The notes under the pieces: generated by a model
Databases searched by the model: none
The model's input: only the letters and a program-made list of their open reading frames with translations
What the model was told of the DNA's origin: nothing
In this document: positions 1 to 48,813 of the stretch, one piece after another
How positions within the stretch are numbered: position 1 is the first letter of the stretch
Layout of the letters: each line of letters begins with the position of its first letter
NCBI GenBank assembly: GCA_947628905.1
Contig: CANRBQ010000004.1
Location: 1-48,813 of the forward strand
Direction: 5' to 3'
From: an uncultured Bacilli bacterium
GTDB lineage: Bacteria; Bacillota_I; Bacilli_A; RF39; UBA660
DNA length: 48,813 bases
Translations under genes and position numbers: made by a program

Positions 1-1464
1 ACTAAAAAAGTATTATTAGTTTTAGTTGTATTAGTAGCAATAACAACAACTATAGTTTCTTTAAGTTCAAGAGCAAAGTATCAAGTAACTAGTAGTGTTC
101 AAATAGTAAAAGGTAAAGTATCATATCAACCATATGATTTTAAGATAGTAAAAATATACCAAGAAAATGATACAGGAAGTTATGATGAAGTAGATGAAGT
201 ACCAACAACAGAATATGAAATAAATGAAGAAGATAGTAAATGTATGATAGATGATAATACCAAAGATACAGAAGCAATATTAAAAACAATAAATGGTAAT
301 CATACATTTGCTAATCTAAAGAAGATGGATAAGTGTACTGTATATTTTAGTAAAATTCCAACTCCAGAAGATACATTAGCTCAATTAAATAAAGCAAGTG
401 AAAAAGGAACAACAGATGGTTTTACAAATATGGATACAACAGAACATAAAAATAATGAAAAAACAATTATGTATAGTGATGAAGATGATTTAGGAACAAC
501 ATACTATTTTAGAGGCAAAGTAAAAGATAATTGGGTTAAGTTTGGAAAAGAAGGTAATGATGATATATGGTGGCGAATCATCAGAATCAACGGCAATGGT
601 TCAATAAGGATGATATATGCTGGTAAAGGAACTAGTGCTCCAACAAGTGATGGATATTTAAACAATAATAGAACAGGTAGTCAATTACAAATAAGTGGAT
701 ATAATACGTATTCTAATGATAATAAATATGTAGGGTACATGTATGGAACAGATAAAACAGGCAGCGCCACTAAAGAAACCACCCCAACAACTAGTTATGA
801 TCAAGCGCATACTAATAATTTTGATAGTGATATTAAAAAAATATTAGATAATTGGTATAATACTAATCTAAAAACAGAATATGGAAAATACATAGATTCA
901 AATGCTGGATTTTGTAATGATAGAAAAATAGCAACAATAAGTATAAATGACTATGGAACAGAAGGATATGGAAGTTATTCAACAGTATATATAGCAGAAG
1001 ACAGATTAATAAATACAAATTGGAATGCTAATACAAAACATACTCCAACATTCAAGTGTAGTGAAAGATTTAATATATTTTCACTTCCAGGAGCACAAAA
1101 ACCAAATGGAGAAGATTATGGAAATCATAAATTAAGAGCTAACAATGGAACAGGAGAAAATAGTCCAATAGGATTAATAACCATAGATGAAGCAGTATTT
1201 GCAGGAGGATACTATTCTAGACTAGATAATCAATCCGATAATACACAATTTTACTTATATACAGGACAAACTTATTGGACCATGACTCCAGCTTACTTCA
1301 GCATTTACGGCTATGCTACCATATTCATTATACATAAGAATGGCTACCTTGTTGACAATGGTGTGAGCAGTGGGAATGGTGTTCGCCCAGTAATAAATCT
1401 CTCTGCTAATGTTAAATTATCAGGTGAAGGAACATACACCAACCCATATACAATTTCTGATTAA
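1..1464 (+). CDS. 5'-truncated secreted/surface protein, paralog of 34464..35933, with DGR-target-like (CLec/DUF6273-like) C-terminus
   Basis: Frame is open from base 1 (TKKVLLVLVVLVAITTTIVSLSSRAKYQVTSSVQIVKGKVSY), so the true start is upstream of the window, not at 244. Shares the motifs DDLGTTYYFRG, WRIIRINGNGSIRMIY, PIGLIT.DE and WTMTP...GVRPVINL with the paralog. Confidence 0.8.
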   Translation, partial: TKKVLLVLVVLVAITTTIVSLSSRAKYQVTSSVQIVKGKVSYQPYDFKIVKIYQENDTGSYDEVDEVPTTEYEINEEDSKCMIDDNTKDTEAILKTINGNHTFANLKKMDKCTVYFSKIPTPEDTLAQLNKASEKGTTDGFTNMDTTEHKNNEKTIMYSDEDDLGTTYYFRGKVKDNWVKFGKEGNDDIWWRIIRINGNGSIRMIYAGKGTSAPTSDGYLNNNRTGSQLQISGYNTYSNDNKYVGYMYGTDKTGSATKETTPTTSYDQAHTNNFDSDIKKILDNWYNTNLKTEYGKYIDSNAGFCNDRKIATISINDYGTEGYGSYSTVYIAEDRLINTNWNANTKHTPTFKCSERFNIFSLPGAQKPNGEDYGNHKLRANNGTGENSPIGLITIDEAVFAGGYYSRLDNQSDNTQFYLYTGQTYWTMTPAYFSIYGYATIFIIHKNGYLVDNGVSSGNGVRPVINLSANVKLSGEGTYTNPYTISD

Positions 1465-1495
1465 AAATTATAAAATACTTTTATTAATATAAACA

Positions 1496-1565
1496 CTTGC
1501 TCATATTGCTCTAAATTTTTATGTATGGGCAGGAAATATATGCAGGGCTCTCTCCTTGCATTTTT
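1496..1565 (+). ncRNA. conserved 3' structured element: 10-bp stem-loop plus terminator-like hairpin (copy 1)
   Basis: Stem 1496-1505/1524-1533 with loop starting TTGCTCTAA; hairpin 1541-1547/1554-1560 followed by T5. Homologous to 34375..34446 on the minus strand. Confidence 0.6.
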
Positions 1566-1576
1566 AATTGTATATA

Positions 1577-1604
1577 AAAATTGTTAAGCACAAACTTAAC
1601 AATT
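1577..1604 (-). terminator. perfect 11-bp inverted repeat, likely terminator of the convergent operon
   Basis: aaattgttaag-cacaaa-cttaacaattt at the stop of ORF 1604..2098. Confidence 0.6.
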
Positions 1605-2098
1605 TACTTCTTTAATACTATATACTGACTCAACCATTTTTTAAATGCATCATCTTTCTGATATCTATCAGTATCTTCATCATCATCAGCATTCAAATAA
1701 TCAACAATTTCCCCTTCTTTTACAATTATTAAACTTGGGGCTATTTTAACTTTTTCATAAAAAACTGTGTCTTTAAATTCCTCAAATGGTATTTTTAAAA
1801 CATCAATTTTATATTTATCCATAACTTTCTTAAATACACTATCACAAGGTATAGGAAAGTTACAATAATTATTATAAGTAAATAGCAAAAATGTTTTTTT
1901 ATTATTTACTAAATCTTCTACCTTTTTATTATCAATCTGAATATAATTACCATCTTTATAATATTCACTATCTAACATAAATTGATTATCATTTTTTTCT
2001 ACTTCTTTATCATTATTAAAAAAATAAAAAGCTAATATTCCACCAATTATAACTAATAAAATAATTCCCCCAATTATCCAAAATTTTTTATTCTTCAT
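1604..2098 (-). CDS. membrane-anchored thioredoxin-fold protein (C-x5-C)
   Basis: N-terminal TM helix; FLLFTYNNYCNFPIPC and PSLIIVKEGEIV resemble a thioredoxin fold; coupled to the upstream gene by a TAATG overlap. Confidence 0.6.
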   Translation of the reverse strand: MKNKKFWIIGGIILLVIIGGILAFYFFNNDKEVEKNDNQFMLDSEYYKDGNYIQIDNKKVEDLVNNKKTFLLFTYNNYCNFPIPCDSVFKKVMDKYKIDVLKIPFEEFKDTVFYEKVKIAPSLIIVKEGEIVDYLNADDDEDTDRYQKDDAFKKWLSQYIVLKK

Positions 2099-2787
2099 TA
2101 TTTAACCTCAGTAAGTAAACTAAAATCAATATCATGATATGTCACTTTCCAAAAATCATAAACAGTTTTATTATTTTTATTAACTCTTTTTACTTCTACT
2201 TTATTATTACCTTCATAATACCAGTAACCACCAACATTATATATTTTATCTTTATCCCAACCTAAAGCAATTAGCATATTCTTAGTCATTCCAGCATAGC
2301 CTCCCCCGCCACACATTAAGAATATATTTTTATCTTTAGGAAAATAATATTCCAAAATATCTAAAGACTCTTCATAATTTGCCGTATATTTTCCATCATC
2401 TGAAACTGTAAATAAAGTTTTACCAGTATATGTTTTACCAACTTCATCAGGAAGTCCAGTAACATTAACAAGAAGTGGATATGGTACAACTTCAAAGCCT
2501 TTCACAAAACCTGAAAGATAAGAATCTCCCCCTATAGCTTCATAATTTCCAGGATCTTTTAACATTCTCATATCAACATAAACACTATCTTCCCTATTTA
2601 AATAGTTATCTATTGTAGATTCATTAATATTTTTATCAATTCCAAACTGTTCTCCTCTAATACCTCCTGTAACCTCAGGTTTTGGTAATTCAACTAATAA
2701 TTCTTTTTCTTCTTCCTTTCCACTAGAACAAGCACAAAGAGTAATACATAGTATTCCCATTAAAAATAATCTTAAACTTTTTTTCAT
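2098..2787 (-). CDS. rhodanese-like domain lipoprotein
   Basis: Lipobox LCAC; VYVDMR and IFLMCGGGGYA (rhodanese active-site Cys loop); IYNVGG motif. Confidence 0.7.
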   Translation of the reverse strand: MKKSLRLFLMGILCITLCACSSGKEEEKELLVELPKPEVTGGIRGEQFGIDKNINESTIDNYLNREDSVYVDMRMLKDPGNYEAIGGDSYLSGFVKGFEVVPYPLLVNVTGLPDEVGKTYTGKTLFTVSDDGKYTANYEESLDILEYYFPKDKNIFLMCGGGGYAGMTKNMLIALGWDKDKIYNVGGYWYYEGNNKVEVKRVNKNNKTVYDFWKVTYHDIDFSLLTEVK

Positions 2788-2881
2788 ATTTCTTCTCCTT
2801 TTCTGCTATAATTTTATCATTTCTAAAATTTACAAGCAATAACTTTAAAGTTGAAATACTCAACTAAAAGTTGAATCAATA

Positions 2882-3586
2882 TTAATTAACTCCACAACTA
2901 TCATTTAAATCTAAAGGTATCTTATAAGTAGTAATCTTATTATCATTATCTGTTGCATTTATCATTAAATAAAGAGTATTATCATGATAATCTTTACAAG
3001 ATTTTTTATAATCATCAACGGCTAATGTAACTTTTTGTAAAAAATCTTCTAATTTAATAGTTTTATTTTTATTATACTTATAAGAACTAATAATCTTTTG
3101 AGTATCTTCATCACCTTCATATAAAGTACATTCAATATCTTTATAATCGGAAGTATCATTACCTCCACAATACTGAATATTTGTTATATAAATAGAAGAT
3201 TTTTTATCATTATAAGCAATATTCCCCGAAATATTAAAATTATCACATCCACTAGATAATGTTTTAAAAGCAAAATCACTTTTATCTTTAACTAAAAACC
3301 AAATTATCAATCCTAAAACTATAACTATTAATAATAAACCAATTATTATTAAAATCTTTTTACTTTTCTTATTTTCTTTATATTCTCCCTGAAATAATTC
3401 TTCCAAACTAACATTAAAATCTTTACTAATTTCTTTAATTAAAGTAATATCAGGCATATTTTTTCCTGTTTCCCACTTACTAACAGCCTGATAAGTAACA
3501 TTATATTTATCAGCAAATTCCTTCTGTGTCATATTATTTTTTAATCTTAAATCTCTAATAAACTGTCCAAATTTCTCTTGATTCAC
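2882..3586 (-). CDS. XRE-family HTH regulator with TM helix and extracellular domain
   Basis: QKEFADKYNVTYQAVSKWETGKNMPD HTH followed by a hydrophobic segment. Confidence 0.85.
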   Translation of the reverse strand: MNQEKFGQFIRDLRLKNNMTQKEFADKYNVTYQAVSKWETGKNMPDITLIKEISKDFNVSLEELFQGEYKENKKSKKILIIIGLLLIVIVLGLIIWFLVKDKSDFAFKTLSSGCDNFNISGNIAYNDKKSSIYITNIQYCGGNDTSDYKDIECTLYEGDEDTQKIISSYKYNKNKTIKLEDFLQKVTLAVDDYKKSCKDYHDNTLYLMINATDNDNKITTYKIPLDLNDSCGVN

Positions 3587-3750
3587 TATAATTCACTTCC
3601 CAAATACTATTTTGTTGTTAAAACTATTATAACAATTTATTTTCTTTAGGAAAAGTATAGAAAAGAAAAAAGTAATAATTTTTAATCAAAATATTCTAAT
3701 TAAATAAATAAGGATTGTCCCTATAAATTATAAGTACAATCCTAAAATAA

Positions 3751-6700
3751 TTATTTTTCTCTTACCAAAAATCTATCTAAACTACTAAGCATTTCAGGTA
3801 ATAATAACAAAATTAATATCGTAGAACATAATGTTCCTTCTGAAATAGTTATACAAATTTGAGCTGTAATCGCCGATGCAAAATAACCAACAATTAAAGT
3901 TACTAAAACCAAAATTGAAGCACTAGTTAATATAGTATGTATTGATTTATTATAAGCTTCTAAAACTGAATCTTTAACATCTAATTTCTTTCTAGCTTCT
4001 AAATAATAAGAAGTATAAAGAATTGCATAGTCAATTGTGGCTCCCATTAATATACATTGAACTATTAAAAGAGCTATAAAATAAACAGTTCCACTTTGAA
4101 CAAATAATATTCCCATAGTTAAATACACCGCGGTTTGAATTAATAATACTAAAATAATTGGAATTAATATTGATTTAAAAGTAAATAATACTACAACAAA
4201 AATAAATATAATTGTAAGTATTGTTATTAAATTAAGCTCACTTTGGAATGTTTTACTCATCTCTAAAGCCATCGGAGAATTTCCAATTAAATAAGAATCC
4301 TTTAAAGATAATTCTTTCTTTAAATCTTCCATAAAATTAAATACTTCTTTATCTTCTAAATCAAATGTTGTATTTAACACTAATCTTGAATATTTATCCC
4401 CTACCAAATTTTTATAAGCATCACTTACCATATCTAAAGAAGAAACAATATTATTTCTCATATCTTGATTAATAAAATCATCAAATCTTTCATCTAATAT
4501 TATATCTTTATTTAAATAACTAACAAACTCATCAATAGTTAATCTTAAACTATCATCATAATTATAAACACTTCCATAATAAATATATAATAAATCTATT
4601 AAATTTTTATCTAAATTATTAGATAGATTACTTAATAAATTATATAATTCATCTTTATTATATTTTTTGTTATTAATACTATTATCCATAACTTTTTTAA
4701 GTATTTTAATTTTTGAAACTTTATTTTTATCAAAATTAGCTCCATATGTTTTATTAGGAATAACATCATTTATTAAAAAATTAACAAAATCTTTATATGA
4801 TATTAAAACATTATTCTTTAAATAATTAATTTCATATACTCCATATAAAAGTTTAACTTGTTCTTTATCTAAATTTAATAATTCACTTAAAGCTAATTTA
4901 TCATAAGAAATATTATTTATTACACTATTCATAATACTATTTAAAAATACTAAACTATTTATAGTTTCTGGTGTAATACTCTTTAAATTTTCATCACTTT
5001 GATGTTCTATTATAAAATTAATAAAATGATAAGGACTTATTTTTATATTATCTTTAAAATATAATATATAAATATTATTAGTGATCTCTTCACTTATTCT
5101 TAAAAAATTAGCCATTTCTAAATAATTATAATCTTTATTATTTAAAACACTATCCATAACTCCCAATATAGTCTTTAATTTACTAAAAGATACTTCATCT
5201 AAACTATCAGCAATATTTTGATTATTTAAAATACTATTAATAAATTGATAAGGAGTCAATAAATAATTATCAATATCATCACTACCCCTATTTAAAGTAT
5301 AAATATTTCTAACTAATTCTTCACTAATCCCTAAAAGATTACTCATCTCTTGATAATTAACTTCTTTATTTATTAAATCTATATTACTAAATGTTTTTAA
5401 TTCTTTAATCTCTGCTCTTAAATTATCATCAAACATTTCAGCATAACTATCATTATCAGCTATAACACTTATAAAATTTATAAAATCAGTTAAAGATAAT
5501 TTATAATCTTTAATATTTAAACTTAAATAATATAAATAAAGATTATTTACACTTGAAAGATCAAACTTTAAAAAATCAGCCATTTCCCTACTATTTAAAT
5601 CTCTATTAATAAATTCTTTATTTGTAAAAGTACTAATCATATTTAAATTATTAATAGTATTATTATCTATATTTTTTCCATATTCACTATTTAAAACATA
5701 ATTATTCATAAAATTTATAAACTCTTCTAAAGTCATTTTTGTATTACTATGTAAAGATTCATAAAATATAAATAAATCATTAATATCTGTTTCTTTTATT
5801 CCTAAAACATTAGCAATTTCTTTTTTACTATGTCCTTTATTTAAAGAATTAATATTAGCAAAATTAGATAATTTATTAATATTATTCTTCATATCACTAG
5901 ATATTTGTTCATTCATTTTATTATTGTTATATACATACTGAGGAATAAACTTCAAAAGTTGATCTAAACTTATCAAATTATTTTCTTCATTATAATATTT
6001 ATAAAAGATAATTTTTAAAAGATAATCATCAATATCCATCTGAACATCTAAATCTTTTAATTTATTTTTTAAATCTTCATAACTTAACTTTTCATTAATC
6101 GTATTACCATAACATAATACTTCTTTTACTTTAGGATTATTTATATTTTTACAAACATTTGCCACCTTATCTTCATCTTTATTATTATATATTAATGCTA
6201 ATTCATTATTTTCCCCAAATACTTCTTTTATTTTACTATCTCCAGTATCCGTATAAAGAATCCCTAAATTACCTTTAAAAATATAACTCCCACCTAAAAC
6301 TAAAAGAAAAACCACAATTCCTAAATATCTAAACTTATAAGCTAAATTACCCAAAAATTTTAAATTAAATGTTGGACTTTTCTTTTTAGTTTTAATTATT
6401 AACTTATTAAACATTAAAATAAATGCTGGTAAACAAGTAAAAATTGTAAGTAAACTAAATAGTACTCCTTTAGCTAAAACAAACCCTAAATCCCTTCCAA
6501 TTGCAAAACTCATAAATACTAAAGCTAATAATCCCACGATTGTTGTTATAGAACTACTTGAAATAGATTTAAATGATGCATATAAAGCTTTTTTCATAGC
6601 TTTAATATCATCTTCTTCATATTCTTTTTCCTGTCTATATCTGTTAATTAACATAATAGAATAATCCATTGAAAGAGCTAATTGCAATATCGCACATATC

Positions 6701-7332
6701 GAATTAGTAATACTAGAAATAGAACTAAACATAATATTAGTTCCTTTATTTATTATTACTGCCATACCAATTGCAACTAAAAATAAAATAGGCTCTATAT
6801 AGGAATCACACATAATAATTAATATAATTAAAGCACAAAATATTGCCAAACAAACAATCCAAGAAGGTAATATAGTTTTAAATTCTTCATGAATATCCCC
6901 AGACATATAAATATTATATTCTTTATCTAAATTACTAACTTCTTCATATACATTTTTCGCTAACTTAGAATCTTTATCATCATTAACTGTAATTTCATAT
7001 AAAGTATAATTATCTTTATTATAATCCCCATTATTCTCATATTTAACTTCTATATCATCACTTATATTTTTTAAATTATCATATATTTTATCTTTTTCTT
7101 TATCACTCAAACCTTCAAACATAACATTTAAAGAACTAGTAGCTATATCCCCAAATTCATCATCCATAATATCCATACCAATTCTTGTTTCACTTGTTTT
7201 ATTTAAATATTTTGTAATATCTCTATTAACATTAACCTTAGTTGCTAAAAAGAAACAAATACCCGTAAAAACTATCATAAAAAATAAAATTACTTTTCTA
7301 AAATCTACTAAAAAATCCGTTATTTTTTTCAC
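3751..7332 (-). CDS. MMPL/RND-family transporter with large repeat insertion
   Basis: Two TM clusters with LALSMDYSIML and GATIDYAIL motifs. Confidence 0.85.
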   Translation of the reverse strand: MKKITDFLVDFRKVILFFMIVFTGICFFLATKVNVNRDITKYLNKTSETRIGMDIMDDEFGDIATSSLNVMFEGLSDKEKDKIYDNLKNISDDIEVKYENNGDYNKDNYTLYEITVNDDKDSKLAKNVYEEVSNLDKEYNIYMSGDIHEEFKTILPSWIVCLAIFCALIILIIMCDSYIEPILFLVAIGMAVIINKGTNIMFSSISSITNSICAILQLALSMDYSIMLINRYRQEKEYEEDDIKAMKKALYASFKSISSSSITTIVGLLALVFMSFAIGRDLGFVLAKGVLFSLLTIFTCLPAFILMFNKLIIKTKKKSPTFNLKFLGNLAYKFRYLGIVVFLLVLGGSYIFKGNLGILYTDTGDSKIKEVFGENNELALIYNNKDEDKVANVCKNINNPKVKEVLCYGNTINEKLSYEDLKNKLKDLDVQMDIDDYLLKIIFYKYYNEENNLISLDQLLKFIPQYVYNNNKMNEQISSDMKNNINKLSNFANINSLNKGHSKKEIANVLGIKETDINDLFIFYESLHSNTKMTLEEFINFMNNYVLNSEYGKNIDNNTINNLNMISTFTNKEFINRDLNSREMADFLKFDLSSVNNLYLYYLSLNIKDYKLSLTDFINFISVIADNDSYAEMFDDNLRAEIKELKTFSNIDLINKEVNYQEMSNLLGISEELVRNIYTLNRGSDDIDNYLLTPYQFINSILNNQNIADSLDEVSFSKLKTILGVMDSVLNNKDYNYLEMANFLRISEEITNNIYILYFKDNIKISPYHFINFIIEHQSDENLKSITPETINSLVFLNSIMNSVINNISYDKLALSELLNLDKEQVKLLYGVYEINYLKNNVLISYKDFVNFLINDVIPNKTYGANFDKNKVSKIKILKKVMDNSINNKKYNKDELYNLLSNLSNNLDKNLIDLLYIYYGSVYNYDDSLRLTIDEFVSYLNKDIILDERFDDFINQDMRNNIVSSLDMVSDAYKNLVGDKYSRLVLNTTFDLEDKEVFNFMEDLKKELSLKDSYLIGNSPMALEMSKTFQSELNLITILTIIFIFVVVLFTFKSILIPIILVLLIQTAVYLTMGILFVQSGTVYFIALLIVQCILMGATIDYAILYTSYYLEARKKLDVKDSVLEAYNKSIHTILTSASILVLVTLIVGYFASAITAQICITISEGTLCSTILILLLLPEMLSSLDRFLVREK

Positions 7333-7480
7333 TTTTAATTATCCCCTTTCACACGAAATCTATTCCATTTTACTCTTTTCTATTTAAAAGTTTAACAACA
7401 AATAAACACAAAATGTAAAAATTTAAACAAAAAGTGCAATTTTGTTAAAAATATGTTATAATATATTTCAGGTGATATCC

Positions 7481-8014
7481 ATGAAACTAAAAGGAATAAA
7501 TGCTTCTTCCAAAAAAACTATCAATCTTATAAAAAAAACTTTTATAGAACTTGTAGCCGAAAAAAAAGAAATAAAAAACATTACAGTAACTGAATTAGTA
7601 AAAAGAGCTAATATTACTAGAGGTGCTTTTTATTCCCATTATGATAACATATATGAAATTGCCGAAGAATTTCAAGAAGAAATATTTGAAAATATTTTTG
7701 ATCAAGAAGTATATAAAACTTATAATGACATAAATAAATACTTCGATCATATATTTAATTACTTAGAAACTAATAAAAATATTTATCAAAAACTTTTAAC
7801 TAGTGATGATACCATGCTATTTGTTAAAAGAATAACTAAAAAAATATCAACAACCCTTCTAAAAAATCTTCCTAATAAAAATGAATTAGATATTATATTT
7901 TTTACTGAAGGCACAATAAACCTAATTATTAAATATTTTAAAGGAGAAATAACTGAAGATTTAAAAGATATAAATACTTACATCAAAAATCTAGCTAAAA
8001 CTCTCTTTTATTAA
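7481..8014 (+). CDS. TetR/AcrR-family regulator divergent from the MMPL gene
   Basis: ITVTELVKRANITRGAFYSHY; RBS GGTGA precedes ATG at 7481. Confidence 0.9.
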   Translation: MKLKGINASSKKTINLIKKTFIELVAEKKEIKNITVTELVKRANITRGAFYSHYDNIYEIAEEFQEEIFENIFDQEVYKTYNDINKYFDHIFNYLETNKNIYQKLLTSDDTMLFVKRITKKISTTLLKNLPNKNELDIIFFTEGTINLIIKYFKGEITEDLKDINTYIKNLAKTLFY

Positions 8015-8017
8015 ATA

Positions 8018-8368
8018 TTAATCTATACTTAATCCCAAAGTACCATTATTAATTATTTTTTCTAATATTGGTTCAATTTTATGCAAATCTTTTAATAATC
8101 TTTTATATTCTTTATCATTTTTATACTCTTTTTCATCCAATGCATAAATAATATATCTACTTGCAGCCACAATAAGTAGCATCTTAGCTATATCTCCTAA
8201 TTCTAATCCCTTAAACTTATTCTTCCAATACTTATAAGCCAAATAAGCATTAAAATACCAATAATGAACATCTAAAACTTCATCATAATAAGTATCAACC
8301 AACTCCATTTCTTCTTTCTTATAGCATATAAAATATACTTCCACATTTTCTGTACTACTTTTATACAT
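8018..8368 (-). CDS. hypothetical protein
   Basis: 116-aa ORF with RBS (GAGG) upstream; no motif recognised. Confidence 0.6.
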   Translation of the reverse strand: MYKSSTENVEVYFICYKKEEMELVDTYYDEVLDVHYWYFNAYLAYKYWKNKFKGLELGDIAKMLLIVAASRYIIYALDEKEYKNDKEYKRLLKDLHKIEPILEKIINNGTLGLSID

Positions 8369-8519
8369 ATGTTCGCCTCTTTTCTATGCTATAATCATAA
8401 TACATAATTTTAAATTAGTCAAATTGCAGATATTACAAAATCTGCTAGACAATTTTATAATTTCTGCTAAAACAAAATTAAATATTTATTCCCCAAAAAT
8501 ATAAAATTGGTAAAAATGC

Positions 8520-8549
8520 AAAAAAAAAATGATAAATTTCTTTATCATT
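8520..8549 (-). terminator. intrinsic terminator
   Basis: aatgataaa-tttc-tttatcatt stem with a long A tract (U tract on minus) just after ORF 8552..9175. Confidence 0.7.
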
Positions 8550-8551
8550 CC

Positions 8552-9175
8552 TTAACTTGTTGCTTGTGTCTCATCAACTTCACTAACAACAAACAATTTC
8601 AAGCTAACCGCTGTATCATTAAGCTCATCAGTTACTTGATTTTCATCTACCCAAACACGAATATATTTAGTTTTAGTAGAATCACCAGCAGCCAAAGTAC
8701 CTTCATCAATTTTATATGCTGTACAATCTGTCGTACAAGCAGAATCCTCTTTATTAGTAATAGAATAAGTATCAGTATTAACAAAAGCTTTAGCCTCTGT
8801 TGCACTATTGCTATCATCACTTATCGCTAACTTTAATTTTGAAACATCTATACTATTTGAATTATCTGCATATATATATATTTTATATTTATTTGGCAAA
8901 TTACTATTATTACCATTAGCATCCGAATTTTTTATAGTATACCCCATTGGATTCTCTAAACCAAGCCCCGCAGTATCACCAATAACTTCTAAAGAATCTA
9001 AACTACTAGCTCCCGTTATAGTAACTTTCAAAGTACCAGCAGTTATAACCTGATCACCAGATGCATGTATATCAAAAAATATGGCATAACTAACACCCAT
9101 TGCCGCCATCGCTACAAGAACAACTGCGATAGCAATTATTGTGGTTTGTTTCTTGATAATATCCTTTACTTTCAT
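8552..9175 (-). CDS. secreted protein with SipW-type (TasA/CalY-like) signal peptide
   Basis: Hydrophobic N-terminus then GVSYAIFFD...VITAGTLKVTI, resembling the SipW-cognate pattern. Confidence 0.6.
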   Translation of the reverse strand: MKVKDIIKKQTTIIAIAVVLVAMAAMGVSYAIFFDIHASGDQVITAGTLKVTITGASSLDSLEVIGDTAGLGLENPMGYTIKNSDANGNNSNLPNKYKIYIYADNSNSIDVSKLKLAISDDSNSATEAKAFVNTDTYSITNKEDSACTTDCTAYKIDEGTLAAGDSTKTKYIRVWVDENQVTDELNDTAVSLKLFVVSEVDETQATS

Positions 9176-9207
9176 ATACTATCACCATAGTATAATAATA
9201 CCATAAA

Positions 9208-9241
9208 AAAGTGATAAATTACAATAGTATTTTATCACTTT
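9208..9241. terminator. 11-bp inverted repeat (terminator overlapping the next promoter)
   Basis: aaagtgataaa ... tttatcacttt. Confidence 0.5.
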
Positions 9242-9243
9242 AT

Positions 9244-9705
9244 TTAAAAATTAATATTTTCTTCAAAAATATAAGCATAATTAACAACATTACCATCTAA
9301 TAAAGGTTCTACATCATAAGTAATTATATCTTGAATTATATAATCCAAAGCTATTGTAAAATAATAATAACCAGCTTTATTTTCTTGTTTAAATTCTGTT
9401 AATTTATAAGTTTTATCATTAATTAATATTTTAGATTTATTAATATCAACATTTTTATTAATACGCAATAAAATTCTAAAACTTTTATTTAAATTATATT
9501 GATTTTTTACTATTAATCTTTCTCCATTATCATTATGTTCTATCATAAAATCTAAATTATACTGATCAATATCAACTACTTTAGCATTACTTATTTTTTT
9601 ATCAAAATTATGCCAAACTGGTATTGATATAAAAACTAATCCTAAAACTACTAATATTTCAATTATTTTACCCTTTATTAGTTTATTAACTACTCGATCA
9701 ACCAA
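9244..9705 (-). CDS. hypothetical membrane-anchored protein
   Basis: TTG start after a GGGGG RBS; N-terminal TM helix. Confidence 0.6.
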   Translation of the reverse strand: MVDRVVNKLIKGKIIEILVVLGLVFISIPVWHNFDKKISNAKVVDIDQYNLDFMIEHNDNGERLIVKNQYNLNKSFRILLRINKNVDINKSKILINDKTYKLTEFKQENKAGYYYFTIALDYIIQDIITYDVEPLLDGNVVNYAYIFEENINF

Positions 9706-9792
9706 AACTTTTACCCCCTAAAATATACAATCATTTCCCCTGATATTTATGTATTATACCATAATCCTAATTTCCTGTCAAATTCATGTCAA

Positions 9793-12612
9793 TTACTTAA
9801 CCACAATATTAACTATTTTCCCTTTAATAACAATTATTTTAACTATATCTTTACCATCTGTATGTTTCTTAACATTTTCATTATTTAAAGCTTTATCTTT
9901 AATACTTTCCTCATCTTCATCTGCTTTAACAGTAATTTCTCCTCTAAGTTTTCCATTAACTTGTACTCCAATTGTAACTTCATCATCAACTGTTTTAGCT
10001 TCATCATATGTTGGCCAATCCATTGCCGCGATATGTTTAGTATAACCAATCTCTTCATTTAATTCTTCTGTAATATGTGGAGCAATTGGATTTAATAAAA
10101 CTAATAATGTTTGATAATCTTTTTTAGTTATTTCTTTTTTATCTTCATAATTATTTGCTAAAATCATCAAACTAGAAACTGCTGTATTATATTTCATTGT
10201 AGCTAAATCATTAGTTACTTTTTTTATTGTTTTATGAATAATATTTTCTAAATCTTTTGAATATTCTTCTTTATCATTAATCTTTTCTTTTAATTTAATT
10301 ACTCTATCTAAAAATCTTTTACAACCTTTAAGCCCTTCATTACTCCATGGAATATCTTTTTCATAATCTCCCATGAACATTTCAAATAGTCTTAAAGTAT
10401 CTGCTCCATATTTATTTACAACATCAACTGGATTAATTCCATTTCCTTTAGATTTACTTATTTTAGTTCCATCTTCCGCTAAAATCATTCCATGAGCAAC
10501 TCTCTTTTTAAATGGTTCTGGTGTAGGTACTAATCCTTGATCATAAAGGAATTGATGCCAAAATCTTGCATAAAGTAAATGTCTTGTTGCATGTTCCATT
10601 CCCCCATTATAATAATCTACCATTCCCCAATACTTAAGAGCATCTTGCCCCACAAATTCTTTATCATTATGAGGATCCATATAGCGTAGCCAGTACCAAC
10701 TAGAACCAGCCCAGTTAGGCATTGTATCAGTCTCTCTTTTGGCCATTTTACCACACTTAGGACAAGGAGTATTAACCCATTCTGAAATATTGGCAAGTGG
10801 TGATTCTCCTGTATCTGTTGGTTCATAATGAGCAACTTTAGGAAGTAAAACTGGAAGTTCTTCTTCTGGTACAGGAACCCAACCACAATCTTCACAATAA
10901 ATCATTGGAATAGGTTCACCCCAGAATCTTTGTCTTGAAAATATCCAATCTTGTAAACGATAATTAACTGTTTTTTTACCAACTTTTTTCTCTTCTAAAA
11001 ATTCAAGCATTCTTTTAATAGCGGCTTCTTTATTAAGACCATTTAAGAAATCTGAATTAATATGAATGCCATCTCCCACCATAGCTCCAGGATTTAAAGC
11101 ATACATAAATGTTTTAGAGTGTAGTTCATCCTTAATTTCTTCTAAAATTGTTTTTTTATCTACCCATTCACAATCAAATTTTTCATCTGCATCTAAAGAC
11201 TGCGAATCTTGTTCATAATTATCTAATTCAAAATATAAACCTGTAGAATTAATATTAAAATATTTATCTTTATTATAAGCATAATAATGATGATTAATAA
11301 TTGGTAAAGTATATTTTAATGTTAAATTCTTATAACCCGTTTCTTCTTTTATTTCTCTAAGAGCACAATCTAATGGACTTTCATTTTCTTTAATTGTTCC
11401 TCCTACAAATAAACGTCCTCCTAATTCATGCCAATTAATAGTTAAATACTTATTTTCTTTTTTATCATAAACAATAGCAACGATAGAATTTTTCTTAACT
11501 TCATCTTTATTAGGAGTACCAGTTTCTTCTGCTAAAACCTGAATAATAGGTATATTAAATTTCTTAGCAAAAGCATAATCTCTCTCATCATGGGCAGGAA
11601 CTGCCATGATTGCTCCAGTTCCATAAGAAGCTAAAACATAATCACTTATATATATTGGTATTTCTTCATTATTAACTGGATTTATTGCTACTAAACCTTC
11701 TAATTTAACTCCAGTTTTATCTTTTGTTACATCAGTTCTTTCTATTTCACTTTTTTGTCTTGCAGCTTCTTGATAAGATTCTACTTCTGAAATATTTTTA
11801 ATTCTATCTTTATATTTTGTAAGAAAATCATGTTCTGGTGACATAACCATAAAAGTTACTCCAAATAAAGTATCACATCTCGTAGTAAATACTTTTAATA
11901 CATCATCAGTATCTTTAAGTTTAAAATCTACTTCAGCCCCAATACTTTTACCTATCCAATTTATTTGAGCTGTTTTAATTTTTTCTTCAAACTCTGTATC
12001 TTTAAGCCCATCAAGTAATCTATCTGCATAATCACTCATTCGTAAAATCCACTGTGATTTTAACTTTTTAGTTACAACTGAACCACATCTCTCACAAACT
12101 CCTCCTGCAGCATCTTCATTAGAAAGTCCTGTTCTACAATTAGGACACCAATTTATTTCTTTTAAAGCTTTATAAGCCATTCCCTTTTTTACAAATTGTA
12201 AAAACTGCCACTGTGTCCATTTATAATATTCTGGATCTGTTGTTGCAAACTCTCTTGACCAATCAAAAGACATACCTAAAGCCTCAATTTGTCCTTTAAA
12301 AGTTTTAATATTTTCCTTTACAGCATCTGCTGGATATATATGATTTTTTATCGCATATTGTTCTGCTGGAGCCCCAAAAGCATCCCATCCCATTGGAAAT
12401 AAAACATTATACCCTTGTAAACGTTTCATTCTAGCCATTGCATCTAATGCTGAATAACTTCTAACATGCCCCACATGTAAACCTGATCCACTTGGATAAG
12501 GAAATTCTACTAATATATAATATTTTTCTTTATTCCCCCCATTTTTAGCTTCAAAATAATGGTTATCAGCCCATATTTTTTGCCATTTTTTTTCTACTTC
12601 TTTTGTATTCAT
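9793..12612 (-). CDS. leuS: leucyl-tRNA synthetase with inserted Nudix domain
   Basis: FPYPSGSGLHVGH, GWDAFG, FTTRCDTLFG, GTGAIMAVPAHDERD, DWIFSRQRFWGEPIP, KISKSKGN. Confidence 0.98.
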   Translation of the reverse strand: MNTKEVEKKWQKIWADNHYFEAKNGGNKEKYYILVEFPYPSGSGLHVGHVRSYSALDAMARMKRLQGYNVLFPMGWDAFGAPAEQYAIKNHIYPADAVKENIKTFKGQIEALGMSFDWSREFATTDPEYYKWTQWQFLQFVKKGMAYKALKEINWCPNCRTGLSNEDAAGGVCERCGSVVTKKLKSQWILRMSDYADRLLDGLKDTEFEEKIKTAQINWIGKSIGAEVDFKLKDTDDVLKVFTTRCDTLFGVTFMVMSPEHDFLTKYKDRIKNISEVESYQEAARQKSEIERTDVTKDKTGVKLEGLVAINPVNNEEIPIYISDYVLASYGTGAIMAVPAHDERDYAFAKKFNIPIIQVLAEETGTPNKDEVKKNSIVAIVYDKKENKYLTINWHELGGRLFVGGTIKENESPLDCALREIKEETGYKNLTLKYTLPIINHHYYAYNKDKYFNINSTGLYFELDNYEQDSQSLDADEKFDCEWVDKKTILEEIKDELHSKTFMYALNPGAMVGDGIHINSDFLNGLNKEAAIKRMLEFLEEKKVGKKTVNYRLQDWIFSRQRFWGEPIPMIYCEDCGWVPVPEEELPVLLPKVAHYEPTDTGESPLANISEWVNTPCPKCGKMAKRETDTMPNWAGSSWYWLRYMDPHNDKEFVGQDALKYWGMVDYYNGGMEHATRHLLYARFWHQFLYDQGLVPTPEPFKKRVAHGMILAEDGTKISKSKGNGINPVDVVNKYGADTLRLFEMFMGDYEKDIPWSNEGLKGCKRFLDRVIKLKEKINDKEEYSKDLENIIHKTIKKVTNDLATMKYNTAVSSLMILANNYEDKKEITKKDYQTLLVLLNPIAPHITEELNEEIGYTKHIAAMDWPTYDEAKTVDDEVTIGVQVNGKLRGEITVKADEDEESIKDKALNNENVKKHTDGKDIVKIIVIKGKIVNIVVK

Positions 12613-13007
12613 TATTTTTTCTCCTCCAATTTTTTTAAATGTCTTCCATATAATTCATATAAAGAATAAATTAAACTAAATAATAGAACAAACGCTATTA
12701 AAAGTTGAAATACTATTGGTATATTAAGTATCATAACTATACTTGATACAAACGATATAATAAAACTATTAATAATGGCAATCCAAAATATTGCTCTATC
12801 TTTATTTAATTTTTTCTCTTTTAACTTAAATTTAAAAATTAAATAATCTAATTCACTAATAGGTTTAACTTTCTTCTTTTTTCCTTTTTTATTTTTTCCC
12901 TTATTATTTAATAACTTTAACTTTCTTTTATTAATTAAATAATAATCAACCAAAAAAATAACCAGCATTAAACCTAAAAACAAATATAAATTCTTTAAAT
13001 AATCCAT
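12612..13007 (-). CDS. small membrane protein, first gene of the T-box/leuS operon
   Basis: Three hydrophobic segments; GGAGG RBS; TAATG overlap with leuS. Confidence 0.7.
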   Translation of the reverse strand: MDYLKNLYLFLGLMLVIFLVDYYLINKRKLKLLNNKGKNKKGKKKKVKPISELDYLIFKFKLKEKKLNKDRAIFWIAIINSFIISFVSSIVMILNIPIVFQLLIAFVLLFSLIYSLYELYGRHLKKLEEKK

Positions 13008-13024
13008 ACAACTCCTCCTTTAAA

Positions 13025-13205
13025 CTAAAAAAAGGTCATACCTAAGGGCGAAAATTCCGCGGTACCACCTTTATTTCTATCTTTATAATCCTATATAGGA
13101 GATTACCCCTAATACTCTAAAAAGCAAGTTCATAATCATTTATTACTTGTTTACACCAACCACAAGTTCTCTCTAAATAAATTAACTATTACTACTCTTT
13201 TCTTC
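13025..13205 (-). promoter_or_regulatory. T-box riboswitch (Leu, specifier probably CUU)
   Basis: Minus strand: AGAGA...GGTTGGTGTAAAC...GAACTTGC...AAGGTGGTACCGCG-GAATTTT-CGCCCTT then a U tract. Confidence 0.9.
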
Positions 13206-13225
13206 CACGTATTTCCTATATTCTA

Positions 13226-15631
13226 CTAAATTTCTGAAACATATTCAAGTAGTTTTATAAACATTCGAATAAAAATATCTTTTAAACCCTGTTTTTTAAG
13301 TTTCCTTATTTCTATTCTCTTTTTATTAACTTCCATATTACTAAACATAATTGCAGCTATTTTTTCTTTTAAATTAGTATTTATTTTAGCATCACTTATA
13401 ATTGAATTAATATCTTCATTAATAAGTCTTACGGCATCTATTTCAATATCTTTTCCTTTACAATTAATAGTTAATTGACAAGTAGTAGGAATCTTTTTTA
13501 CTTCTACAATAAAATCTACATCATCAGCATAAGATTCTAAAGGTATCTCTTCCCCATTAATATATGCTTTAACATCTTCTGCTTCTCTTGTATTTCTAAA
13601 TCTTATCTTGTAATTGCGCATTTTAGGAATAATACCCGCTTTACCTTCAATTGGTCTAATAATTAAAGTATAGTTATTCGCCAGATAATTATAATCTATC
13701 GCTGTTACTATATAATAACCTTCTTCTTGTAAATTAGAATAACCATCATCTTCATACAATTTATAAATATTACTACGCCCTGGAAAAACATGTATTTCCA
13801 TCGAAACAGGTGGATTAGTATCATTAATATTTTTAGGTAATATTGCAAGAGGAATAATCGCTCCACTTTTAGCAAAAACTGGATAATCATCTTCTTTATA
13901 AAACGCTACATATCTTCTATTACCAGGAAATTTTTTACCAGTTTTAAAATCATACCAAGTTCCTTTTGGTAAAAATATATGTTCAACACATCTATTCATA
14001 ACATTATCTTGTTTTTTAGTAATTGGTTTAACTAAAAATTCACTTCCAAAATAATACTCATTTTTATATGCTGGTTCATCATATATTTCTGGATAACTAT
14101 AATATAAAGGTTGCACTAAAGGAAGACCTGTTTTATGATATTTATAATTTTCTGTATATAGATATGGGATTAATCTATGTCTTAAATTACAATAAAATTT
14201 AGCAATAGTATAAGTTTTTACATCCCATACCCAAGGTTCTCTTTTATAATAATGTCCTCGCTCAGATGCAAACCTAAATATTGGACTAAAACAACCAAAC
14301 TCTACATATCTTGAATAAAGTTCACTATCTTCCATACCCCCTTTAAATCCTCCAATATCATGACTCCACCAAGAAAGTCCTATATTAGATGCACTAGAAT
14401 TAAAAGATGGTAAATAATTTAAAGTATCCCAACTAACTTCTGTTTGTCCCGAATAATGTATTCCATTTAAATGAGAAGCTACCCCAGATGCTCTACTAAT
14501 TAAATTAGCTCTCTTTCTATTATCTTTTTTATAATTCCAAAAATGATAATGATTTAAAGCTTTTAAACTAGTTAAATCTTTTCGATAATCTATCCAATAA
14601 AAATCAATTCCTAAACTATCTAATGGTTTAATTAAATGATTAAAATAAACTGCAATAAAAGTCTTATCAAAAGCATTAAAAGGGATATTTCTAGTATTAA
14701 TTAAACCTAATTCTGTAGCAATTGTTTTAAACTTTTCTTCATGTTCCCCAATTCCTTCTACAGGATCAATATTAAGACCTACTCTAACTCCTCTTTCATG
14801 CATATAAGTTGTAAATTCATAAGGATCAGGAAATAAATCTTTAGCAAAAGTAAAACCAGTCTTATGTTTATTAAGATCTCTTTTATCTTTTAAATGCCAA
14901 AATTCATTTAATAAAAATACAGATATAGGTATCTCATGAATATTAAAAGCTTGTAATAACTTTTGACTATCTTTAAAAGAATAAATAACATCTCTATTCC
15001 ACCAAATACCTAAAGCATATCTTGGAATTAAAGGTGGATAACCAGTTAAAGTAAAATAATCTCTTAAACATAAACCAAAATCTCTTCTATAAATAAATAG
15101 ATATGTATCAATTCTTTTAGCAGTTGGTTTAACTAAAAAACCATCTTCCATATAAACTAAACTTTTAGAGTCATCAACTGATGCAAAACCATCTGTTGAA
15201 TATAATCCTTTATCTAAAGCCCCTCTTATTCCTTTATCTAAAGATACTTTTGTTCCTCCAAAATTACGAGCTTCTGGATGATTAAAATACCAAATTTTAT
15301 CACTATTCATAAGCCCAACTTTTAAATAACTATCAGGTGCATATTTAGGTCCTAAAAAAGGTTTTTCTTTAACATATTGTAAAACAAAATATTTAGTTTG
15401 AATAACTAACATTTTTTCATTTTCTTCAACTTGAAATTCTGGCACAGGAAAATTACGGAATCTAGCAAATTCCGTTGGATGATCAAAAAAATTACCATTA
15501 AGATCATATTCCAAGCGAATAAGTCTTTCTGTCAAAATTGTAATACGATATTTACTTCCCTTAAATACTGCTTTACTTTGACTCATGGCATTATTATAAT
15601 CAATTTTAAAATGAGCTTCTAACTGTGCCAC
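13226..15631 (-). CDS. glycoside hydrolase family 31 protein (acid/base Asp apparently replaced by Gln)
   Basis: PPLIPRYALGIWW, GIDFYWIDY, WWSHDIGGF, RYVEFGCFSPIFR, LRHRLIPYLYT, EYYFGSEFLV. Confidence 0.88.
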   Translation of the reverse strand: MAQLEAHFKIDYNNAMSQSKAVFKGSKYRITILTERLIRLEYDLNGNFFDHPTEFARFRNFPVPEFQVEENEKMLVIQTKYFVLQYVKEKPFLGPKYAPDSYLKVGLMNSDKIWYFNHPEARNFGGTKVSLDKGIRGALDKGLYSTDGFASVDDSKSLVYMEDGFLVKPTAKRIDTYLFIYRRDFGLCLRDYFTLTGYPPLIPRYALGIWWNRDVIYSFKDSQKLLQAFNIHEIPISVFLLNEFWHLKDKRDLNKHKTGFTFAKDLFPDPYEFTTYMHERGVRVGLNIDPVEGIGEHEEKFKTIATELGLINTRNIPFNAFDKTFIAVYFNHLIKPLDSLGIDFYWIDYRKDLTSLKALNHYHFWNYKKDNRKRANLISRASGVASHLNGIHYSGQTEVSWDTLNYLPSFNSSASNIGLSWWSHDIGGFKGGMEDSELYSRYVEFGCFSPIFRFASERGHYYKREPWVWDVKTYTIAKFYCNLRHRLIPYLYTENYKYHKTGLPLVQPLYYSYPEIYDEPAYKNEYYFGSEFLVKPITKKQDNVMNRCVEHIFLPKGTWYDFKTGKKFPGNRRYVAFYKEDDYPVFAKSGAIIPLAILPKNINDTNPPVSMEIHVFPGRSNIYKLYEDDGYSNLQEEGYYIVTAIDYNYLANNYTLIIRPIEGKAGIIPKMRNYKIRFRNTREAEDVKAYINGEEIPLESYADDVDFIVEVKKIPTTCQLTINCKGKDIEIDAVRLINEDINSIISDAKINTNLKEKIAAIMFSNMEVNKKRIEIRKLKKQGLKDIFIRMFIKLLEYVSEI

Positions 15632-15727
15632 ACCTATTCTCTCCCTTTATAACTATAATCATATCACAAAATACATATCAAAACAATCATTTATTTTGAG
15701 TTTCAATTTTTATTTTAAGTATAACAT

Positions 15728-17722
15728 CTATAATAATATATTTATAATTAAACATAAAATAATACCCACCAATAAAGGTAATATAAAAGCAACTAAAGTA
15801 TAATATAAACTACCTGTTTCTTTTTTAATTGTAAGCATCGTTGTTGAACAAGGATAATGAAATAACATTAATATAATAAAACATATTGCCGTTTTAATAG
15901 TCCAACCATTTATTACCAAAATATTTTTTAAAGCTTCTAAATTACTAAAATTTGTAAGAGTACTAGTTTTCAAATATCCCATAAGCATTACTGGTACTAC
16001 AATTTCATTTGCCGGGAATCCAAGAATTAAAGCTAAAATCATAACTCCATCTAATCCTAAAATTAACCCTATAGGATTTAAAAAGTTTATTAAATGTTCC
16101 ATAATAGATAATCCCTTAATATTAACATTTGCTACTATCCAAATAATAAATCCTGCAAATATAGCTACTTTTATAGCTCTTATTAAAACAAAAATAGCTT
16201 TATTTTTAACACTATCAATAATAGTTTCTAATATTTTAGGAACTCTATAAGGAGGTAATTCTAAAGTAAAACTTGAAGCTTCTCCCTTAAGTATTGTTTT
16301 AGACAAAATATAACTAATTAAAAAAGTAACAACTATCCCTAAAAATATAAAACCTGTAAGTATCAATGCGCAAATTAAACTTCCATACATATTTTTTATC
16401 CCTACCATAAACATTGTTATTATCGCAATTATTGTTGGAAATTTACCATTACAAGGCATAAATACATTAGTTAAAATAGCAATAATTCTTTCTCTTTTAG
16501 AATCTATTATTCTTGCCCCTGTTACACCCACTGCATTACAACCAATTCCCATACACATTGTAAGTGCCTGCTTTCCACAAGCATTACATTTACTAAAAGC
16601 TTTATCCATATTAAATGCAATTCTAGGCAGTACTCCTAAATCTTCTAAAAAACTAAATAAAGGAAAAAAAATTAACATTGGAGGCATCATAACAGAGATA
16701 ACCCAATAAAGTGTTTTATAAACTCCATTAACTAATAAATCACTTATAACCGCCGGAATATGAAAGAAATTTAAACCATTAATTATATTATCTTCTAAAC
16801 TCTGAAAAAAATTAAAAAGAATATCAGATGGATAATTAGCTCCAATAATAGTAATATAAAATAAAACAAAAAGCATAAATAACATAATAGGAATTCCCCA
16901 TATTTTACTAGTAAGTATTTTATCTATTTTTCTTTCTTTATTAAAGTTATTATTATTTCTTATTACAACTCCTTTCAATTTATCTTTAACTTCTTTTTTA
17001 ATTTTAATAACTATTTCCAGTGATATATCAACATTATTAAGTTCTTCTCTTATTTTTTCTTCTAAATTCTTCTCTAATTTAATATTATCTTTAAACATAT
17101 CTCTATAATGTTTATTATTTTCTAAAACTCTTAAACTAAGCCATTTTTTATTTCCCTCATAATCAATATTATTTTCAATCATTTTAATATATTTATTTAA
17201 AATACCATAATTAATATCTAAATAGTTTTGTTCTTGCGCATTTTCTATTTTCTCTAATAATAAGTCTAAACCAACATTATCTCGAGCACTAGTAACCGCA
17301 ACTCCTATCCCCAAATTATTACTTAATAAATCTGAATTAATACTTATTCCTTTTTTTCTTGCTTCATCAATCAAATTTACACACAAAACAACTTTTTTAA
17401 CAATCTCCTGGACCTGTAAAACTAAAGTTATTCCTTTTTCTAAACTTGTCGCATCACATACTACTACTGCTACATCAAAATCTTCCTGAACTATAAAATC
17501 TGTTGCCACCACTTCCTCTTTAGATTTCGAAATAATAGAATAAGTTCCAGGTAAATCATAAAAAATAAACTTAGTCTTATTTCTAACACATTCCCCTTTT
17601 GTAAACTCTACCGTCTTACCTGCCCAATTACCTGTATGAACATGATTATTAGTTAAAATATTATACAAAGATGACTTTCCAACATTTGGTGTACCTATTA
17701 AAGCAACTTTAATCTCTTTCAT
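15728..17722 (-). CDS. feoB: ferrous iron transporter B
   Basis: GTPNVGKSSL, GNWAGKTVE, DLPGTYS, GIGCNAVG, PCNGKFP; likely start ATG at 17722. Confidence 0.95.
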   Translation of the reverse strand: MKEIKVALIGTPNVGKSSLYNILTNNHVHTGNWAGKTVEFTKGECVRNKTKFIFYDLPGTYSIISKSKEEVVATDFIVQEDFDVAVVVCDATSLEKGITLVLQVQEIVKKVVLCVNLIDEARKKGISINSDLLSNNLGIGVAVTSARDNVGLDLLLEKIENAQEQNYLDINYGILNKYIKMIENNIDYEGNKKWLSLRVLENNKHYRDMFKDNIKLEKNLEEKIREELNNVDISLEIVIKIKKEVKDKLKGVVIRNNNNFNKERKIDKILTSKIWGIPIMLFMLFVLFYITIIGANYPSDILFNFFQSLEDNIINGLNFFHIPAVISDLLVNGVYKTLYWVISVMMPPMLIFFPLFSFLEDLGVLPRIAFNMDKAFSKCNACGKQALTMCMGIGCNAVGVTGARIIDSKRERIIAILTNVFMPCNGKFPTIIAIITMFMVGIKNMYGSLICALILTGFIFLGIVVTFLISYILSKTILKGEASSFTLELPPYRVPKILETIIDSVKNKAIFVLIRAIKVAIFAGFIIWIVANVNIKGLSIMEHLINFLNPIGLILGLDGVMILALILGFPANEIVVPVMLMGYLKTSTLTNFSNLEALKNILVINGWTIKTAICFIILMLFHYPCSTTMLTIKKETGSLYYTLVAFILPLLVGIILCLIINILL

Positions 17723-17945
17723 ATAATACCTCAATATTTCTAGCATCAACATCTCTTATTGCAATAATATTATTATTAATTAAATAAGCTTTAGGATCTT
17801 TAAAAGGACTAATTAAAACACATTTAGTAACTTCTCCTGGGATAAAACCCAAATCTAAAAATCTTCTTTTAATATCTTCTTTCCCCATCACTCTTTCTAT
17901 TAAAACTTGTTCATCTTTTTTAATTTTATCTAAAGTAATTGTCAT
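17709..17945 (-). CDS. feoA: ferrous iron transport protein A
   Basis: RRFLDLGFIPG, SPFKDPKAY, IAIR; directly upstream of feoB. Confidence 0.92.
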   Translation of the reverse strand: MTITLDKIKKDEQVLIERVMGKEDIKRRFLDLGFIPGEVTKCVLISPFKDPKAYLINNNIIAIRDVDARNIEVLYERD

Positions 17946-17973
17946 TTTTTCTAACTCCTTTAATATATAATTA

Positions 17974-17991
17974 TTAGTTTCCCTAAACTAA
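17974..17991. promoter_or_regulatory. putative DtxR-family operator
   Basis: TTAGTTT-CCCT-AAACTAA perfect 7-bp inverted repeat between divergent feoA and the regulator; resembles the TTAGGTT..AACCTAA DtxR-type box. Confidence 0.6.
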
Positions 17992-18030
17992 CAACTACTT
18001 TAATATATGTAAAATAAAAGGATATGTTAT

Positions 18031-18435
18031 ATGAAAAATGATTTTTATACTTTAACAACTTATTTACACAATCAAAACTTTATTACTTATGCTATGGAAG
18101 ATTATATTGAAATGCTTTATCGAACTAATATTAATAATGAAACTTTAAATATCACTAAATTAAGTAATTTACTTCATATCAAAAAATCATCTTGCAGTAA
18201 GATGATTACTAAACTAAAAAATCTAAATATTATCAACCCAGATAAATTAATATTAACTAATAAAGGCCTTAAAATTGGTAAATATCTTTACAAAAGACAT
18301 GAAATATTAACTATATTCTTACAAAAACTTAATAAAAAGGATTTTACTTTAGAACAAGTTGAAAAAATAGAACACTTTATTGACCCTCTAACTCTTAAAA
18401 ATATTCAAAAGTTAATTACCAATAAACTTAATTAA
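18031..18435 (+). CDS. DtxR/MntR-family metal-dependent regulator
   Basis: MEDYIEMLY, SCSKMITKL, YKRHEILTIFL, VEKIEH. Confidence 0.88.
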   Translation: MKNDFYTLTTYLHNQNFITYAMEDYIEMLYRTNINNETLNITKLSNLLHIKKSSCSKMITKLKNLNIINPDKLILTNKGLKIGKYLYKRHEILTIFLQKLNKKDFTLEQVEKIEHFIDPLTLKNIQKLITNKLN

Positions 18436-19107
18436 AACTGGTGCAAGTATTATTAAAAGCATAATAGGAACAAAAAATAATACACTTATTACACTTACTT
18501 TTGTTGGTAATTTAGCAATTTCCGCTTTAACATCTAATAGTTGTTTATTTCTTAAAAAATCAATTTGATTATACATTGATTTAGTTATACTAGTTCCATA
18601 AGTATTAGCCTGTATCATATTTAATATTGCATTATTTATAACTTCACTAGGAATTCTTTTTCTCATCGCTTCCAATGCTTCATTTAAGCTTTTACCTAAA
18701 TGTACTTCCTGTAAAGTTTCTTTAAATTCCCAAGAAAGTTCTGAATCAACATTAGCTACAGTTAAATTAATCGCATGTTCTAAATTTCTTCCTCCCTCTA
18801 ATGTTAAAACTAAAACCTCCATAAAGAAAAGTGCTTCTTTTTCTAACTTTTTAGCTCTTTTTTTAATTTCATAATCTAAATACTTATCCATTCCTAAATA
18901 AACAAGAAGAGTCATAATTGGAGCTATAATAAACCCATATTTAAATATTACTAAACTTAAAATAAATACTGTTACACATAAAACTAATCGCATATTTAAG
19001 AAAAAATATACTGAATAATTAAAACTAGCCCCCAATAACTTTATTTTATTTTCTATTCTTTTGATTGTTGATTTAGGATAAAATCTTGCCCAAACACTAT
19101 TTATCAT
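18412..19107 (-). CDS. tadC: Tad pilus assembly protein TadC-like (T2SS F domain)
   Basis: GKSLNEALEAMRKRI, AKLPTKVSVISVLFFVP; last gene of the tad operon. Confidence 0.82.
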   Translation of the reverse strand: MINSVWARFYPKSTIKRIENKIKLLGASFNYSVYFFLNMRLVLCVTVFILSLVIFKYGFIIAPIMTLLVYLGMDKYLDYEIKKRAKKLEKEALFFMEVLVLTLEGGRNLEHAINLTVANVDSELSWEFKETLQEVHLGKSLNEALEAMRKRIPSEVINNAILNMIQANTYGTSITKSMYNQIDFLRNKQLLDVKAEIAKLPTKVSVISVLFFVPIMLLIILAPVLIKFIGN

Positions 19108-20099
19108 AACTCGACCTCCAAAACTCTCTTAATAACTAATATGTAAAGTATATATAAAAGAACTGTAAATATTAACACAATTATTCCAAATGGTGTTGTA
19201 AAAAGAGGTGTAAAGTATGTTGGATTTAAAATAAATATTATTCCTATTAAAATAAAAGGTAAAAACACTAATAATTTAAAGACAAACTGACTAGAAGCAG
19301 TTAAACTATTAAGTTCATTTTTTAAATTTTTTCTATCAAAAATAGACTTTTCAATCAAAGAAAAAACTTTAATTATATCTCCACCTGTTTTATTAAGTAA
19401 ACTAAGTGATGAAGTAATATATTTAGCATCATCTAATTTTACTCTTTCATAAAATCTATTAAAAACTAATTCTAAATCTAACCCATAAGTAATATCTAAA
19501 TATATTTTTTTAAATTCATCTTGAATAGGACCATCAAGTTCATTTTTTACCACTTCTATTGCTTGCATAATATTTCTACCACTTTGAAAAGCATTATTCA
19601 TAATTATAATAGCTTTTAATAAATCATCTTCAATCTGTTTTCTTTTCTTCTTAAAATTAATATTTAAATAAATATCAACACTATAAAAACATAAAACAAA
19701 TACTAATAAAAATATTAATAAATTAAAATTAATTCTATGACCTAAAGCCATAACTAAAGTTAATAATAATCCCCCTATTAAAACTAAAAATTTAATAGCA
19801 ACATAATCTATTCCATCAACTTTATCTCTTTTATCAAAAGAAATATATTTATTATACTTTTCTCCATATTTTACCAATAATTTAGACTTTCTTAATTCTT
19901 TAGAAAATACTCTAATAATTTTATCTATTATAATTTTTATTTTATCTATAAAAGAATAATCATCACTAACATCGGTAGTTATAGCAAACTTCCCAATTCT
20001 TTTTTCTAATTTTATCGCACGAGAAAGACGAAGTAAATATATAATTACTCCCAATATTATAGCAATTATTAATATTTGAACTATTCCTACTCCTGCCAT
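19104..20099 (-). CDS. tadB: Tad pilus assembly protein TadB-like (T2SS F domain)
   Basis: NAFQSGRNIMQAI, NKTGGDI, LTASSQF. Confidence 0.82.
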   Translation of the reverse strand: MAGVGIVQILIIAIILGVIIYLLRLSRAIKLEKRIGKFAITTDVSDDYSFIDKIKIIIDKIIRVFSKELRKSKLLVKYGEKYNKYISFDKRDKVDGIDYVAIKFLVLIGGLLLTLVMALGHRINFNLLIFLLVFVLCFYSVDIYLNINFKKKRKQIEDDLLKAIIIMNNAFQSGRNIMQAIEVVKNELDGPIQDEFKKIYLDITYGLDLELVFNRFYERVKLDDAKYITSSLSLLNKTGGDIIKVFSLIEKSIFDRKNLKNELNSLTASSQFVFKLLVFLPFILIGIIFILNPTYFTPLFTTPFGIIVLIFTVLLYILYILVIKRVLEVEL

Positions 20100-20107
20100 A
20101 AAATCTC

Positions 20108-21550
20108 CTATTCTTTTGGCCCTATACCCTCATATTTACCACGATAATACATTATCTTTGGTTTTTCTTCTACTTCTTCTTTAATACCATTTTTAATTAA
20201 ATTATGTTGTTCTTGTACTTGCTTTTCTGGATAAAATATATCTTCAATATCCATTATTCCTCTAGCTTTAATCTTTTTATATACTTTAGGAACACCATCA
20301 TATAATATAAATTCTCCATCAACTTCCCCATTTTCAGTTAAACCATTCTGTTTAAAAGAAAAAATTTCATTTAATTCAATTTCCCCATCTGTAAAATCTT
20401 CTAATTCTGCAATACTTGTAACTTTTCTTCTTCCATCACTCATTCTTTCAATATTAACAACTAAATCTATAGCACTTATAATATACTCTCTAATAGCTTT
20501 AATTGGAATTTCTAGTCCTCCCATCAATACCATAGTTTCAAGTCTATTTAAGGCATCAAGAGGCCCATTCGCATGCATTGTTGTAAGTGATCCATCATGC
20601 CCTGTATTCATCGCTTGTAACATATCAAAAGCTTCTTTTCCCCTAACTTCCCCTACAATAATTCTATCAGGTCGCATTCTAAGAGAATTAATAACTAAAT
20701 CTCTAATTGTAATCTCATTTTTCTGTTCATAATTAAGCATTTTAGTTTCTAAAGATATAACATGATTTTGTTTTAATTTTAATTCTGCAGCATCTTCAAT
20801 CGTAATAATTCTTTCATTTTCTCCAATAAAGCCACTCAAAATATTAAGTAAAGTAGTTTTTCCAGAACCAGTTCCTCCACATATCAAAATATTGCACTTT
20901 CCTCTTACCGCAGCATCTAAAAATCTAGCCATATAAGGAGTTAATGTTCCAATTCTTATTAATTCATCAATATCATTCATTGATTCTTTAAACTTTCTAA
21001 TAGTTACAACTGGACCTTTAGTAGATAAAGGTGGTATTACAGCATTTATTCTTGAACCATCTAATAATCTTGAATCAACCATTGGATTTGAAGCATCTAT
21101 AGTTCTACCTAAAGGTTGAATTAATCTTTGTACAGTTCTAATAATATGTTCATCATTAATAAATGAAACACTTTCATCTTTAGTTAAAACTCCATCTATT
21201 TCTATATATATTTCATTTGGTGAATTAACCATAATTTCTGTTACATTCTTACTATTTAAAAGTTCTGATAAAGGCCCATACCCATTTATTTCATTATCAA
21301 TTAAATTAAATAAATGACTTCTTTCTAAATTAGATAAATCATACCCTTCTACTGTCTTATCTATCTCATTATTAATCCATTCATCTAAACTAATATCATT
21401 AGGCATTTCTTTATCAATTAAATTCTCTATTATTTCTGTTCTTAACTTATCCAATAATTTCTTATCTTTAAATATTTCATAATCACTTAAAATTTTATTT
21501 TCTTGTCTCTTAACTTCAATATCAAATGCATCTCTTAAACTTTGTTTCAT
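20108..21550 (-). CDS. tadA: CpaF/TadA pilus ATPase
   Basis: GYGPL, Walker A GGTGSGKTT, LRMRPDRIIVGEVRG, AMNTGHDGSLTTMHAN. Confidence 0.95.
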   Translation of the reverse strand: MKQSLRDAFDIEVKRQENKILSDYEIFKDKKLLDKLRTEIIENLIDKEMPNDISLDEWINNEIDKTVEGYDLSNLERSHLFNLIDNEINGYGPLSELLNSKNVTEIMVNSPNEIYIEIDGVLTKDESVSFINDEHIIRTVQRLIQPLGRTIDASNPMVDSRLLDGSRINAVIPPLSTKGPVVTIRKFKESMNDIDELIRIGTLTPYMARFLDAAVRGKCNILICGGTGSGKTTLLNILSGFIGENERIITIEDAAELKLKQNHVISLETKMLNYEQKNEITIRDLVINSLRMRPDRIIVGEVRGKEAFDMLQAMNTGHDGSLTTMHANGPLDALNRLETMVLMGGLEIPIKAIREYIISAIDLVVNIERMSDGRRKVTSIAELEDFTDGEIELNEIFSFKQNGLTENGEVDGEFILYDGVPKVYKKIKARGIMDIEDIFYPEKQVQEQHNLIKNGIKEEVEEKPKIMYYRGKYEGIGPKE

Positions 21551-22311
21551 GGTTGTGCCTCCTCTTTATATATATCCGTGATTAATTGCATTAAAGTAGT
21601 ATAATCTTTAGCAAAAATATTCGGCACTTTACTATCTAAAGTTATAATCTTTCCCCCCATAACTATACTATCAATATTTTTAATATAAAAATCTTTAGAT
21701 ATAACATAATCAATATTATTTCTAATAATACTTTTTATATCATATAAACTAAAATATTTCTTAAACGGACAAACACTTTCATTTAAAACAACTTTAAAAT
21801 TATTATAATTAACATCTTTTAAAATTCCAATTAAACTTCTCATATTTTTTAAATCTAAAGGATCATTAGTAACCATAAAAATAATCTTATCTACTAAATC
21901 CATTGTAAATATATTAAAATCATTAAGTACATGACTAGTATCTATTAATACTACATCATAATTAAAAACAGCTTTATCAAGTATTAACTCTATATATTTA
22001 GGATTTATTTTTCCCGCTTGTCTCGGATCTTTAGGACTAGCTAAAACATCTATTTTATCATCATATCTTGTTACATAATTCTTAAAATCTTTATAACGAT
22101 TATTATTATAGTCATCAACAAAATTATAAACACTTTTCTGTGGTTCAATATTAAGTGCTGTAGCAATCCCCCCACTAGCTAAATCAAAATCAATAACTAA
22201 CACTTTTTTATCTAATACTTCATATAAACCAGCAAGATTAAGCGTTGTAATAGTTTTACCTACTCCACCTTTAGCCGACGATATACATATTGATATTCCT
22301 TTATTATTCAT
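21547..22311 (-). CDS. CpaE/TadZ-like MinD/ParA ATPase
   Basis: SSAKGGVGKT, VLVIDFDL, VVLIDT; ATGA overlap with tadA. Confidence 0.85.
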   Translation of the reverse strand: MNNKGISICISSAKGGVGKTITTLNLAGLYEVLDKKVLVIDFDLASGGIATALNIEPQKSVYNFVDDYNNNRYKDFKNYVTRYDDKIDVLASPKDPRQAGKINPKYIELILDKAVFNYDVVLIDTSHVLNDFNIFTMDLVDKIIFMVTNDPLDLKNMRSLIGILKDVNYNNFKVVLNESVCPFKKYFSLYDIKSIIRNNIDYVISKDFYIKNIDSIVMGGKIITLDSKVPNIFAKDYTTLMQLITDIYKEEAQP

Positions 22312-22320
22312 AGCTTCACC

Positions 22321-22692
22321 CTAATCTATAACTATTTTATTATTATCTTTATACCCCATAATATCTATTTTAATTGTATATTTTTTAAGCCCAATAATAG
22401 CCCCAAAAATACTATCAATTTCTATTTTATTCTTAATTTCTATCTTCTCATTATCTAACTTTATTTCCAAATTATCAACATCAATTTTATTTTTAATAAA
22501 TAACTCTCTAATTTCTTCTTCATTAAGATTATTATTTAAACTATCTTTAATAACTATTTTTGTTGTTTCTTTTAAATTACTATTTTTACTAATTAATAAC
22601 CCCACATCGACAACAACAGCCATAACTCCCAAAATTAATGGTATTAAAATAATAAATAATATCAAAGTTTGGCCTTTTTTATTACTAATCAT
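22321..22692 (-). CDS. TadE/TadG-like minor pilin
   Basis: KKG|QTLILFIILIPL prepilin-type N-terminus. Confidence 0.75.
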   Translation of the reverse strand: MISNKKGQTLILFIILIPLILGVMAVVVDVGLLISKNSNLKETTKIVIKDSLNNNLNEEEIRELFIKNKIDVDNLEIKLDNEKIEIKNKIEIDSIFGAIIGLKKYTIKIDIMGYKDNNKIVID

Positions 22693-23023
22693 TTATAATA
22701 CTCCTCTTAATTTCTAATTTATAAGGACTATTTAATACTAAATTAAGTCCTGGTGTAATAATTTCTATTTCTTTTTCTAAACTAATTTCTCTATATTTTC
22801 CATCTCTATTCATCTCTAACTTAGAATCATCTAAATCTAATTCTTTTTTAATTTCATCTGCACTTTTTCCTTCTTGATATAAAGAAACTACATCATTAAT
22901 TGCACTCTCTAAAATAATTTTATTATAAAATATCTTTCCTAAATCTATAACACCTAAAAAAAGCATTAAAAATATTGGTAATATAATTATAAATTCTACA
23001 AGTGCTTGCCCTTTTTTCTCCAT
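22685..23023 (-). CDS. tadE: TadE-like minor pilin
   Basis: KKG|QALVEFIIILP. Confidence 0.85.
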   Translation of the reverse strand: MEKKGQALVEFIIILPIFLMLFLGVIDLGKIFYNKIILESAINDVVSLYQEGKSADEIKKELDLDDSKLEMNRDGKYREISLEKEIEIITPGLNLVLNSPYKLEIKRSIIND

Positions 23024-23047
23024 CTTATTACCCCTTTTAAGTAAAAG

Positions 23048-23260
23048 TTATTCTGAAACTTCTTCCTTTTCTTTTTCCTGACACATACCTTCTCCCGGTT
23101 TAGCTCCTTTAACATATTCTTCATCAACTAAACTACAAGAAGTTTTCGTAATTGCATCTTTTAAATAACCTCCAAAATAATTAACGAGAGCAATAGCAAT
23201 AACACTAATAAGTGCAATTATTAAAATATACTCTACTAATGCTTGACCATCTCTCTTCAT
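23048..23260 (-). CDS. flp: Flp/type IVb pilin
   Basis: MKRDG|QALVEYILIIALI Flp motif; likely start 23260. Confidence 0.88.
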   Translation of the reverse strand: MKRDGQALVEYILIIALISVIAIALVNYFGGYLKDAITKTSCSLVDEEYVKGAKPGEGMCQEKEKEEVSE

Positions 23261-23394
23261 AACTTTCACCCTTATCATAATAATGATATAATAAAATAGT
23301 TAAAAAGTCAATTTTTAAGCATAAATTAAAATAAAAATAACAAATAATAATCATAAATTTTAATTTTTATGATACAATTATTATAGGTGATAAT

Positions 23395-23724
23395 ATGTAT
23401 ATTAAAACAAATAAACAAAAATATAATATTATAGTAGCTAACTCTTTTCATAAAAGATTAATAGGTTTAATGGGTAAAAAAAACATTAACTATGGTATGC
23501 TTTTTCCTAAATGTAATTCTATTCATACTTATTTTATGAAAGAAAATATTGATATTGTTGGTTTAAATGAAAATAATGAAGTAATATACAAATATGAAAA
23601 CTTAGATAAAAATAGAATAATTAAAATTAAATATGAACCTAAAAAAACAAGCATTTTAGAAATGCCTGCTAATAGTACTAAAAAAATTAAAATTGGAACT
23701 ATTCTTCTTTTCGATAATGATTAA
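23395..23724 (+). CDS. DUF192-family protein
   Basis: ANSFHKRLIGLM, GMLF..CNSIHTYFM...IDIV, ILEMP. Confidence 0.82.
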   Translation: MYIKTNKQKYNIIVANSFHKRLIGLMGKKNINYGMLFPKCNSIHTYFMKENIDIVGLNENNEVIYKYENLDKNRIIKIKYEPKKTSILEMPANSTKKIKIGTILLFDND

Positions 23725-25280
23725 TTATTTAACAAATATTTAATCTTTTCTTTATCAAAAGCCATTAACATTAATCCAAGTTTAGGCCCTTTAGAAATTC
23801 CAAGCAACATATTATATAATATTTGAAAATATCTTTTTTGAGCTTTTTTTAATTCATCATCAGTTAATACTCCATCTTTTACTACATCATATAAAGCTGT
23901 CTGTAAATCATTAGTAGTTTTATAATTATTATCTAATAATAAAATAGTTTTATTTACCCATTCTTTTTCTAAATTATTCAAACTATTATAAAACTCTTCA
24001 TTTCTACATTTAAGTAAATTTATTTGATAGTCTTTTCCATAATCATTAACCCAATTAGAAGCAAGTTCTAATCTTTGATTAAATTCCTTTGTATTAGTGT
24101 CTATTCCTTCTTTATTTAACAAACATTTTAATAAACCTCTATCAAAATTAACAACCGGAAGAAAAGTCGCCAAATAACTAAAATTCGGATTATTTAAATA
24201 TTCTTTTTTTACTCCCGTTAACTCAACAATACTTTTATTTTTTTCATCTATAGTTCCCTCAAAATACATTTTAACCCATCTATCAAACTCACTATAATAT
24301 CTAATAACATCATTATCTAATGCTATATCAAACGCATGCATATTATCAAATCTTGCATAAAACCACCATATAATATTTTTATCATATACTTTTAATAAAT
24401 CTGATATAGTAAGAACATTTCCTGTTGACGAAGACATTTTTGCTCCTCCTCCTTTAATCCCAATAAAATTATAAGGAATATAAATTGGAGGCTCATAATT
24501 AAATATTTCTTTTGCAACCCTTTCTGATACTGCTTTACTTCCATTAACTGCCGAATGATCTATACCACCTGTTTCAAAAGTAACATTTTCTATCATCCAA
24601 CGCATTGGCCAATCAACTTTCCATTGCAATTTAACATTTGTTGCATTATTAATATTTAATTTACTTTCATACCCACATTTGCAAATATAACTAACTTCTC
24701 CTGTTTTAGAATCATAATTAATAATTGTCGTAGAATCTTTTTTACAATTATGACAATAAATACTTATCGGAAAATAATTTTTTCTTTCTTCTTCAGTTGC
24801 CTCTTGCGTTCTAAAATCATCTATAATATCAAATATTCTATCTCTATTATCCATAGCAATTTTAATATATTTATTATATCTTCCACTTTGATATTCTTTA
24901 GCCTGATAAATACACTCTACTTCCACATCCATTGCTTTTAATTCCTTCAAAAATCTATTTTCCATATATTGCGCATAAGACTCATTATCTGTAAATGGAC
25001 TAGGTATTTCTGTATAAGGCATACCAATATATTTCTCATAACTAATTGGAATATTACCAGGAACTTTTCTAAATCTATCAAATTCATCAAAAGACAAAAT
25101 ATATCTAACCTTTTTCCCTAAATTTCTCAATTCTTTAGCAACAAGATAAGGAGTTGCAATCTCCCTAAAATTTCCAATATGCACTAATCCACTAGGACTT
25201 ACTCCACTTGCCACTGTATAAACTTTTTCATTTGGTCTTTCTTGAATAATTTTTAAAGCAACTTCTTTCGCCCAATTCAT
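23721..25280 (-). CDS. lysK: class I lysyl-tRNA synthetase
   Basis: ASGVSPSGLVHIGNFRE, KLQWKVDWPMRW, KMSSSTGN, GPKLG; likely start ATG 25280 after AAAGGA. Confidence 0.95.
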   Translation of the reverse strand: MNWAKEVALKIIQERPNEKVYTVASGVSPSGLVHIGNFREIATPYLVAKELRNLGKKVRYILSFDEFDRFRKVPGNIPISYEKYIGMPYTEIPSPFTDNESYAQYMENRFLKELKAMDVEVECIYQAKEYQSGRYNKYIKIAMDNRDRIFDIIDDFRTQEATEEERKNYFPISIYCHNCKKDSTTIINYDSKTGEVSYICKCGYESKLNINNATNVKLQWKVDWPMRWMIENVTFETGGIDHSAVNGSKAVSERVAKEIFNYEPPIYIPYNFIGIKGGGAKMSSSTGNVLTISDLLKVYDKNIIWWFYARFDNMHAFDIALDNDVIRYYSEFDRWVKMYFEGTIDEKNKSIVELTGVKKEYLNNPNFSYLATFLPVVNFDRGLLKCLLNKEGIDTNTKEFNQRLELASNWVNDYGKDYQINLLKCRNEEFYNSLNNLEKEWVNKTILLLDNNYKTTNDLQTALYDVVKDGVLTDDELKKAQKRYFQILYNMLLGISKGPKLGLMLMAFDKEKIKYLLNN

Positions 25281-25300
25281 TTTTACCATTCCTTTCAATT

Positions 25301-25335
25301 AAAAATGACCTAAAACCATTGATTGTTTTAAGTCA
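25301..25335 (-). terminator. attenuator terminator upstream of lysK
   Basis: tgacttaaaac-aatcaatg-gttttaggtca followed by U5 on the minus strand. Confidence 0.8.
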
Positions 25336-25368
25336 CTTATCTTCTAATATTAATAAATTTAACTAAAC

Positions 25369-25455
25369 CTACTTTAAAGATACACTAAAACAACCAATAA
25401 CAATTATTGATTTCTTATTCTTCTTTAAAGATTTCTTTATTGGTCTATTTAGCAT
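25369..25455 (-). CDS. Lys-rich leader peptide (28 aa) MLNRPIKKSLKKNKKSIIVIGCFSVSLK
   Basis: RBS GAAAGGAAG; six Lys codons in codons 7-15; lies between a promoter and a terminator; not in the supplied ORF track. Confidence 0.72.
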   Translation of the reverse strand: MLNRPIKKSLKKNKKSIIVIGCFSVSLK

Positions 25456-25480
25456 AATAAACTTCCTTTCAGCTAAATTA

Positions 25481-25509
25481 ATAATACCTCATTTTATTTA
25501 ATTTGTCAA
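25481..25509 (-). promoter_or_regulatory. sigma-A promoter for the leader-lysK transcript
   Basis: TTGACA (25509-25504), 17 nt, TATTAT (25486-25481). Confidence 0.8.
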
Positions 25510-25517
25510 ATTATAAT

Positions 25518-26789
25518 TTATTCTTTAAATTCAAACATATAATCACAAATTTGGACTAAATCTCCTCTTTTAGCACCCATTCTTTCTAGCTCTTCTTCAA
25601 CTCCCATTCCCTTTAACTTTCTGGCAAATCTAACTACAGCCTCATCTTCAGAAAAACGTGTCATTTTAAATAATTTCTCTAGTTCTTTCCCCTCTAATAT
25701 CCAAATATCTCCATCTTTTGTAATTGTAAAAGGCTTTTCATCTTTAAATTTATAAACAACATGACTTTCTAATTCATTTTCATTATCTAAATCATTACTT
25801 AATTCTTCTAATATATTAGCACATCTTTCCATTAAAGTATCAAATCCTTCATTAGTAACCGAACTAACAGGAATAACTTCTTTATCTTTAAACTTTTCCC
25901 TAAATTTCTCTAAATTATCTAAAGCCTCAGGTAAATCCATTTTATTAGCGACAATTAACTCTTTTTTCTTTGCCAATTTATCACTATATTGTTCTATTTC
26001 TTCTCTAATACTTAAATAATCTTGTATTGGATCTCTTCCTTCTTCACTACCCATATCTATAACATGCACTAATATTTTTGTTCTCATCGCATGTCTCAAA
26101 AATTTATGTCCTAACCCGAGACCAGTATGAGCTCCTTCAATTAGTCCTGGTAAATCTGCCATAATAAATGAACGACTATCTTTTAATTTAACAACTCCTA
26201 AATTTGGTGCTAAAGTTGTAAAATGATAACTTGCAACTTTTGGTCTCGCAGCACTTATTGTTGCTAAAATAGTTGATTTACCTACACTTGGAAAACCAAT
26301 CAAACCTACATCTGCAATAACTTTAAGTTCAACTTTTAAAATCTTTTCTTCTCCAGGCTCTCCTAGTTCACTAATTCTTGGAGCATTATCACTATGAGTT
26401 TTAAACGCCGCATTCCCACGACCTCCTCGTCCACCTCTAGCAACTACTGCTTCTTTATTATCTCCAACTAAATCTGCAATAACCATATTTGTATCTTTAT
26501 CTGTTATTACAGTTCCCTCAGGCACTTTAATTACTACATCCGAAGCATTAGCCCCTTGTCTATTAGAGCCTTTTCCATTTTCTCCCTTATCTGCTTTAAT
26601 TATCTTCATATATCTTAAATCTATTAAAGTTTTTAACCCTTTATCAACTTTAAATACAATATTAGCTCCATGTCCTCCATTACCACCATCTGGACCACCC
26701 ATAGCTACATATTTTTCTCTTCTAAATGAAGTACATCCATCTCCCCCTTTACCCGCAACAACTTTAATTGTAAGTTCATCAACAAACAT
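25518..26789 (-). CDS. obgE: GTPase ObgE
   Basis: MFVDE..GKGGDG..SFRREKY, ADVGLIGFPSVGKST, YHFTTL, DLPGLIEGAH, NKMD, C-terminal DUF1967-like region. Confidence 0.98.
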   Translation of the reverse strand: MFVDELTIKVVAGKGGDGCTSFRREKYVAMGGPDGGNGGHGANIVFKVDKGLKTLIDLRYMKIIKADKGENGKGSNRQGANASDVVIKVPEGTVITDKDTNMVIADLVGDNKEAVVARGGRGGRGNAAFKTHSDNAPRISELGEPGEEKILKVELKVIADVGLIGFPSVGKSTILATISAARPKVASYHFTTLAPNLGVVKLKDSRSFIMADLPGLIEGAHTGLGLGHKFLRHAMRTKILVHVIDMGSEEGRDPIQDYLSIREEIEQYSDKLAKKKELIVANKMDLPEALDNLEKFREKFKDKEVIPVSSVTNEGFDTLMERCANILEELSNDLDNENELESHVVYKFKDEKPFTITKDGDIWILEGKELEKLFKMTRFSEDEAVVRFARKLKGMGVEEELERMGAKRGDLVQICDYMFEFKE

Positions 26790-26802
26790 CTAAAATCACC
26801 TT

Positions 26803-27564
26803 CTATTCATTTTCCTTTATCTTTATATCTTGATGTGTACTAATAAGTTCTTTTTCTAACTTATCATCTTTAAAATAATATTTATATTCATTTAAAACTA
26901 ATTTCTTTTCTACTTCTTCAAGTACTAAAGCATAAAAAGTATTACCCTCTCTTTTAACTCTCACTTGTCCTGCTCCAACATCATAAAATATATTTAAATT
27001 ATTATCTTCACTATCTACTAAATAATTATTATCATCTCTTATAAAAATCCCATTATTTATTAAAGATTCCCCTTTATCATTAAATAAATAATATTTCTCT
27101 TTTATTTTATCTTTATCTAAAGATCCCACTTTTATTAATAAATATTCTTTATTATTTTCTTTAATAATCTCTAAATTATTCATATCTATTCTTACATAAC
27201 TATCTACTAAACTATCCATAAATAAACTATCAATATTAAGTGCTTCTATATTATTTATAACATTTTCACTAATTACTTTTCCCCCATCTATATAAACAAC
27301 TAAATCACCCATTCCAGTTCCTACATCTTTATTAAAAGTAATATTATATTCTAATTTTAATTTATGTCTCTGATTATTTAAATAAACATTATATATTTCA
27401 CTTAAATTATTTTCAGTCATATTAAACGTAACATTTTCTATCTGTCTATTAATTTTTTCTTTAATATCTTCTTTAACTTCTCTATGATTTAAAGTATATA
27501 CTGTCAAAAATGAAATACCCCCAATGGCTAGAACTAATATAATAAAACTAACTACTTTTTTCAT
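26803..27564 (-). CDS. hypothetical membrane-anchored protein
   Basis: N-terminal TM helix, acidic extracellular domain. Confidence 0.65.
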   Translation of the reverse strand: MKKVVSFIILVLAIGGISFLTVYTLNHREVKEDIKEKINRQIENVTFNMTENNLSEIYNVYLNNQRHKLKLEYNITFNKDVGTGMGDLVVYIDGGKVISENVINNIEALNIDSLFMDSLVDSYVRIDMNNLEIIKENNKEYLLIKVGSLDKDKIKEKYYLFNDKGESLINNGIFIRDDNNYLVDSEDNNLNIFYDVGAGQVRVKREGNTFYALVLEEVEKKLVLNEYKYYFKDDKLEKELISTHQDIKIKENE

Positions 27565-27620
27565 TTTTTTATTTCTCCTTTTTGTATATTATATCAGCTA
27601 TTAATAAAATTTAAAACTAA

Positions 27621-27644
27621 AAAATCACTTCTAAAGTGATTTTA
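27621..27644 (-). terminator. intrinsic terminator
   Basis: aaaatcactt-cta-aagtgatttt inverted repeat at the stop of 27642..28640. Confidence 0.6.
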
Positions 27645-28640
27645 CTTAAATATATTAAATAGTTTAGCTTTATTGTTGCCACTTCCATTTAACCTTGAAA
27701 AACCTAAAGCCACTAAAAAGTCATCTAAAACTTGTTCATGCTCTTTTTTATCATCTACATAAGGAATATTAAAAAATACTTTTGTATTAGTTTCATGTTC
27801 AAAATCATTAATATCTTTAGAATTCAAAATACTTTTATTTAACACTACTATTTTCTCTTTTAATTTATCAAAAGCCTCTTTATCATTTCTAATCAACTTA
27901 TTAAGTTTAATTAAACCCGGTTCAATTAAATAAATAACTTCATTACATAAATTATCTTGATTAGAATCATTTAAATCTATCAAAATAACTTCTGCATCAG
28001 GATTATTAGCAATATTAAAAGATAAATCCAAAGAAGTTGTTGTTTTTAAACTTTTATCATTAAAATATCTAAAATCTTCATTATCAACTTCAATAGCTAT
28101 GGCATTATACGCTACTTCTAAATGTTTTTTTAGCATATATACTAAAGAAGTAGAACCAGCATGCGCAGTTACATTTTTAAACCCAATTATTCTCATTCCT
28201 CCACTGCCTGAACCTGTAAAAGAATCATAATTAACTTTGGTATTTTCTGTCATATCTCCACTTAAATTATGATATTGAGCAACATCTTTATAAGAATTAG
28301 GATTATCTATTAAAAATTTAACAGCATTAATATTTCTTGTAAAATTATAAATTCCCATTGAAACTAACTGAGATAAATAAGCTCCACTGTTAACCATCGC
28401 TGAATCATCTAATAATAAAATAATTTTACTCATATCAAAATTAACAGATAATTTCTGAATATTTTTAATATTTTGATATCCTTTAATCGCCGTTACATCT
28501 ATAATCATCTTATTAAAATAAAAATTAGTAAATTGACTTATTAAATCTTCAACTTCAAACTCACCATTGATACTTTTAATTACATCAATATCTAATGTAG
28601 CAAGCATATTCTGATATTTATTTGATACTATAACATTCAT
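27642..28640 (-). CDS. CpaE-like protein: receiver-like N-terminus plus degenerate ParA/MinD domain
   Basis: IIGFKNVTAHAGSTSL at the P-loop position, IAIEVD, VILIDL; last gene of the prepilin-like cluster. Confidence 0.55.
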   Translation of the reverse strand: MNVIVSNKYQNMLATLDIDVIKSINGEFEVEDLISQFTNFYFNKMIIDVTAIKGYQNIKNIQKLSVNFDMSKIILLLDDSAMVNSGAYLSQLVSMGIYNFTRNINAVKFLIDNPNSYKDVAQYHNLSGDMTENTKVNYDSFTGSGSGGMRIIGFKNVTAHAGSTSLVYMLKKHLEVAYNAIAIEVDNEDFRYFNDKSLKTTTSLDLSFNIANNPDAEVILIDLNDSNQDNLCNEVIYLIEPGLIKLNKLIRNDKEAFDKLKEKIVVLNKSILNSKDINDFEHETNTKVFFNIPYVDDKKEHEQVLDDFLVALGFSRLNGSGNNKAKLFNIFK

Positions 28641-28651
28641 TATAACCCTCC

Positions 28652-29131
28652 TTAACTTCCTATTACTCTTTCATACTCTTCTTCATCATAAGATTTAAAA
28701 CTATTAGTTGTTCCCTTAACAGAAAAACCTGATGCATTACCTATAACTGGTAAATTAAATTTATAAAACAACGTAATTTGATAATAATTAGTAACACTAA
28801 TTCCTTGATATTTTTTAAAACAATAATTATATTTCTTTCCGGATTCGGCTTTTTCAAGTTTATTAGAAGCTAAATCTCCCCCATAAATACCTTCTTCACT
28901 TTTACTAGTACATACCCCACTAACATTATATCCACTTGTAGCTAAATAACTATTAACTAACCCTATTGAATAATCATTTAAACCCTCATATTTTTCTACA
29001 ATTGATATAACTTCATTTTTAACTTTAACCGTTCTAGAATAATTAAGAGTAAGTATAATATAACCCGCAAATAAAAGGATAAATATTATCATTAATTGCA
29101 TTATCCAAGTCTGTCCTATCGCTCTTCTCAT
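28652..29131 (-). CDS. TadE-like/prepilin-like protein
   Basis: MRRAIG|QTWIMQLMIIF; YYQITLFYKFNLPV C-terminus shared with neighbour. Confidence 0.55.
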   Translation of the reverse strand: MRRAIGQTWIMQLMIIFILLFAGYIILTLNYSRTVKVKNEVISIVEKYEGLNDYSIGLVNSYLATSGYNVSGVCTSKSEEGIYGGDLASNKLEKAESGKKYNYCFKKYQGISVTNYYQITLFYKFNLPVIGNASGFSVKGTTNSFKSYDEEEYERVIGS

Positions 29132-29135
29132 CTAA

Positions 29136-29657
29136 TCAACTCCCACACCAATAATAATTTGCCGCTCTAAGTCCACATTCATTTGGACTATAAACTCTTG
29201 TTGTTTCTCCTAAAATAGAAAACTCAAACAAACTATTAATTACTGGTAAATCCAATTGATAAAATATTTTTACTTGATAATATAAGGAATTAGGAAGTTC
29301 TGAACCTGAATTAACTTTAACCCCTCGAACACAAAAAGCCGCATTATTAGCTCCTCGTCCAAGCAAATCACCCGTTCTTGAATATCCAACCCAATCACTA
29401 TCACATTTACCTACTGATCTATAACTAGCTTCTTGAAAATAATCTGTTATTTGCTCTTTAAAGTTATAGCAAATATCTCCATCAGCAACTCCATCTGCTG
29501 TACATACTCCACCCTGATTACGAATTATATTAAGAATTTCATTTTTAACATTATATGCCTTAGAATAGTTAATTGATAAACTTATATAACCTGTAAAAAT
29601 CAAAACAAGTACAATAACAATGTTAAAAAGAGAGACACCACCAATTGCTTCCTTCAT
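29136..29657 (-). CDS. TadE-like/prepilin-like protein
   Basis: MKEAIG|GVSLFNIVIVL; YYQVKIFYQLDLPV; paralog of 28652..29131. Confidence 0.55.
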   Translation of the reverse strand: MKEAIGGVSLFNIVIVLVLIFTGYISLSINYSKAYNVKNEILNIIRNQGGVCTADGVADGDICYNFKEQITDYFQEASYRSVGKCDSDWVGYSRTGDLLGRGANNAAFCVRGVKVNSGSELPNSLYYQVKIFYQLDLPVINSLFEFSILGETTRVYSPNECGLRAANYYWCGS

Positions 29658-29671
29658 TTAACCACCTTCAA

Positions 29672-29929
29672 TTAACCTTTCCAAGGGCATGTAATAACTT
29701 CATTTTCATTTCCTCTAACGTGACATTGTAAATATCCTCCCACTGGAATTTGACATCTGCCTTGTTCATCTTTATCTTCACAAACACATATAGCCATATC
29801 ACAATTTGTACTTTGCCTAAAACCACCATGTATTCTTGGCCATAGAAAAGAAAAGAAAAAAAAGGCCAACAGTGCCACTATAATAACTACAACAACCGTT
29901 ACATTAAGCTCACCAGTAGCCTCTTTCAT
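29672..29929 (-). CDS. small pilin-like protein
   Basis: MKEATG|ELNVTVVVV, hydrophobic helix, Cys-rich tail. Confidence 0.6.
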   Translation of the reverse strand: MKEATGELNVTVVVVIIVALLAFFFFSFLWPRIHGGFRQSTNCDMAICVCEDKDEQGRCQIPVGGYLQCHVRGNENEVITCPWKG

Positions 29930-29948
29930 ATTATCTTACCTCCATTTG

Positions 29949-30221
29949 TTAGCTTGTAGTAGGACCTTCGCCATTTTTATAACGACAAGTTCCAGACCAA
30001 ACTACTTCATCACCTTCGTAAGCTTCACAACTAGTACAAGTCATTGTACCATCTCTGTTTTCACAATGTTCAGCACCACACTGTGCCATTGAACAATAAG
30101 TATTAGCTTCAATAGAATTTTTAATACCAGGCCATACGAAAGCATAGAAGAATGCTGCGACTGCCGCAATTGCTACTACAGTAACAACTGTCATATTTAA
30201 CTCACCTGTAGCTTCTTTCAT
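29949..30221 (-). CDS. small pilin-like protein (candidate major subunit)
   Basis: MKEATG|ELNMTVVTVV, hydrophobic helix, six Cys; strong RBS AAAGGAGG. Confidence 0.6.
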   Translation of the reverse strand: MKEATGELNMTVVTVVAIAAVAAFFYAFVWPGIKNSIEANTYCSMAQCGAEHCENRDGTMTCTSCEAYEGDEVVWSGTCRYKNGEGPTTS

Positions 30222-30251
30222 TTAAATTAATTCCTCCTTTTACTTTCTATT

Positions 30252-30280
30252 ATTATACCTAATTTTTTTTAAAATATCAA
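30252..30280 (-). promoter_or_regulatory. sigma-A promoter of the prepilin-like operon
   Basis: TTGATA, 17 nt, TATAAT. Confidence 0.7.
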
Positions 30281-30316
30281 CACTATAAAATAAGTTTATC
30301 TAAATTTCTCTAAAAA

Positions 30317-32770
30317 TTACTCATCACGTTTTCTTTTTCTTAAATAATCTAAAAGCATCCCTAAAAAAGCTCCCAAACTAATAAATAATCCTAATTTTAA
30401 TCCTGAAGGTATATATTGTACCTCAATTGTATGTTTACCTTTTTCTAATTTAAAACCGACAAAAGTCTCCATAGCTTTAACATAATCTACCTTTTTACCA
30501 TCAACTATTATTTTTAACCCTTTATCATAAGGAATTGTAAACATAAAATAACCACCAGAAGAATCAATACTCCCCTTTAATATTTTATCAGTATTTAAAT
30601 ATTCAAATGAACTTTTCTCTTTAATTAATTTTATATTCTTTAAATAAAGTTCTTCATCTAATAAACTAAATAAATAATCATCTAAAGAATAATTTAAATA
30701 ACTATCATAATTATAAACTATTTTTAAATTATCATCTTTTTCTAAAACAATTAAATTATCTTTACTCTTATATTCTTGATTATTAACATAAAACTTAACT
30801 TTATCATTAATAACATTAATATTATTAAAAATAACTATTTCTCTTTTTAATGCTTTATATTCTATAGTTAACTCAGGATTTTCTTTTATATCATAAAACC
30901 CTTTTTCTTTACTCCAACTAACATTCTTAAAACTAACATTATCTTCATTAACTTTATTAAATAGTTCTATCTCATCTCCTACTAAATAACTATATATATT
31001 ATTAATATTCTTTTTATAATCTTTATCTAATTTTAAATCAATTAATTCTTTTGACACCATAAAACCTATTGGTAATGCTTCATTATTAACACAAACACTA
31101 TCATGACATTCATAATAATTACTATCCCCTATTAAATATTTAACTCCTAAAAAAGAAAGAATACTAGGATTATAATTTAATACTTTCTGATGATTTAAAC
31201 TAATTTTAGAAATATTAACTTTATCAATAAAATTAGCCCCTTTTATATTATAACTAGAACTAAATAATTCTAACGAATTAAAGCTATACATTAACCCTTC
31301 ATTTTCATAACCATCTAAAGTTAATAATCTTCCAAATTTATCATTAATATTTCTTAAAGTATTTACTCGTTCATTATATTTATTAACCATTTCTAAATAT
31401 GGATATCCCTTATTTATTTTTAAAGTATGATAAGTATTTAAACCCAATTCTAAAATAATTAAAATCATAAAAACATACTTTATCTTTAAAAAGAATAAAT
31501 AACCAAAAAATAAAACAATACTTATTAAAGCTAAAAGAATATATGTATCATGAAGTCCTAAACCCTTAAGTTTATATGCCAAAGATCCTAAAACTAAAAA
31601 CATAAATACAACAACTATTAAACTTTTAAATAAAGGTTTAACTCTATTTACCTCAAAATTACACCAAGAATTATAACCTATTTTAATTAAGAAAAATACA
31701 AACACAAACTGATATCTATGACTCCACCAAATAGGTTGTTGAAACATATTCCAAGTATAATCAATTAAAGTAAAACTAAAAGATAAAACGAAAAATAATA
31801 AAACTCCCAAAGTTACCAATTTTTCTCTTTTATTAATCTTTTTATTAAAAAAGAACATAATCACTAACACTAATACAAACAAAGTTACAAATATAGTAGT
31901 ACTTCCAAAATTATAATTATCTTGAATTATAAAAGAACCAATAGTCATATTATATACTTGAGAAAATAAAGTAAAAATATCTAAAGAAAACAAATTTTTA
32001 ATATTTAAAGATGCTAATCTTCCATTTAATAAACTAAAAATTGTTGGCACTAATACTACCGCAGCAAGCATCCCACTAAAAATAGAATATTTTAAAAACT
32101 TAAAAATATTATTTTTATTAAAACAATTATTAACCAGTGTATAATATAAAAAATATATAACCAAAAATAAACATACCATAAACCCTAAATAATAATTAAT
32201 TAAAATTATAGAAGTAAGAATTATAACATAAAAAATATTTTTATCTTTAAGTATTAAATTTTCTAATCCCAAAATTACTAAAGGCAGTAAAAAATAAATA
32301 TCCATCCACATAACATGCATTAAAAAAGCCATCGCGTAACCAGATAAAGCATAAATAAAACTAAAAACCAAATTCCATATACTATCTTTATATTTTGTTC
32401 CCAAATGATTTAAATAAACATACATAAATAAGCCACTTAAACCAATTTTTAAATAAACCAAAATAGTATAAAATAAATATATATTTTCTTTCTTAAAAAA
32501 TAATGCTAATAAATTTAAAGGACTTCCACAATATAAATTAATAATACTTAAAAAATTAGTACCCATCCCAGCATGTAAAGTAAATAAAATACTTTTACCA
32601 TTTCTAATATTATTTAATAATTCCCCAAAAAAAGCTGGATACTCATAATAAGCATCAAAAGCATTAAAAGAATATTTTCCCAAAGGAATATAGTTAGCTA
32701 AAAAAGCAACAATAAATAATATCAATATTGGTCCTATAAAACTTCCTAAATACAAAACTTTTTTCTTCAT
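30317..32770 (-). CDS. YfhO-family membrane protein (GT-C-like)
   Basis: DAYYEY, GMGTNF, YCGSPLN, MWMD..FLLPL, YYLGFM, FTIPYDKG, Y.PSGL. Confidence 0.88.
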   Translation of the reverse strand: MKKKVLYLGSFIGPILILFIVAFLANYIPLGKYSFNAFDAYYEYPAFFGELLNNIRNGKSILFTLHAGMGTNFLSIINLYCGSPLNLLALFFKKENIYLFYTILVYLKIGLSGLFMYVYLNHLGTKYKDSIWNLVFSFIYALSGYAMAFLMHVMWMDIYFLLPLVILGLENLILKDKNIFYVIILTSIILINYYLGFMVCLFLVIYFLYYTLVNNCFNKNNIFKFLKYSIFSGMLAAVVLVPTIFSLLNGRLASLNIKNLFSLDIFTLFSQVYNMTIGSFIIQDNYNFGSTTIFVTLFVLVLVIMFFFNKKINKREKLVTLGVLLFFVLSFSFTLIDYTWNMFQQPIWWSHRYQFVFVFFLIKIGYNSWCNFEVNRVKPLFKSLIVVVFMFLVLGSLAYKLKGLGLHDTYILLALISIVLFFGYLFFLKIKYVFMILIILELGLNTYHTLKINKGYPYLEMVNKYNERVNTLRNINDKFGRLLTLDGYENEGLMYSFNSLELFSSSYNIKGANFIDKVNISKISLNHQKVLNYNPSILSFLGVKYLIGDSNYYECHDSVCVNNEALPIGFMVSKELIDLKLDKDYKKNINNIYSYLVGDEIELFNKVNEDNVSFKNVSWSKEKGFYDIKENPELTIEYKALKREIVIFNNINVINDKVKFYVNNQEYKSKDNLIVLEKDDNLKIVYNYDSYLNYSLDDYLFSLLDEELYLKNIKLIKEKSSFEYLNTDKILKGSIDSSGGYFMFTIPYDKGLKIIVDGKKVDYVKAMETFVGFKLEKGKHTIEVQYIPSGLKLGLFISLGAFLGMLLDYLRKRKRDE

Positions 32771-32898
32771 AATAACCTCTACCCCATTTTAACATATTAA
32801 AAGAAAAATTTATATACTTTATTTTACTTTATAATACTATAAATAAATTGCAAAAAACTAGCATTTATGATATATTTATAAAGAATAGAGTTGATAAC

Positions 32899-33552
32899 AT
32901 GAAAGAAAAATTTATAGCTTTTTTAAAAGGTTTTGGCACAATTTTATTATATATTTTAACCGCGAGTATAGGTTCTCTGTTATTTGGAGATTTCTATGAA
33001 AGTTCTAATAAAATAATTGCTACTTTTGCTCAATTAGGAACTTATACTCTATTATTATTAGTACTTACTATTACTTATCATAAACGTCTCATAAATGACT
33101 TTAAAAACTATAAAAAAGACTATTTTAATAAAGCATTAAAAGATTGGTTATGTGGCTTAGCACTTATGATTATAAGTAATTTTATAATTAGTGATATTGT
33201 AGGTAATATACCTACTAATGAAGCTTTAAATCGTAGTTTATTATTAAAATATCCTATAAGTAATATTATAAGTATGGTATTTATAGGTCCGATTATTGAA
33301 GAAATAACTTTTAGAGCTAGTTTCAAAAATGCTTTTAATAAATGGTATACTTTTTCTTTATTCACAGCTATAATCTTTGGTTTAGCTCATATTGCTAAAT
33401 TTAATTTATTAGAATTTTTATATGTAATACCATATGGCGCTTTAGGATTCTTTTTTGCTAAAGCATTTTATGAAACAGATAATATATATTCATCTTTTTT
33501 AATTCATATGTTACATAATGCCATGTGTATTATTATCATATTTATTTTATAA
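32899..33552 (+). CDS. CPBP-family intramembrane glutamic endopeptidase
   Basis: GPIIEEITFR, FGLAH, HMLHN; likely start 32899. Confidence 0.9.
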   Translation: MKEKFIAFLKGFGTILLYILTASIGSLLFGDFYESSNKIIATFAQLGTYTLLLLVLTITYHKRLINDFKNYKKDYFNKALKDWLCGLALMIISNFIISDIVGNIPTNEALNRSLLLKYPISNIISMVFIGPIIEEITFRASFKNAFNKWYTFSLFTAIIFGLAHIAKFNLLEFLYVIPYGALGFFFAKAFYETDNIYSSFLIHMLHNAMCIIIIFIL

Positions 33553-33563
33553 GAGGTAATTCT

Positions 33564-34376
33564 ATGACTGAAAAAAAACATACAGTAATTAAAATTATAG
33601 CTATCTTAATAATTATTATATTTATACTTTATTTATATGCTAGATATATTAATCCTATAAGCTTCAAAGTAATTGAAACCCCAATTTATGATACTAATTT
33701 AAATGAAAATTATAATGGTTTAAAAATAGCTCATTTATCAGATATTCATTATGGAAGAACAACAACAGAAGATAATTTAAAAAAAATAATTAAAGAAATA
33801 AATAAATTAAATGCAGATATTATAATATTTACTGGAGATTTATTTGATTATAAAAAAATATCTAAAGAAGATAAAGATTTAATGATCAAATATTTAAAAA
33901 AAATAAATTCTAAACTTTATAAATTTGCTATTATAGGTGATTATGATGAATTATATTTAAGTGATTATACAGAAATATTAACAGAATCTAATTTTATTTT
34001 ATTAAATAATACTTCTAAATTAGTTTATTATAATAATTCTACTCCTATAAATTTTATAGGCTTAACTAACACAGAAAATATTGAAGAACTATATAACAAT
34101 GATTATTATAATATTACTCTTATTCATAAACCAGATTTAATTAAAGATATTAAAAACACTAATTTAGCTTTTGCTGGTCACTCTTTAGGAGGACAATTTA
34201 AGATTCCTTTTATTGGTGGCATAAGAAAAATAGAAGGAGCAGAAACATACATTGATAATTACTATAAAATAAATAATACTAAACTCTTTATTTCTAATGG
34301 TATAGGAACACAAGATATAAGTCTAAGATTATTTAATACTCCATCAATAACTCTATATAGATTATATAATAACTAA
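33564..34376 (+). CDS. membrane-anchored metallophosphoesterase (YkuE-like, degenerate motifs)
   Basis: HLSDIH, FTGDL, HKPD, AGHSLGGQ, ISNGIG; likely start 33564. Confidence 0.82.
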   Translation: MTEKKHTVIKIIAILIIIIFILYLYARYINPISFKVIETPIYDTNLNENYNGLKIAHLSDIHYGRTTTEDNLKKIIKEINKLNADIIIFTGDLFDYKKISKEDKDLMIKYLKKINSKLYKFAIIGDYDELYLSDYTEILTESNFILLNNTSKLVYYNNSTPINFIGLTNTENIEELYNNDYYNITLIHKPDLIKDIKNTNLAFAGHSLGGQFKIPFIGGIRKIEGAETYIDNYYKINNTKLFISNGIGTQDISLRLFNTPSITLYRLYNN

Positions 34377-34446
34377 AAAAGCGAGGAGAAACCCCGCATG
34401 GAATTTAATCTTGCCCAAGAATATAAGTTAGAGCAACTTAGGCAAG
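34375..34446 (-). ncRNA. conserved 3' structured element (copy 2)
   Basis: Minus strand: CTTGCCTAAG-TTGCTCTAACTTATATT-CTTGGGCAAG ... GCGGGG-TTTCT-CCTCGC-T6. Confidence 0.6.
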
Positions 34447-34463
34447 TTTTTTATTACTTTAAT

Positions 34464-35933
34464 TTATTGAACTATATATGGATTAGTGTATGTACCATCA
34501 CCTGATAATTTCACATTAGCAGAGAGGTTTATCACAGGACGAGCACCATCAGTATTATACATAGCATCAGGTTCAATACCATAATTCAGACAAAAAACCT
34601 CTGCATATACACTTAACCTATATGGAGACATAGTCCAACTACCAGCGTTTGTATATAAGTAAAATTTTCTATTATTTGTTGAATCATCAGATTTGCGTCG
34701 ATAACCTCCTGCAAATACTACTTCATCTGCTGTTATCAAACCAATTGGGCTATTATCTCCTGTTCCATTGTTAGCTCTTAATTTATGATTTCCATAGTCA
34801 CTTCCATCTAGTTTTTGTGCTCCTGGAAGTGTAAATGTGTCATTTATTTGACTACATTTAAACGTTGGAGTATTTTTTTCATTTGCTTCTCCATTTGAGT
34901 TTGAAAATCTACTCATTGGGGCATAAGCAGTTTCTTCTTTTTTATATCCTTTTGCTGTATCATCTTTCCACCATTGATTTGGAGTTGTATTAATTTGTCT
35001 ATCATTGCAAAATCCAGCATTTGAATCTATATATTCTTCATATTCTGCTTTTAGATTTGAACTATACCAGCTATCTAATTTTTTCTTTATTGTACTATCA
35101 TTTTCATTTTTGTGAGTGTCCTCATATTTACTTGATCCTGATGTTCCATACATATATCCTACATAAATATTATCTGAAGAATAAGTTGAATTATATGAAA
35201 CATTCTGTAAAGTACTTTTATATCCATTATTATTTAAATATCCATCATCTGTTGGGATAGTAGTTCCAGTTCCAGTATATATCATTCTTATTGAACCATT
35301 ACCATTTATTCGAATAATTCGCCACCATATGTCCTCACTTCCTACTTTTCCAAACTTTACCCAATTGTCTTTTACTCTTCCTCTAAAATAGTATGTTGTT
35401 CCTAAATCATCTTCATCACTATATAATATAGACTTGTCATTTTCCCCTATATGTTCCTCAACATCCATATCTGTAAAACCGTCTTTATTACCTTCCTCTA
35501 TTGTTCTATTTGCTAATAGTTGTTCTCTAGCGTATACGTACATATCTAAATAAACATAACATTTAGTACCTTTTTTAGTTATACTTATGCTTACTTTTCC
35601 ATCTTTATATTCCATTGGTATATCTTTATGTTGTATATTATCTCCTGGAATTGTACAGTAACTTTTTTCTTTATTTAATTCATAACTCCCTTTTGGTACT
35701 TCATCAGTTGGATTATATGTCTCACTATATTCAGATTCTTGTACTTTTAAAGCTACAACATTTAAATCTGCTAAACTATAACTAACTTTTCCTTTAACTA
35801 TTTGAATATTACTTGTTACATGATATTTTGCTCTACTATTTGTTATATATATTATTCCCATTAACAATACTAATATTGTTATAACTAATACTATTTTCTT
35901 TTTTCTTCCTTTACTTAACTTCTCTATCCTCAT
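34464..35933 (-). CDS. secreted/surface protein, paralog of 1..1464
   Basis: N-terminal TM/signal helix plus SRAKY..IVKGKVSY; same core motifs; C-terminus WTMSP...GARPVINLSANVKLSGDGTYTNPY. Confidence 0.85.
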   Translation of the reverse strand: MRIEKLSKGRKKKIVLVITILVLLMGIIYITNSRAKYHVTSNIQIVKGKVSYSLADLNVVALKVQESEYSETYNPTDEVPKGSYELNKEKSYCTIPGDNIQHKDIPMEYKDGKVSISITKKGTKCYVYLDMYVYAREQLLANRTIEEGNKDGFTDMDVEEHIGENDKSILYSDEDDLGTTYYFRGRVKDNWVKFGKVGSEDIWWRIIRINGNGSIRMIYTGTGTTIPTDDGYLNNNGYKSTLQNVSYNSTYSSDNIYVGYMYGTSGSSKYEDTHKNENDSTIKKKLDSWYSSNLKAEYEEYIDSNAGFCNDRQINTTPNQWWKDDTAKGYKKEETAYAPMSRFSNSNGEANEKNTPTFKCSQINDTFTLPGAQKLDGSDYGNHKLRANNGTGDNSPIGLITADEVVFAGGYRRKSDDSTNNRKFYLYTNAGSWTMSPYRLSVYAEVFCLNYGIEPDAMYNTDGARPVINLSANVKLSGDGTYTNPYIVQ

Positions 35934-35957
35934 ATCTTTCTCTTCTTTCTAATTGAT

Positions 35958-36024
35958 TTACTCAATTATATTAGAAATTTCTAACTTATACTAAAATTAT
36001 AATCTAATGAATGTCAAAAGTCAA
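35958..36024 (-). promoter_or_regulatory. sigma-A promoter plus conserved leader with palindromic operator (copy 1)
   Basis: TTGACT, 17 nt, TATAAT; palindrome TTAGAAATTTCTAA at 35971-35984; 35958-36006 is identical to the reverse complement of 48765-48813. Confidence 0.85.
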
Positions 36025-36099
36025 GAAAAAGTTGGCTATTTCGGCACTATGATTTTAAGAATTCAAATTTAATGAGACAATTATTTTAGGTGATTAAAA

Positions 36100-36555
36100 T
36101 TGGAATATGGTATTAAAATGAAAGAAATAAGATTAGAAAAGAAAACTAGCCAAAAAGAAATTGCAAATTACTTAGGTATATCCCCAATAACTTATAGTCA
36201 TTATGAAACACAAGATACAACAATACCTATTAAACATTTATATAATTTTTGCAATTATTTTAATAGTTCAATTAATTATATATTTAGTTTTTCAAATATA
36301 AAATATGGAAAATATAATAACGAAAAAATTAATAAAACAATTTCTGGCGAACGACTAAAAAATTTTAGAAAAGAAAACAAACTGACTCAGAGTAAACTTG
36401 CCAAAACCCTAAATACTGATAAAACCGTAATATGCAATTATGAAAAAGGCAAAAATATTATTGCTACCCCATTTCTATATTCTTTATGTAAAAACTATAA
36501 AATATCAGCTGATTATCTTTTAGGAAGAACAGACTTTCCTAAATATTTAAAATAA
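36100..36555 (+). CDS. tandem (double) XRE HTH regulator
   Basis: Two HTH_3-like repeats; TTG start after AGGTGA; paralog of 48217..48672. Confidence 0.88.
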   Translation: MEYGIKMKEIRLEKKTSQKEIANYLGISPITYSHYETQDTTIPIKHLYNFCNYFNSSINYIFSFSNIKYGKYNNEKINKTISGERLKNFRKENKLTQSKLAKTLNTDKTVICNYEKGKNIIATPFLYSLCKNYKISADYLLGRTDFPKYLK

Positions 36556-36601
36556 CCAAAAAAAATAATGATTTTTTAACTATCATTACTTTTTTTATAA
36601 C

Positions 36602-38185
36602 CTAATCAATTAAGTATTTTTTAACTGCTATTCCTAAAACTCCTAAACCAACAACTCCAGCACCTACAAAAGTAAGTAAACTATCTAATGTCTTTGGAGC
36701 TTCTTCTACTTTCTCATCTTCTAACTTAGCAATTAAATACATTCCATTAGTAATATTAGTATTTAAATTTAATTCATTTCCCTCTTTATCAGTAAAACCT
36801 ACAACATTTAAACCAGTTGCTTTTAAATCATCTAATAAATTTTGTAAAGTAGAACCACTTTTAACTTTATAATTTTCTTTTACTTCATCTTTTATAACTA
36901 AAGTAATATATAAACTATTTAAATCTTCATCTACAATAAATTGTCCAGATACAGTAACATCACTATCAGGCATTATAAATGTATTATTTGTTATCTCTAT
37001 AGTATCTTCTGTACTCTTATTAGTAACTTTCAAACTTTCAGTATCTAACTTATAACCCGCATTTGGAGAAGCCATTATTTTAACTGTATCACCTGCAGCA
37101 GCATAAACTGGATTAGTTGTTATAGTTCCATTTTGAACTGTACTTACCTCTACAACATGTAAAGCGTCTCCCTCTAAATTTTCTAACTTACCAGTAGTTA
37201 AATCTATATTAGCTCCTTCTTCTAAAGTAATATCTTGAGGATCTATTTTAACATTTCCTTTTATTGTAAGAGTATGTCCCGCTTTAACAGTTAAACTACC
37301 ATTTTGGGCATTTAATGTAACACCTGCTGGAACTTCTAAATCTTCATCAATAGTTACATTACCATTAATATTAATATTTTTAGAATAATTTTGAGCAATC
37401 ATTGCTTCTTTTAAACTTGGAAAATATCCTTCTTTATTAAAGTTTCCTTTATCTCCAGTTTCAACTGTTTCACTTTCAACTGGAAATGTAGTATGAACAT
37501 TTACTAAAAGATAATATTTCTCACTATAACTATCAGCATCACTTGTAAAAACCCCTACATAAGATCTATCTTCATATCCATAAAATACATAATCAGTACC
37601 ATAAACTAATTGACTAAAAGATTTATCACTAAACTTATCATCTATAGCGTCTCTAACAGTTTTATTTCCTGTAGCCCCTCCATCATTAAGTGGAACAAAC
37701 TTACTTTGATTATTATCATAGTAATCTATTTTTATTTGAGGAACCCAAACACTATTATTTGTTAAAGGACTCTCACTTCCAATTTGACTATCTACTGCAC
37801 TTTTAGCACTCGCCATATTTTCTACACCATTAAAAGGCTCAGAACATTTTTTAAAATTACTTCCTGCAATACTTGTATCTATTCCAAAATATAATGTTCC
37901 AAATACTGCTGGACTATTAGCATTACCAGCTTTATGATTTAATATTGCCTCTATTGCTTCATCATTTAAACCATTTGTTGTAATATCAACTACTGAAACT
38001 TTTAATTTATCATCATATCTAACTGTAATATTAGATGTACTACTATCTCCTAAATAATCATAAGCTTTTAATCCTGGAATCTCTTTACTATTAAATACAA
38101 CATCTTCTGCTTTAACATTCAAATTAAAACCTAGCATAAATGCACTAACAACCATTAACCCCAATAATTTTTTTAAGCTTTTCAT
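36602..38185 (-). CDS. cell-surface protein with signal peptide, InlB-B-like repeat and sortase-like anchor
   Basis: AxA signal peptide; NGTITTNP...AGDTVKI...PNAGYKL...TFIMPDSDVTVSGQF; C-terminal APKTLD, TM helix, KK. Confidence 0.7.
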   Translation of the reverse strand: MKSLKKLLGLMVVSAFMLGFNLNVKAEDVVFNSKEIPGLKAYDYLGDSSTSNITVRYDDKLKVSVVDITTNGLNDEAIEAILNHKAGNANSPAVFGTLYFGIDTSIAGSNFKKCSEPFNGVENMASAKSAVDSQIGSESPLTNNSVWVPQIKIDYYDNNQSKFVPLNDGGATGNKTVRDAIDDKFSDKSFSQLVYGTDYVFYGYEDRSYVGVFTSDADSYSEKYYLLVNVHTTFPVESETVETGDKGNFNKEGYFPSLKEAMIAQNYSKNININGNVTIDEDLEVPAGVTLNAQNGSLTVKAGHTLTIKGNVKIDPQDITLEEGANIDLTTGKLENLEGDALHVVEVSTVQNGTITTNPVYAAAGDTVKIMASPNAGYKLDTESLKVTNKSTEDTIEITNNTFIMPDSDVTVSGQFIVDEDLNSLYITLVIKDEVKENYKVKSGSTLQNLLDDLKATGLNVVGFTDKEGNELNLNTNITNGMYLIAKLEDEKVEEAPKTLDSLLTFVGAGVVGLGVLGIAVKKYLID

Positions 38186-38305
38186 AACCCATTATTCCCT
38201 TCTTATTTTAATTTTACTACATCTTTACTATAGTTGTCAAACTATTAACAATTATATTTACATTTAAAAGACATAACTTTACAATTAAAATAAGATAATA
38301 GATTA

Positions 38306-39739
38306 TTAATTATTCATAACTTCTTTTATTTTATTTTTAGCATTAATTATAGTTTCTTGATCTGGAATCATAACATAAGACTTAGCCCCTTTATATGAAT
38401 AAGTATACTGATATCCATCCGTTCCATCTAAACTATAACTATCAATATCCCAACTTTTATTATCTTTAATCTGTTTTTTAATAAAATCAGTTAAATTATC
38501 CATTTTCATATTAGTAACAAAAGAAGATTCCAAAGCTTTTAACAAACTATTATATTTAATAATAATTTTAGGACTTAAAGCTTTATTTATAAGAGCCTCT
38601 ATCATTCTTATTTGATTTTCTCCTCTAACTCTATCTCCTAAAGTAAAAGCTTTTCTTTCTCTTACAAATGAAAGAGCTTCTTCTCCATTTACATAATTAA
38701 GTCCTTTCTTATAACTATATCCATCTCTTGATACAAAATCATATTCTGAATAAACATTAACTCCATCTAAAGCATCAACTATTTTAGTCAAACTAGAAAA
38801 ATTAACTTTAACATAATAATTAATCTTAATATCAAGCAATTCTTCTAAAGTCTTAACACTAACATCTACTCCATAAATACCCGCATGTGTAAGCTTATCT
38901 TTTTCATTTATTCCCCCTAAAAGCACATAGTAATCTCTTGGAATAGAAATAATTTCTATTTTATTTTTCTTCGGATTAACTGATACAACCATATTAACAT
39001 CACTTCTAGAAACACTACTAACAGAACCATATGTATCTATCCCCGAAATATAAATATTAAAAGAATCTTTAGTTATATCAACTTCCTTTAAAACATCTTC
39101 TGTTTCTACATCTATTGCAAAATCATAAACAACCTGATAACTTTGAGCAAACTCTTCATTTTCTTCACTTAAAATTGCTAAAATTGATTCTTCAACTAAC
39201 ATTGAATCAACATTCCCCTTTATAAATTCATCTTTAAGTTTAGTTATATCATCATATGTTTTATAATCCATATTTAAATTTTTATCTATTTTATTCTTAG
39301 CTTTTTTAAGTCCTTCTGTTTTAAAATCTAAACTTCCTATAATAGTATTATCTAATTTATCTAACTCTTTAATATTTTTATTTTTTAAAACTATAACATT
39401 ATAATTCTCTGTTTTATAATTTACAAACCCCAATTTTTTTAAAAACCCTAAAGTATTAAGTTCATATACAATTCCCATTACTAAAATAACTATATAAACT
39501 AAAGAAAACATTGTCCCAAATATTCTTTTTTTAACTCCTTTTTTAGTTAAAGTCATAGTTACAAGTGTAATAGTTATTAAAACTAATAACACACATAATA
39601 CCAAATAATATTCTCCTGGTAAAACATCTATAAATTTAAACAATCCTAAAGTAATAATTGTAATAATAACCATTAAAATAGCCAAATACTTAAAAAAAGG
39701 TAATATCACTTTTTTATTTTTCGCTTCTTTTTTCTGCAT
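38306..39739 (-). CDS. LCP (LytR-CpsA-Psr) family protein, CpsA-like
   Basis: YISGIDT, SRSDVNM, SIPRDYY, DKLTHAG, FVRERKAF..GD..RG.NQ. Confidence 0.92.
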   Translation of the reverse strand: MQKKEAKNKKVILPFFKYLAILMVIITIITLGLFKFIDVLPGEYYLVLCVLLVLITITLVTMTLTKKGVKKRIFGTMFSLVYIVILVMGIVYELNTLGFLKKLGFVNYKTENYNVIVLKNKNIKELDKLDNTIIGSLDFKTEGLKKAKNKIDKNLNMDYKTYDDITKLKDEFIKGNVDSMLVEESILAILSEENEEFAQSYQVVYDFAIDVETEDVLKEVDITKDSFNIYISGIDTYGSVSSVSRSDVNMVVSVNPKKNKIEIISIPRDYYVLLGGINEKDKLTHAGIYGVDVSVKTLEELLDIKINYYVKVNFSSLTKIVDALDGVNVYSEYDFVSRDGYSYKKGLNYVNGEEALSFVRERKAFTLGDRVRGENQIRMIEALINKALSPKIIIKYNSLLKALESSFVTNMKMDNLTDFIKKQIKDNKSWDIDSYSLDGTDGYQYTYSYKGAKSYVMIPDQETIINAKNKIKEVMNN

Positions 39740-39776
39740 ATAATCACCTACTATAAATTAATTATAACATTTATTA

Positions 39777-40373
39777 TTAAAAACACCAATAATTAATAAG
39801 CAAGTAGACAACTAATAATACATAACTACTACCCAAAAAGAAACCCCCTATAACATCACTGAAATAGTGTACTCCCAAATATATCCTGCTATATCCTATA
39901 ATAAAAATTATTAAACAAATAATTGCACATAACCCAACTTTTAAAGGTATAGCAAGAGAACTTAGTATTATAAAAAAAGCTACTAAACCATAAAAAAATA
40001 TTGCACTAACAGAATGTCCTGATGGAAAACTATACCCTTTTTCACGAACTAATCTTTTAATATTTGGTCTTTCTCTTTTAAACAAATGTTTAAAAGTAAA
40101 AATTAATAAACTATCTATTATCATCAATAAACTTATTAAAATAGCTAAAGATTTATTTTTTAATACTATTAATAATAATACACATACTATTATAAAAAAG
40201 ATAGTACTAGCTAAATTAGTAAATATTTTTAAAAAAGTAATTCTTGGTTCTTTAATAACCATTTTACTATAAATATTATTATCTATCTTTATAAGTTTAT
40301 TATTCTTCATTAAAAAAGCCCAAATAATAAATAATATAAAAAATAACAAAATTAATCCTATCATAACCATCAC
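39777..40373 (-). CDS. PAP2-family phosphatase
   Basis: KHLFKRERP, SFPSGH, SRIYLGVHYFSDV. Confidence 0.92.
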   Translation of the reverse strand: MMVMIGLILLFFILFIIWAFLMKNNKLIKIDNNIYSKMVIKEPRITFLKIFTNLASTIFFIIVCVLLLIVLKNKSLAILISLLMIIDSLLIFTFKHLFKRERPNIKRLVREKGYSFPSGHSVSAIFFYGLVAFFIILSSLAIPLKVGLCAIICLIIFIIGYSRIYLGVHYFSDVIGGFFLGSSYVLLVVYLLINYWCF

Positions 40374-40437
40374 TACTAAACATTATACCTTAAATTAATA
40401 AATATTACTAATAAAATTATTATTTTTTACATAACTC

Positions 40438-41148
40438 TTACTTACAATAATTAATTAAATAATCATTACTTACTTTAGTATTTTTATCTATAACCCAATA
40501 TTCACTATCTTTATCAAAATTACATCTATATACATCATAAAACAATGTATCATAATATATAACATTACCAGTAGTTATAGAAACAATTCTAAACATTGGA
40601 GCTTCTTTATTAAGTTTTACATTTATGTAATCAGTAAATAATAATATTCCCATTGATATAATAAAAATAAGCACTATAATTAATAATCGTTTATACCATT
40701 TAATTATTTTTAACAATCTTGAAATACCAACCATAAAAATAATTATTCCCAAAACTGAATAAATAGAGCCCCAACTACTTTCACTTGGAAAAATCATAAT
40801 TGCAGATATAGAAATAAATAACCCAAAAATAACAAGAATTAAAGATATAAATTGACTATATTTATTTATCTTTTTTGTAGAATAAACAATCGTATTAACC
40901 ATATTTTCTTCAAACTTATTTTGATATTCATCTTCTCTTAATTTTTTTCCACTTAATAATTCATTTATTGTAATTCCAAGTATTTCGCATAAAGGTTTAA
41001 ATAATGATAAATCTGGCATATTCTTACCATTTTCCCAATTACTAACAGAACGATCTGTAACCCCTAATTGTTCTGCTAACTCCGATTGTGTTATCTTTTT
41101 TTCCTTTCTACATTTTGCAATAAATTTTCCAATATTTAATTGATCCAT
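40438..41148 (-). CDS. XRE-family regulator with TM helices
   Basis: TQSELAEQLGVTDRSVSNWENGKNMPD followed by three TM segments; likely start 41148. Confidence 0.85.
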   Translation of the reverse strand: MDQLNIGKFIAKCRKEKKITQSELAEQLGVTDRSVSNWENGKNMPDLSLFKPLCEILGITINELLSGKKLREDEYQNKFEENMVNTIVYSTKKINKYSQFISLILVIFGLFISISAIMIFPSESSWGSIYSVLGIIIFMVGISRLLKIIKWYKRLLIIVLIFIISMGILLFTDYINVKLNKEAPMFRIVSITTGNVIYYDTLFYDVYRCNFDKDSEYWVIDKNTKVSNDYLINYCK

Positions 41149-41355
41149 ATTTCCTCCTTTCATTTACAATTTTATAATATTTAACTATTTTTGAACATGA
41201 AATAAAACTTGAGTCTAATTATTTAACAAAAAATATATTAAAACTCCCAATATGCAATCTTGAATGTTCCTTTTTATGTTATACAAATTCTCTATATTAA
41301 ATATATTGCATTAAAAACAAGCTCTAAAGGAAGAAGTACGACAACCTTTATTTTA

Positions 41356-41697
41356 TTAATTTTTTATGACATCTGTATGAACTAAATAATTTGTTTTAGC
41401 TAAAACTCTATTAGCATACCATTCAATTTTCTCTTGATATGCTTCATTCTTTTTTAATCTTTCAAATTCTTTAATCAAATATAATTTAAAAGTAAGACTT
41501 AACCAACTTGCAAATTCAAATGTTATATCAGGATGAGCAAATGTTCCTTTATTACTCATCCAACATATTAGTACATTTGCAGGATTTTCAAGACTAGAAT
41601 ATTTTGCTAAATCAGTCAATAATATATATCATCAATTCTTAGAATGCCTATTTTATTGTTATTAACATTTATTTCTGTTTTAATTAACTTTTTTTAT
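41356..41697 (-). pseudogene. KilA-N domain protein pseudogene
   Basis: TDLAKY..NP...WM fused directly to GTFAHPDITFEFASWLS (internal deletion); RBS followed by ATA instead of ATG; frameshifted N-terminus; truncated C-terminus. Confidence 0.7.
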
Positions 41698-41748
41698 ATT
41701 TACCCCCCTTAATTACTAAAATCATTTTATCATAAATTATTAAATATA

Positions 41749-41780
41749 AAAACTCGAACTTATTAAAAAGTCCGAGTTTC
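41749..41780 (-). terminator. terminator downstream of tRNA-Leu
   Basis: Minus strand aaactcggac-tttttaataa-gttcgagttt followed by U residues. Confidence 0.65.
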
Positions 41781-41789
41781 CTATCTATT

Positions 41790-41875
41790 TGGTGCTTGTG
41801 GTGGGACTTGAACCCACACAAAGTTGCCTTCGCCAGATTTTGAGTCTGGTGCGTCTACCATTCCGCCACACAAGC
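41790..41875 (-). tRNA. tRNA-Leu(CAA)
   Basis: Acceptor GCTTGTG/CACAAGC, encoded CCA, anticodon arm CCAGA-CTCAAAA-TCTGG, long variable arm, GGTTCAAGTCC T-loop. Confidence 0.97.
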
Positions 41876-41946
41876 AACTAGCCATATTATAACATAAATA
41901 AATTAAAAAATCACAATTTTTTAATAAAATTGTGACATAAAATAGA

Positions 41947-43410
41947 TTATTGCTTTTTTGTTATATATTTTTGATTACTTGCATTAATATGGTCCTTATT
42001 TGTATAACTTAAAAGGCCTCTTTCTATTAAGGGTTTAATAATTTTTTCTCTAACATAACTTCTAGAATTAATATTAAGGTAACTCTTTATTTCAACTGTT
42101 GATTTAGGCAATGTACAATATTCTAATACTAATTTTTGATATTCTAACACTTGACCACTGACTTGACCACTAACTTGACCATTGACTACACTTGTATTTC
42201 TAAATATTACTTTAAAACTATCTCTTTCTTCATAAAATTCAGGCTCCGGTAAACCATAATTTTTCATTTCACGTCTCATAGTAGGAATACCTGAATGTCT
42301 ATTTTCAATAACTGATCCTTTTTCTTCAAGTATTCTAACTATAGTTGTATTTCTTGATTCCATAGTAGTTGCTGTGCCTAATTTTTCTATTTTATTTGTT
42401 CCATATAAAGCACCAGGATTTATTATTTCAATTCTATCATTATACATATATACAGAAATATAAGCATTTTCAGTTTGAGCACTATAATCCCTATGGATTA
42501 ACGCATTAGCTATCGCTTCTCTTAATGCTTCTAACGGATATTCAGTGCGATCTGTTCTTTTGCCATCAGAGTTAATTATGACACTTGTTTTCATATTTCT
42601 TTGTAAGAAATTCATAGTGCCTTCTAGCATTTCTTCAATAGTTCCTTCAATTCTTTTGTTATCTAAAAATCTTTCACCTAAAAGACCTACTTCTCCCAAT
42701 TCTTTTCCAGGAATAACAGTACAAGCAACAAATAATTGAGGATAAAAACTTTGAGGATATTCACCAAAAATAAGGGTACCAGCTAAAGTTGGATAAATAT
42801 TCTCTTCACTTAAATCAATTATTCCACTTAATTTTAAGCATTTATTATAATTATTTTTTGCAAAATTTGGTTTCTCTCTTTTTATTTTATCAATATATTC
42901 TTTTAATGCTTCATTATTTAAATCATTTAAACTAGCTCTTTTATTAGGTCTAATATCTTCAAAAATATGATCTTTATAACTTTGTAAAGCATATATCTCA
43001 TAATCCGTCATAAGCAAATCACTATCACCAATCCGTGTATAAGATCCACCTTTTAATCCCTTTGGCTTATAATAGCATGGCTTTTTATTTTGAGATATTT
43101 CATCAACTTTTACTGCTAATAATTGTTTTCCCTCATATTCAAAAGGTAGTATATCAGGTCTAATTATAGGTTCCATTGAATCGTTGCATAAAGAAGATAT
43201 TTTCTTTTGCAAATCATTTATATCATATACACCAGTTATTTCAAAATTTCTATTTTCATCAATTCCAAATATTATTATACCTCCGTATTTGTTTGAAAAA
43301 CTAGAAAGAGTATCATAACAAGTTGGAAAGCCACCCAAAGCTTTCTTAACTTCAATTCTATTATTTTCGGTTTGATATTTTTTCACATACTCTATGGCTT
43401 CTATAATCAT
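41947..43410 (-). CDS. AlbA_2 (Schlafen-like) plus HATPase-like domain protein (often annotated RecG-like/putative regulator)
   Basis: ENNRIEVK, SFSNKYGGIIIFGI, REAIANALIHRDY, IEIINPG, RN..IVRIL, SGIPTM. Confidence 0.85.
   Translation of the reverse strand: MIIEAIEYVKKYQTENNRIEVKKALGGFPTCYDTLSSFSNKYGGIIIFGIDENRNFEITGVYDINDLQKKISSLCNDSMEPIIRPDILPFEYEGKQLLAVKVDEISQNKKPCYYKPKGLKGGSYTRIGDSDLLMTDYEIYALQSYKDHIFEDIRPNKRASLNDLNNEALKEYIDKIKREKPNFAKNNYNKCLKLSGIIDLSEENIYPTLAGTLIFGEYPQSFYPQLFVACTVIPGKELGEVGLLGERFLDNKRIEGTIEEMLEGTMNFLQRNMKTSVIINSDGKRTDRTEYPLEALREAIANALIHRDYSAQTENAYISVYMYNDRIEIINPGALYGTNKIEKLGTATTMESRNTTIVRILEEKGSVIENRHSGIPTMRREMKNYGLPEPEFYEERDSFKVIFRNTSVVNGQVSGQVSGQVLEYQKLVLEYCTLPKSTVEIKSYLNINSRSYVREKIIKPLIERGLLSYTNKDHINASNQKYITKKQ
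42149..42184. repeat. 12-bp in-frame tandem repeat x3 (encodes GQVS-type linker)
   Basis: acttgaccactg acttgaccacta acttgaccattg. Confidence 0.85.
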
Positions 43411-43454
43411 CTCCTCTTAAAATAATTATACACTTTATTTAATACCTATCAAAT

Positions 43455-44072
43455 TTAATCTTCTAAAATAATCCCCTTATCTCCTACAATTTCTATCATA
43501 TTTAACACTGATAACTTAGATCCAATAAATTCATCTATATTAATATTAACTCCTTTAAAATGACTAGTTTTTAAATCACAATTTCTAAAATCAGTATCAA
43601 TAAAATTATCTAAATTAAAATCACACTTAAAAAACTCTGTATCTATAAATTTATTATGTCTAAAAATATTCTCTTTTAAATTAATTCCATCCCATTTACT
43701 ATTATTTATTTCTATATTTTCCCATTTAGAATATTGTAAAATACTTTCTTTAATTTCTAAATCAACAAGTTTACATTCAAAAAAACTAACATTAGTAAAC
43801 TTACAATTAACAAAACTAACTTTATTAAAATTAGATTCTATTACACTAACATTTAAAAATTCACAATTAATAAATTTAACTTTTGCTAAAAAAACATTAT
43901 TTAAAGTACAACTAATAAATTTAACATTTTGAAATTCAACTTCTCTCAAAGTTTGAAACTTCAACTCTTCTCCTGTAAGTATTTCTTCTTTAAAATGAAT
44001 ACCCGTAATATTCATTTCTAAATAGTCTTTATACTTTCCTTCTTCTAAACTATAATTAAACTCCCATTTCAT
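43455..44072 (-). CDS. pentapeptide repeat protein
   Basis: Repeating F.NC.F.NVSF pattern; real start likely ATG 44072 overlapping the scpB stop. Confidence 0.82.
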   Translation of the reverse strand: MKWEFNYSLEEGKYKDYLEMNITGIHFKEEILTGEELKFQTLREVEFQNVKFISCTLNNVFLAKVKFINCEFLNVSVIESNFNKVSFVNCKFTNVSFFECKLVDLEIKESILQYSKWENIEINNSKWDGINLKENIFRHNKFIDTEFFKCDFNLDNFIDTDFRNCDLKTSHFKGVNINIDEFIGSKLSVLNMIEIVGDKGIILED

Positions 44073-44634
44073 TCTCTTCCTCTTTATAAATAGATGTAAA
44101 CAATTCTGTTTCTTCTTCCGTTTCTTCTTTATCAGGTGTAAACTCTGGCAATTCATTTAAACTTGCAAGTCCAAAAGAATCCAAAAATTCTCTTGTTGTT
44201 CTATACATATTAGGCCTTCCAGGTAACTTTGATTTCCCAGCCTCTTTTATTAACCCTTTAGCAACTAATCTTCTTACAATATAAGCACTTTGAACTCCCC
44301 TTATCTCATCTATTTCAACCCTTGTAATAGGTTGATTATAAGCAATTATAGCTAATACTTCTAAAGTTGAAGGACTAAGAGTATTAGCATCCGGATTATC
44401 TACTAATTTCTGATAATATTCTTTATGTTCTTCTTTAGTTGTTAACTTAAAAGCATCACCCAAATAACTTATTCTTATTCCCCTATCTTTTGCTTCATAA
44501 CTATTCTTAAGTTTAAGCAATAATTCTTTTGCTTCATCTATATTAATTGCCATAATATCACATAAATTATTTAAAGTAATCCCTTCATCTCCTACGACAA
44601 AAAGTATCCCTTCTAAAATACCTAATTTATCCAT
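44056..44634 (-). CDS. scpB: SMC-Scp complex subunit ScpB
   Basis: LEGILFVVG, LEVLAIIAYNQPITRVEIDEIRGV, GRPNMYRTT.EFL. Confidence 0.97.
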   Translation of the reverse strand: MDKLGILEGILFVVGDEGITLNNLCDIMAINIDEAKELLLKLKNSYEAKDRGIRISYLGDAFKLTTKEEHKEYYQKLVDNPDANTLSPSTLEVLAIIAYNQPITRVEIDEIRGVQSAYIVRRLVAKGLIKEAGKSKLPGRPNMYRTTREFLDSFGLASLNELPEFTPDKEETEEETELFTSIYKEEENEMGV

Positions 44635-45364
44635 TTAAAACCCTCCTTTCCACTATAATTGGTTTAAAATTATCTTCTTGAGTAAGCATAATTTCTTCAT
44701 TCTTACTCATCGTTAAAACCGACAAAAACGTAACTATCAAAAAATCTCTATCATGTTCAGGAAACAATTCTCCAAATTCTACTTTATCTCTAACAGTTAA
44801 TATTTTTCTTATATCATCTATTCTTTTTTCTACGCTATATTCTCTTTTAGTTATTTTAGTATTAAGTGGTTTTTGATATTTTTCTCTTTCTACAATATTT
44901 TTTAAAGCCTTAAGTAAATCTTCTACATCTACATTACCTAAATTTATTTTACTATTATCAACTACATTATCTAACTTTGAAGGACTTTTTGTATAAAAAT
45001 TATTTCTTTTATTCATTTGCTCTACTAATGTTTCAGAAATCTTTTTATATTTTTCATATTCCATAATTTTTCTTCTTAAATCTTCTTCACTTTCAATATG
45101 AAATTCATCATTATCTAAAGAATTATCTACACTATCATCATTAACTAACATTTTACTTTTTAAATGAATTAATTCTGCTGCCATTACTAAATAAGAACTA
45201 GCTATATCAATATTTCTATTTTTCTCTTGTTCAATAAAAGTTAAATATTCTTCTATAATTATTTTAATATCAATTTCATATATATCCATCTTAGATGTTT
45301 TAACTAGATGTAAAAGAAGGTCTAAAGGACCCTCAAAATCATTTATACAAAACTTATATTCCAT
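44627..45364 (-). CDS. scpA: segregation and condensation protein ScpA
   Basis: FEGPLDLLLHL, SSYLVMAAELIHLKSKML, IVTFLSVL. Confidence 0.97.
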   Translation of the reverse strand: MEYKFCINDFEGPLDLLLHLVKTSKMDIYEIDIKIIIEEYLTFIEQEKNRNIDIASSYLVMAAELIHLKSKMLVNDDSVDNSLDNDEFHIESEEDLRRKIMEYEKYKKISETLVEQMNKRNNFYTKSPSKLDNVVDNSKINLGNVDVEDLLKALKNIVEREKYQKPLNTKITKREYSVEKRIDDIRKILTVRDKVEFGELFPEHDRDFLIVTFLSVLTMSKNEEIMLTQEDNFKPIIVERRVLNG

Positions 45365-45391
45365 TAAAACCACTTCCTTTACTCCCAGTTG

Positions 45392-46342
45392 TTAATCACA
45401 ATCAAACCCTTGAGCCTCCATCTCAAAATTAACTACCTTAGCTTCTGTATCTAAGGAAAAAGAATCTGCATTATATATTGTTGTTCTATTTGCTTCACTT
45501 AAATCAACAGTTGTTGAAACACTAAAAGTATCATTATATTGTAAAAATGTTGAAGCAATTCCCGGTCTACCATTATATATTGTTGATTGATTACTATATC
45601 TTTGATATACTTCTGCATAATCTACATCTGCCTGTGTATATGAAATTTCACTTGTTATATCTTTTAATTTATTATTTACAAAATTATAAGTAACTTTCTC
45701 ATGAGGCCTACTACAAACTAAAGAACCTTTTCCATCAGCATCATTATTAATATTTATCGGTGTATAATCTTTAGCTTCTAATTTAGCAAACACCACGGCA
45801 GCTATCTGTGAAGTATCACTAAAATTTAACTCTCTATCATAATCTCTACTACTATTTACATCAATAGTTCCCCCAACTAATTTAATTCTCTCTAATAAAG
45901 TATGATCTTCATTATATAGTTCTAAATAATAATTTAAATTAGTTAAAGTAATATCACTATCAGCATTATTTATAATATTAAAACTTAAAATATTTTCATT
46001 ACTTATTTCAAAACTACCAATAGAAATATCATCTCTATCAATTTTTAAATCTGTTCCAAAATCATAAAAAGTACTATAAAAATCATCTTCGTCATCACTA
46101 TCAGGATCTGGAGGAACAATCGGATCTACCGCCCCTCCAGGATTAGGCAAATCTGGTTCCTTACCAAAATATTTATTAAACTGTGTAGATAACTGAGGTA
46201 AAAACAAAACTAATAAAATAAAAATTGATAGTATAATAAATATTCCCACTGAACTTTTTTTTCTACTTTCAAATACTCCAATAGTCATAGGTTTTAATTC
46301 TTCTTGTTCTAATTTAAAATTCTTAATATTTTGTTTAGCCAT
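45392..46342 (-). CDS. hypothetical single-pass membrane protein with Pro/Asp-rich linker
   Basis: TM helix then PDLPNPGGAVDPIVPPDPDSDDEDD. Confidence 0.7.
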   Translation of the reverse strand: MAKQNIKNFKLEQEELKPMTIGVFESRKKSSVGIFIILSIFILLVLFLPQLSTQFNKYFGKEPDLPNPGGAVDPIVPPDPDSDDEDDFYSTFYDFGTDLKIDRDDISIGSFEISNENILSFNIINNADSDITLTNLNYYLELYNEDHTLLERIKLVGGTIDVNSSRDYDRELNFSDTSQIAAVVFAKLEAKDYTPININNDADGKGSLVCSRPHEKVTYNFVNNKLKDITSEISYTQADVDYAEVYQRYSNQSTIYNGRPGIASTFLQYNDTFSVSTTVDLSEANRTTIYNADSFSLDTEAKVVNFEMEAQGFDCD

Positions 46343-46401
46343 AAATATCCCTTCTTATTAAGAATATTATAACAGAAAATTGTCCAAATAAAAAGAACTA
46401 A

Positions 46402-46752
46402 TTAGTCCTTTGGTTTAAAAATTAAAGCCATTATCGTTGCAAAAACAACCGAACCCACTATTGCTAAACCCCCTTTAGTTAAAAGTCCTGAAAAAATACC
46501 AAGTATTCCAAACTCTCGATAACCTTCTAAAGCTCCTGTATAAAGAAGATAACCAAAATTAGATATTATCGTGGTAGCTCCCCCACCAGCAATATCTATT
46601 AATTTATCATATATTCCAAAGAAAGCTAATATTGCCCCCAAAACTGTAAATAAAGTTGTAACATGTCCTGGAGTTAATTTAGTATTATCTAAAATTATTT
46701 GTGCTATCATACACATTAATCCCGCTACAATAAAAGCCCAAATAAAAATCAT
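46402..46752 (-). CDS. spoVAE: stage V sporulation protein AE (SpoVAEb-like)
   Basis: AFIVAGLMC.IAQ, LTPGHV, AGGGAT..ISNFG. Confidence 0.88.
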   Translation of the reverse strand: MIFIWAFIVAGLMCMIAQIILDNTKLTPGHVTTLFTVLGAILAFFGIYDKLIDIAGGGATTIISNFGYLLYTGALEGYREFGILGIFSGLLTKGGLAIVGSVVFATIMALIFKPKD

Positions 46753-47726
46753 TATAAAACCTCCAAACTAATCGCATGTGCAATACCAGGTATTCCTAAT
46801 TTTTGATTTGCAAGTTGAACAGATTGCAAAGAACCTGTAGCAATAAATAATATTTTTTTATATTTTTTACAATTTAATACTTTATCAAACATTACTAAAG
46901 GTAAAGCCACTGGTCCACTTGCTCCAGCATATGTTTCTTGAGAATTAGTATATATTTCTGAACCTGCATCCATATATTTTTTAATTCTTATATCATAAAC
47001 TTTATCAAGCATTTCTGTAAAAATTTCTTTACCAACTAAACCTAAATCACCAGTAACAATTAAATCATAATAATTAACATTTCTTTTCATTTCTAATAAA
47101 TGAGTATTTAAAACATCAGCCGCTGCTGGAGCCATTACTGCTCCCATATTATTAGTATCTTTAACTCCCATATCTATAGCTTTTCCAATTGTTGCACTTT
47201 CAATTTTTATTCCCGTAACTTCATTTGTTAATAAAGTTGCAACAGCCCCCGTAGTAGTAAAAGTACTTGTATGTTTTTTAATTGCTCCATATTCTACTGG
47301 ATATCTAAATTGTCTTTCTGAATTTAAATTATGACTACTTGTAATAGCAACAACTTTTTTAGCTAATTTACCACTTATAAATGTAGATCCAATAATTAAT
47401 TCTTCAACATACGAAGCACAAGCACTATAAACACCTAAAAAAGGAATTCTATATTTAGAAGCATTATACCCAGATATACTAATTTGATTTACTAAATCTC
47501 CCCCTATTAATAAATCAATTTTACTTTCACTTAATTTATTATAATTAAGTAAATTATCTAATACTACATTTTGCATCTTAATTTCCGCTTGTTCAAAAGT
47601 TCTCTCACCATAATAATAATCATCAATTGCTAAATCATAATTTTTAAGTAATCCCTCTTTTTCTAAAGGTCCAACTATTGAAACATTATCTTTAATATAT
47701 ACATTATTAAATTTTTTACTAGCCAC
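46752..47726 (-). CDS. spoVAD: stage V sporulation protein AD
   Basis: VGPLEKEG, GGDL.NQ, IPFLGVYSAC, ERQFRYPVEYG, NMGAVMAPAA, TGDLG, IPGIAHA. Confidence 0.95.
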   Translation of the reverse strand: MASKKFNNVYIKDNVSIVGPLEKEGLLKNYDLAIDDYYYGERTFEQAEIKMQNVVLDNLLNYNKLSESKIDLLIGGDLVNQISISGYNASKYRIPFLGVYSACASYVEELIIGSTFISGKLAKKVVAITSSHNLNSERQFRYPVEYGAIKKHTSTFTTTGAVATLLTNEVTGIKIESATIGKAIDMGVKDTNNMGAVMAPAAADVLNTHLLEMKRNVNYYDLIVTGDLGLVGKEIFTEMLDKVYDIRIKKYMDAGSEIYTNSQETYAGASGPVALPLVMFDKVLNCKKYKKILFIATGSLQSVQLANQKLGIPGIAHAISLEVL

Positions 47727-48156
47727 CTATAATCACCTTCACTATAACTAATATAAAAGCACTTAATATTCCATAAAGAATAACACTACCCGCAAGTTTA
47801 AAAAAATTAGAACCCAAACCTGTAATTAAACCTTCTCTTTTATAATCTAAAGCACTACTTGATACTGAATGCGCAAATCCTGTTGTAGGAAGTAATAACC
47901 CAGCTTTAGCTTTACTCATCCAATCATCAAAAAATCCCAAAGCAGTAAACAAAGACGCAATAAAAATAACTATTAAACATGTCCAACTGCTAGCCTCTAT
48001 TCTTCCAATTTCAAAAATATTCATTAATACTTGAATAACCCCCTCAACTAAAAAGCCAATTGTACCTCCAACTAAAAAAGCAAAAATAGTATTCTCTAAT
48101 TTATTTTCTTTTGGTTCATGCTTCTTAACTAATTTTTGATATTCTTCTTTATTCAT
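47719..48156 (-). CDS. spoVAC: stage V sporulation protein AC
   Basis: AFLVGG.I, AKAG...PTTGFAHSV.S.A..YKREG, FKLAGSVI; likely start 48156. Confidence 0.93.
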   Translation of the reverse strand: MNKEEYQKLVKKHEPKENKLENTIFAFLVGGTIGFLVEGVIQVLMNIFEIGRIEASSWTCLIVIFIASLFTALGFFDDWMSKAKAGLLLPTTGFAHSVSSSALDYKREGLITGLGSNFFKLAGSVILYGILSAFILVIVKVIIGG

Positions 48157-48171
48157 ACTAACCTCCATTCT

Positions 48172-48200
48172 TATTATGAATAAATAAAAAAAAGTTATAC
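48172..48200 (-). promoter_or_regulatory. putative sigma-G-type promoter of spoVA
   Basis: GTATA, 17 nt, CATAATA upstream of the GGAGG RBS. Confidence 0.55.
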
Positions 48201-48216
48201 TTTATTTTGTATAACC

Positions 48217-48672
48217 TTAATTAATCTTCTTAGGATTATCTATTCTACCCAACAAATAGTCAGCAGACATTTTATAATTATCACATATTGTATATAAAAA
48301 TGGTGTAGGAATAAGTCTTTTTCCCTTTTCATAATCCGACAAAACAGACTGTGTAGTATTTAATAATTCACTTAATTTTTCTTGAGTAAATCTATTTTCT
48401 TTTCTAAAAGCCCTTAATCTTTCACCACTTTTCTTAAGATCAAAACCTTTAAAACAGTTATTATAATTCCTAGATTCACAAAAACTAAAAATATAGTCTA
48501 AAGAAACATTAAAATAATCACACAATACAATTAAATGTTTAATCGGAATTACTAAATCTTCTTTTTCATAATGACTATATGTTCCACTATCAAGATTAAT
48601 CATCTCCCCCGCTTTCCTTTGAGTTAAACCTTCCCTATTTCTTAAACTTTCCAATCTTTCTCTATAAAGCAT
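48217..48672 (-). CDS. tandem (double) XRE HTH regulator
   Basis: Two HTH repeats; TYSHYE..IPIKHL and GERL..FRKEN..TQ..SADYLLGR shared with 36100..36555. Confidence 0.88.
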   Translation of the reverse strand: MLYRERLESLRNREGLTQRKAGEMINLDSGTYSHYEKEDLVIPIKHLIVLCDYFNVSLDYIFSFCESRNYNNCFKGFDLKKSGERLRAFRKENRFTQEKLSELLNTTQSVLSDYEKGKRLIPTPFLYTICDNYKMSADYLLGRIDNPKKIN

Positions 48673-48746
48673 TTAAAATCACCATTATAATTCTTTCATA
48701 TCTAAGTTATAATGTCACATTTTACTGGAATTATACGATATTTTTC

Positions 48747-48813
48747 TTGACAATTTACACTTGCTAGATTATAATTTTAGTATAAGTTAGAAATTTCTAA
48801 TATAATTGAGTAA
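48747..48813 (+). promoter_or_regulatory. sigma-A promoter plus conserved leader with palindrome (copy 2), pointing out of the window
   Basis: TTGACA (48747-52), 17 nt, TATAAT (48770-75); TTAGAAATTTCTAA at 48787-48800. Confidence 0.85.

Follow-up and report, generated by a model that had tools for sequence, protein, structure and literature searches.

The window described here is a chromosomal contig of 48.8 kb from an uncultured, low-GC gut bacterium of the Bacilli, analysed over its whole length of 48813 nt (GC about 25%), which carries one complete and two partial copies of a module: an XRE regulator, a promoter and control site, a gene for a secreted protein, and an RNA hairpin at that gene's 3′ end. 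The module has been confirmed as a real unit. On balance, we think that it is a divergent module present in paralogous copies scattered on the chromosome, in which the secreted protein is controlled from an operator, the message ends in a 3′ RNA element, and a DGR plays no part. Multigene families of secreted or surface proteins are a known kind of system; the module as one unit has no earlier description, and its 3′ RNA motif is new. Every piece that an earlier note had picked out was found where the note had placed it, and both contig ends do fall inside a module.

Module A (partial, contig start): a 5′-truncated gene and its own 3′ element
1..1464, plus strand: gene A, a paralogue of gene B; the contig start removes about 10 codons
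1496..1566, plus strand: gene A 3′ element, with hairpin 1496-1533 (loop UUGCUCUAA...), terminator 1540-1561 and T run
Module B (full): XRE 36100-36555, promoter and leader 35934-36024, gene 34464-35933, 3′ element 34371-34446
34371..34397, minus strand: gene B intrinsic terminator, a GC-rich stem and T run (terminator scan, fold)
34410..34446, minus strand: gene B 3′ UTR hairpin, 10-bp stem, 17-nt loop starting UUGCUCUAA
34464..35933, minus strand: gene B, 489 aa, with N-terminal signal/anchor helix, small beta-sandwich and 350-aa globular domain
35950..35968: second inverted repeat of the leader, TAATTGA-GTAAA-TCAATTA; candidate O2 or weak RNA hairpin
35971..35984: perfect 14-bp palindrome TTAGAAATTTCTAA, candidate XRE operator O1
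35996..36024, minus strand: gene B promoter, TTGACT, 17 nt, TATAAT (11 of 12 consensus matches)
36072..36081, plus strand: conserved box ATGAGACAAT, just 5′ of the XRE ribosome-binding site
36100..36555, plus strand: XRE B, 151 aa, TTG start, two tandem HTH, divergent from gene B
Module C (partial, contig end): XRE, promoter and leader
48217..48672, minus strand: XRE C, 151-aa two-HTH regulator, a paralogue of XRE B (Pfam)
48690..48699, minus strand: box ATGAAAGAAT (XRE strand), predicted to be an extended -10 for XRE C
48747..48775, plus strand: module C promoter, TTGACA, 17 nt, TATAAT (12 of 12 consensus matches; promoter scan)
48776..48813, plus strand: module C leader, with the palindrome at 48787-48800; the contig end cuts the second inverted repeat

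The earlier note had proposed a dispersed, multi-copy family with a common control region, and related genomes bear this out. A related rabbit-gut MAG (GCA_947630575.1) contains at least eight paralogues that share XRE, promoter and leader and adjoin unrelated housekeeping genes (rpoA/L17, recD2). A Hadza MAG and an ENA sample (beside RNase J) yield further modules. The refuting check set out in the note, applied to the rabbit-gut MAG, came out in favour of the family.

Copies A and C lie in the same orientation, and joining the contig end to its start gives one module minus about 54 nt. There is thus a rather slim chance that only two modules exist: gene A at the start would complete the XRE C and leader at the end, with ~54 bases left unassembled between them, and the ‘third copy’ would merely reflect the position of the assembly break. 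Similarity to the related MAG is compatible with this, XRE C best matching the L002 XRE and gene A the L001 and L002 genes. The join would, however, circularise a 48.8-kb contig that carries LeuRS, LysRS, Obg, ScpAB, SpoVA, FeoB and a tRNA, and is evidently a chromosome segment. Because a contig so rich in housekeeping genes cannot be a small circle, it is more likely that A and C are two flanking direct-repeat modules, making three in total. Two direct-repeat modules with an exact 5′ stretch in common account for the same observations. The related MAG, in which contigs also often end at module loci, has such exact tracts: up to 80 nt at the 5′ end in more divergent paralogues, and 132 nt in the gene body of the closest pair.

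Genes A and B are 77-85% identical in nucleotide sequence over five collinear blocks, and 55-56% identical in amino acids overall, with a mosaic profile. The AF2 model of the gene B protein has a pLDDT of 87, rising to 95 for residues 140-489, and its globular domain matches the folds of DUF6273 phage proteins and of PDB 9qa6. The 350-aa domain therefore appears to be a distant relative of DUF6273; the family of its fold comprises 10,558 clusters. The gene A and B proteins reach no Pfam or NCBIfam threshold; weak Pfam matches to DUF6273 are found in 27 of 48 relatives. Since the DUF6273 domain has been described as C-type-lectin-like (PMC10743442), the earlier label ‘CLec-like adhesin’ is partly borne out, by distant kinship; adhesion itself is putative, and the fold search matched DUF6273 proteins significantly but true C-type lectins at E>4 only. 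The cysteines are invariant and occur in conserved pairs, which fits an extracytoplasmic location. Beyond the N-terminal helix, no wall or membrane anchor is recognisable in the protein, and it may therefore be released rather than surface-bound; it may bind a ligand. It seems to evolve fast: identity to its orthologue in synteny, L016, is 32%, against 64-65% for the three nearest flanking genes and 47% for a fourth (PAP2).

XRE B has HTH stretches at residues 7-61 and 83-141 (Pfam HTH_19/HTH_3), is 47-49% identical to XRE C in amino acids, and aligns over its full length with 13 XRE paralogues; all NCBIfam matches to the XREs are far under cut-off. The box upstream reads ATGAGAAAAT in most copies, is present also in L022, and has six of its ten columns invariant among 10 aligned intergenic regions. 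The XRE promoter probably has its extended -10 here (TGn + GAMAAT). For XRE C, the promoter scan returned GTGACA-17-AAGAAT, with TG ahead of the second hexamer. The DUF192 gene at 23395 is preceded by the same layout, TGnNACAAT + AGGTGAT.

In line with the earlier note, which had compared the non-coding flanks with the protein loops, the non-coding promoter and leader are more conserved than either flanking protein. Alignments between copies put 72 nt of promoter and leader at 75-99% identity, against 35-64% (amino acid) for the XREs and 41-60% (amino acid) for the genes. Within the contig, 35958-36030 and 48741-48813 are 90% identical over 73 nt, 49 nt of it exact, and the 23-mer TATAAGTTAGAAATTTCTAATAT occurs twice versus 0.01 times expected by chance. 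The -35 and -10 are kept in all aligned copies, as are some 40 nt of leader, while the spacer between -35 and -10 varies, a pattern that points to selection on the motifs. The palindrome TTAGAAATTTCTAA begins 11 nt past the -10, and the block formed by TATAAG and the palindrome 5 nt past it; the palindrome is exact in both contig copies and in 11 fetched loci. The second inverted repeat, read from the sequence, appears in the MFE fold, and is retained in ‘long-form’ leaders (L005, L008, L020, L021 and L024). Species-specific variants are common to all paralogues of a genome: TATAATTGAG in the contig, TATGATTGAT in MAG GCA_947630575.1. Family members with other HTH proteins have different palindromes at the same position; those with single-HTH regulators of 65 or 71 aa, for example, have ATACGACAATATATGTCGTAT (L010) or ATACCAAC-N5-GTTGGTAT (L025). 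Regulator and operator thus co-vary across the family.

Not everything fits an operator. The invariant block, at about 40 nt, exceeds the length of one operator, and nucleotide-level conservation extends into the coding region, through synonymous sites of the first 70 codons. Among the XRE paralogues, both recognition helices begin with variable residues while the site stays constant, and the short and long leader forms are not tracked by XRE clades. In L012, the leader is identical from the -10 on, and a small RHH-like ORF replaces the XRE upstream, so the leader can occur without an XRE beside it. The long conservation could have an RNA-level or recombination-based cause. Indeed, the leader might act as RNA—a 5′ UTR target that a small RNA or an RNA-binding protein would recognise, perhaps in concert with the 3′ hairpin, conserved elements being present at both ends of the mRNA—or might bind a regulator encoded elsewhere, with the adjacent XRE controlling something else or only itself. 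We consider this unlikely. Folded as RNA, the leader is weak (consensus -2.4 kcal/mol, z -1.9) and lacks covariation, which favours a DNA site, and by reading of the sequence the 3′ hairpin loop could pair with just 5-6 nt of it. A perfect palindrome past a consensus -10, beside a divergent HTH gene, is moreover the classic repressor layout, and it recurs in the subfamilies with different palindromes and HTH proteins.

The 3′ elements at 1496-1566 and 34371-34446 have the same fold. That of gene A scores 78.6 bits with a folding z of -3.3; the gene B hairpin has a z of -3.5, and across instances the range is -3.3 to -5.7. In the hairpin, 100% of cells are paired, four of the ten pairs show compensatory changes, and G-U pairs occur on the sense strand only, which together indicate that it acts as RNA. 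Ten instances were found in the 206 kb searched, all directly downstream of family genes, and no Rfam family matched the hairpin. These features also count against the quite improbable view that this is an ordinary paralogue family, whose copies merely keep a good promoter, share no regulation, and use the 3′ element only to terminate. In its favour, secreted proteins often come in large families, the fold itself is very populous, and consensus promoters and terminators are generic. Yet conservation goes beyond -35 and -10 to about 40 nt downstream, perfect palindrome included; variants are shared within each genome; and an extra hairpin with compensatory changes and a conserved loop is needless for a terminator.

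Identity between paralogues is 71-93% over the gene's first 210 nt and, the two closest pairs excepted, 52-68% beyond them. In codons 1-70 only, synonymous codon identity is 0.86-0.88, versus about 0.60 expected, and the nearest neighbours given by the 5′ part and by the gene body disagree. The ‘gene conversion’ suggested in the earlier note finds partial support, in a mosaic homogenisation of these 5′ 210 nt at the nucleotide level. Judged from the sequences, the diversity appears to be ordinary divergence combined with recombination of paralogues at the 5′ end. The ‘DGR acting in trans’ of the same note, by which variable C-type-lectin-fold proteins would be hypermutated from elsewhere in the genome with the 3′ hairpin as target-recognition structure, is very improbable, although DUF6273 is a documented DGR target with its variable region C-terminal in the domain (PMC10743442, PMC11792537, bioRxiv 10.1101/2024.10.15.618418), the corresponding YWTM-GVRPVINL interval is among the most divergent A/B stretches, and a hairpin follows the gene: no reverse transcriptase or Avd occurs in contig ORFs of >=80 aa, nor an RT motif among the first 19 loci fetched; the contig has no template repeat, nor does the 3′ coding region of the genes recur there in a third copy resembling a template; genes A and B differ over their entire length, by indels (in the candidate region too) and by all twelve substitution types rather than in an adenine-specific pattern, so that one shared template cannot explain them; and the hairpin, AT-rich except at its base, has a 17-21-nt loop, no GC-rich IMH-like stretch ahead, and tolerated G-U pairs that fit an RNA.

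The operator-controlled module might work as follows. Left to itself, its near-consensus sigma-A promoter would be strongly active, driving production of a protein in which a signal/anchor helix and cysteine pairs accompany a large domain, a distant relative of DUF6273. The invariant ~40-nt block, with TTAGAAATTTCTAA and the second inverted repeat, would be the operator region of the divergent XRE; the two HTH domains of the 150-aa chain could read two half-sites, and bound XRE would block transcription. Since all copies in a genome have the same operator and diverged XREs, they probably form a single, cross-regulated regulon. The mRNA would end in the stem-loop with its conserved loop, followed by the intrinsic terminator, and the stem-loop would work as RNA, most likely in 3′-end protection or factor binding. 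Diversity could come from gene duplication, from rapid change in the body of the gene, and from recombination among paralogues within the conserved 5′ part, with no DGR.

Several known systems resemble parts of this module. The best solved structural match is the N-terminal DUF6273 domain of ThomasA, an IgA peptidase of Thomasclavelia ramosa (PDB 9qa6; PMC12402451), to which the 350-aa domain aligns over 351 columns (Foldseek E 6.8e-5, probability 1.0) at 13% sequence identity. The host is likewise of a low-GC gut Bacilli/Erysipelotrichales lineage, and the protein is secreted too. ThomasA combines this domain with an M64 peptidase, beta domains and a sortase motif, and does not need it for IgA cleavage (PMC12402451); the proteins described here have no such partners, and their domain simply follows a small beta-sandwich. 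Gut-phage DUF6273/DUF1566 C-type-lectin-like receptor-binding domains, including DGR targets (‘tentaclins’, Mtd-like), provide several further DUF6273 fold matches (probability 0.98-1.0), and by our reading of the alignment the C-terminal pattern here, ITADE ... YWTMSP ... GVRPVINL, resembles theirs. The proteins described here differ in being chromosomal, without a DGR, under the Pfam threshold, and low in TM-score.

The vlp, vsp and vsa lipoproteins of Mycoplasma are multigene variable surface families whose 5′ expression region is conserved. They too have many paralogues in which promoter, leader and signal-peptide region are conserved and the mature part is divergent, and a homopolymer switch, a G10 tract, is present in some relatives (L014 and L017). 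The contig copies, in contrast, lack a lipoprotein signal as well as any homopolymer or invertible switch, and the modules are dispersed rather than clustered, each with its own divergent XRE and structured 3′ UTR. XRE repressors of the SinR type control secreted matrix proteins (B. subtilis sinR / tapA-sipW-tasA). These, and the Xre repressors of ICEBs1 and phages (among which is the closest solved sequence, 7t8i), resemble the present regulators as small Cro/C1-type HTH proteins with a palindrome that overlaps the start of a strong secreted-protein promoter. The module differs from them in having two HTH per 150-aa chain with no oligomerisation or sensor domain, another operator sequence, and one regulator for each copy of the target.

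The module stands as a finding, and copies of it occur outside the window too. The description that fits it best is a paralogous unit, presumably under XRE control, that encodes a rapidly evolving secreted protein of distant relationship to DUF6273 and carries a new RNA hairpin, specific to the family, in its 3' untranslated region. The window is a complete contig, 48813 being the longest contig given in the record of the family protein; it has a G+C content of ~25% and negative GC skew throughout. It carries chromosomal genes (LeuRS, class I LysRS, Obg, ScpA/ScpB, SpoVA proteins and FeoB), together with a GH31 glycosidase, an MMPL transporter, LytR-CpsA-Psr, YfhO, a Tad-type pilus cluster and one tRNA-Leu. 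The parts of the module lie at the following positions.

1-1464: gene A, a 5'-truncated family gene at the window start
34381-34397 plus T run: intrinsic (Rho-independent) terminator of gene B, from terminator scan and fold
34464-35933, minus strand: gene B, 489 aa
35950-35968: second inverted repeat, beyond the palindrome in the leader
35971-35984 and 48787-48800: perfect palindrome TTAGAAATTTCTAA, within an invariant block beginning 5 nt past the -10
36072-36081: conserved box ATGAGAAAAT of module B, on the XRE side, 5' of the ribosome-binding site
36100-36555: XRE B, two HTH_3/HTH_19 domains
48217-48672: XRE C, two HTH_3/HTH_19 domains

The earlier note remarked that the non-coding control region is far better conserved than the proteins that flank it, and this is borne out. 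The promoter/leader at 35958-36030 is 90% identical to that at 48741-48813, with 49 nt exact, whereas XREs B and C are 47-49% identical in amino acid sequence and the proteins of genes A and B 55-56%. At the nucleotide level, genes A and B align in five collinear blocks of 77-85% identity, and the same two-hairpin element follows both. The 23-mer around the palindrome occurs twice in the window, against 0.01 expected.

Close relatives of the family gene come from MAGs that are labelled 'uncultured Bacilli bacterium' and were sampled from the guts of rabbits and Hadza humans. When species-representative genomes were scanned once, 18 loci emerged, half of them (9/18) from a single small rabbit-gut MAG, GCA_947630575.1. 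Two more loci were added by look-up, so that this one MAG has at least 11 family copies. Eight of its loci (L001, L002, L005, L007, L008, L009, L020 and L024) preserve the upstream half of the module in full, with a divergent two-HTH XRE of 143-161 aa, the same promoter and the same leader. The neighbours of the MAG modules are unrelated housekeeping genes, rpoA/L17 and recD2. The same layout recurs in other samples: next to RNase J its leader is unchanged, and next to parAB the leader has diverged. Variants of the layout occur in a Hadza MAG (L011 and L013). The family is thus dispersed and multi-copy, as had been proposed, with at least eight XRE-linked and several other paralogues in GCA_947630575.1. 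Among paralogues the promoter/leader (72 nt) is 75-99% identical, the XREs 35-64% and the genes 41-60%. The leader had no match in JGI metagenome contigs, searched with an exact 23-mer and a degenerate 31-mer.

Several of these loci lie at contig ends. The module therefore breaks assemblies, as the ends of the window had led the earlier note to expect, and it explains assembly breaks at these loci in such organisms. Three contigs of the related MAG (L002 4492-4577, L008 4456-4558 and L024 3971-4042) stop 70-100 nt past the family stop codon, with no 3' hairpin in the 70-100 nt present. L008 and L024 terminate within a common sequence, ctatggacagtttt...aggaggaagaaaaatttcgaccag, of which L002 has only the first ~20 nt; these ends suggest a second multi-copy element downstream of some family copies. 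Family genes also occur without an XRE, as tandem pairs or triplets (L003 402-4213, L006 2998-6454 and L017 220-4212). Some members of these arrays are larger, 610-857 aa, and their N-termini, ending ...LAYFVG, resemble TasA/SipW-type signals; among the family members scanned, these larger TasA-like relatives gave no NCBIfam match to a SipW-type signal.

For the protein of gene B, AlphaFold2 returns a pLDDT of 87 for the whole and of 95 for residues 140-489. It predicts an N-terminal helix (residues 11-31), a small beta-sandwich that carries an invariant cysteine pair, and a globular domain of 350 aa. The linker SRAKYxVTSxIQIV is modelled with low confidence, yet is conserved in sequence. Its SRA↓KY looks like a signal-peptidase site, and for this reason the protein could be released; alternatively, it could be anchored by the N-terminal helix. 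The best solved match of the 350-aa domain is the T. ramosa IgA peptidase 9qa6 (E 6.8e-5, probability 1.0), whose N-terminal domain is annotated DUF6273 and is dispensable for IgA cleavage (PMC12402451). Predicted phage DUF6273 proteins in BFVD match the fold of the domain with probability 0.98-1.0. As modelled, the fold is common to the family domain and to DUF6273-annotated proteins, and the low TM-scores (0.23-0.36) make the relationship a distant one. Isolating the domain was required for a significant match, as the full-length model gave only noise against the PDB. Solved C-type lectins fell below significance as structural matches of the isolated domain. The label 'CLec-like' first given to the protein is supported in part, through the distant likeness to the DUF6273 fold. 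By sequence, the window proteins do not match Pfam DUF6273 (PF19789) at E<=0.01, nor does P0001, a family protein searched, at E<=1. Weak matches occur in 27 of 48 close relatives (best E 8e-6), some of which carry a precomputed DUF6273 label. A sequence profile search against solved structures found no match. The family is large, comprising 10,558 clusters (50% identity, E<=0.001), giant multi-repeat proteins included.

DUF6273 domains are targets of diversity-generating retroelements (DGRs) in gut phages (PMC10743442, PMC11792537, bioRxiv 10.1101/2024.10.15.618418), so the suggestion in the earlier note that a DGR acts on the family in trans was reasonable. The evidence speaks against it. 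No window ORF of at least 80 aa matches RVT or Avd (the reverse transcriptase, RT, and the accessory protein of DGRs), and no RT motif was found in six-frame translations of the first 19 loci fetched. The window holds no further copy of the 3' coding sequence, such as a template repeat would be. Differences between genes A and B are not adenine-specific, and indels occur within the candidate variable region. The hairpin 3' of the genes is also unlike that of a DGR target: its loop is 17-21 nt long and no GC-rich, IMH-like stretch precedes it. A single trans-acting template for the whole family is excluded; a DGR elsewhere in the source genome may act on single copies.

How, then, do the copies diversify? 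Genes A and B differ everywhere, by indels and by all types of substitution. A syntenic orthologue in a distant Hadza MAG (L016) is flanked by LytR/PAP2 and phosphoesterase/Rce1 genes. Its family gene is 32% identical, against 64-65% for three of the four neighbours (PAP2, 47%), and so the gene body evolves fast. Since the module at the B position is syntenic there, it must be old at that site, and we rejected a reading of it as a mobile cassette. Convergent with XRE B is another surface-type protein, of 527 aa (36602-38185, minus strand), with an InlB B-repeat (Flg_new_2) and a C-terminal hydrophobic anchor; it is absent from L016.

The 5' ends of the genes behave differently from the bodies. 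Between paralogues the first 210 coding nt are 71-93% identical and the remainder 52-68%, except in the two closest pairs (L001-L002, 88%; L007-L021, 79%). Among identical residues, synonymous codon identity stands at 0.86-0.88 for codons 1-70, versus ~0.60 expected. Past codon 70 it is at or modestly above expectation (excess 0.10 or less), and in the strongly conserved WWRIIRINGNGSIR core it is at expectation. Exact tracts differ from pair to pair, and the 5' part and the body give different nearest neighbours (e.g. L005-L007, 93% vs 56%). This is the mark of recombination among the paralogues, patchy and located at their 5' ends. Gene conversion, also put forward in the earlier note, thus finds partial support. 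Reshuffling between L007 and L021 was considered and dropped, as their alignment proved single and collinear. As in phase-variable surface-protein families, the paralogues in one genome (GCA_947630575.1) are numerous and their 5' region is conserved. The window nowhere contains a G/C run of at least 7 or an A/T run of at least 11 that could serve as a homopolymer switch; frame-breaking G10 tracts occur only in two Hadza-MAG paralogues. These tracts (L014 83-92 and L017 2992-3001, Hadza MAG CAKOPK01) lie inside signal-peptide codons in a genome of ~25-30% GC. G10 breaks the frame as assembled and G9 would restore it, which looks like slipped-strand phase variation.

The two ends of the window might be halves of one module, so that it would hold two modules rather than three. 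The leader at the end reads outward and the gene at the start reads inward, in the same orientation; joined, they would form one module minus ~54 nt, and XRE C and gene A have the identical best partner module in the related MAG. We think this unlikely, as a 48.8-kb circle of essential genes is not credible. Two direct-repeat modules with a common exact 5' stretch are the likelier picture, and exact 5' tracts of up to 80 nt occur between more divergent paralogues of the related MAG.

The promoters of the family genes are close to ideal: TTGACT-17-TATAAT in B (11/12 consensus) and TTGACA-17-TATAAT in C (12/12). The -35 and -10 are fixed across copies, most of the spacer varies, and the ~40 nt after the -10 are almost invariant. 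A consensus promoter requires no activator, and a palindrome at about +1 to +20 occupies the standard position of a repressor site. That position favours the palindrome block as a DNA operator for the divergent XRE, with repression and cross-regulation as its presumed effects. Two further observations favour the same reading. As RNA, the leader has a weak fold (consensus -2.4 kcal/mol, z -1.9) and no covarying pair, which speaks against a structured RNA leader. And family members with other HTH regulators have different palindromes at the same position: L010, a 65-aa HTH with ATACGACAATATATGTCGTAT; L025, a 71-aa HTH with ATACCAAC-N5-GTTGGTAT; and L022, a 48%-identical two-HTH XRE with a degenerate TTAAGAACCTTTAA. 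Against an operator stand three others. L012 retains the leader from the -10 onward with an RHH-like ORF in place of the upstream XRE; the initial residues of both XRE recognition helices differ among paralogues; and XRE clades do not track short versus long forms of the leader. At L012 (2430-2727, Lapin-007 bin4) the match of the leader is complete from the -10 on, and the -35 differs; the divergent ORF encodes 46 aa, with a weak RelB-like match. Leader variants are species-specific and common to all paralogues of a genome (TATAATTGAG in the window, TATGATTGAT in the rabbit-gut MAG), a pattern compatible with concerted evolution and also with co-evolution with shared trans factors. To our knowledge, the palindrome fits no CodY, Fur, SinR or cre box.

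The regulators themselves are XRE / Cro-C1 family HTH proteins, both window copies passing the PF01381 threshold. Each has two stretches matching HTH_3 (73.8-76.3 bits, cut-off 23) and HTH_19 (76.3-80.5 bits, cut-off 30.2). On their side of the divergent region, we read the conserved box as the probable extended -10 of a weak XRE promoter, because the same layout, TGn-NACAAT with AGGTGAT, precedes an unrelated gene at 23395. A toxin-antitoxin reading of the XRE was rejected: HipB, MqsA and PezA models score far below cut-off, and the partner is a divergent gene of 489 aa with a signal/anchor helix, rather than a small cytoplasmic toxin of the same operon. Two other XRE-type genes in the window, at 2882-3586 (minus strand, 234 aa) and 40438-41163 (minus strand, 241 aa), each combine one N-terminal HTH with a long, uncharacterised C-terminal portion, and are related to the module XREs by the HTH alone.

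The 3' element begins 17-31 nt after the stop codon in the window copies, and up to ~90 nt after it in some MAG copies. In gene B the stem is 10 bp (CUUGCCUAAG/CUUGGGCAAG); across instances the 17-21-nt loop starts U(U/C)GCU and usually contains UCUAA. A short linker, a GC-rich terminator hairpin and a T run follow in that order, and by fold the terminator is present in both window copies. A covariance model found ten instances of the hairpin, and only these, in 206 kb (the window plus the loci). In all ten cases the hairpin follows a family gene directly, and some of these genes (L004 and L010) have other regulators, so the proposed tie between this element and the family holds. In these ten the first helix is paired at every position, with changes on both sides in 4 of its 10 pairs; U-G occurs in several pairs, on the sense strand alone. 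Compensatory changes and strand-specific U-G pairs argue for a hairpin that functions as RNA, in the mRNA. The structure is also recovered when sequences are folded singly, with z of -3.3 to -5.7. Against Rfam 15, the window's sole match at gathering score is the tRNA-Leu, and neither leader nor 3' element (34300-36150) matches at E<=1. The hairpin could protect the 3' end, bind a protein, or make up the body of a small RNA derived from the 3' end. Two other ideas were discarded. Pairing of the loop with the leader or ribosome-binding site amounts to merely 5-7 nt by eye, and an integron attC-like site does not suit genes that each have their own promoter, with no integrase and unfitting core sites.

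The rest of the window has features of its own. LeuRS (9793-12612, minus strand, 939 aa) is of unusual architecture, with a NUDIX hydrolase domain (residues 377-494, Pfam E 2.9e-12) inserted directly after the editing domain. LysRS (23721-25298, minus strand) belongs to class I (PF01921, E 4e-113), a type uncommon among Firmicutes/Bacilli. tRNA-Leu(CAA), at 41790-41875, lies between a KilA-N fragment ORF (41356-41619) and a Schlafen/AlbA_2 ATPase (41947-43410), and the region 41356-43410 may be the remnant of a tRNA-integrated element. The Tad-type pilus cluster (18412-23023, minus strand), not linked to the modules, comprises two T2SSF (TadB/C-like) proteins, a TadA/CpaF ATPase, a ParA-like protein, a 123-aa unknown ORF and a TadE-like protein. 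Downstream of YfhO, five consecutive ORFs of 332, 159, 173, 85 and 90 aa (27642-30221, minus strand) have no Pfam match, and the three largest no NCBIfam match.

Many loci are given to this family in uncultured low-GC Bacilli of animal and human guts, and its fold is one that gut phages use for receptor binding and that also heads an IgA protease. For a family of no known function, the module offers testable handles: a defined promoter and presumed operator, a candidate repressor for each copy, and a new structured 3' UTR motif. One could go further and imagine a cross-repressing XRE/operator network that expresses one, or a changing subset, of ten or more proteins, with the hairpin coupling the copies post-transcriptionally. 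We regard this as a long shot; if true, it would permit surface or antigenic variation without DNA rearrangement. Should a shared operator mean coordinated or exclusive expression, it would give gut commensals a simple transcriptional route to surface variation. The arrangement as a whole is a variation on a known theme, that of multigene families of secreted or surface proteins with a conserved expression region.

Follow-up and report, generated by a model that had tools for sequence, protein, structure and literature searches.

A DGR-derived variable region, probably no longer serviced, in a DUF6273-related surface protein gene of an uncultured Bacilli bacterium

DUF6273 is a C-lectin-like target domain of DGRs in which the variable region (VR) lies at the C-terminus (PMC10743442, PMC11792537, bioRxiv 10.1101/2024.10.15.618418). 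DUF6273 targets of gut-phage DGRs include the tentaclins, the Mtd-like proteins of nd4/nd12, and those of the Faecalibacterium prophages Lelie, CP11, Roos and Pioen and of Toutatisvirus; some phages retain DUF6273 targets without a DGR (bioRxiv 10.1101/2024.10.15.618418). The TvpA family of Treponema denticola is a multi-copy family of surface proteins, some of which are targets encoded far from the core of RT and template repeat (TR), and orphan targets, recognised via the TR of another strain, persist in isolates that have lost both RT and TR (PMC4891356). More than one template per system is also on record, as the DGR of Stenotrophomonas sp. SKA14 has two TRs and six VRs (PMC6642488).

The locus described here was analysed within the window, the whole 48.8-kb stretch of DNA presented above, which has a GC content of ~25%. 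Gene 1 (1..1464, forward strand) was recognised from its ORF and translation as a member of a surface-protein family. It is read in frame 1, is open at the left window end, where the contig start truncates its N-terminus, and stops at 1464. Like the gut-phage targets, gene 1 has its VR at the C-terminal end of a DUF6273-type domain, and the predicted structures match. Unlike those targets, which are tail or head proteins, the gene 1 family is cellular, membrane-anchored, multi-copy and chromosomal.

Three parts make up the gene 1 protein: a membrane helix at the N-terminus, a beta-sandwich, and a large domain that resembles DUF6273 but is divergent. It has 5,296 homologue matches, the nearest of them 70% identical, and the nearest locus in a species-representative genome collection is 56% identical. 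Neither this protein nor its paralogue at 34464-35933 reaches the Pfam threshold. The match of gene 1 to DUF6273 (PF19789; E=0.012, 15.9 bits) is below the 23.5-bit cutoff and aligns residues 414-468 with profile positions 120-171 of 172, the last 52 positions; at E<=1 the profile matches 48 of the 71 aligned family members, at best with 8.6e-6. The domain is a divergent relative of DUF6273 that lies below the Pfam gathering threshold.

An AF2 model built with 71 homologues (pLDDT 89.4, pTM 0.83) places a helix at residues 2-23 and puts the anomalous segment described below on the closing beta-strands of the large domain. Foldseek comparison of this model with BFVD returned phage DUF6273 proteins at E 1e-5 to 1e-2 (best 1.1e-5 and 6.5e-5), among them A0A8S5MNV4 with a target-normalised TM of 0.59 and a probability of 1.00. 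Against the PDB, Foldseek gave nothing at E<=0.001; its weak matches at E 0.4-4 were enriched in CTLDs (mannose receptor CTLD, CD94, CD23, MBP) and included the C-terminal domain of Legionella Lcl (8q4e). A sequence-profile search of the PDB with the gene 1 protein gave no match. We therefore take the C-lectin-like fold of this domain from the DUF6273 literature, and the VR placement in the three papers cited above puts the anomaly where DGRs act in the DUF6273 family. An earlier note on this DNA had read the C-terminus as a DGR variable region, and that placement is supported by a divergent DUF6273 domain with a C-terminal VR, as indicated by the profile, Foldseek and the literature (PMC10743442, PMC11792537).

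Codons 1279-1386 of gene 1 differ sharply from the rest of the window in their third bases, which are C in 13, T in 16, G in 4 and A in 3 of the 36 codons. C ends just 1 of the first 80 codons of the gene and 2.25% of the 14,790 codons in all window ORFs. When a 36-codon frame was slid along all of these ORFs, its maximum of 13 C-ending codons fell at 1279-1386 and every other position held fewer than 8; at the 2.25% background, the binomial probability of at least 13 in 36 is 5e-13. The segment has a GC content of 0.44 versus about 0.26. The C-rich patch is real and far above chance. Within it, every codon aligned to a template Asn is NNY, and the codons that are not NNY (ATA, ATA, AAG, GTG, GGG, CCA) occupy scaffold positions. 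The earlier note had drawn attention to this patch, and our recount agrees with its 13 of 36 against 1 of 80, identifies the patch as the most extreme in the 48.8 kb, finds the peptide and codon list it quoted for 1279-1386 to be as given, and extends its point about NNY at template-Asn positions to all such codons of the segment. The part homologous to templates, and hence the VR equivalent, spans 1285..1389 on the forward strand, from ACT CCA to CGC CCA, and is rich in both C3 and NNY codons.

The templates themselves were found in relatives. Scanning one genome per species gave 78 gut-MAG loci of the family, from entries titled uncultured Bacilli, uncultured Tenericutes UMGS1172, Mycoplasma sp. 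CAG:776 and similar. The family is multi-copy within genomes, with 14 loci coming from Lapin-030__bin19 alone. The VR-equivalent segments of the relatives fall into two groups, with 13-18 versus 0-6 C-ending codons of ~40. TRs were sampled at up to 10 kb from family members in 24 genomes, all of species other than that of the window, and were detected by counting in-frame AAC codons; an ungapped, A-tolerant sliding of VRs had yielded only one. These non-coding copies translate as SPYNFNGSNANVFYVNSNGNLNNNNVNNTNGVRP followed by stops, and the TR units read SPYNFN..NANVFxVNxNGNLNNNNVNNTNGVRP in translation, so that the Firmicute template pattern given in the earlier note is matched almost literally.

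The motif GGTGTGCGCCCAATATCC tags 15 TR units, and an HMM brings the total to 22, one of which is truncated by a contig end. The unit is ~300 nt long and includes a TATAAT box and a terminator hairpin. Pairing is predicted between GGTTAATCT on the 5' side and AGATTAAYC on the 3' side, and the 3' end of the template forms a TATCC/GGATA stem; the parts follow in the order promoter, GGTTAATCT, TR, CGYCCAATATCC, spacer with GGATAC...AGATTAAYC, terminator hairpin. Compensatory changes are present in 22 of the 53 predicted base pairs. No Rfam family matches the TR units. Scans of IMG/VR for the TR 3' motif found no TR unit of the relatives' type, which is consistent with a cellular rather than a phage system.

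One relative's locus, L017, encodes an RT (L017:10450-11559; RVT_1, E 1.5e-21), a bAvd-like protein whose score of 38.8 bits (E 1.5e-9) is slightly below the 40-bit cutoff, and a small ORF resembling MutS domain I. The RT was located by an RT-motif regex and was the sole RT that this regex returned. Within the sampled flanks RT and TRs are not co-located, and the RT and TR loci of the relatives are separate from most targets. Lapin-030__bin19 has at least seven TR units in two arrays, about ten TR-matching VRs and an RT at a third locus. Pairs of VR and TR from the same genome differ mainly at adenines, with 16 A-type and 1 non-A differences between VR L073 and TR L003+5788, 13 and 4 between VR L075 and TR L027+8568, and 14 and 5 between VR L077 and TR L033-9569. 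The two top homologues of gene 1 that were compared at the DNA level, P0009 and P0004, both match TRs and are rich in C3; P0009, 58% identical to gene 1, differs from TR L003+5788 over the 3' 75 nt at 11 A-type positions and 1 non-A position. Partly diverged and TR-matching VRs also occur together, as in the DGR-bearing Lapin-022__bin92 (L003, L002, L076 and L001).

By analogy with the prototype, the Mtd DGR of Bordetella phage BPP-1, the relatives' TR units would be small structured RNA genes copied by RT-bAvd with errors at adenines. The likeness to BPP-1 would extend to a structured spacer downstream of the TR, an RT with an Avd-like protein, adenine-specific mutagenesis of AAY codons, and a G/C-rich 3' end common to TR and VR. 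In contrast to BPP-1, the TRs of the relatives are multiple stand-alone RNA genes away from the only RT locus found. Several templates and targets per genome are also a feature of SKA14, but Lapin-030__bin19 has at least seven TR units. Full-text searches within a single literature library returned no description of this multi-TR array architecture, and the two large DGR surveys searched mention neither multiple TRs nor the relatives' lineages. Small-genome gut Bacilli seem to use arrays of independent TR-RNA genes to diversify their many membrane-anchored DUF6273 proteins, which form a large family. These arrays, rather than the window, are the more unusual feature, and the broader value lies there.

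Measured against these templates, the segment at 1285-1389 descends from a DGR template and is a VR by descent. Its last 75 nt are identical to TR L003+5788 at 50 of 75 nt and at 17 of 25 third positions. Under a null model in which the gene 1 peptide was kept and its codons were redrawn from window usage, the expected matches to this TR are 36.0 ± 1.6 nt and 5.5 ± 1.3 third positions, and the observed match was reached in 0 of 20,000 simulations. Codons that make up 1.6-7% of their synonymous families here (TTC, GGC, GTG and CGC) coincide with template positions, and at its 3' junction gene 1 has the same CGCCCAGTAATAAATCT as the TR-matching VRs.

The paralogue P0010 (34464..35933, reverse strand), 55% identical to gene 1, serves as an internal negative control. 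Its VR-equivalent segment (34530..34637, reverse strand), with the 3' end GGTGCTCGTCCTGTG, carries no template signal: C ends 0 of its 36 codons, 30 nt match the TR where 29.4 are expected (p=0.46), and non-A template positions are divided into 30 mismatched and 31 matched. Descent of the gene 1 segment from a template follows from a match at synonymous sites greater than the peptide and the window's own codon usage together account for, while the paralogue stays at chance. Homology to the relatives' DGR templates, synonymous codons included, thus holds for the segment in which the earlier note saw a template pattern, and its remark that the paralogue at 34464 fits that pattern less well agrees with the C3 count and the chance-level TR match.

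At the 5' boundary (1276..1290, forward strand) gene 1 reads TGGACCATGACTCCA where the TR-matching VRs of relatives nearly always read TGGACNATGTCTCCG; likewise ATGACTCCA stands against ATGTCTCCG, and ACTCCA in place of TCTCCG places 2 differences within the first 6 nt of the template. The 3' boundary (1378..1400, forward strand) reads GGTGTTCGCCCAGTAATAAATCT, compared with GGTGTGCGCCCAGTAATAAATCT in the relatives' TR-matching VRs and GGTGTGCGCCCAATATCC in the TRs. It shows a single G-to-T difference (GTT for GTG) and keeps the rare CGC codon; GTT for GTG is also found in L038, which is a C3-rich VR from a genome with a DGR. The segment is bounded by ACTCCA and GGTGTTCGCCCA, versus TCTCCG and GGTGTGCGCCCA in relatives.

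The segment has diverged from all sampled templates, a set of 20 TRs from at least six related genomes of species other than that of the window. Compared with the best of the 20, 15 of 31 template adenines are mismatched and 16 matched, and 21 of 71 non-adenines are mismatched and 50 matched, with a 3-nt gap in addition. The adenine bias measured against these other-species TRs is not significant, with a Fisher p of 0.055 versus 1e-5 to 1e-10 for well-fitting VRs. Of the 17 non-A positions that do not vary among templates, gene 1 retains 13, TR-matching VRs 16-17 and the paralogue 8. Among the 15 non-A mismatches of the 3' 75 nt, 12 are GC-to-AT and none is AT-to-GC, and the GC-to-AT mismatches of the segment fall at positions that are fixed in the TRs. 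The TR-unit HMM gave no match to the gene 1 VR, though it recovered ~40 VRs of relatives, partly diverged ones included.

DGR parts are absent from the window. No TR-like copy was found in the 48.8 kb by blastn with word size 7, by an 18-mer search allowing 3 mismatches or by the TR-unit HMM, and no RT or Avd by tblastn with a relative's RT and bAvd, by Pfam or by the RT-motif regex, in agreement with the earlier note, which had reported neither RT nor template here. Among the 120 best RT homologues (54-100% identical), none could be attributed to the window's assembly, a weak and indirect indication given MAG incompleteness. The window probably comes from an incomplete MAG, and the relatives' RT loci are mostly on short contigs. 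A pattern search of metagenome contigs that combined an 'A-or-same' IUPAC form of the VR with ATATCC returned 17 matches, and all 17 were poly-A, since every code admitted A. As RT and TRs lie apart from most targets in relatives, little can be concluded from not finding them on a single contig of 48.8 kb.

Gene 1 carries a DGR-type VR that is probably no longer serviced, in a cellular surface-protein family of the DUF6273/C-lectin-like type, and a leftover VR is more likely here than a live target. We give slightly better than even chances to the segment at 1285-1389 being an orphaned VR, or one that is refreshed rarely at most. By analogy with the BPP-1 DGR, mutagenic retrohoming would have copied it into the DUF6273/C-lectin-like tip of gene 1 from a template-repeat RNA like those that related gut Bacilli still have. 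An RT-bAvd like that of the relatives would copy the TR RNA, err at adenines and so turn AAY codons into NNY, and the cDNA would replace the stretch from TCTCCG to GGTGTGCGCCCA. The gene 1 copy would no longer be in register with its template, and AT pressure would have introduced GC-to-AT changes that no rewriting has removed, both where the templates are fixed and within the 5' homology. The divergence is best read as decay after the last homing event. It is the GC-to-AT changes at template-fixed positions and the altered 5' homology that argue for an orphaned VR. The persistence of 13 NNC codons in a genome with 2.25% C3 suggests that the last templating was recent, or that it is ongoing at low frequency.

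It is possible, if unlikely, that gene 1 is instead an active remote target, with an RT-bAvd and a lineage-specific TR (carrying Ile codons, and AAT in preference to AAC) on other contigs still rewriting 1285-1389. The marked C3 and NNY signature against 2.25% C3, with NNY at every template-Asn position, would be expected of such a target. The 3' boundary is intact apart from one G-to-T change, the relatives' DGRs place RT and TRs away from most targets, and the close homologues P0009 and P0004 are both TR-matching and C3-rich. Further evidence for this reading comes from P0001, the homologue 70% identical to gene 1. Its VR is near-template (NGNLNNNDVNNA) and looks freshly templated, yet it shares a scaffold Ile with gene 1, where the window has ATA and the sampled TRs have GTG. 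This Ile hints at a lineage-specific TR, and some of the sites counted as decay would then be templated.

Such a TR, however, must differ at about 12 positions on which every sampled TR agrees, the TRs of a 23%-GC genome among them. The TRs keep GTG, TTC, GGC and CTC in genomes of 23-31% GC, and a scaffold this stable means that a low-GC host alone does not predict an AT-shifted template; the proposition that low genome GC makes templates AT-rich is rejected in view of the 23%-GC relative, which has canonical VRs. DGR templates use AAY and avoid AAG, which can mutate to a stop codon, but an AAG lies inside the VR of gene 1. The altered 5' homology, the lack of adenine bias against the available TRs and the failure to attribute any of the 120 best RT homologues to the window's assembly also weigh against active rewriting. 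The proposal of the earlier note that gene 1 is a current remote target therefore lacks support in the form in which it was made, given the 21 non-A mismatches and 3-nt gap, the p of 0.055 and the altered 5' boundary, and further the excess of GC-to-AT changes in the 3' half (12 of 15 non-A mismatches) and the silence of the TR-unit HMM.

The fullest version of active targeting is rather doubtful. It would give the window's organism a dispersed network like that of its relatives, with one RT-bAvd locus, many stand-alone structured TR-RNA genes and at least ten paralogous targets, and an AT-shifted, lineage-specific template would still service gene 1. What looks like decay would then reflect a template variant outside the sampled set. 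An AT-shifted template of this sort, for example one with ATA Ile codons at beta-strand positions, would confine diversification there to hydrophobic residues.

Import of the patch seems improbable. Here, the C-terminal segment would recently have been recombined or converted from a DGR-diversified paralogue or a foreign homologue, and homing in this genome may never have acted on gene 1 itself. The family is a mosaic, in which N-terminal regions are near-identical between proteins that are otherwise 51-55% identical (gene 1 versus P0013 and P0012). The near-identity of gene 1 and P0013 covers the N-terminal 115 residues. The window does not encode P0013, which probably represents a third paralogue of the window's assembly. 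The 3' flanks of gene 1 and the paralogue at 34464 are 85% identical while their VR portions cannot be aligned, and contig breaks fall at family members. Against import, no donor sequence was found, the nearest homologue is just 70% identical, and the GC-to-AT drift implies that the segment has spent some time in an AT-rich genome. Import would also account for the origin of the segment and not for its present state, and it overlaps with an orphaned VR.

A cause unrelated to DGRs, whether chance, local codon selection or an overlapping feature, is barely credible: the WWRIIRIN motif also has unusual codons (ATC/CGA) family-wide with no template, but the binomial probability of 5e-13 and the lack of any signal in the paralogue, a gene for the same fold, speak against it, and the nucleotide-level agreement with non-coding TRs from other genomes, reached in none of the 20,000 simulations, rules out chance and codon selection.

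An orphaned VR in gene 1 would have a parallel in T. denticola, with which it shares a multi-copy surface-protein family and a VR assessed against the TRs of other genomes. The domain family differs, and the T. denticola orphan VR has 19 of 21 differences at adenines while the gene 1 segment has 15 of 36, which suggests that the gene 1 copy is more decayed or derives from a different template. The window serves mainly as a calibration: anomalous codon composition flags DNA written by a DGR, but richness in NNC and NNY codons cannot by itself separate a live target from one whose template has been lost; that distinction needs the template. If a relic, the segment is a dated snapshot of the pace at which a templated VR melts into a 25%-GC genome; if it is live, a further lineage joins those with a multi-template DGR network.

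Two regulator genes accompany the family in the window. A tandem-HTH regulator of the XRE type (36100..36555, forward strand), matched twice by HTH_3/HTH_19 in Pfam, is transcribed divergently from the paralogue, and the same pairing of regulator and family member recurs in the relatives' loci L027, L017 and L098. The second tandem-HTH regulator (48217..48672, reverse strand) stands at the right contig end, which implies another family member just past the end of the window.

Among related gut MAGs, 22 stand-alone DGR template repeat (TR) units were identified, arranged in arrays and neighbored by members of the surface protein family. Five units are located at L027:6799-9352 and three in L056, with further units at L003:5632-6265 and 9145-9447, L033:11748-12370, L016:7372-8545, L045:675-2336 and L048:11653-11976 and in L043 and L062, and one each at L069:7578-7889 and L006:1-221, the last cut by the contig end. 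At least 7 of the 22 units belong to a single MAG, Lapin-030__bin19, in which approximately 10 paralogous variable regions (VRs) match the TRs of these units. A gene of the PD-(D/E)XK transposase family (PF12784) lies within the L027 array (L027:7113-8051, reverse strand), and a second is found close to another family locus (L096:14113 onward). A connection between the PF12784 gene and the dispersal of TR units is possible.

The architecture of the TR units was read from an alignment of 21 units from the relatives' loci (example L027:8401-8748), and on this comparison every unit appears to be a structured RNA gene in its own right. The aligned units carry a TATAAT box, and their template is enclosed by long-range pairing of GGTTAATCT with AGATTAAYC; they also have a TATCC/GGATA stem that is replaced in L062 by the compensatory pair TACCC/GGGTA, internal hairpins and a terminator hairpin. 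Compensatory changes are present in 22 of 53 predicted pairs across the 21 units, and no Rfam family matched them. The units at L069:7578-7889 and L006:1-221 differ from the others at the 3' end, where a G+C-rich, CCTGTCAAGCGCCCGACAGG-like hairpin takes the place of the usual GGTGTGCGCCCA ahead of AATATCC.

The sole reverse transcriptase and accessory protein (RT-bAvd) cassette seen, L017:9674-11562, is preceded by a small MutS-domain-I-like ORF and is on a contig separate from the TR units. The family member nearest to this cassette, L017:5045-6580, is broken into two ORFs (5045-5368 and 5432-6580). Given the non-canonical 3' end of its VR (GGCATCCGTCCT) and 18 VR-TR mismatches outside template adenines, this copy looks degraded. 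Among the best 120 RT homologues, the RT of this clade forms roughly 100 clusters between MAGs at about 75-86% identity, while the target proteins are far less conserved (35-58% identity). Such conservation suggests either strong constraint on the RT or its horizontal spread.

The invariant WWRIIRING motif of the family, present in 89 copies in the loci, does not match the templates; it is encoded as tgg tgg cga atc atc aga atc aac ggc at window positions 565-600. Throughout the family the motif uses CGA, and two of its Ile codons are ATC in about 42% of copies, although codons ending in C are very rare outside the motif; the ATC/CGA usage thus accounts for the weaker bump in such codons at 487-684 of gene 1. 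Family members in the window and in relatives are accompanied by a divergently transcribed, tandem-HTH XRE-type regulator, found at window 36100-36555 (forward strand) and 48217-48672 (reverse strand) and at L027:9353-9802, L017:6882-7352 and L098:1488-1943. Since the window starts inside a family member and ends shortly past one of these regulators, the contig is probably flanked by family copies at both ends, with the assembly breaking at repeats.

Two tRNA synthetases of the window, both on the reverse strand, were also noted. The leucyl-tRNA synthetase ORF (9793-12612, 939 aa) contains an unusual insertion, a NUDIX domain match (E 2.9e-12, residues 377-494) directly following the editing domain. 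The lysyl-tRNA synthetase (23721-25298) is of the class I type (PF01921, E 4e-113), which is uncommon in Bacilli-like genomes.

Follow-up and report, generated by a model that had tools for sequence, protein, structure and literature searches.

The locus and its two DUF6273 paralogs

The stretch of DNA analysed here, referred to as the window (48,813 nucleotides), is chromosomal DNA of a very A+T-rich bacterium and encodes, besides the genes under study, LeuRS, class I LysRS, FeoB, YfhO, a LytR-family protein and an MMPL transporter. Its nearest genomic relatives are MAGs labelled uncultured gut 'Bacilli', 'Tenericutes' or 'Mycoplasma sp. CAG:776', and the sequencing runs in which the window is contained are DNA runs only, derived from rabbit and other gut metagenomes. 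Two DUF6273 paralogs lie inverted with respect to each other and 33 kb apart: copy 1 on the plus strand (positions 1 to 1464), the first 30 nucleotides of which fall just beyond the edge of the window, and copy 2 on the minus strand (34464 to 35933), which is complete and translates into a protein of 489 amino acids. Homologs of both carry PF19789, and both paralogs possess an N-terminal membrane anchor. The family is very large, with more than 6,500 database relatives, PF19789/DUF6273 being present in some of them, and the MAGs of the relatives frequently harbour at least 10 paralogs per genome.

A double-HTH (XRE-type) regulator, identified by Pfam and by the repeats I4, I6 and I13, is encoded divergently from copy 2 (36100 to 36555, plus strand). 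A paralogous double-HTH regulator, recognized by Pfam and repeat comparison, is found towards the end of the window (48217 to 48672, minus strand), and the last 73 nucleotides (48741 to 48813) match the promoter region of copy 2. The module that is duplicated in the window comprises a paralog, its tail, the divergent double-HTH regulator and the promoter region between, and the contig break falls within this repeated module. A plasmid collection searched with the paralog gene and its tail gave no match. Downstream of both paralogs the neighbouring genes are convergent (1604 to 2098 for copy 1; 33525 to 34376 on the plus strand for copy 2).

The 5' end of copy 1 could be recovered from contigs of the rabbit-gut runs that contain the window. 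One such contig of 123 nucleotides equals positions 1 to 32 of the window with 0 mismatches and extends upstream by ATGGAATTTAATAAGTTAGGGCATAATAAT; with the upstream ...AAAAATGGAATTTAATAAGTTAGGGCATAATAAT it translates as MEFNKLGHNN, the start of copy 1. A second variant of the copy 1 start, ...GAGTCATGGAATTTGTAACATTGAAAAAGG, translates as MEFVTLKK, as in P0009. The 5' UTR and the first 12 codons of copy 1 include ...AAAAAUGGAAUUUAAUAAGUUAGGGCAU..., and the proteins of the family start with M-E/K-F/I-E-T/K-L, that is with ATG RAR WTW GAR....

Anatomy of the tail elements

As an earlier note on this DNA had claimed, a two-hairpin element is present behind both paralogs, at positions 1496 to 1565 of the plus strand behind copy 1 and at positions 34375 to 34446 of the minus strand behind copy 2. 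Both elements consist of a hairpin of 10-11 bp with a loop of 16-17 nucleotides, a short linker and an intrinsic terminator, and fold prediction recovers two hairpins per copy (z = -4.3 and -4.2 versus dinucleotide shuffles).

In copy 1, hairpin 1 (1496 to 1533, plus strand) has 11 base pairs including G-U and scores 51.8 bits with the covariance model described below; its 5' arm CTTGCTCATAT (1496-1506), loop of 16 nucleotides (1507-1522) and 3' arm GTATGGGCAGG (1523-1533) are followed on the same strand by the linker AAATAT (1534 to 1539), which has no start-codon complementarity and duplex energies no better than those of control genes. Hairpin 2, the intrinsic terminator ATGCAGGG/CCTTGCAT, forms a stem-loop at 1540-1561 with a T tract to 1565, equally on the plus strand. 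In copy 2, hairpin 1 (34410 to 34446, minus strand) has 10 base pairs and scores 51.4 bits on the minus versus 19.4 bits on the plus strand. On the minus strand, the 5' arm CTTGCCTAAG (34446-34437), the loop of 17 nucleotides (34436-34420) and the 3' arm CTTGGGCAAG (34419-34410) precede the linker AUUAAAUUCCAU (34409-34398) and the intrinsic terminator GCGGGG/CCTCGC with T6 (34397-34381, T tract to 34375).

The sequence TTGCTCTAA occurs at just these two sites in the whole window, and the chance expectation of the combined stem and loop pattern is 0.00. The compensatory changes reported previously between the two copies are correct: stem 1 shows U-A to A-U and A-U to G-C, and stem 2 likewise A-U to G-C. 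The loops of copy 1 and copy 2 have their first nine nucleotides in common (UUGCUCUAA), a loop start that the earlier note had taken as invariant; throughout the family (U)GCU is kept at a fixed distance from the stem start, whereas the full UUGCUCUAA is not.

Hairpin 2 has in both copies the hallmarks of a Rho-independent terminator, namely a G+C-rich stem-loop, a U tract and a convergent gene downstream, and the sequence of its stem varies across loci. No consistent internal promoter was found in the window copies. An antisense small open reading frame with an ATG after GAGGAG opposite copy 2 was considered and rejected, as the equivalent ATG is absent in copy 1.

Hairpin 1 as a family-specific structure

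Hairpin 1 was found in 28 copies behind DUF6273 paralogs of uncultured gut Bacilli. In the 80 related loci the element follows directly after the stop codon in about a third of the paralogs (approximately 27 of 87 paralog 3' ends). Across the family the stems comprise 10-12 bp, about half of them G-C, and the loops 13-20 nucleotides starting with (U)GCU, with one loop of 94 nucleotides (L004). Conserved are the base of the stem, CUUGC.../...GCAAG (CUUGCC/GGCAAG), and GC(U) exactly 7 nucleotides after CUUGC, while the rest of the loop is variable.

In an alignment of 23 copies, 97.6% of the cells of stem 1 are paired. Two-sided changes occur in 8 of 11 pairs, values that 0 of 500 shuffles reach, with slid registers remaining far below; among the outer ten pairs 21 cells are G-U and none is A-C or otherwise mismatched; mismatched cells, six in all, occur only in the innermost pair. 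With the covariance model, the copies reach 46-59 bits on the sense strand and 17-32 bits on the antisense strand. Since the 21 G-U cells stand against no A-C cell and the sense strand scores higher, the sense strand is the folding strand, in the form of RNA or possibly of single-stranded DNA.

Building a covariance model and searching Rfam, as the earlier note had proposed, leads to a structured family without an Rfam match: at the gathering threshold the sole match of Rfam 15 in the window is a tRNA, and permissive scans of both copies gave at best 24.8 and 18.4 bits versus thresholds of 46.5 and 65. The model was searched against approximately 1.4 Mb of related DNA, made up of 854 kb from genome loci and 572 kb from metagenome loci, and, with filters off, against the window. 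Strong matches, among them a second paralog in L057 and L144, are limited to the 3' flanks of DUF6273 paralogs and two free-standing sites. A stem-specific pattern matched viral contigs 40 times, which is roughly the estimated chance level, and none of these is a real model match.

These results bear on the simplest interpretation, a generic double terminator or REP-like intergenic repeat. Hairpin 2 is indeed an ordinary intrinsic terminator, not conserved in sequence across loci. Hairpin 1, however, has no U tract, covaries in a family-specific manner, never stands behind an unrelated gene in the approximately 1.4 Mb and the window, and has no real match in viral contigs, so that a generic repeat is almost certainly the wrong description. 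The proposition that the element holds more than a terminator needs is borne out for stem 1, which shows family-specific covariation without a U tract. Likewise, a lack of significant covariation in additional copies, which had been named as grounds for abandoning the proposal, is not what the 23 copies show, and neither is the occurrence as a terminator or REP-like repeat behind unrelated genes, because the strong matches lie only behind DUF6273 paralogs and at the two free-standing sites. Hairpin 1 is a real family-specific structure, and its description as an unnamed, conserved, structured 3'-UTR element holds by the lack of an Rfam match, the covariation and the position behind the paralogs.

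Free-standing copies

In two different MAGs (L019 and L075) the arrangement of hairpin, linker and terminator is found in syntenic position between rpe and an open reading frame of 150 amino acids, which is followed by mutS. Each copy is preceded by a promoter TTGACA-16-TATAAT with 12 of 12 consensus positions and an extended -10 TG, and is closed by its own terminator, after which a second promoter serves the next open reading frame. Because each has a 12/12 promoter and its own terminator, the free-standing copies look like candidate independent small-RNA genes. One RNA-labelled run contained part of L019, solely inside the neighbouring open reading frame.

The order promoter, hairpin, terminator and gene at these two sites, ahead of the 150-amino-acid open reading frame and mutS, is leader-like and prompted consideration of a leader or attenuator that governs read-through into the downstream gene. 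At the window loci, however, both downstream genes are convergent, and the downstream gene is a different one at every paralog locus. Moreover, no antiterminator alternative exists because hairpin 1 and the terminator do not overlap, and in the free-standing copies the second promoter is located between terminator and open reading frame. A leader function is thus very unlikely.

Diversity-generating context and the cruciform interpretation

Copy 1 contains a hypervariable stretch resembling the variable region (VR) of diversity-generating retroelements (DGRs) at positions 1264 to 1389 of the plus strand, which ends at GGTGTTCGCCCA and represents the most variable block of the family alignment, directly preceding the conserved GVRPVINL motif. 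The corresponding block of relatives has counterparts in AAC-rich template repeats (TRs), from which it deviates preferentially at TR adenines. Eleven non-coding TR units were identified in relatives; they are AAC-rich, end with GGTGTGCGCCCA, possess a conserved tail of approximately 130 nucleotides and often have their own terminator. In TR1 of L026, 23 of 28 TR/VR mismatches fall on TR adenines, and no pair differs at adenines only. One relative (L078) encodes an RVT_1 reverse transcriptase with the motifs IGNxxSQ and YMDD, preceded by an open reading frame of 117 amino acids. Neither a TR nor a reverse transcriptase was found in the window itself. Judged from the TRs and the DGR-type reverse transcriptase of the relatives, the paralogs are probably DGR-type targets. 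A link between hairpin 1 and the CUUG(Y) loop seen in TR RNA tails was dropped, as this loop is not conserved across TR units.

In this context hairpin 1 might function as DNA, its hairpin or cruciform labelling the DGR target for mutagenic retrohoming in the manner of the hairpin downstream of the VR in Bordetella phage BPP-1, an analogy drawn in the earlier note. DGR target hairpins or cruciforms have a GC-rich stem of 7-10 bp and a GRNA loop of 4 nucleotides and are located 4-34 bp downstream of the VR; in BPP-1 the addition of 2 nucleotides to the loop abolishes function (PMC3240598). Apart from the probable nature of the genes as DGR-type targets, the analogy draws on the absence of any other inverted repeat nearer to the VR end. 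As in the BPP-1 mtd hairpin (PMC3240598), an inverted repeat is found 3' of the VR that preserves its structure with a freely varying stem sequence and shows partial loop conservation on the sense strand.

The details are contrary to such a role. The VR/TR homology ends at GCGCCCA, placed by analogy with the pairs of the relatives at window positions 1389 (copy 1) and 34536 (copy 2), and hairpin 1 starts 106 nucleotides (1496) and 89 nucleotides (34446), respectively, past this end versus the published 4-34 bp. Its loop comprises 13-94 nucleotides versus the 4-nucleotide GRNA loop, its stem is not GC-rich and its folding is restricted by the one-sided G-U pairs to the sense strand. Approximately 70% of the paralogs lack hairpin 1, including L026, where the target is located 2.5 kb from two TRs and is followed by a plain terminator only. 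Finally, hairpin 1 occurs as a promoter-to-terminator unit in the free-standing copies, which have no VR, so that the module is independent of the variable region. Distance, loop size, strand asymmetry and distribution together render the retrohoming cruciform extremely improbable. An inverted repeat behind a DGR target is hence not automatically a retrohoming hairpin.

Complementarity to the start regions of sibling paralogs

The unpaired parts of the element provide another clue. Loop and linker are unpaired in the predicted folds, and the motif AAAYUYCAU(G/U), which reverse-complements AUG-RAR-UUU, is present in half of the linkers. Duplex energies of 55 family start regions were compared with those of 490 control start regions from the same loci.

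In the window, the linker of copy 2, AUUAAAUUCCAU, forms 12 antisense base pairs with AUGGAAUUUAAU, which comprises the start codon of copy 1 together with its codons 2-4 (-12.7 kcal/mol, z = -4.0, no control equal). A segment of the copy 2 loop, UGCUCUAACUUAU (34423 to 34435, minus strand), is antisense to codons 4-8 of the copy 1 mRNA (AUAAGUUAGGGCA) over 13 bp with one G-U (-17.7 kcal/mol, z = -6.2), surpassing 490 of 490 controls. The two blocks jointly span +1 to +23 of the copy 1 mRNA. The start variant MEFVTLKK still pairs over 10-11 bp with the copy 2 linker, and the best partners of the copy 2 loop segment elsewhere are the orthologous genes L045 and L037. Inside the window, 48 start regions gave nothing above shuffled probes with loop and linker, because the start of copy 1 lies just outside the window. 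For the linker of copy 1 (AAAUAU...; UUCC core lost) no matching start region was found, and its loop reaches only approximately 8 bp. The predicted relation is directional, copy 2 acting on copy 1, because the linker of copy 1 has lost the UUCC core.

Comparable same-genome pairs are found in related genomes. Besides copy 2 with copy 1 of the window, they consist of L002/L003 with L045, L012/L044 with L053, and L024/L040/L077 and L032/L078 with L016, the start region of L073 being identical to that of L016. In four lineages all of the 490 controls fall short of the best partner from the same genome, and the duplexes begin at -1 to -4 relative to the AUG; since each partner was the strongest of 3-9 candidates per genome, the comparison carries a selection bias, and A/U-rich sequence raises apparent complementarity. 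Codon 2 is faced by the respective linker triplet, GAA by UUC, GAG by CUC, AAG by CUU and AAA by UUU. Over nine linker/target pairs, 82% of the cells are paired versus at most 50% with a slid partner, 7 of 15 positions change on both sides, and the covariation score is reached by 0 of 500 shuffles.

Loops of the W1/W2 type present in their 5' half (U[UC]GCUCUAA...) an antisense match to codons 4-8 (AAGUUAGAGCG) of the linker's target; where these loops differ by U or C, the targets differ by A or G. The 5' segment of the target faces the linker and its 3' segment faces the loop, whereby the antiparallel order is correct and the segments are contiguous on the target. Pairing of the loop with the start region of its own gene at 19 loci differs little from that of shuffled loops (mean -8.8 versus -7.4 kcal/mol), a small effect carried by W1/W2-type loops.

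Complementarity to start regions together with covariation was found for approximately 60% of the elements. For the other approximately 40% (L046/L068, L058/L144, L001 and L028) no convincing target was present among the sampled start regions, and in the type of L011/L014/L043/L057 the complementarity is only partial.

The linkers of the free-standing copies match the start consensus of the entire family over about 18-20 nucleotides. Against the 55 family start regions their median duplex energy is -10.5 kcal/mol versus -6.1 kcal/mol for the 490 controls (p about 1e-18), with the best partners at -1 to -3 relative to the AUG.

A predicted antisense module

From these observations we arrive at a prediction that is about equally likely to be right or wrong: an antisense RNA, borne by the 3' UTR or free-standing, would cross-repress translation among DUF6273 paralogs. 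The module at the 3' end of the paralog mRNA would consist of hairpin 1, an A/U-rich single-stranded linker and a Rho-independent terminator. The linker would cover the AUG and codons 2-4 of a sibling and, in some types, the 5' half of the loop codons 4-8. The active form might be the full mRNA or an excised sRNA of roughly 70-80 nucleotides, and pairing with the start region of the sibling would keep ribosomes from binding and/or initiate decay. A paralog that is expressed would thereby repress another, which at the locus studied here would mean repression of copy 1 by copy 2. In certain related species this task would fall to a free-standing sRNA gene, the linker of which matches the start consensus of the whole family. 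Hairpin 1 would serve as a scaffold and 5' protective structure that presents the two segments, and perhaps as a protein-binding or processing site, while hairpin 2 would solely end transcription. The sequences themselves show the structure and its strand specificity, the association with the paralogs, the complementarity with its statistics and covariation, and the promoter and terminator motifs of the free-standing copies; transcription of the module, its processing, pairing in the cell and the regulatory outcome are what we infer in this scheme. A contig of an RNA-labelled wastewater library that spans the end of the L058 coding sequence and hairpin 1, and stops in the T tract of the terminator, is suggestive only.

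The earlier note had suggested a protein or sRNA site. Of this suggestion the unnamed conserved 3'-UTR element stands, whereas the passive site is recast as a putative antisense RNA in its own right, whose unpaired parts are complementary to sibling starts.

Several aspects call for a cautious reading. A duplex of 11-13 bp inside a closed loop of 17 nucleotides is topologically strained, so that the hairpin may need to be opened. Constraint on the protein could account for the conserved N-terminus (M-E/K-F/I-E-T/K-L), and the complementarity might be a relic left by an inverted duplication of a gene start.

Such a functionless relic is part of a possible, if rather unlikely, alternative in which hairpin 1 is only a determinant of 3'-UTR stability, processing or protein binding, as a barrier for 3' exonucleases or the site of a dedicated RNA-binding protein for which the free-standing copies would be decoys. 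A recognition surface is indeed suggested by the conservation of CUUGCC/GGCAAG at the base of the stem and by (U)GCU, fixed at the loop start, and both the elements without a detectable target and the linker of copy 1, complementary to nothing found, are consistent with this alternative. Mere stabilization or protein binding fits less well, however, with linkers that covary with the start codons of the same genome across lineages, with duplexes that are always placed on the AUG, or with the fit of the free-standing linkers to the family start consensus.

At the DNA level, short inverted matches between 3' flank and 5' start might drive inversion or gene conversion and thereby reshuffle the paralogs. 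The 3' flank of copy 2 holds two blocks (12 and 13 nucleotides) of the first 23 nucleotides of copy 1, with one T-for-C in the second, and the inverted orientation of the paralogs at a distance of 33 kb and the contig break within the repeated module are in line with such events. However, the matches tolerate G-U, which equals T/C mismatches in DNA, stem 1 folds on a single strand, the blocks of identity are short and broken by the hairpin arm, and the free-standing copies are flanked by promoter and terminator with no gene start. A recombination site is therefore highly improbable.

Extending the antisense prediction from single pairs to entire genomes leads to a network of RNA cross-repression, in which particular siblings would be silenced at their start codons by mRNA tails and, in certain species, by a single master sRNA, so that expression would become hierarchical or mutually exclusive. 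This extension is speculative and, in our judgement, rather doubtful. If true, it would represent a bacterial counterpart of allelic exclusion operating from 3' UTRs on dozens of DGR-diversified surface proteins.

Relevance and comparison with known systems

DGRs generate huge variation in ligand-binding proteins, and to our knowledge the question which of the diversified paralogs is chosen for expression has hardly been studied; in the literature, no paper was found that links DGR variable proteins with sRNA control. The module offers a concrete hypothesis, namely that paralogs might communicate via the tails of their mRNAs. Equally, we know of virtually no regulatory RNAs from uncultured gut Bacilli with reduced genomes, from which a new structured RNA family is now described. 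It also exemplifies a candidate sRNA that occurs on its own as a gene as well as within the 3' UTRs of the family it is predicted to target. Novel are thus the undescribed RNA family and the putative antisense tail aimed at sibling paralogs, while the predicted mechanism of pairing resembles known 3'-UTR systems.

In CopA/CopT and RNAI/RNAII, a hairpin loop bears the antisense sequence, and the pairing is prolonged by the single-stranded segment next to it; these antisense RNAs are cis-encoded and fully complementary to their targets. The module shares the antisense sequence in the loop and the adjacent single-stranded segment, but is trans-encoded and has two short complementary segments split by a stem arm.

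Among 3'-UTR systems, the icaR mRNA of Staphylococcus aureus carries a UCCCC motif in its 3' UTR, and translation is blocked when this motif pairs with the Shine-Dalgarno sequence on the same species of mRNA (PMC3868564). Both cases concern Gram-positive bacteria and a 3'-UTR sequence that pairs, here by prediction, with the translation initiation region. Unlike icaR, the predicted pairing covers the AUG and the first codons, mainly of a different paralog, is bipartite (loop and linker) in some types and resides in a conserved module of hairpin, linker and terminator that is also found as a separate gene.

Base-pairing sRNAs derived from 3' UTRs constitute a general class with its own maturation (PMC8625941), and mRNA-mRNA regulation has been described for hly/prsA2 in Listeria (PMC8722363). 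In common with these systems, the module shares its terminator with a coding gene and has a single-stranded seed beside the terminator hairpin, with predicted pairing in trans with other mRNAs. In contrast to the known 3'-UTR-derived sRNAs, which represent one sRNA per locus, dozens of paralogs each carry their own variant here, the seed of the module tracks the start of a sibling paralog, and the family probably consists of DGR-diversified surface proteins.

Conserved gene starts and neighbouring genes

Paralogs of the family, otherwise only 30-40% identical, nevertheless keep a common start-codon block, with the first seven codons reading M-E/K-F/I-E-T/K-L-K/N (ATG RAR WTW GAR ANN TTA AA), as exemplified by the window gene starting at 35933 (-) and by three related loci from uncultured gut Bacilli, L045, L073 and L025, each at position 6001. 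These preserved gene starts may reflect constraint at the RNA level as the target site of the proposed sRNA, a secretion signal, or both. Every paralog has one or two divergently oriented partner genes whose products contain two XRE-type HTH domains (window 36100-36555 (+) and 48217-48672 (-); L026 4698-5165 and 5289-5756) and are probably locus-specific transcription regulators. In the leucyl-tRNA synthetase of the window (9793-12612, -), residues 377-494 form a NUDIX domain that is inserted behind the editing domain.

The contig starts 30 nt inside copy 1, the plus-strand DUF6273 paralog, and in the source metagenome two to three sequence variants of the copy 1 5' end run into window 1-32. 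Its terminal 73 nt (48741-48813) share 90% identity with the promoter region of the second paralog, copy 2 (35958-36030). The break in the assembly thus fell in a repeated or strain-variable module.

Structured elements behind the paralogs

Hairpin 1, the conserved 3'-UTR stem-loop, has an enlarged loop at L004 1512-1629, where 94 nt of A/T-rich sequence are inserted and yet the 12-bp stem is perfect; this copy was not detected by the covariance model. At L058 836-1089, a single assembled contig from a wastewater library labelled RNA-Seq runs from the 3' end of the paralog across hairpin 1 into the terminator, where it ends within the T tract; the next contig begins 11 nt beyond. This pattern would fit the 3' end of a transcript, but is not decisive.

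Another conserved element, distinct from hairpin 1, directly follows the stop codon of some paralogs (L005 7597-7700, L016 3513-3600, L021 7567-7680, L022 2935-3030, L045 7408-7470 and L071 7288-7380). Its stem is small and covaries (CUAC/GUAG, CUGC/GCAG), its loop is GUAUGG, and CUUCAAGGAGUGUAG(A/C)G(U)GGUGGUUCAAAAUG follows on the 3' side. Hairpin 1 comes after this element in L045, and in L005 and L021 template-repeat (TR) units are located just downstream.

Reverse transcriptase and template repeats

A DGR-type reverse transcriptase (L078 10113-11562; RVT_1; GLPIGNMTSQ...YMDD) is encoded 4 kb downstream of a paralog bearing the hairpin module, preceded and overlapped by a 117-aa ORF, Avd-like in size. 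Across the related loci, eleven free-standing DGR TR units occur, at most three per locus, in L026 3421-3720 and 4291-4600, L037 1740-2390 and 5260-5590, L005 7820-8445 (-), L021 7772-8100, L006 374-700, L050 3631-3980 and L049 1-290. The TR of each unit is AAC-rich and terminates with GGTGTGCGCCCA. A 5' GGTTAATCT in each unit is able to pair with AGATTAAT(C), which lies in a conserved tail of approximately 130 nt; an own terminator is frequent. None of the eleven adjoins a reverse transcriptase. This layout is that of a dispersed DGR with multiple TRs, which is unusual.

What the first reader, a model, noticed from the sequence alone, without database searches (positions are those of the whole stretch)
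25301..25509. Lysine-sensing leader-peptide attenuator upstream of class I LysRS
Seen on the minus strand, in order: TTGACA-17-TATTAT promoter; RBS; unannotated 28-aa ORF (25455-25369) with Lys at codons 7, 8, 11, 12, 14, 15 (mostly AAG); then a terminator (25335-25306 plus U5). Mutually exclusive pairings exist. 1:2 is ACCAAUAA (25400-25393 side pairing with 25444-25437, 8 bp). 2:3 is AUUGGUUGUUUUAG (25398-25385) with UUAAAACAAUCAAU (25331-25318), 14 bp with two G-U pairs. 3:4 is the terminator. A ribosome stalled on the Lys run would free segment 2 to form the antiterminator. Established: this is trp/his-type attenuation, whereas Firmicute synthetase genes normally use T-boxes, as leuS does here. 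I know of no characterised Lys leader-peptide attenuator for a LysRS.
Basis: partly seen in the sequence, partly recalled or inferred. Interest (0 to 1): 0.78.

Follow-up and report, generated by a model that had tools for sequence, protein, structure and literature searches.

The report
Lysine-codon leader-peptide attenuator before LysRS

Summary
The leader has a promoter, a Shine-Dalgarno sequence, a 28-codon uORF with Lys at codons 7, 8, 11, 12, 14 and 15, a terminator with a U-tract, and the 1:2, 2:3 and 3:4 pairings.

It is not chance. All 35 lysK loci with LysRS at least 67% identical and enough upstream DNA carry the same leader. Upstream neighbours differ among the loci examined.

- **RNA structure:** All three pairings hold in 94-97% of cells across 25 distinct sequences. 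Compensatory changes occur, including one position that co-varies in segments 1, 2 and 3.
- **Coding signal:** The ATG never varies, though its pairing partners do. Variation in codons 7-15 is concentrated at third positions. The six Lys positions are Lys in 121 of 137 cells, with AAA and AAG interchanging. The C-terminal residues change with the RNA pairing.
- **Ribosome model:** Masking a ribosome footprint at codons 7-8 switches the fold to the antiterminator in 23 of 25 leaders.
- **Known families:** No Rfam family matches. More distant lysK orthologs (Bacillaceae, Paenibacillus, Anaerosolibacter) carry T-boxes at this position.

The best reading is a trp/his/pheST-type attenuator that senses Lys-tRNA(Lys). 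That makes it a new member of a known kind, so far untested by experiment. I found no published Lys equivalent.

The parts
25481..25509 (-). Sigma-70-type promoter: TTGACA (25509..25504), 17-nt spacer, TATTAT (25486..25481)
   Evidence: It scores 11 of 12, the best site in the scan. In 21 of 24 orthologous leaders a site scoring at least 9 of 12 ends 21-29 nt upstream of the uORF ATG.
25462..25470 (-). Shine-Dalgarno sequence GAAAGGAAG of the leader ORF, 6 nt upstream of the ATG
   Evidence: Read directly from the sequence. It is conserved at alignment columns 6-14 of A2.
25369..25455 (-). Leader ORF of 28 codons plus stop: MLNRPIKKSLKKNKKSIIVIGCFSVSLK*
   Evidence: Listed. The ORF is open from the aligned ATG in 25 of 25 distinct leaders, at 26-29 codons in 24 and 16 in L002. 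The ATG is invariant while its pairing partners vary.
25411..25437 (-). Regulatory codon block: Lys codons 7, 8, 11, 12, 14 and 15 (AAG AAA .. .. AAG AAG AAU AAG AAA)
   Evidence: Across orthologs 121 of 137 cells at these six positions are Lys (AAG 64, AAA 57). G occurs at codon positions 1, 2 and 3 in 3, 0 and 67 cells. AAG makes up 16.9% of Lys codons in window genes but 5 of 7 in this leader, P = 0.002.
25437..25456 (-). Segment 1 (start codon through codon 7), which pairs with segment 2
   Evidence: Present in the MFE fold and in the independent RNAalifold consensus. It is 93.9% paired, with 5 pairs showing compensatory change.
25405..25412 (-). Segment 1b, AAUCAAUA (codons 15-17), a nearly invariant local partner of the 5' half of segment 2
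   Evidence: 98.5% paired with alignment columns 79-86. Its role is unknown.
25381..25400 (-). Segment 2, UUAUUGGUUGUUUUAGUGUA (codons 19-25), which pairs with either segment 1 or segment 3
   Evidence: Supported. Alignment column 87 co-varies with column 29 (segment 1) and with column 167 (segment 3) in 3 sequences each.
25318..25337 (-). Segment 3: the terminator 5' arm and loop. It is also the 3' strand of the antiterminator (25331..25318)
   Evidence: The 2:3 pairing is 96.5% paired across orthologs and has a duplex energy of -12.7 kcal/mol.
25301..25317 (-). Segment 4, the terminator 3' arm GGUUUUAGGUCAU, followed by the U-tract (25305..25301)
   Evidence: The 3:4 pairing is 95.9% paired, with 6 pairs and 40 cells showing compensatory change. 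Four T columns of the U-tract are invariant.
23721..25296 (-). [quoted passage not shown]
   Evidence: TIGR00467 lysS_arch at 403 bits and PF01921. The N-terminal residues M1, N2 and W3 are invariant in orthologs. A terminator-like hairpin at 23670..23646 follows the gene.

Best explanation
This is a classical ribosome-mediated (leader-peptide) transcription attenuator that sets class I LysRS expression according to the supply of Lys-tRNA(Lys). The steps below marked "inferred" rest on modelling and analogy, not on an experiment.

**Start of the transcript.** Transcription starts at the promoter a few bases upstream of the Shine-Dalgarno sequence. A ribosome loads on the 28-codon leader ORF while RNA polymerase moves on.

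**When Lys-tRNA is plentiful (inferred).** The ribosome runs through codons 7-15 and then over segment 2 (codons 19-25). Segment 2 is therefore either covered by the ribosome or re-pairs with segment 1 afterwards. Segment 3 is left free to pair with segment 4. The terminator hairpin and U-tract form about 20 nt before the lysK start codon, and transcription stops.

**When Lys-tRNA is scarce (inferred).** The ribosome stalls at the Lys codons just 3' of segment 1. Its footprint covers segment 1 but leaves segment 2 free. Segment 2 pairs with segment 3 as segment 3 emerges, giving the 13-14 bp antiterminator. The terminator cannot form, and lysK is transcribed.

**With no ribosome (inferred).** The 1:2 helix forms and also buries the start codon. 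The terminator then forms, so the default state is off.

**What is shown.** The sequence elements are present. They are conserved. The alternative pairings co-vary. The Lys codons show coding-type constraint.

**What is inferred.** The stalling itself, the kinetic competition between the helices, and the response to lysine.
For: **Anatomy.** The elements are exactly as described.

**Distribution.** The leader is found in 35 of 35 loci of the clade (LysRS 67-84% identical) that have upstream DNA. The motif occurs once per locus, always upstream of lysK, and once in the window. The ten loci with gene calls show varied upstream neighbours: ABC transporters, NUDIX and unannotated genes, a tRNA-His in L166, and obg in the window.

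**RNA structure.**
- RNAalifold predicts the 1:2 helix and the terminator without any input from me.
- 1:2 is 93.9% paired, with 5 pairs and 12 cells showing compensatory change; 0 of 500 shuffles reach the covariation score.
- 2:3 is 96.5% paired.
- 3:4 is 95.9% paired, with 6 pairs and 40 cells showing compensatory change.
- Sliding the partner by one or more columns drops pairing to 27-58% in each case.
- Segment 2 column 87 changes G to A in 3 sequences. At its pairing partners, column 29 (segment 1) shows UA in 3 sequences and column 167 (segment 3) shows AU in 3.

**Translation.**
- The Shine-Dalgarno sequence and ATG are conserved. The ATG is invariant while its partners toggle (UG 14 / UA 10; GC 17 / GU 7).
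- The two length changes between the ATG and segment 2 are both 3 nt (L166; L002/L162).
- Non-consensus cells in codons 7-15 number 20, 23 and 57 at codon positions 1, 2 and 3.
- Lys is kept in 121 of 137 cells, with AAA and AAG interchanging.
- C-terminal residues change as the RNA pairing demands (GGU to GAU gives G to D; UGU to UAU gives C to Y). This argues that the peptide itself is not the product under selection.

**Geometry.** In folds of the transcript cut just before segment 4:
- No ribosome gives 1:2 in 20 of 25 leaders.
- A footprint with the A site at codon 7 or 8 gives 2:3 in 23 of 25.
- A footprint at codons 20-26 gives essentially no 2:3: none at codons 22-26 in any leader, and only 2-4 stray pairs at codon 20 in two leaders.

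**Context.**
- More distant lysK orthologs (Bacillaceae, Paenibacillus, Anaerosolibacter) carry a T-box at the same place, so a charged-tRNA sensor is the expected kind of control for this gene.
- The clade also has T-boxes and Lys riboswitches elsewhere.

**Precedent.** Attenuators at synthetase genes (PMC1262725, PMC2965389) and a leader-peptide attenuator in a Firmicute (PMC5794164).
Against: - No expression data exist. All organisms involved are uncultured MAGs or metagenome contigs.
- With the full-length leader the terminator is the most stable fold under every ribosome mask. Antitermination must therefore be kinetic, as it is for the E. coli trp leader (textbook energies, from my own knowledge).
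- In the masking model a stall at codons 12-15 lets 1:2 re-form in many leaders. Whether that is sterically possible around a ribosome cannot be judged here. Only Lys codons 7, 8 and 11 are clearly well placed.
- A stall at any of codons 3-11 gives the same outcome in the model. Lys specificity rests on codon identity alone.
- Some orthologs keep only 3-4 Lys codons (L159, L002, L089, L097).
- The start codon lies inside the 1:2 helix, so the ribosome must load before segment 2 is transcribed.
- In Bacillus subtilis RNA polymerase outruns ribosomes (my own knowledge, not checked here). That could weaken coupling-dependent control in relatives.
- Lys is common in this genome (9% of codons) and Lys-dense stretches are frequent.
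Confidence: 0.75

Rival explanations
1. The leader is an RNA-only or trans-factor switch. The same terminator/antiterminator leader is controlled by something that binds the RNA directly: uncharged tRNA-Lys as in a T-box, free lysine, or LysRS itself. The A-rich loop is the recognition site and the uORF is incidental.
For: Nucleotide conservation is high in the loop, including the nearly invariant AAAUCAAUA. The start codon is buried in the 1:2 helix. More distant lysK orthologs (Bacillaceae, Paenibacillus, Anaerosolibacter) use a tRNA-binding T-box.
Against: No T-box, Lys riboswitch or any other Rfam family matches up to E = 10. The same searches do find a T-box and an L-box elsewhere. The UGG of segment 2 is not conserved (UUGAUU in several leaders), so there is no T-box-like acceptor-binding bulge. 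Variation is concentrated at codon third positions, AAA and AAG interchange, the ATG and Shine-Dalgarno sequence are invariant, and indels are in frame. An RNA-only model does not predict any of these.
Confidence: 0.1
2. The leader is a general translation-rate sensor. The uORF is translated and stalling triggers antitermination, but the signal is any slowdown of ribosomes (overall amino-acid starvation, ribosome-targeting drugs, Asn limitation through the Asn codons) rather than Lys-tRNA specifically.
For: In the masking model a stall anywhere in codons 3-11 gives the antiterminator. Asn codons 3, 4 and 13 are conserved and are mostly the rare AAC. The B. cereus lysK T-box is cross-induced by uncharged tRNA-Asn (PMC2916919).
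Against: Six positions are held as Lys across the clade with synonymous interchange. The regulated gene is LysRS. Asn codons 3-4 are explained by their pairing with GUUGUU in segment 2.
Confidence: 0.08
3. The uORF encodes a functional micropeptide, with a basic N-terminus and a hydrophobic IGCFS tail, for example a small membrane or lipobox-like peptide. The hairpins are ordinary mRNA structure.
For: The peptide sequence looks conserved (consensus MLNNQIKKSIKKNKKSIxxIGCFSVSSK).
Against: The conserved C-terminal residues change exactly where the RNA pairing changes (G to D in 5 sequences, C to Y in 2), with matching changes in segments 1 and 3. L002/L162 truncate the peptide at 16 residues yet keep segments 2-4. 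Length after codon 24 varies.
Confidence: 0.03
4. It is a chance arrangement: an AT-rich intergenic spacer with a fortuitous ORF and hairpins.
For: Lys-dense windows are frequent in this genome (7 on this strand). Promoter-like hexamers are common in AT-rich DNA (12 found against 19 expected).
Against: The leader is conserved in 35 of 35 loci, with covariation in three overlapping helices. The shuffle and slide controls are all exceeded.
Confidence: 0.01

Closest known systems
E. coli pheST (pheM) leader-peptide attenuator, and the predicted trpS/leuS attenuators of Streptomyces (PMC1262725)
   Same: A short leader ORF is enriched in codons for the amino acid that the downstream synthetase charges. 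It is followed by overlapping 1:2, 2:3 and 3:4 pairings and an intrinsic terminator. The sensed signal is the charged cognate tRNA.
   Different: The amino acid is Lys. The gene is a class I LysRS. The lineage is AT-rich uncultured Bacilli/'Tenericutes'. There is no sequence similarity and no Rfam leader family matches. The Lys codons lie just 3' of segment 1, in the loop of the 1:2 helix, rather than inside segment 1. An extra local partner (1b) of segment 2 is present. The stop codon lies 3' of segment 2 in most members.
T-box leader of lysK in Bacillus cereus (PMC2916919; RF00230)
   Same: It occupies the same position in front of an orthologous class I LysRS gene. It has the same logical input, tRNA-Lys charging. 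It has the same output, terminator against antiterminator.
   Different: The T-box binds uncharged tRNA directly and needs no translation. The window leader has no T-box features and instead has a translated-looking Lys-codon ORF. The B. cereus T-box is also partly induced by tRNA-Asn.
His leader peptide upstream of hisS paralogs (hisZ, hisS*) in bacilli (PMC2965389), and the Leu attenuator peptide of S. aureus ilv-leu (PMC5794164)
   Same: These are 'regular' leader-peptide attenuators in Firmicutes, standing where T-boxes are usual.
   Different: They differ in amino acid, genes and sequence. The S. aureus case has genetic support; the one described here has none.
E. coli trp and his operon attenuators
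   Same: The four-segment logic is the same, and so is the default termination when the leader is not translated. The terminator is thermodynamically dominant and the decision is kinetic.
   Different: They control biosynthetic operons rather than a synthetase. Their regulatory codons lie within segment 1, and their stop codon lies between segments 1 and 2. Only the L002/L162 variant here has that stop-codon geometry.

Membership tests
Classical leader-peptide (ribosome-mediated) transcription attenuator | A short ORF close to the promoter, with its own Shine-Dalgarno sequence and start codon | tested here: met
   Seen. It is conserved in 25 of 25 distinct leaders, with the promoter 21-29 nt upstream in 21 of 24.
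Classical leader-peptide (ribosome-mediated) transcription attenuator | The leader ORF is enriched in codons for the amino acid relevant to the regulated gene | tested here: met
   Six Lys codons fall within codons 7-15. Across orthologs 121 of 137 cells are Lys, with AAA and AAG interchanging.
Classical leader-peptide (ribosome-mediated) transcription attenuator | An intrinsic terminator lies between the leader ORF and the structural gene | tested here: met
   The hairpin has -13.9 kcal/mol and is followed by U5. It is 95.9% paired with 6 co-varying pairs and an invariant U-tract. The simple terminator scan did not list it, although by my count the stem carries three G-C pairs. I did not find out why it was missed.
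Classical leader-peptide (ribosome-mediated) transcription attenuator | Mutually exclusive 1:2, 2:3 and 3:4 pairings that share segments | tested here: met
   Shown. Columns 29, 87 and 167 co-vary three ways.
Classical leader-peptide (ribosome-mediated) transcription attenuator | The regulatory codons are placed so that a stalled ribosome blocks segment 1 and leaves segment 2 free | tested here: inconclusive
   Footprint-masked folding gives the antiterminator for the A site at codons 7-8 in 23 of 25 leaders, and at codon 11 in the window. For codons 12-15 the result depends on whether 1:2 can close around a ribosome. This is a thermodynamic model only.
Classical leader-peptide (ribosome-mediated) transcription attenuator | Read-through rises on starvation for the cognate amino acid and depends on translation of the leader | not testable with these tools
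   This needs reporter assays, in vitro coupled assays, or Term-seq and Ribo-seq.
T-box leader (RF00230) | Stem I with a specifier loop, the conserved T-box sequence, and an antiterminator bulge with UGGN. In practice this means a match to the covariance model. | tested here: not met
   No T-box match with E up to 10 in 25200..25600. The same model finds the leuS T-box in the window and T-boxes upstream of lysK in L008, L011, L012 and L015-L018.
Lysine riboswitch (RF00168) | A match to the L-box aptamer model | tested here: not met
   No match. As a positive control, L167 4115-4287 scores 87.4 bits.
Rfam amino-acid leader families (His, Trp, Leu, Thr and similar leaders) | A match to any curated leader model | tested here: not met
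   Only four chance-level hits (E of 2 or more) to unrelated eukaryotic or Listeria families. There are no hits in 14 orthologous loci.

The most novel reading that the evidence does not exclude
This is the first lysine-specific leader-peptide attenuator. It controls what may be the sole, housekeeping LysRS of a whole clade of uncultured reduced-genome gut Bacilli, and it stands where more distant lysK orthologs (Bacillaceae, Paenibacillus, Anaerosolibacter) have a T-box. Letting the ribosome read the Lys codons, which are enriched in the rare AAG, could avoid the Lys/Asn ambiguity reported for the lysK T-box. That would offer one answer to why T-box control of LysRS is so rare.
Probability: 0.6. 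Interest if true: 0.65.

Novelty: new member of a known kind. Interest (0 to 1): 0.6.

Why it matters
- **A new specificity for a classical mechanism.** I found no described attenuator with lysine specificity. The search covered only the held open-access library.
- **An evolutionary swap of sensor.** In orthologous genes the same input (tRNA-Lys charging) and the same output (terminator choice) are served by a T-box in more distant orthologs (Bacillaceae, Paenibacillus, Anaerosolibacter) and by a ribosome-read uORF here. The organisms concerned still use T-boxes and Lys riboswitches for neighbouring genes.
- **A bearing on an open question.** Foy et al. (PMC2916919) called the rarity of T-box control of LysRS 'puzzling'.
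- **Annotation value.** It gives a defined motif for annotating lysK leaders in uncultured gut Bacilli.
- **A reusable part.** The leader is compact (about 175 nt) and could be recoded, so it may serve as a charged-tRNA sensor in low-GC hosts.

Tried and rejected
- **Rfam, whole window, gathering and E-value thresholds, and the leader alone up to E = 10.** Nothing relevant matched the leader, so the T-box and L-box readings were rejected.
- **Full-length masked folding.** The terminator is the MFE under every ribosome position, so equilibrium folding of the complete leader does not discriminate. I replaced it with folding of the transcript cut before segment 4.
- **First motif search with the wrong spacer, N6 instead of N7.** It found nothing.
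- **Scan for Lys-rich uORFs upstream of the 117 more distant lysK loci.** Only L006 has a credible one with a Shine-Dalgarno sequence and a terminator. The other hits lack a Shine-Dalgarno sequence or lie far upstream. Orthologs at 57-66% identity mostly have a promoter directly before the gene.
- **tRNA genes next to lysK.** None is tRNA-Lys.
- **Covariance model.** I did not build one.

Full report
**1. What is in the window.**

The finding lies in the 237-nt spacer between obg (25518..26789, minus; NF008955 at 587 bits) and a class I lysyl-tRNA synthetase (ATG at 25280, stop at 23721; TIGR00467 at 403 bits, PF01921). The window has about 25% G+C.

- Promoter TTGACA-17-TATTAT at 25509..25481, scoring 11 of 12, the best site in the region.
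- Shine-Dalgarno GAAAGGAAG at 25470..25462.
- A 28-codon ORF at 25455..25369, MLNRPIKKSLKKNKKSIIVIGCFSVSLK*, with Lys at codons 7, 8, 11, 12, 14 and 15.
- A hairpin at 25337..25305 followed by U5.
- The lysK Shine-Dalgarno sequence and ATG about 20 nt further on.

The stated 1:2 and 2:3 pairings are correct base for base. The leader's MFE is a long 1:2 hairpin (17-18 bp, which includes the start codon) plus the terminator. Its z-score against shuffles is -3.2.

**2. Is it more than chance?**

The single sequence gives only a moderate answer. Lys makes up 9% of codons in this genome. Six other windows on the same strand have at least 6 Lys in 9 codons; those I looked at lie inside long ORFs. 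Shuffled sequence gives 0.5 such windows.

The comparative data settle the question. I fetched 167 lysK loci from genomes and metagenomes. All 35 loci whose LysRS is 67-84% identical to the window's, and which have enough upstream DNA, carry the same leader:
- 33 match the strict motif AARTCAAT-N7-RTTGRTTRTTTT. It occurs once per locus, always upstream of lysK, and once in the window.
- L002 and L162 carry a variant.

The ten loci with gene calls show varied upstream neighbours: ABC transporters, NUDIX and unannotated genes, and a tRNA-His in L166. In the window the neighbour is obg. The leader therefore belongs to lysK rather than to its upstream gene. Record titles name these organisms 'Bacilli bacterium' or 'uncultured Tenericutes' MAGs, and several contigs come from human-gut metagenomes.

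**3. RNA evidence.**

I aligned 25 distinct leaders (alignment A2).

| Pairing | Cells paired | Compensatory change |
|---|---|---|
| 1:2 | 93.9% | 5 pairs, 12 cells; 0 of 500 shuffles reach the covariation score |
| 2:3 | 96.5% | mostly one-sided G-U/A-U/G-C changes, plus one G-C to A-U pair in three sequences |
| 3:4 | 95.9% | 6 pairs, 40 cells |

- RNAalifold, run without any input from me, predicts the 1:2 helix and the terminator.
- Sliding the partner strand by 1-3 columns drops pairing to 27-58% in each case.
- Segment 2 column 87 changes G to A in three sequences. Its partner in segment 1 (column 29) shows UA in three sequences, and its partner in segment 3 (column 167) shows AU in three. 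By eye these are L002, L097 and L166. One strand being kept complementary to two alternative partners is the signature of a switch.
- A further local partner of segment 2 exists: AAUCAAUA at codons 15-17, 98.5% paired. It is nearly invariant and I cannot explain its role.

**4. Evidence that the ORF is read.**

- The Shine-Dalgarno sequence and its spacing are conserved.
- The ATG is invariant in all 25 leaders, while the bases paired to it toggle (U-G 14 / U-A 10; G-C 17 / G-U 7). Something other than pairing therefore fixes the ATG.
- The frame is open for 26-29 codons in 24 of 25 leaders.
- The only two length changes between the ATG and segment 2 are both 3 nt.
- In codons 7-15, which lie in the loop of the 1:2 helix, non-consensus cells number 20, 23 and 57 at codon positions 1, 2 and 3.
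- At the six Lys positions 121 of 137 cells are Lys (AAG 64, AAA 57). G appears 3, 0 and 67 times at positions 1, 2 and 3.
- AAG is the minor Lys codon in the window's genes (16.9%) but accounts for 5 of 7 Lys codons in the leader, P = 0.002. Possible reasons, both inference, are greater sensitivity to charging or avoidance of long A runs.

The C-terminal 'conserved' residues, by contrast, follow the RNA. GGU to GAU (Gly to Asp) occurs in five leaders and UGU to UAU (Cys to Tyr) in two, with matching changes in the partner strands. L002/L162 stop at codon 17, just before segment 2. The peptide itself is therefore unlikely to be the selected product.

**5. Mechanism.**

With the complete leader the terminator is the MFE whatever the ribosome position. 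Any antitermination must therefore be kinetic, as in the E. coli trp leader (my own knowledge). I then folded the transcript as it exists before segment 4 emerges, with a 27-nt ribosome footprint masked.

| Ribosome position | Window | 25 leaders |
|---|---|---|
| None | 1:2 forms (17 pairs), no 2:3 | 1:2 forms in 20 of 25 |
| A site at codons 6-11 | 14-bp 2:3 antiterminator | 2:3 at codons 7-8 in 23 of 25 |
| A site at codons 19-28 (window); 20-26 (25 leaders) | segment 2 covered, no 2:3 | none at 22-26; 2-4 stray pairs at codon 20 in two leaders |

Isolated energies are 1:2 at -18.6, 2:3 at -12.7 and the terminator at -13.9 kcal/mol.

This supports the classical logic. A stall at the Lys codons masks segment 1, the antiterminator forms, and lysK is transcribed. 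Smooth translation, or no translation at all, gives termination.

The weak points are these:
- For stalls at codons 12-15 the model lets 1:2 re-form around the ribosome. Whether that is sterically possible is unknown.
- Any stall in codons 3-11 would have the same effect, so Lys specificity rests on codon identity.
- The start codon sits inside 1:2, so the ribosome must load early.

**6. Comparison with known systems.**

- No Rfam family matches the leader. The same searches find a T-box upstream of leuS in the window (13041..13216, 86.7 bits against a gathering score of 93). They also find a lysine riboswitch and a T-box immediately downstream of lysK in L167.
- Orthologs at 41-43% identity in Bacillaceae, Paenibacillus and Anaerosolibacter carry T-boxes exactly where this leader sits. 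This agrees with the characterised B. cereus lysK T-box (PMC2916919).
- That paper reports that T-box control of LysRS is rare, is found only for second LysRS copies, and is cross-induced by tRNA-Asn.
- Orthologs at 57-66% identity mostly have a plain promoter. L006 (63%) has a different Lys-rich uORF, MTKNKKANKKHFN*, inside a long hairpin followed by a terminator.
- Leader-peptide attenuation of synthetase genes is known for E. coli pheST and predicted for Streptomyces trpS and leuS (PMC1262725). That paper stated that no Firmicute synthetase genes use it.
- Later work predicted a His leader peptide before hisS paralogs in bacilli (PMC2965389) and gave genetic support for a Leu attenuator peptide in S. 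aureus (PMC5794164).
- Four literature searches found no Lys leader-peptide attenuator. The library searched is limited to open-access papers.

**7. Verdict.**

The element meets every sequence-level criterion of a classical attenuator. The placement of the regulatory codons is supported by modelling only, and function is untested.

It is a new member of a known kind: new in amino acid, gene and lineage, and standing where related genes have a T-box. I put the probability that it is a Lys-tRNA-responsive, ribosome-mediated attenuator at about 0.75.

Noticed in passing
window 9793..12612 (-): The LeuRS is 939 aa long and carries a NUDIX domain (PF00293, residues 377-494, E = 2.9e-12). The domain is inserted directly after the part of the editing domain that matches PF13603 (residues 218-372 match profile positions 2-152 of 185). 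NCBIfam nudix models also hit this region.
   Followed up: partly
window 13041..13216 (-) and 12612..13007 (-): A T-box leader (86.7 bits, just under Rfam's gathering score of 93, E = 1.5e-17) precedes an unannotated 131-aa ORF. That ORF has no Pfam match and contains a Lys-rich stretch. Its stop overlaps the leuS start by one base, so the T-box seems to control a two-gene unit.
   Followed up: partly
L167 4115-4287 and 5275-5552: In one ortholog locus, lysK is followed directly by a lysine riboswitch in front of a DHDPS (dapA-like) gene, and then by a T-box in front of the next gene. Three different RNA sensors lie within 3.5 kb.
   Followed up: no
L006 1388-1525: A LysRS 63% identical to the window's has a different leader. 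Its uORF is MTKNKKANKKHFN*, and its Lys codons lie inside a long hairpin. The hairpin is followed by the terminator CUCAAAGU-GACCAA-ACUUUGAG-U8 (z = -2.85). It is either a diverged relative or an independent Lys-uORF leader; only one example was found.
   Followed up: partly
window 25405..25412 (-); A2 columns 66-73: AAUCAAUA (codons 15-17 of the leader) is almost invariant. It can form an 8-bp local hairpin with the 5' half of segment 2, and it has the same sequence as part of segment 3. Its role in the switch is unexplained.
   Followed up: partly
A2 codons 3, 4 and 13 of the leader ORF: The Asn codons of the leader are mostly AAC in orthologs (17 of 21, 10 of 19 and 15 of 19). In the window's own genes AAC is only 3.7% of Asn codons. 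Codons 3-4 are explained by pairing, but codon 13 is not. This could link to the Lys/Asn cross-talk reported for the lysK T-box (PMC2916919).
   Followed up: no
window 23395..23724 (+) and 23646..23670 (-): A DUF192 ORF converges on lysK and overlaps its 3' end by 4 nt. The terminator-like hairpin that follows lysK lies inside that ORF.
   Followed up: no

Follow-up and report, generated by a model that had tools for sequence, protein, structure and literature searches.

A 49-nt exact repeat within the conserved 5' cassette of a multicopy signal-anchored protein family in uncultured AT-rich gut Bacilli

The DNA analysed here (the window: 48,813 nt, 25.2% GC) comes from an uncultured Bacilli bacterium, and its genes include those for LeuRS, LysRS, Obg, FeoB, ScpA/B, SpoVA and a tad-type pilus operon. 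A plasmid or phage origin was rejected, because the window carries chromosomal housekeeping genes and megablast returned no match. Two members of a large family of variable surface proteins, here called P, and two XRE-type regulators are relevant to what follows (Table 1). P1 is a paralog of P2 (77-85% nucleotide identity); its relatives give a weak C-terminal match to DUF6273, and its AlphaFold model has a pLDDT of 43.6, too low for the model to be of use. Each XRE contains two stretches that match HTH_3 (PF01381; 1.9e-21 for XRE1 and 1.1e-20 for XRE2). In a fold comparison each half of XRE1 superposed on P22 c2, C.BclI, ClgR, SinR and ImmR, and the top structure matches included no solved tandem-HTH analog. 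The AlphaFold model (pLDDT 95.7) puts the two recognition helices at the residues that vary most in the protein. One copy of the repeat described below, at site A, lies between P1 and XRE1; the other, at site B, adjoins XRE2 and points out of the window. Two further XRE-type proteins, of 234 and 241 aa, are encoded outside P cassettes (2882-3586 and 40438-41163, both on the minus strand); each has one HTH_3, at the N-terminus, followed by a long stretch that lacks a Pfam match.

Table 1. Features of the window at and around the two copies of the repeat
Feature	Position	Strand	Remarks
P2, P-family paralog	1..1464	+	truncated near codon 12 by the start of the window
P1, 489-aa signal-anchored P-family protein	34464..35933	-	no Pfam match
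Predicted P1 mRNA 5' leader	35934..35989	-	MFE -8.0 kcal/mol, z -2.27
Second leader hairpin, AATTGA-GTAAA-TCAATT	35951..35967	-	found in some copies only
49-nt exact repeat, copy A	35958..36006	-	from just before the -10 to leader +32
14-bp palindrome TTAGAAATTTCTAA	35971..35984	-	in RNA, predicted core of hairpin GUUAGA/UCUAAU, +5..+20
P1 promoter TTGACT-17-TATAAT (11/12)	35996..36024	-	TTTTTC at 36025-36030 before it
Box A, TAGTGCCGAAATAGCCAAC	36031..36049	-	proposed private XRE1 operator: distal half-site, A-tract, proximal half-site
Putative extended -10 of XRE1 promoter, TGAGACAAT (family-wide TGAGAAAAT)	36073..36081	+	proposed from conservation
XRE1, 151 aa, two HTH_3 domains in one chain	36100..36555	+	recognition helices at residues 29-36 and 108-115
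XRE2, 151 aa, tandem HTH	48217..48672	-	49% identical to XRE1
Putative XRE2 promoter GTGACA-17-(TG)AAGAAT	48690..48718	-	
Box B, TACTGGAATTATACGAT	48723..48739	+	proposed private operator of XRE2
P3 promoter TTGACA-17-TATAAT (12/12)	48747..48775	+	TTTTTC at 48741-48746 before it
49-nt exact repeat, copy B	48765..48813	+	palindrome at 48787-48800; window ends inside P3 leader

A preliminary description of this DNA had reported the same 49 bp at two loci of opposite orientation, and the two copies are indeed identical letter for letter. Its accompanying details also held: a second TATAAT follows the palindrome at both sites, both copies have TTTTTC and a consensus-spaced -35 hexamer, and the flanks have diverged, with identities of 49% between the XRE proteins and 0.53-0.63 in the DNA upstream of the -35. 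Judged by sequence, both P promoters are near-perfect sigma-A-type promoters, and transcription is predicted to start at the A of 35989, a conserved purine that is the seventh nucleotide after the -10. The palindrome occurs twice in the window when up to one mismatch is allowed, against 0.22 expected matches; as the window, at 25.2% GC, contains four other perfect 14-nt palindromes, the palindrome by itself is weak evidence. The second leader hairpin has a 4-nt loop at site B. A consensus scan of site A did not list the putative extended -10 of XRE1 and gave instead a weak ATGAGA-17-TAAAAT (36072-36100, 9/12). The spacer of the promoter at 35996-36024, like that of many modules in two related genomes (G003, G004), opens with a further TTGACA, 7-8 nt beyond the first hexamer (TTGACTTTTGACA), which could form an overlapping second promoter (TTGACA-18-TAGTAT, 10/12).

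Forty-nine nucleotides is the length of the longest exact match because the window stops there. Gapless extension gave 73 nt at 90% identity (35958-36030 against 48741-48813). A 1238-bp contig from another assembly (L001; ENA ERZ27249363) is 100% identical to window positions 47910-48813 and extends 334 nt past the window end, through the rest of the leader and into a third paralog, P3. Positions 1-407 of this contig aligned with window positions 35620-36030 at 86% identity over 414 nt, with a 1-nt indel directly after the 49-mer, and the true repeat is thus longer than 49 nt. Between L001 and site A the identity is 0.53-0.63 on the XRE side, rises at TTTTTCTTGAC, reaches 1.0 over the -10 and the leader, remains at 0.8-0.97 through the first ~50 codons and decays beyond. 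A circular contig, with the window end joined to its start, was rejected, since the paralog that follows the window end in L001 is P3. A second contig of the same assembly (L112) is identical to window positions 35979-38861 and starts within the palindrome. With the window end, the start of L112 and the window start (about codon 12 of P2) all at cassette copies, assemblies evidently break in this repeat.

P1 has more than 6500 relatives, which in species-representative genomes belong to uncultured AT-rich gut Bacilli whose genomes each contain many paralogs (under the labels 'Mycoplasma sp. CAG:776', 'Tenericutes UMGS1172' or rabbit 'Lapin' MAGs). A divergent tandem-HTH XRE gene lies 130-250 nt upstream in about half of 81 P loci. 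The 23-mer TATAAGTTAGAAATTTCTAATAT, with up to three mismatches, occurs 24, 18, 14 and 15 times in four genomes of 1.1-1.4 Mb (0-2 matches for the reversed-pattern control), and the looser pattern TATAAT-N6-ATARRYTAGRAA occurs 7-53 times in nine further genomes. When loci were fetched by the leader pattern alone, a P gene started 30-60 nt downstream in 29 of 30 and a divergent XRE gene was present in 26 of 30. The 49-mer is therefore a single representative of a promoter and leader that occur throughout the family, and the family-wide cis-element proposed in the preliminary description is borne out by these genome-wide motif searches, at about 15-53 copies per related genome (1.1-1.5 Mb). The largest expansion seen, 53 copies of TATAAT-N6-ATAAGCTAGAAA, is in a 1.5-Mb genome (G014, represented by loci L033 and L075) whose label, Ruminococcus sp. 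MAG, looks wrong because the genome is small and AT-rich and has the P family. In three loci two tandem-HTH XRE genes stand in a row upstream of one P gene (L069, 1916-2856; L028, 1701-2744; and L109).

The extent of the conserved unit was determined from 42 aligned modules. On the XRE side identity is 0.40-0.59 and is no higher within genomes than between them; from the promoter spacer to about codon 60 it is 0.73-0.95 within a genome versus 0.3-0.6 between genomes. As the within-genome excess is limited to the stretch from the spacer to codon 60, a 5' cassette of ~300 bp appears to evolve in concert. This cassette consists of the promoter core, the leader and the first ~60 codons, including the signal anchor, and the 49-mer is its conservation peak: the between-genome identity maxima (0.85 and 0.74) fall exactly on 40 nt of the 49-mer region. 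Across species only about -1 to +20 stays conserved. In a set of 56 modules from 17 genomes, picked regardless of leader, positions -1 to +12 (TATAAG[C/T]TAG[A/G]AA) carry 1.3-2 bits and the right arm less, with 0.13 bits at position -2. Nearly all copies within a genome share a genome-specific leader variant (TTAGAAAATTTTAA in G005, ATAAGCTAGAAA in G014, ATAAGCTAGGAA in G008-G013). Mantel tests related genome to leader (r=0.31, 0/2000 permutations) and gave no significant relation between genome and the box upstream of the promoter (r=0.02).

If transcribed from the conserved purine, the predicted mRNA begins with AUAA followed by the hairpin GUUAGA-AAUU-UCUAAU. Positions +5 to +10 are paired in every leader type, and their partners differ. 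Type 1 leaders pair locally (GUUAGA:UCUAAU), and type 2 leaders pair GCUAGG with a CCUAGC about 55 nt downstream; relative to type 1, type 2 has two compensatory pairs (U-A to C-G and A-U to G-C) and folds at -14 to -20 kcal/mol. Other partners are UAGCUUAU at +21..33 (L058, L060, L115, L119, L135), AGCUUAU at +60 (L136) and, in the 53-copy genome, GCUUAU at +33 together with a local UCUA. There are at least five partner solutions across the leaders, and the partners are not positionally homologous. The probability that +5..+10 are paired was 0.59, a modest gain over the 0.39 obtained with shuffled tails, and only 16 of 67 leaders exceeded 95% of their shuffles. A functional stem is made less likely by the low stability of the type-1 hairpin (-3.5 kcal/mol; -0.9 for the variant of G005) and by several copies in which the stem is broken (TTAGAAAATTATAA, TTAGAAAATTACAA).

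A paired 5' hexamer with differing partners and compensatory pairs would favour a 5' stem-loop in the RNA over an operator in the DNA, and the variable spacing of the partners fits an RNA helix and not a fixed-geometry protein site. Counting against the RNA reading, conservation of the 5' strand extends to its sequence beyond what pairing demands, and this calls for a sequence-specific reader or a constraint at the DNA level. By the RBS usage of the window, the left arm UUAGAAA repeats UUAGAAAG, which lies close to the SD of P1 itself, so that the right arm could pair with either, as a possible switch in SD access. Two RNase J paralogs score above the TIGR00649 cut-off in 10/10 related genomes. 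A search of 17 loci against Rfam gave no match at gathering score, the sole match in the window region being at chance level (E 4.5). CsrA-type control, with two GGA-like sites in the 5' hairpin and the SD, was considered and rejected, as PF02599 is absent from 10/10 related genomes in which the positive controls were detected. Spo0A, CodY, Fur and sigma-H were likewise rejected as readers of the palindrome, since none of their consensus sequences fits type 1.

The variable 19-bp box at -61..-43, just upstream of TTTTTC-TTGAC, behaves differently from the leader in that it follows the XRE clade across genomes and ignores leader type. It lies between the divergent -35 hexamers, its centre falling near -52 relative to the P promoter and at about -48 relative to the putative XRE promoter (TGnGAnAAT); boxes A and B are each unique in the window, even with four mismatches allowed. 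The box at site A, TAGTGCCGAAATAGCCAAC, has its counterpart TAGTGCCGAAATAGACAAC at locus L107, whose XRE is 73.5% identical to XRE1, and ACTGGAATTATACGA is identical at site B and at L080, whose XRE is 64% identical to XRE2. GTGTC(A/G)GAAATATCTAT or a near variant recurs at L037 (which has a type-2 leader), L109, L030 and L099 (TGTTCAGAATATCTAT in the last). In ortholog pairs across species the box is an island of conservation and the neighbouring intergenic bases are not conserved.

The two recognition helices correlate with different halves of this box. In statistics that rest on paralogs, which are not phylogenetically independent, the HTH1 helix correlated with the distal half (r=0.27, 0/5000 permutations) and not with the proximal half (r=0.02). 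Among the same non-independent paralogs the HTH2 helix correlated with the proximal half (r=0.20, 1/5000), with r=0.00 against both the distal half and the leader. Pairs with the same HTH2 and different HTH1 had an identity of 0.65 in the proximal half (background 0.41) and of 0.28 in the distal half (background 0.31); pairs with the same HTH1 and different HTH2 gave the opposite pattern, a double dissociation. Individual correspondences could also be read: HTH2 helices with TTQSV accompany CGAT and those with TTHSV accompany CGAC (6:0:0:7, Fisher p=6e-4, again among non-independent paralogs), IDQPTWS was found with ATATCTAT in 5/5 cases, and SYGT.AGYEIG with ATACCAAA in 3/3. The covariation predicts that each XRE has a private operator near its own gene and that this is most likely the upstream box. 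A 'master XRE' whose own box would be the leader was sought and rejected, the best sampled box matching it at 13/19 positions when the shuffled maximum averages 13.4.

The explanation favoured here, to which an even chance of being right is given, is that the 49-mer is the -10 and leader of P genes, that the palindrome acts as RNA, and that the XREs bind private boxes. The 49 bases would comprise the -10 box, the start and the first ~32 nt of the P-gene mRNA leader, and gene conversion would keep the 5' cassette alike among all P genes of one genome. The palindrome would be transcribed and, after four unpaired bases, form the 5'-terminal stem-loop of the P mRNA. This stem-loop might act post-transcriptionally, either by protecting the 5' end from RNase J or by setting access to the RBS, and a factor may read the invariant 5' strand AUAAG(U/C)UAG(A/G)AA. 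Each XRE would act as a single-chain pseudo-dimer on its private asymmetric 19-bp box between the divergent -35 hexamers, with HTH1 reading the distal half-site and HTH2 the half-site adjoining the P promoter.

A serious though less likely alternative is that the palindrome or the invariant left part TATAAGYTAGRAA is instead a common DNA operator, bound by a single factor that serves every cassette in a genome. Sitting immediately downstream of a near-consensus promoter, such a factor would work as a roadblock or a silencer, and the private XREs would modulate each gene from upstream. The position suits this arrangement, since +5..+20 of an 11-12/12 promoter is where a roadblock repressor would sit, and the left part is strongly conserved in sequence, not merely in pairing, across 17 genomes. 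Genome-specific variants present in nearly all copies would be expected if sites co-evolve with one factor, and in sister module classes palindromic operators are clearly present at this position of the leader and once more near the -35 (L014, L011, L027). However, no candidate factor was found, and no sampled XRE box resembles the leader beyond chance. Nor was the motif found outside P cassettes, so an autoregulatory copy is lacking, and the right half-site is variable, or in type 2 missing, with complementary partners turning up at a distance, which a DNA site of fixed geometry does not explain.

The leader might also have no role of its own beyond the -10 and the start context and be carried along by gene conversion of the 5' cassette. 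The homogenisation of the ~300-bp tract within genomes is what this explanation predicts, and assemblies break in that tract, as at the window end and in L112. Conversion acts only within genomes, however, whereas no non-coding stretch is better conserved between species than -1..+20, in species pairs whose XRE orthologs are 64-79% identical and whose neutral intergenic bases are randomised. Mere hitch-hiking is for these reasons distinctly unlikely.

The shared operator of the preliminary description was taken as one bound by the adjacent XREs, through which all XREs would cross-regulate all P promoters. The divergent arrangement, with a palindrome beside a tandem-HTH gene, invites this reading, and the HTH1 helix correlates weakly with the leader (r=0.13, a value reached by 77/5000 permutations). 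Against it, paralogs facing identical leaders have different recognition helices, and these helices track the halves of the upstream box instead. The leader type follows the genome and not the XRE clade, and in type-1 leaders that have no XRE the -10 and leader are unchanged behind other divergent regulators: an RHH/CopG-like protein of 62-69 aa with TTGTATTCA direct repeats in its promoter (L049, L056, L105), or a single-HTH protein of 88-93 aa (L040, L090, L045). As the helices vary while the leader is constant, and track the upstream box, the palindrome is most likely not a target of the adjacent XREs, and the operator reading is now very improbable.

The suggestion of a recombination or conversion site fared differently in its two parts, for the tract does behave as if gene-converted, and site-specific recombination is unlikely. 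A site that flips the 12.8-kb segment between the copies, or swaps P genes between regulators, would be consistent with the inverted orientation of the copies at 35958 and 48765 and with a 12-2-12 layout reminiscent of hix sites. The P and XRE phylogenies are also uncoupled (P1 and the L107 P protein are 35% identical, their XREs 73.5%), which implies that the XRE-side and P-side parts have recombined during evolution; homologous recombination within the 300-bp tract is, however, sufficient for this shuffling. No recombinase was found among the ORFs of the window, the XRE2-P3 junction is the same in two assemblies, and the copies lie scattered among housekeeping and essential genes (ScpA/B, SpoVA, LysRS, LeuRS), where frequent recombination among 15-50 sites would scramble the chromosome. 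A dedicated recombination or inversion site is consequently held to be highly improbable. That copy B is an assembly artefact of the contig end, which its termination exactly at the window end might suggest, was in effect ruled out by the independent contig L001, which runs through copy B into P3, and by dozens of intact copies inside long contigs of other genomes.

The closest known kind of system is the variable surface (lipo)protein families of Mycoplasma: vsp of M. bovis, vpma of M. agalactiae, vsa of M. pulmonis and vlp of M. hyorhinis. A literature search on the module itself brought up nothing relevant. Those families, like P, have many paralogs in a small genome, with divergent mature parts and with a 5' non-coding region and signal-peptide codons that are near-identical between paralogs; the hosts are likewise AT-rich Bacilli/Mycoplasmatota with reduced genomes. 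The P family differs from the vsp/vpma/vsa type in that each P gene has its own near-consensus promoter, and usually its own regulator, in place of a single expression promoter. It also lacks a lipobox Cys in the N-terminus and an adjacent recombinase, and its copies are dispersed and not clustered.

For the leader, the nearest analogs are mRNA 5' stabilisers such as the aprE and ermC leaders of B. subtilis and the cryIIIA STAB-SD. As in such stabilisers, the predicted stem begins ~4 nt from the (here predicted) 5' end, RNase J is present in relatives, and the 5' strand of the P leader resembles its own SD region (UUAGAAA against UUAGAAAG). The P leader differs in that its stem is much weaker (-3.5 kcal/mol) and its 5' strand is conserved in sequence. 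In PMC2777011, which cites Emory et al. 1992 on this point, the E. coli ompA 5' UTR is given as a 5'-terminal stem-loop that stabilises mRNA. The XREs share with Cro/CI-type regulators (P22 c2, 434 cI/Cro, SinR, ImmR) the HTH_3 fold and an operator, here putative, between divergent promoters. They differ in that a single 151-aa chain holds two HTHs and lacks both dimerisation and sensor domains, and the proposed site is asymmetric, with two independently evolving half-sites. Wolbachia Wmk also has two HTH domains (PMC12504857); it is likened to these proteins by its tandem HTH_3 architecture alone, its function and context being unrelated.

A broader proposal, speculative and on balance unlikely, is that each genome holds 15-50 orthogonal single-chain XRE switches, each with its private operator of two half-sites and each gating one variant surface protein, with the shared leader read by a common RNA- or DNA-binding factor. 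Antigenic or adhesive variation would then be produced by a transcription-factor network and not by DNA rearrangement, and a naturally evolved recognition code could be read from the helices (Gln to T and His to C at one helix position, for example). The covariation of helices and half-sites offers a natural library of predicted orthogonal single-chain HTH/operator pairs that would be useful for synthetic biology. The invariant leader would be a single sequence at which the entire repertoire of surface proteins might be switched, and could serve to detect that repertoire in metatranscriptomes. The cassettes take up several percent of a ~1.2-Mb genome and, being repeated, explain why MAG assemblies break at these loci. 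With them, a first approach to gene regulation opens up in a gut lineage that is widespread but uncultured (RF39-like 'Mycoplasma sp. CAG' Bacilli).

In a third type of P-gene leader, GTTTTGTCGAA is conserved some 60-90 nt past the -10 (L008, L010, L026, L036, L046, L067, L016, L076). This element matches the Spo0A-box consensus, TGTCGAA; given the sporulation genes in these organisms, some P genes may be tied to the onset of sporulation. Elsewhere in the window a repeat family, D1 (23345-23394, 33895-33944 and 36048-36097), reflects a shared promoter/RBS layout in which an extended -10 (TGATACAAT-like) stands only ~10 nt ahead of AGGTGAT and the start codon, and non-P genes here seem as a rule to have very short leaders. 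The leucyl-tRNA synthetase (9793-12612, minus strand) contains a NUDIX domain (PF00293, 2.9e-12, residues 377-494) directly after the editing domain, an unusual insertion.
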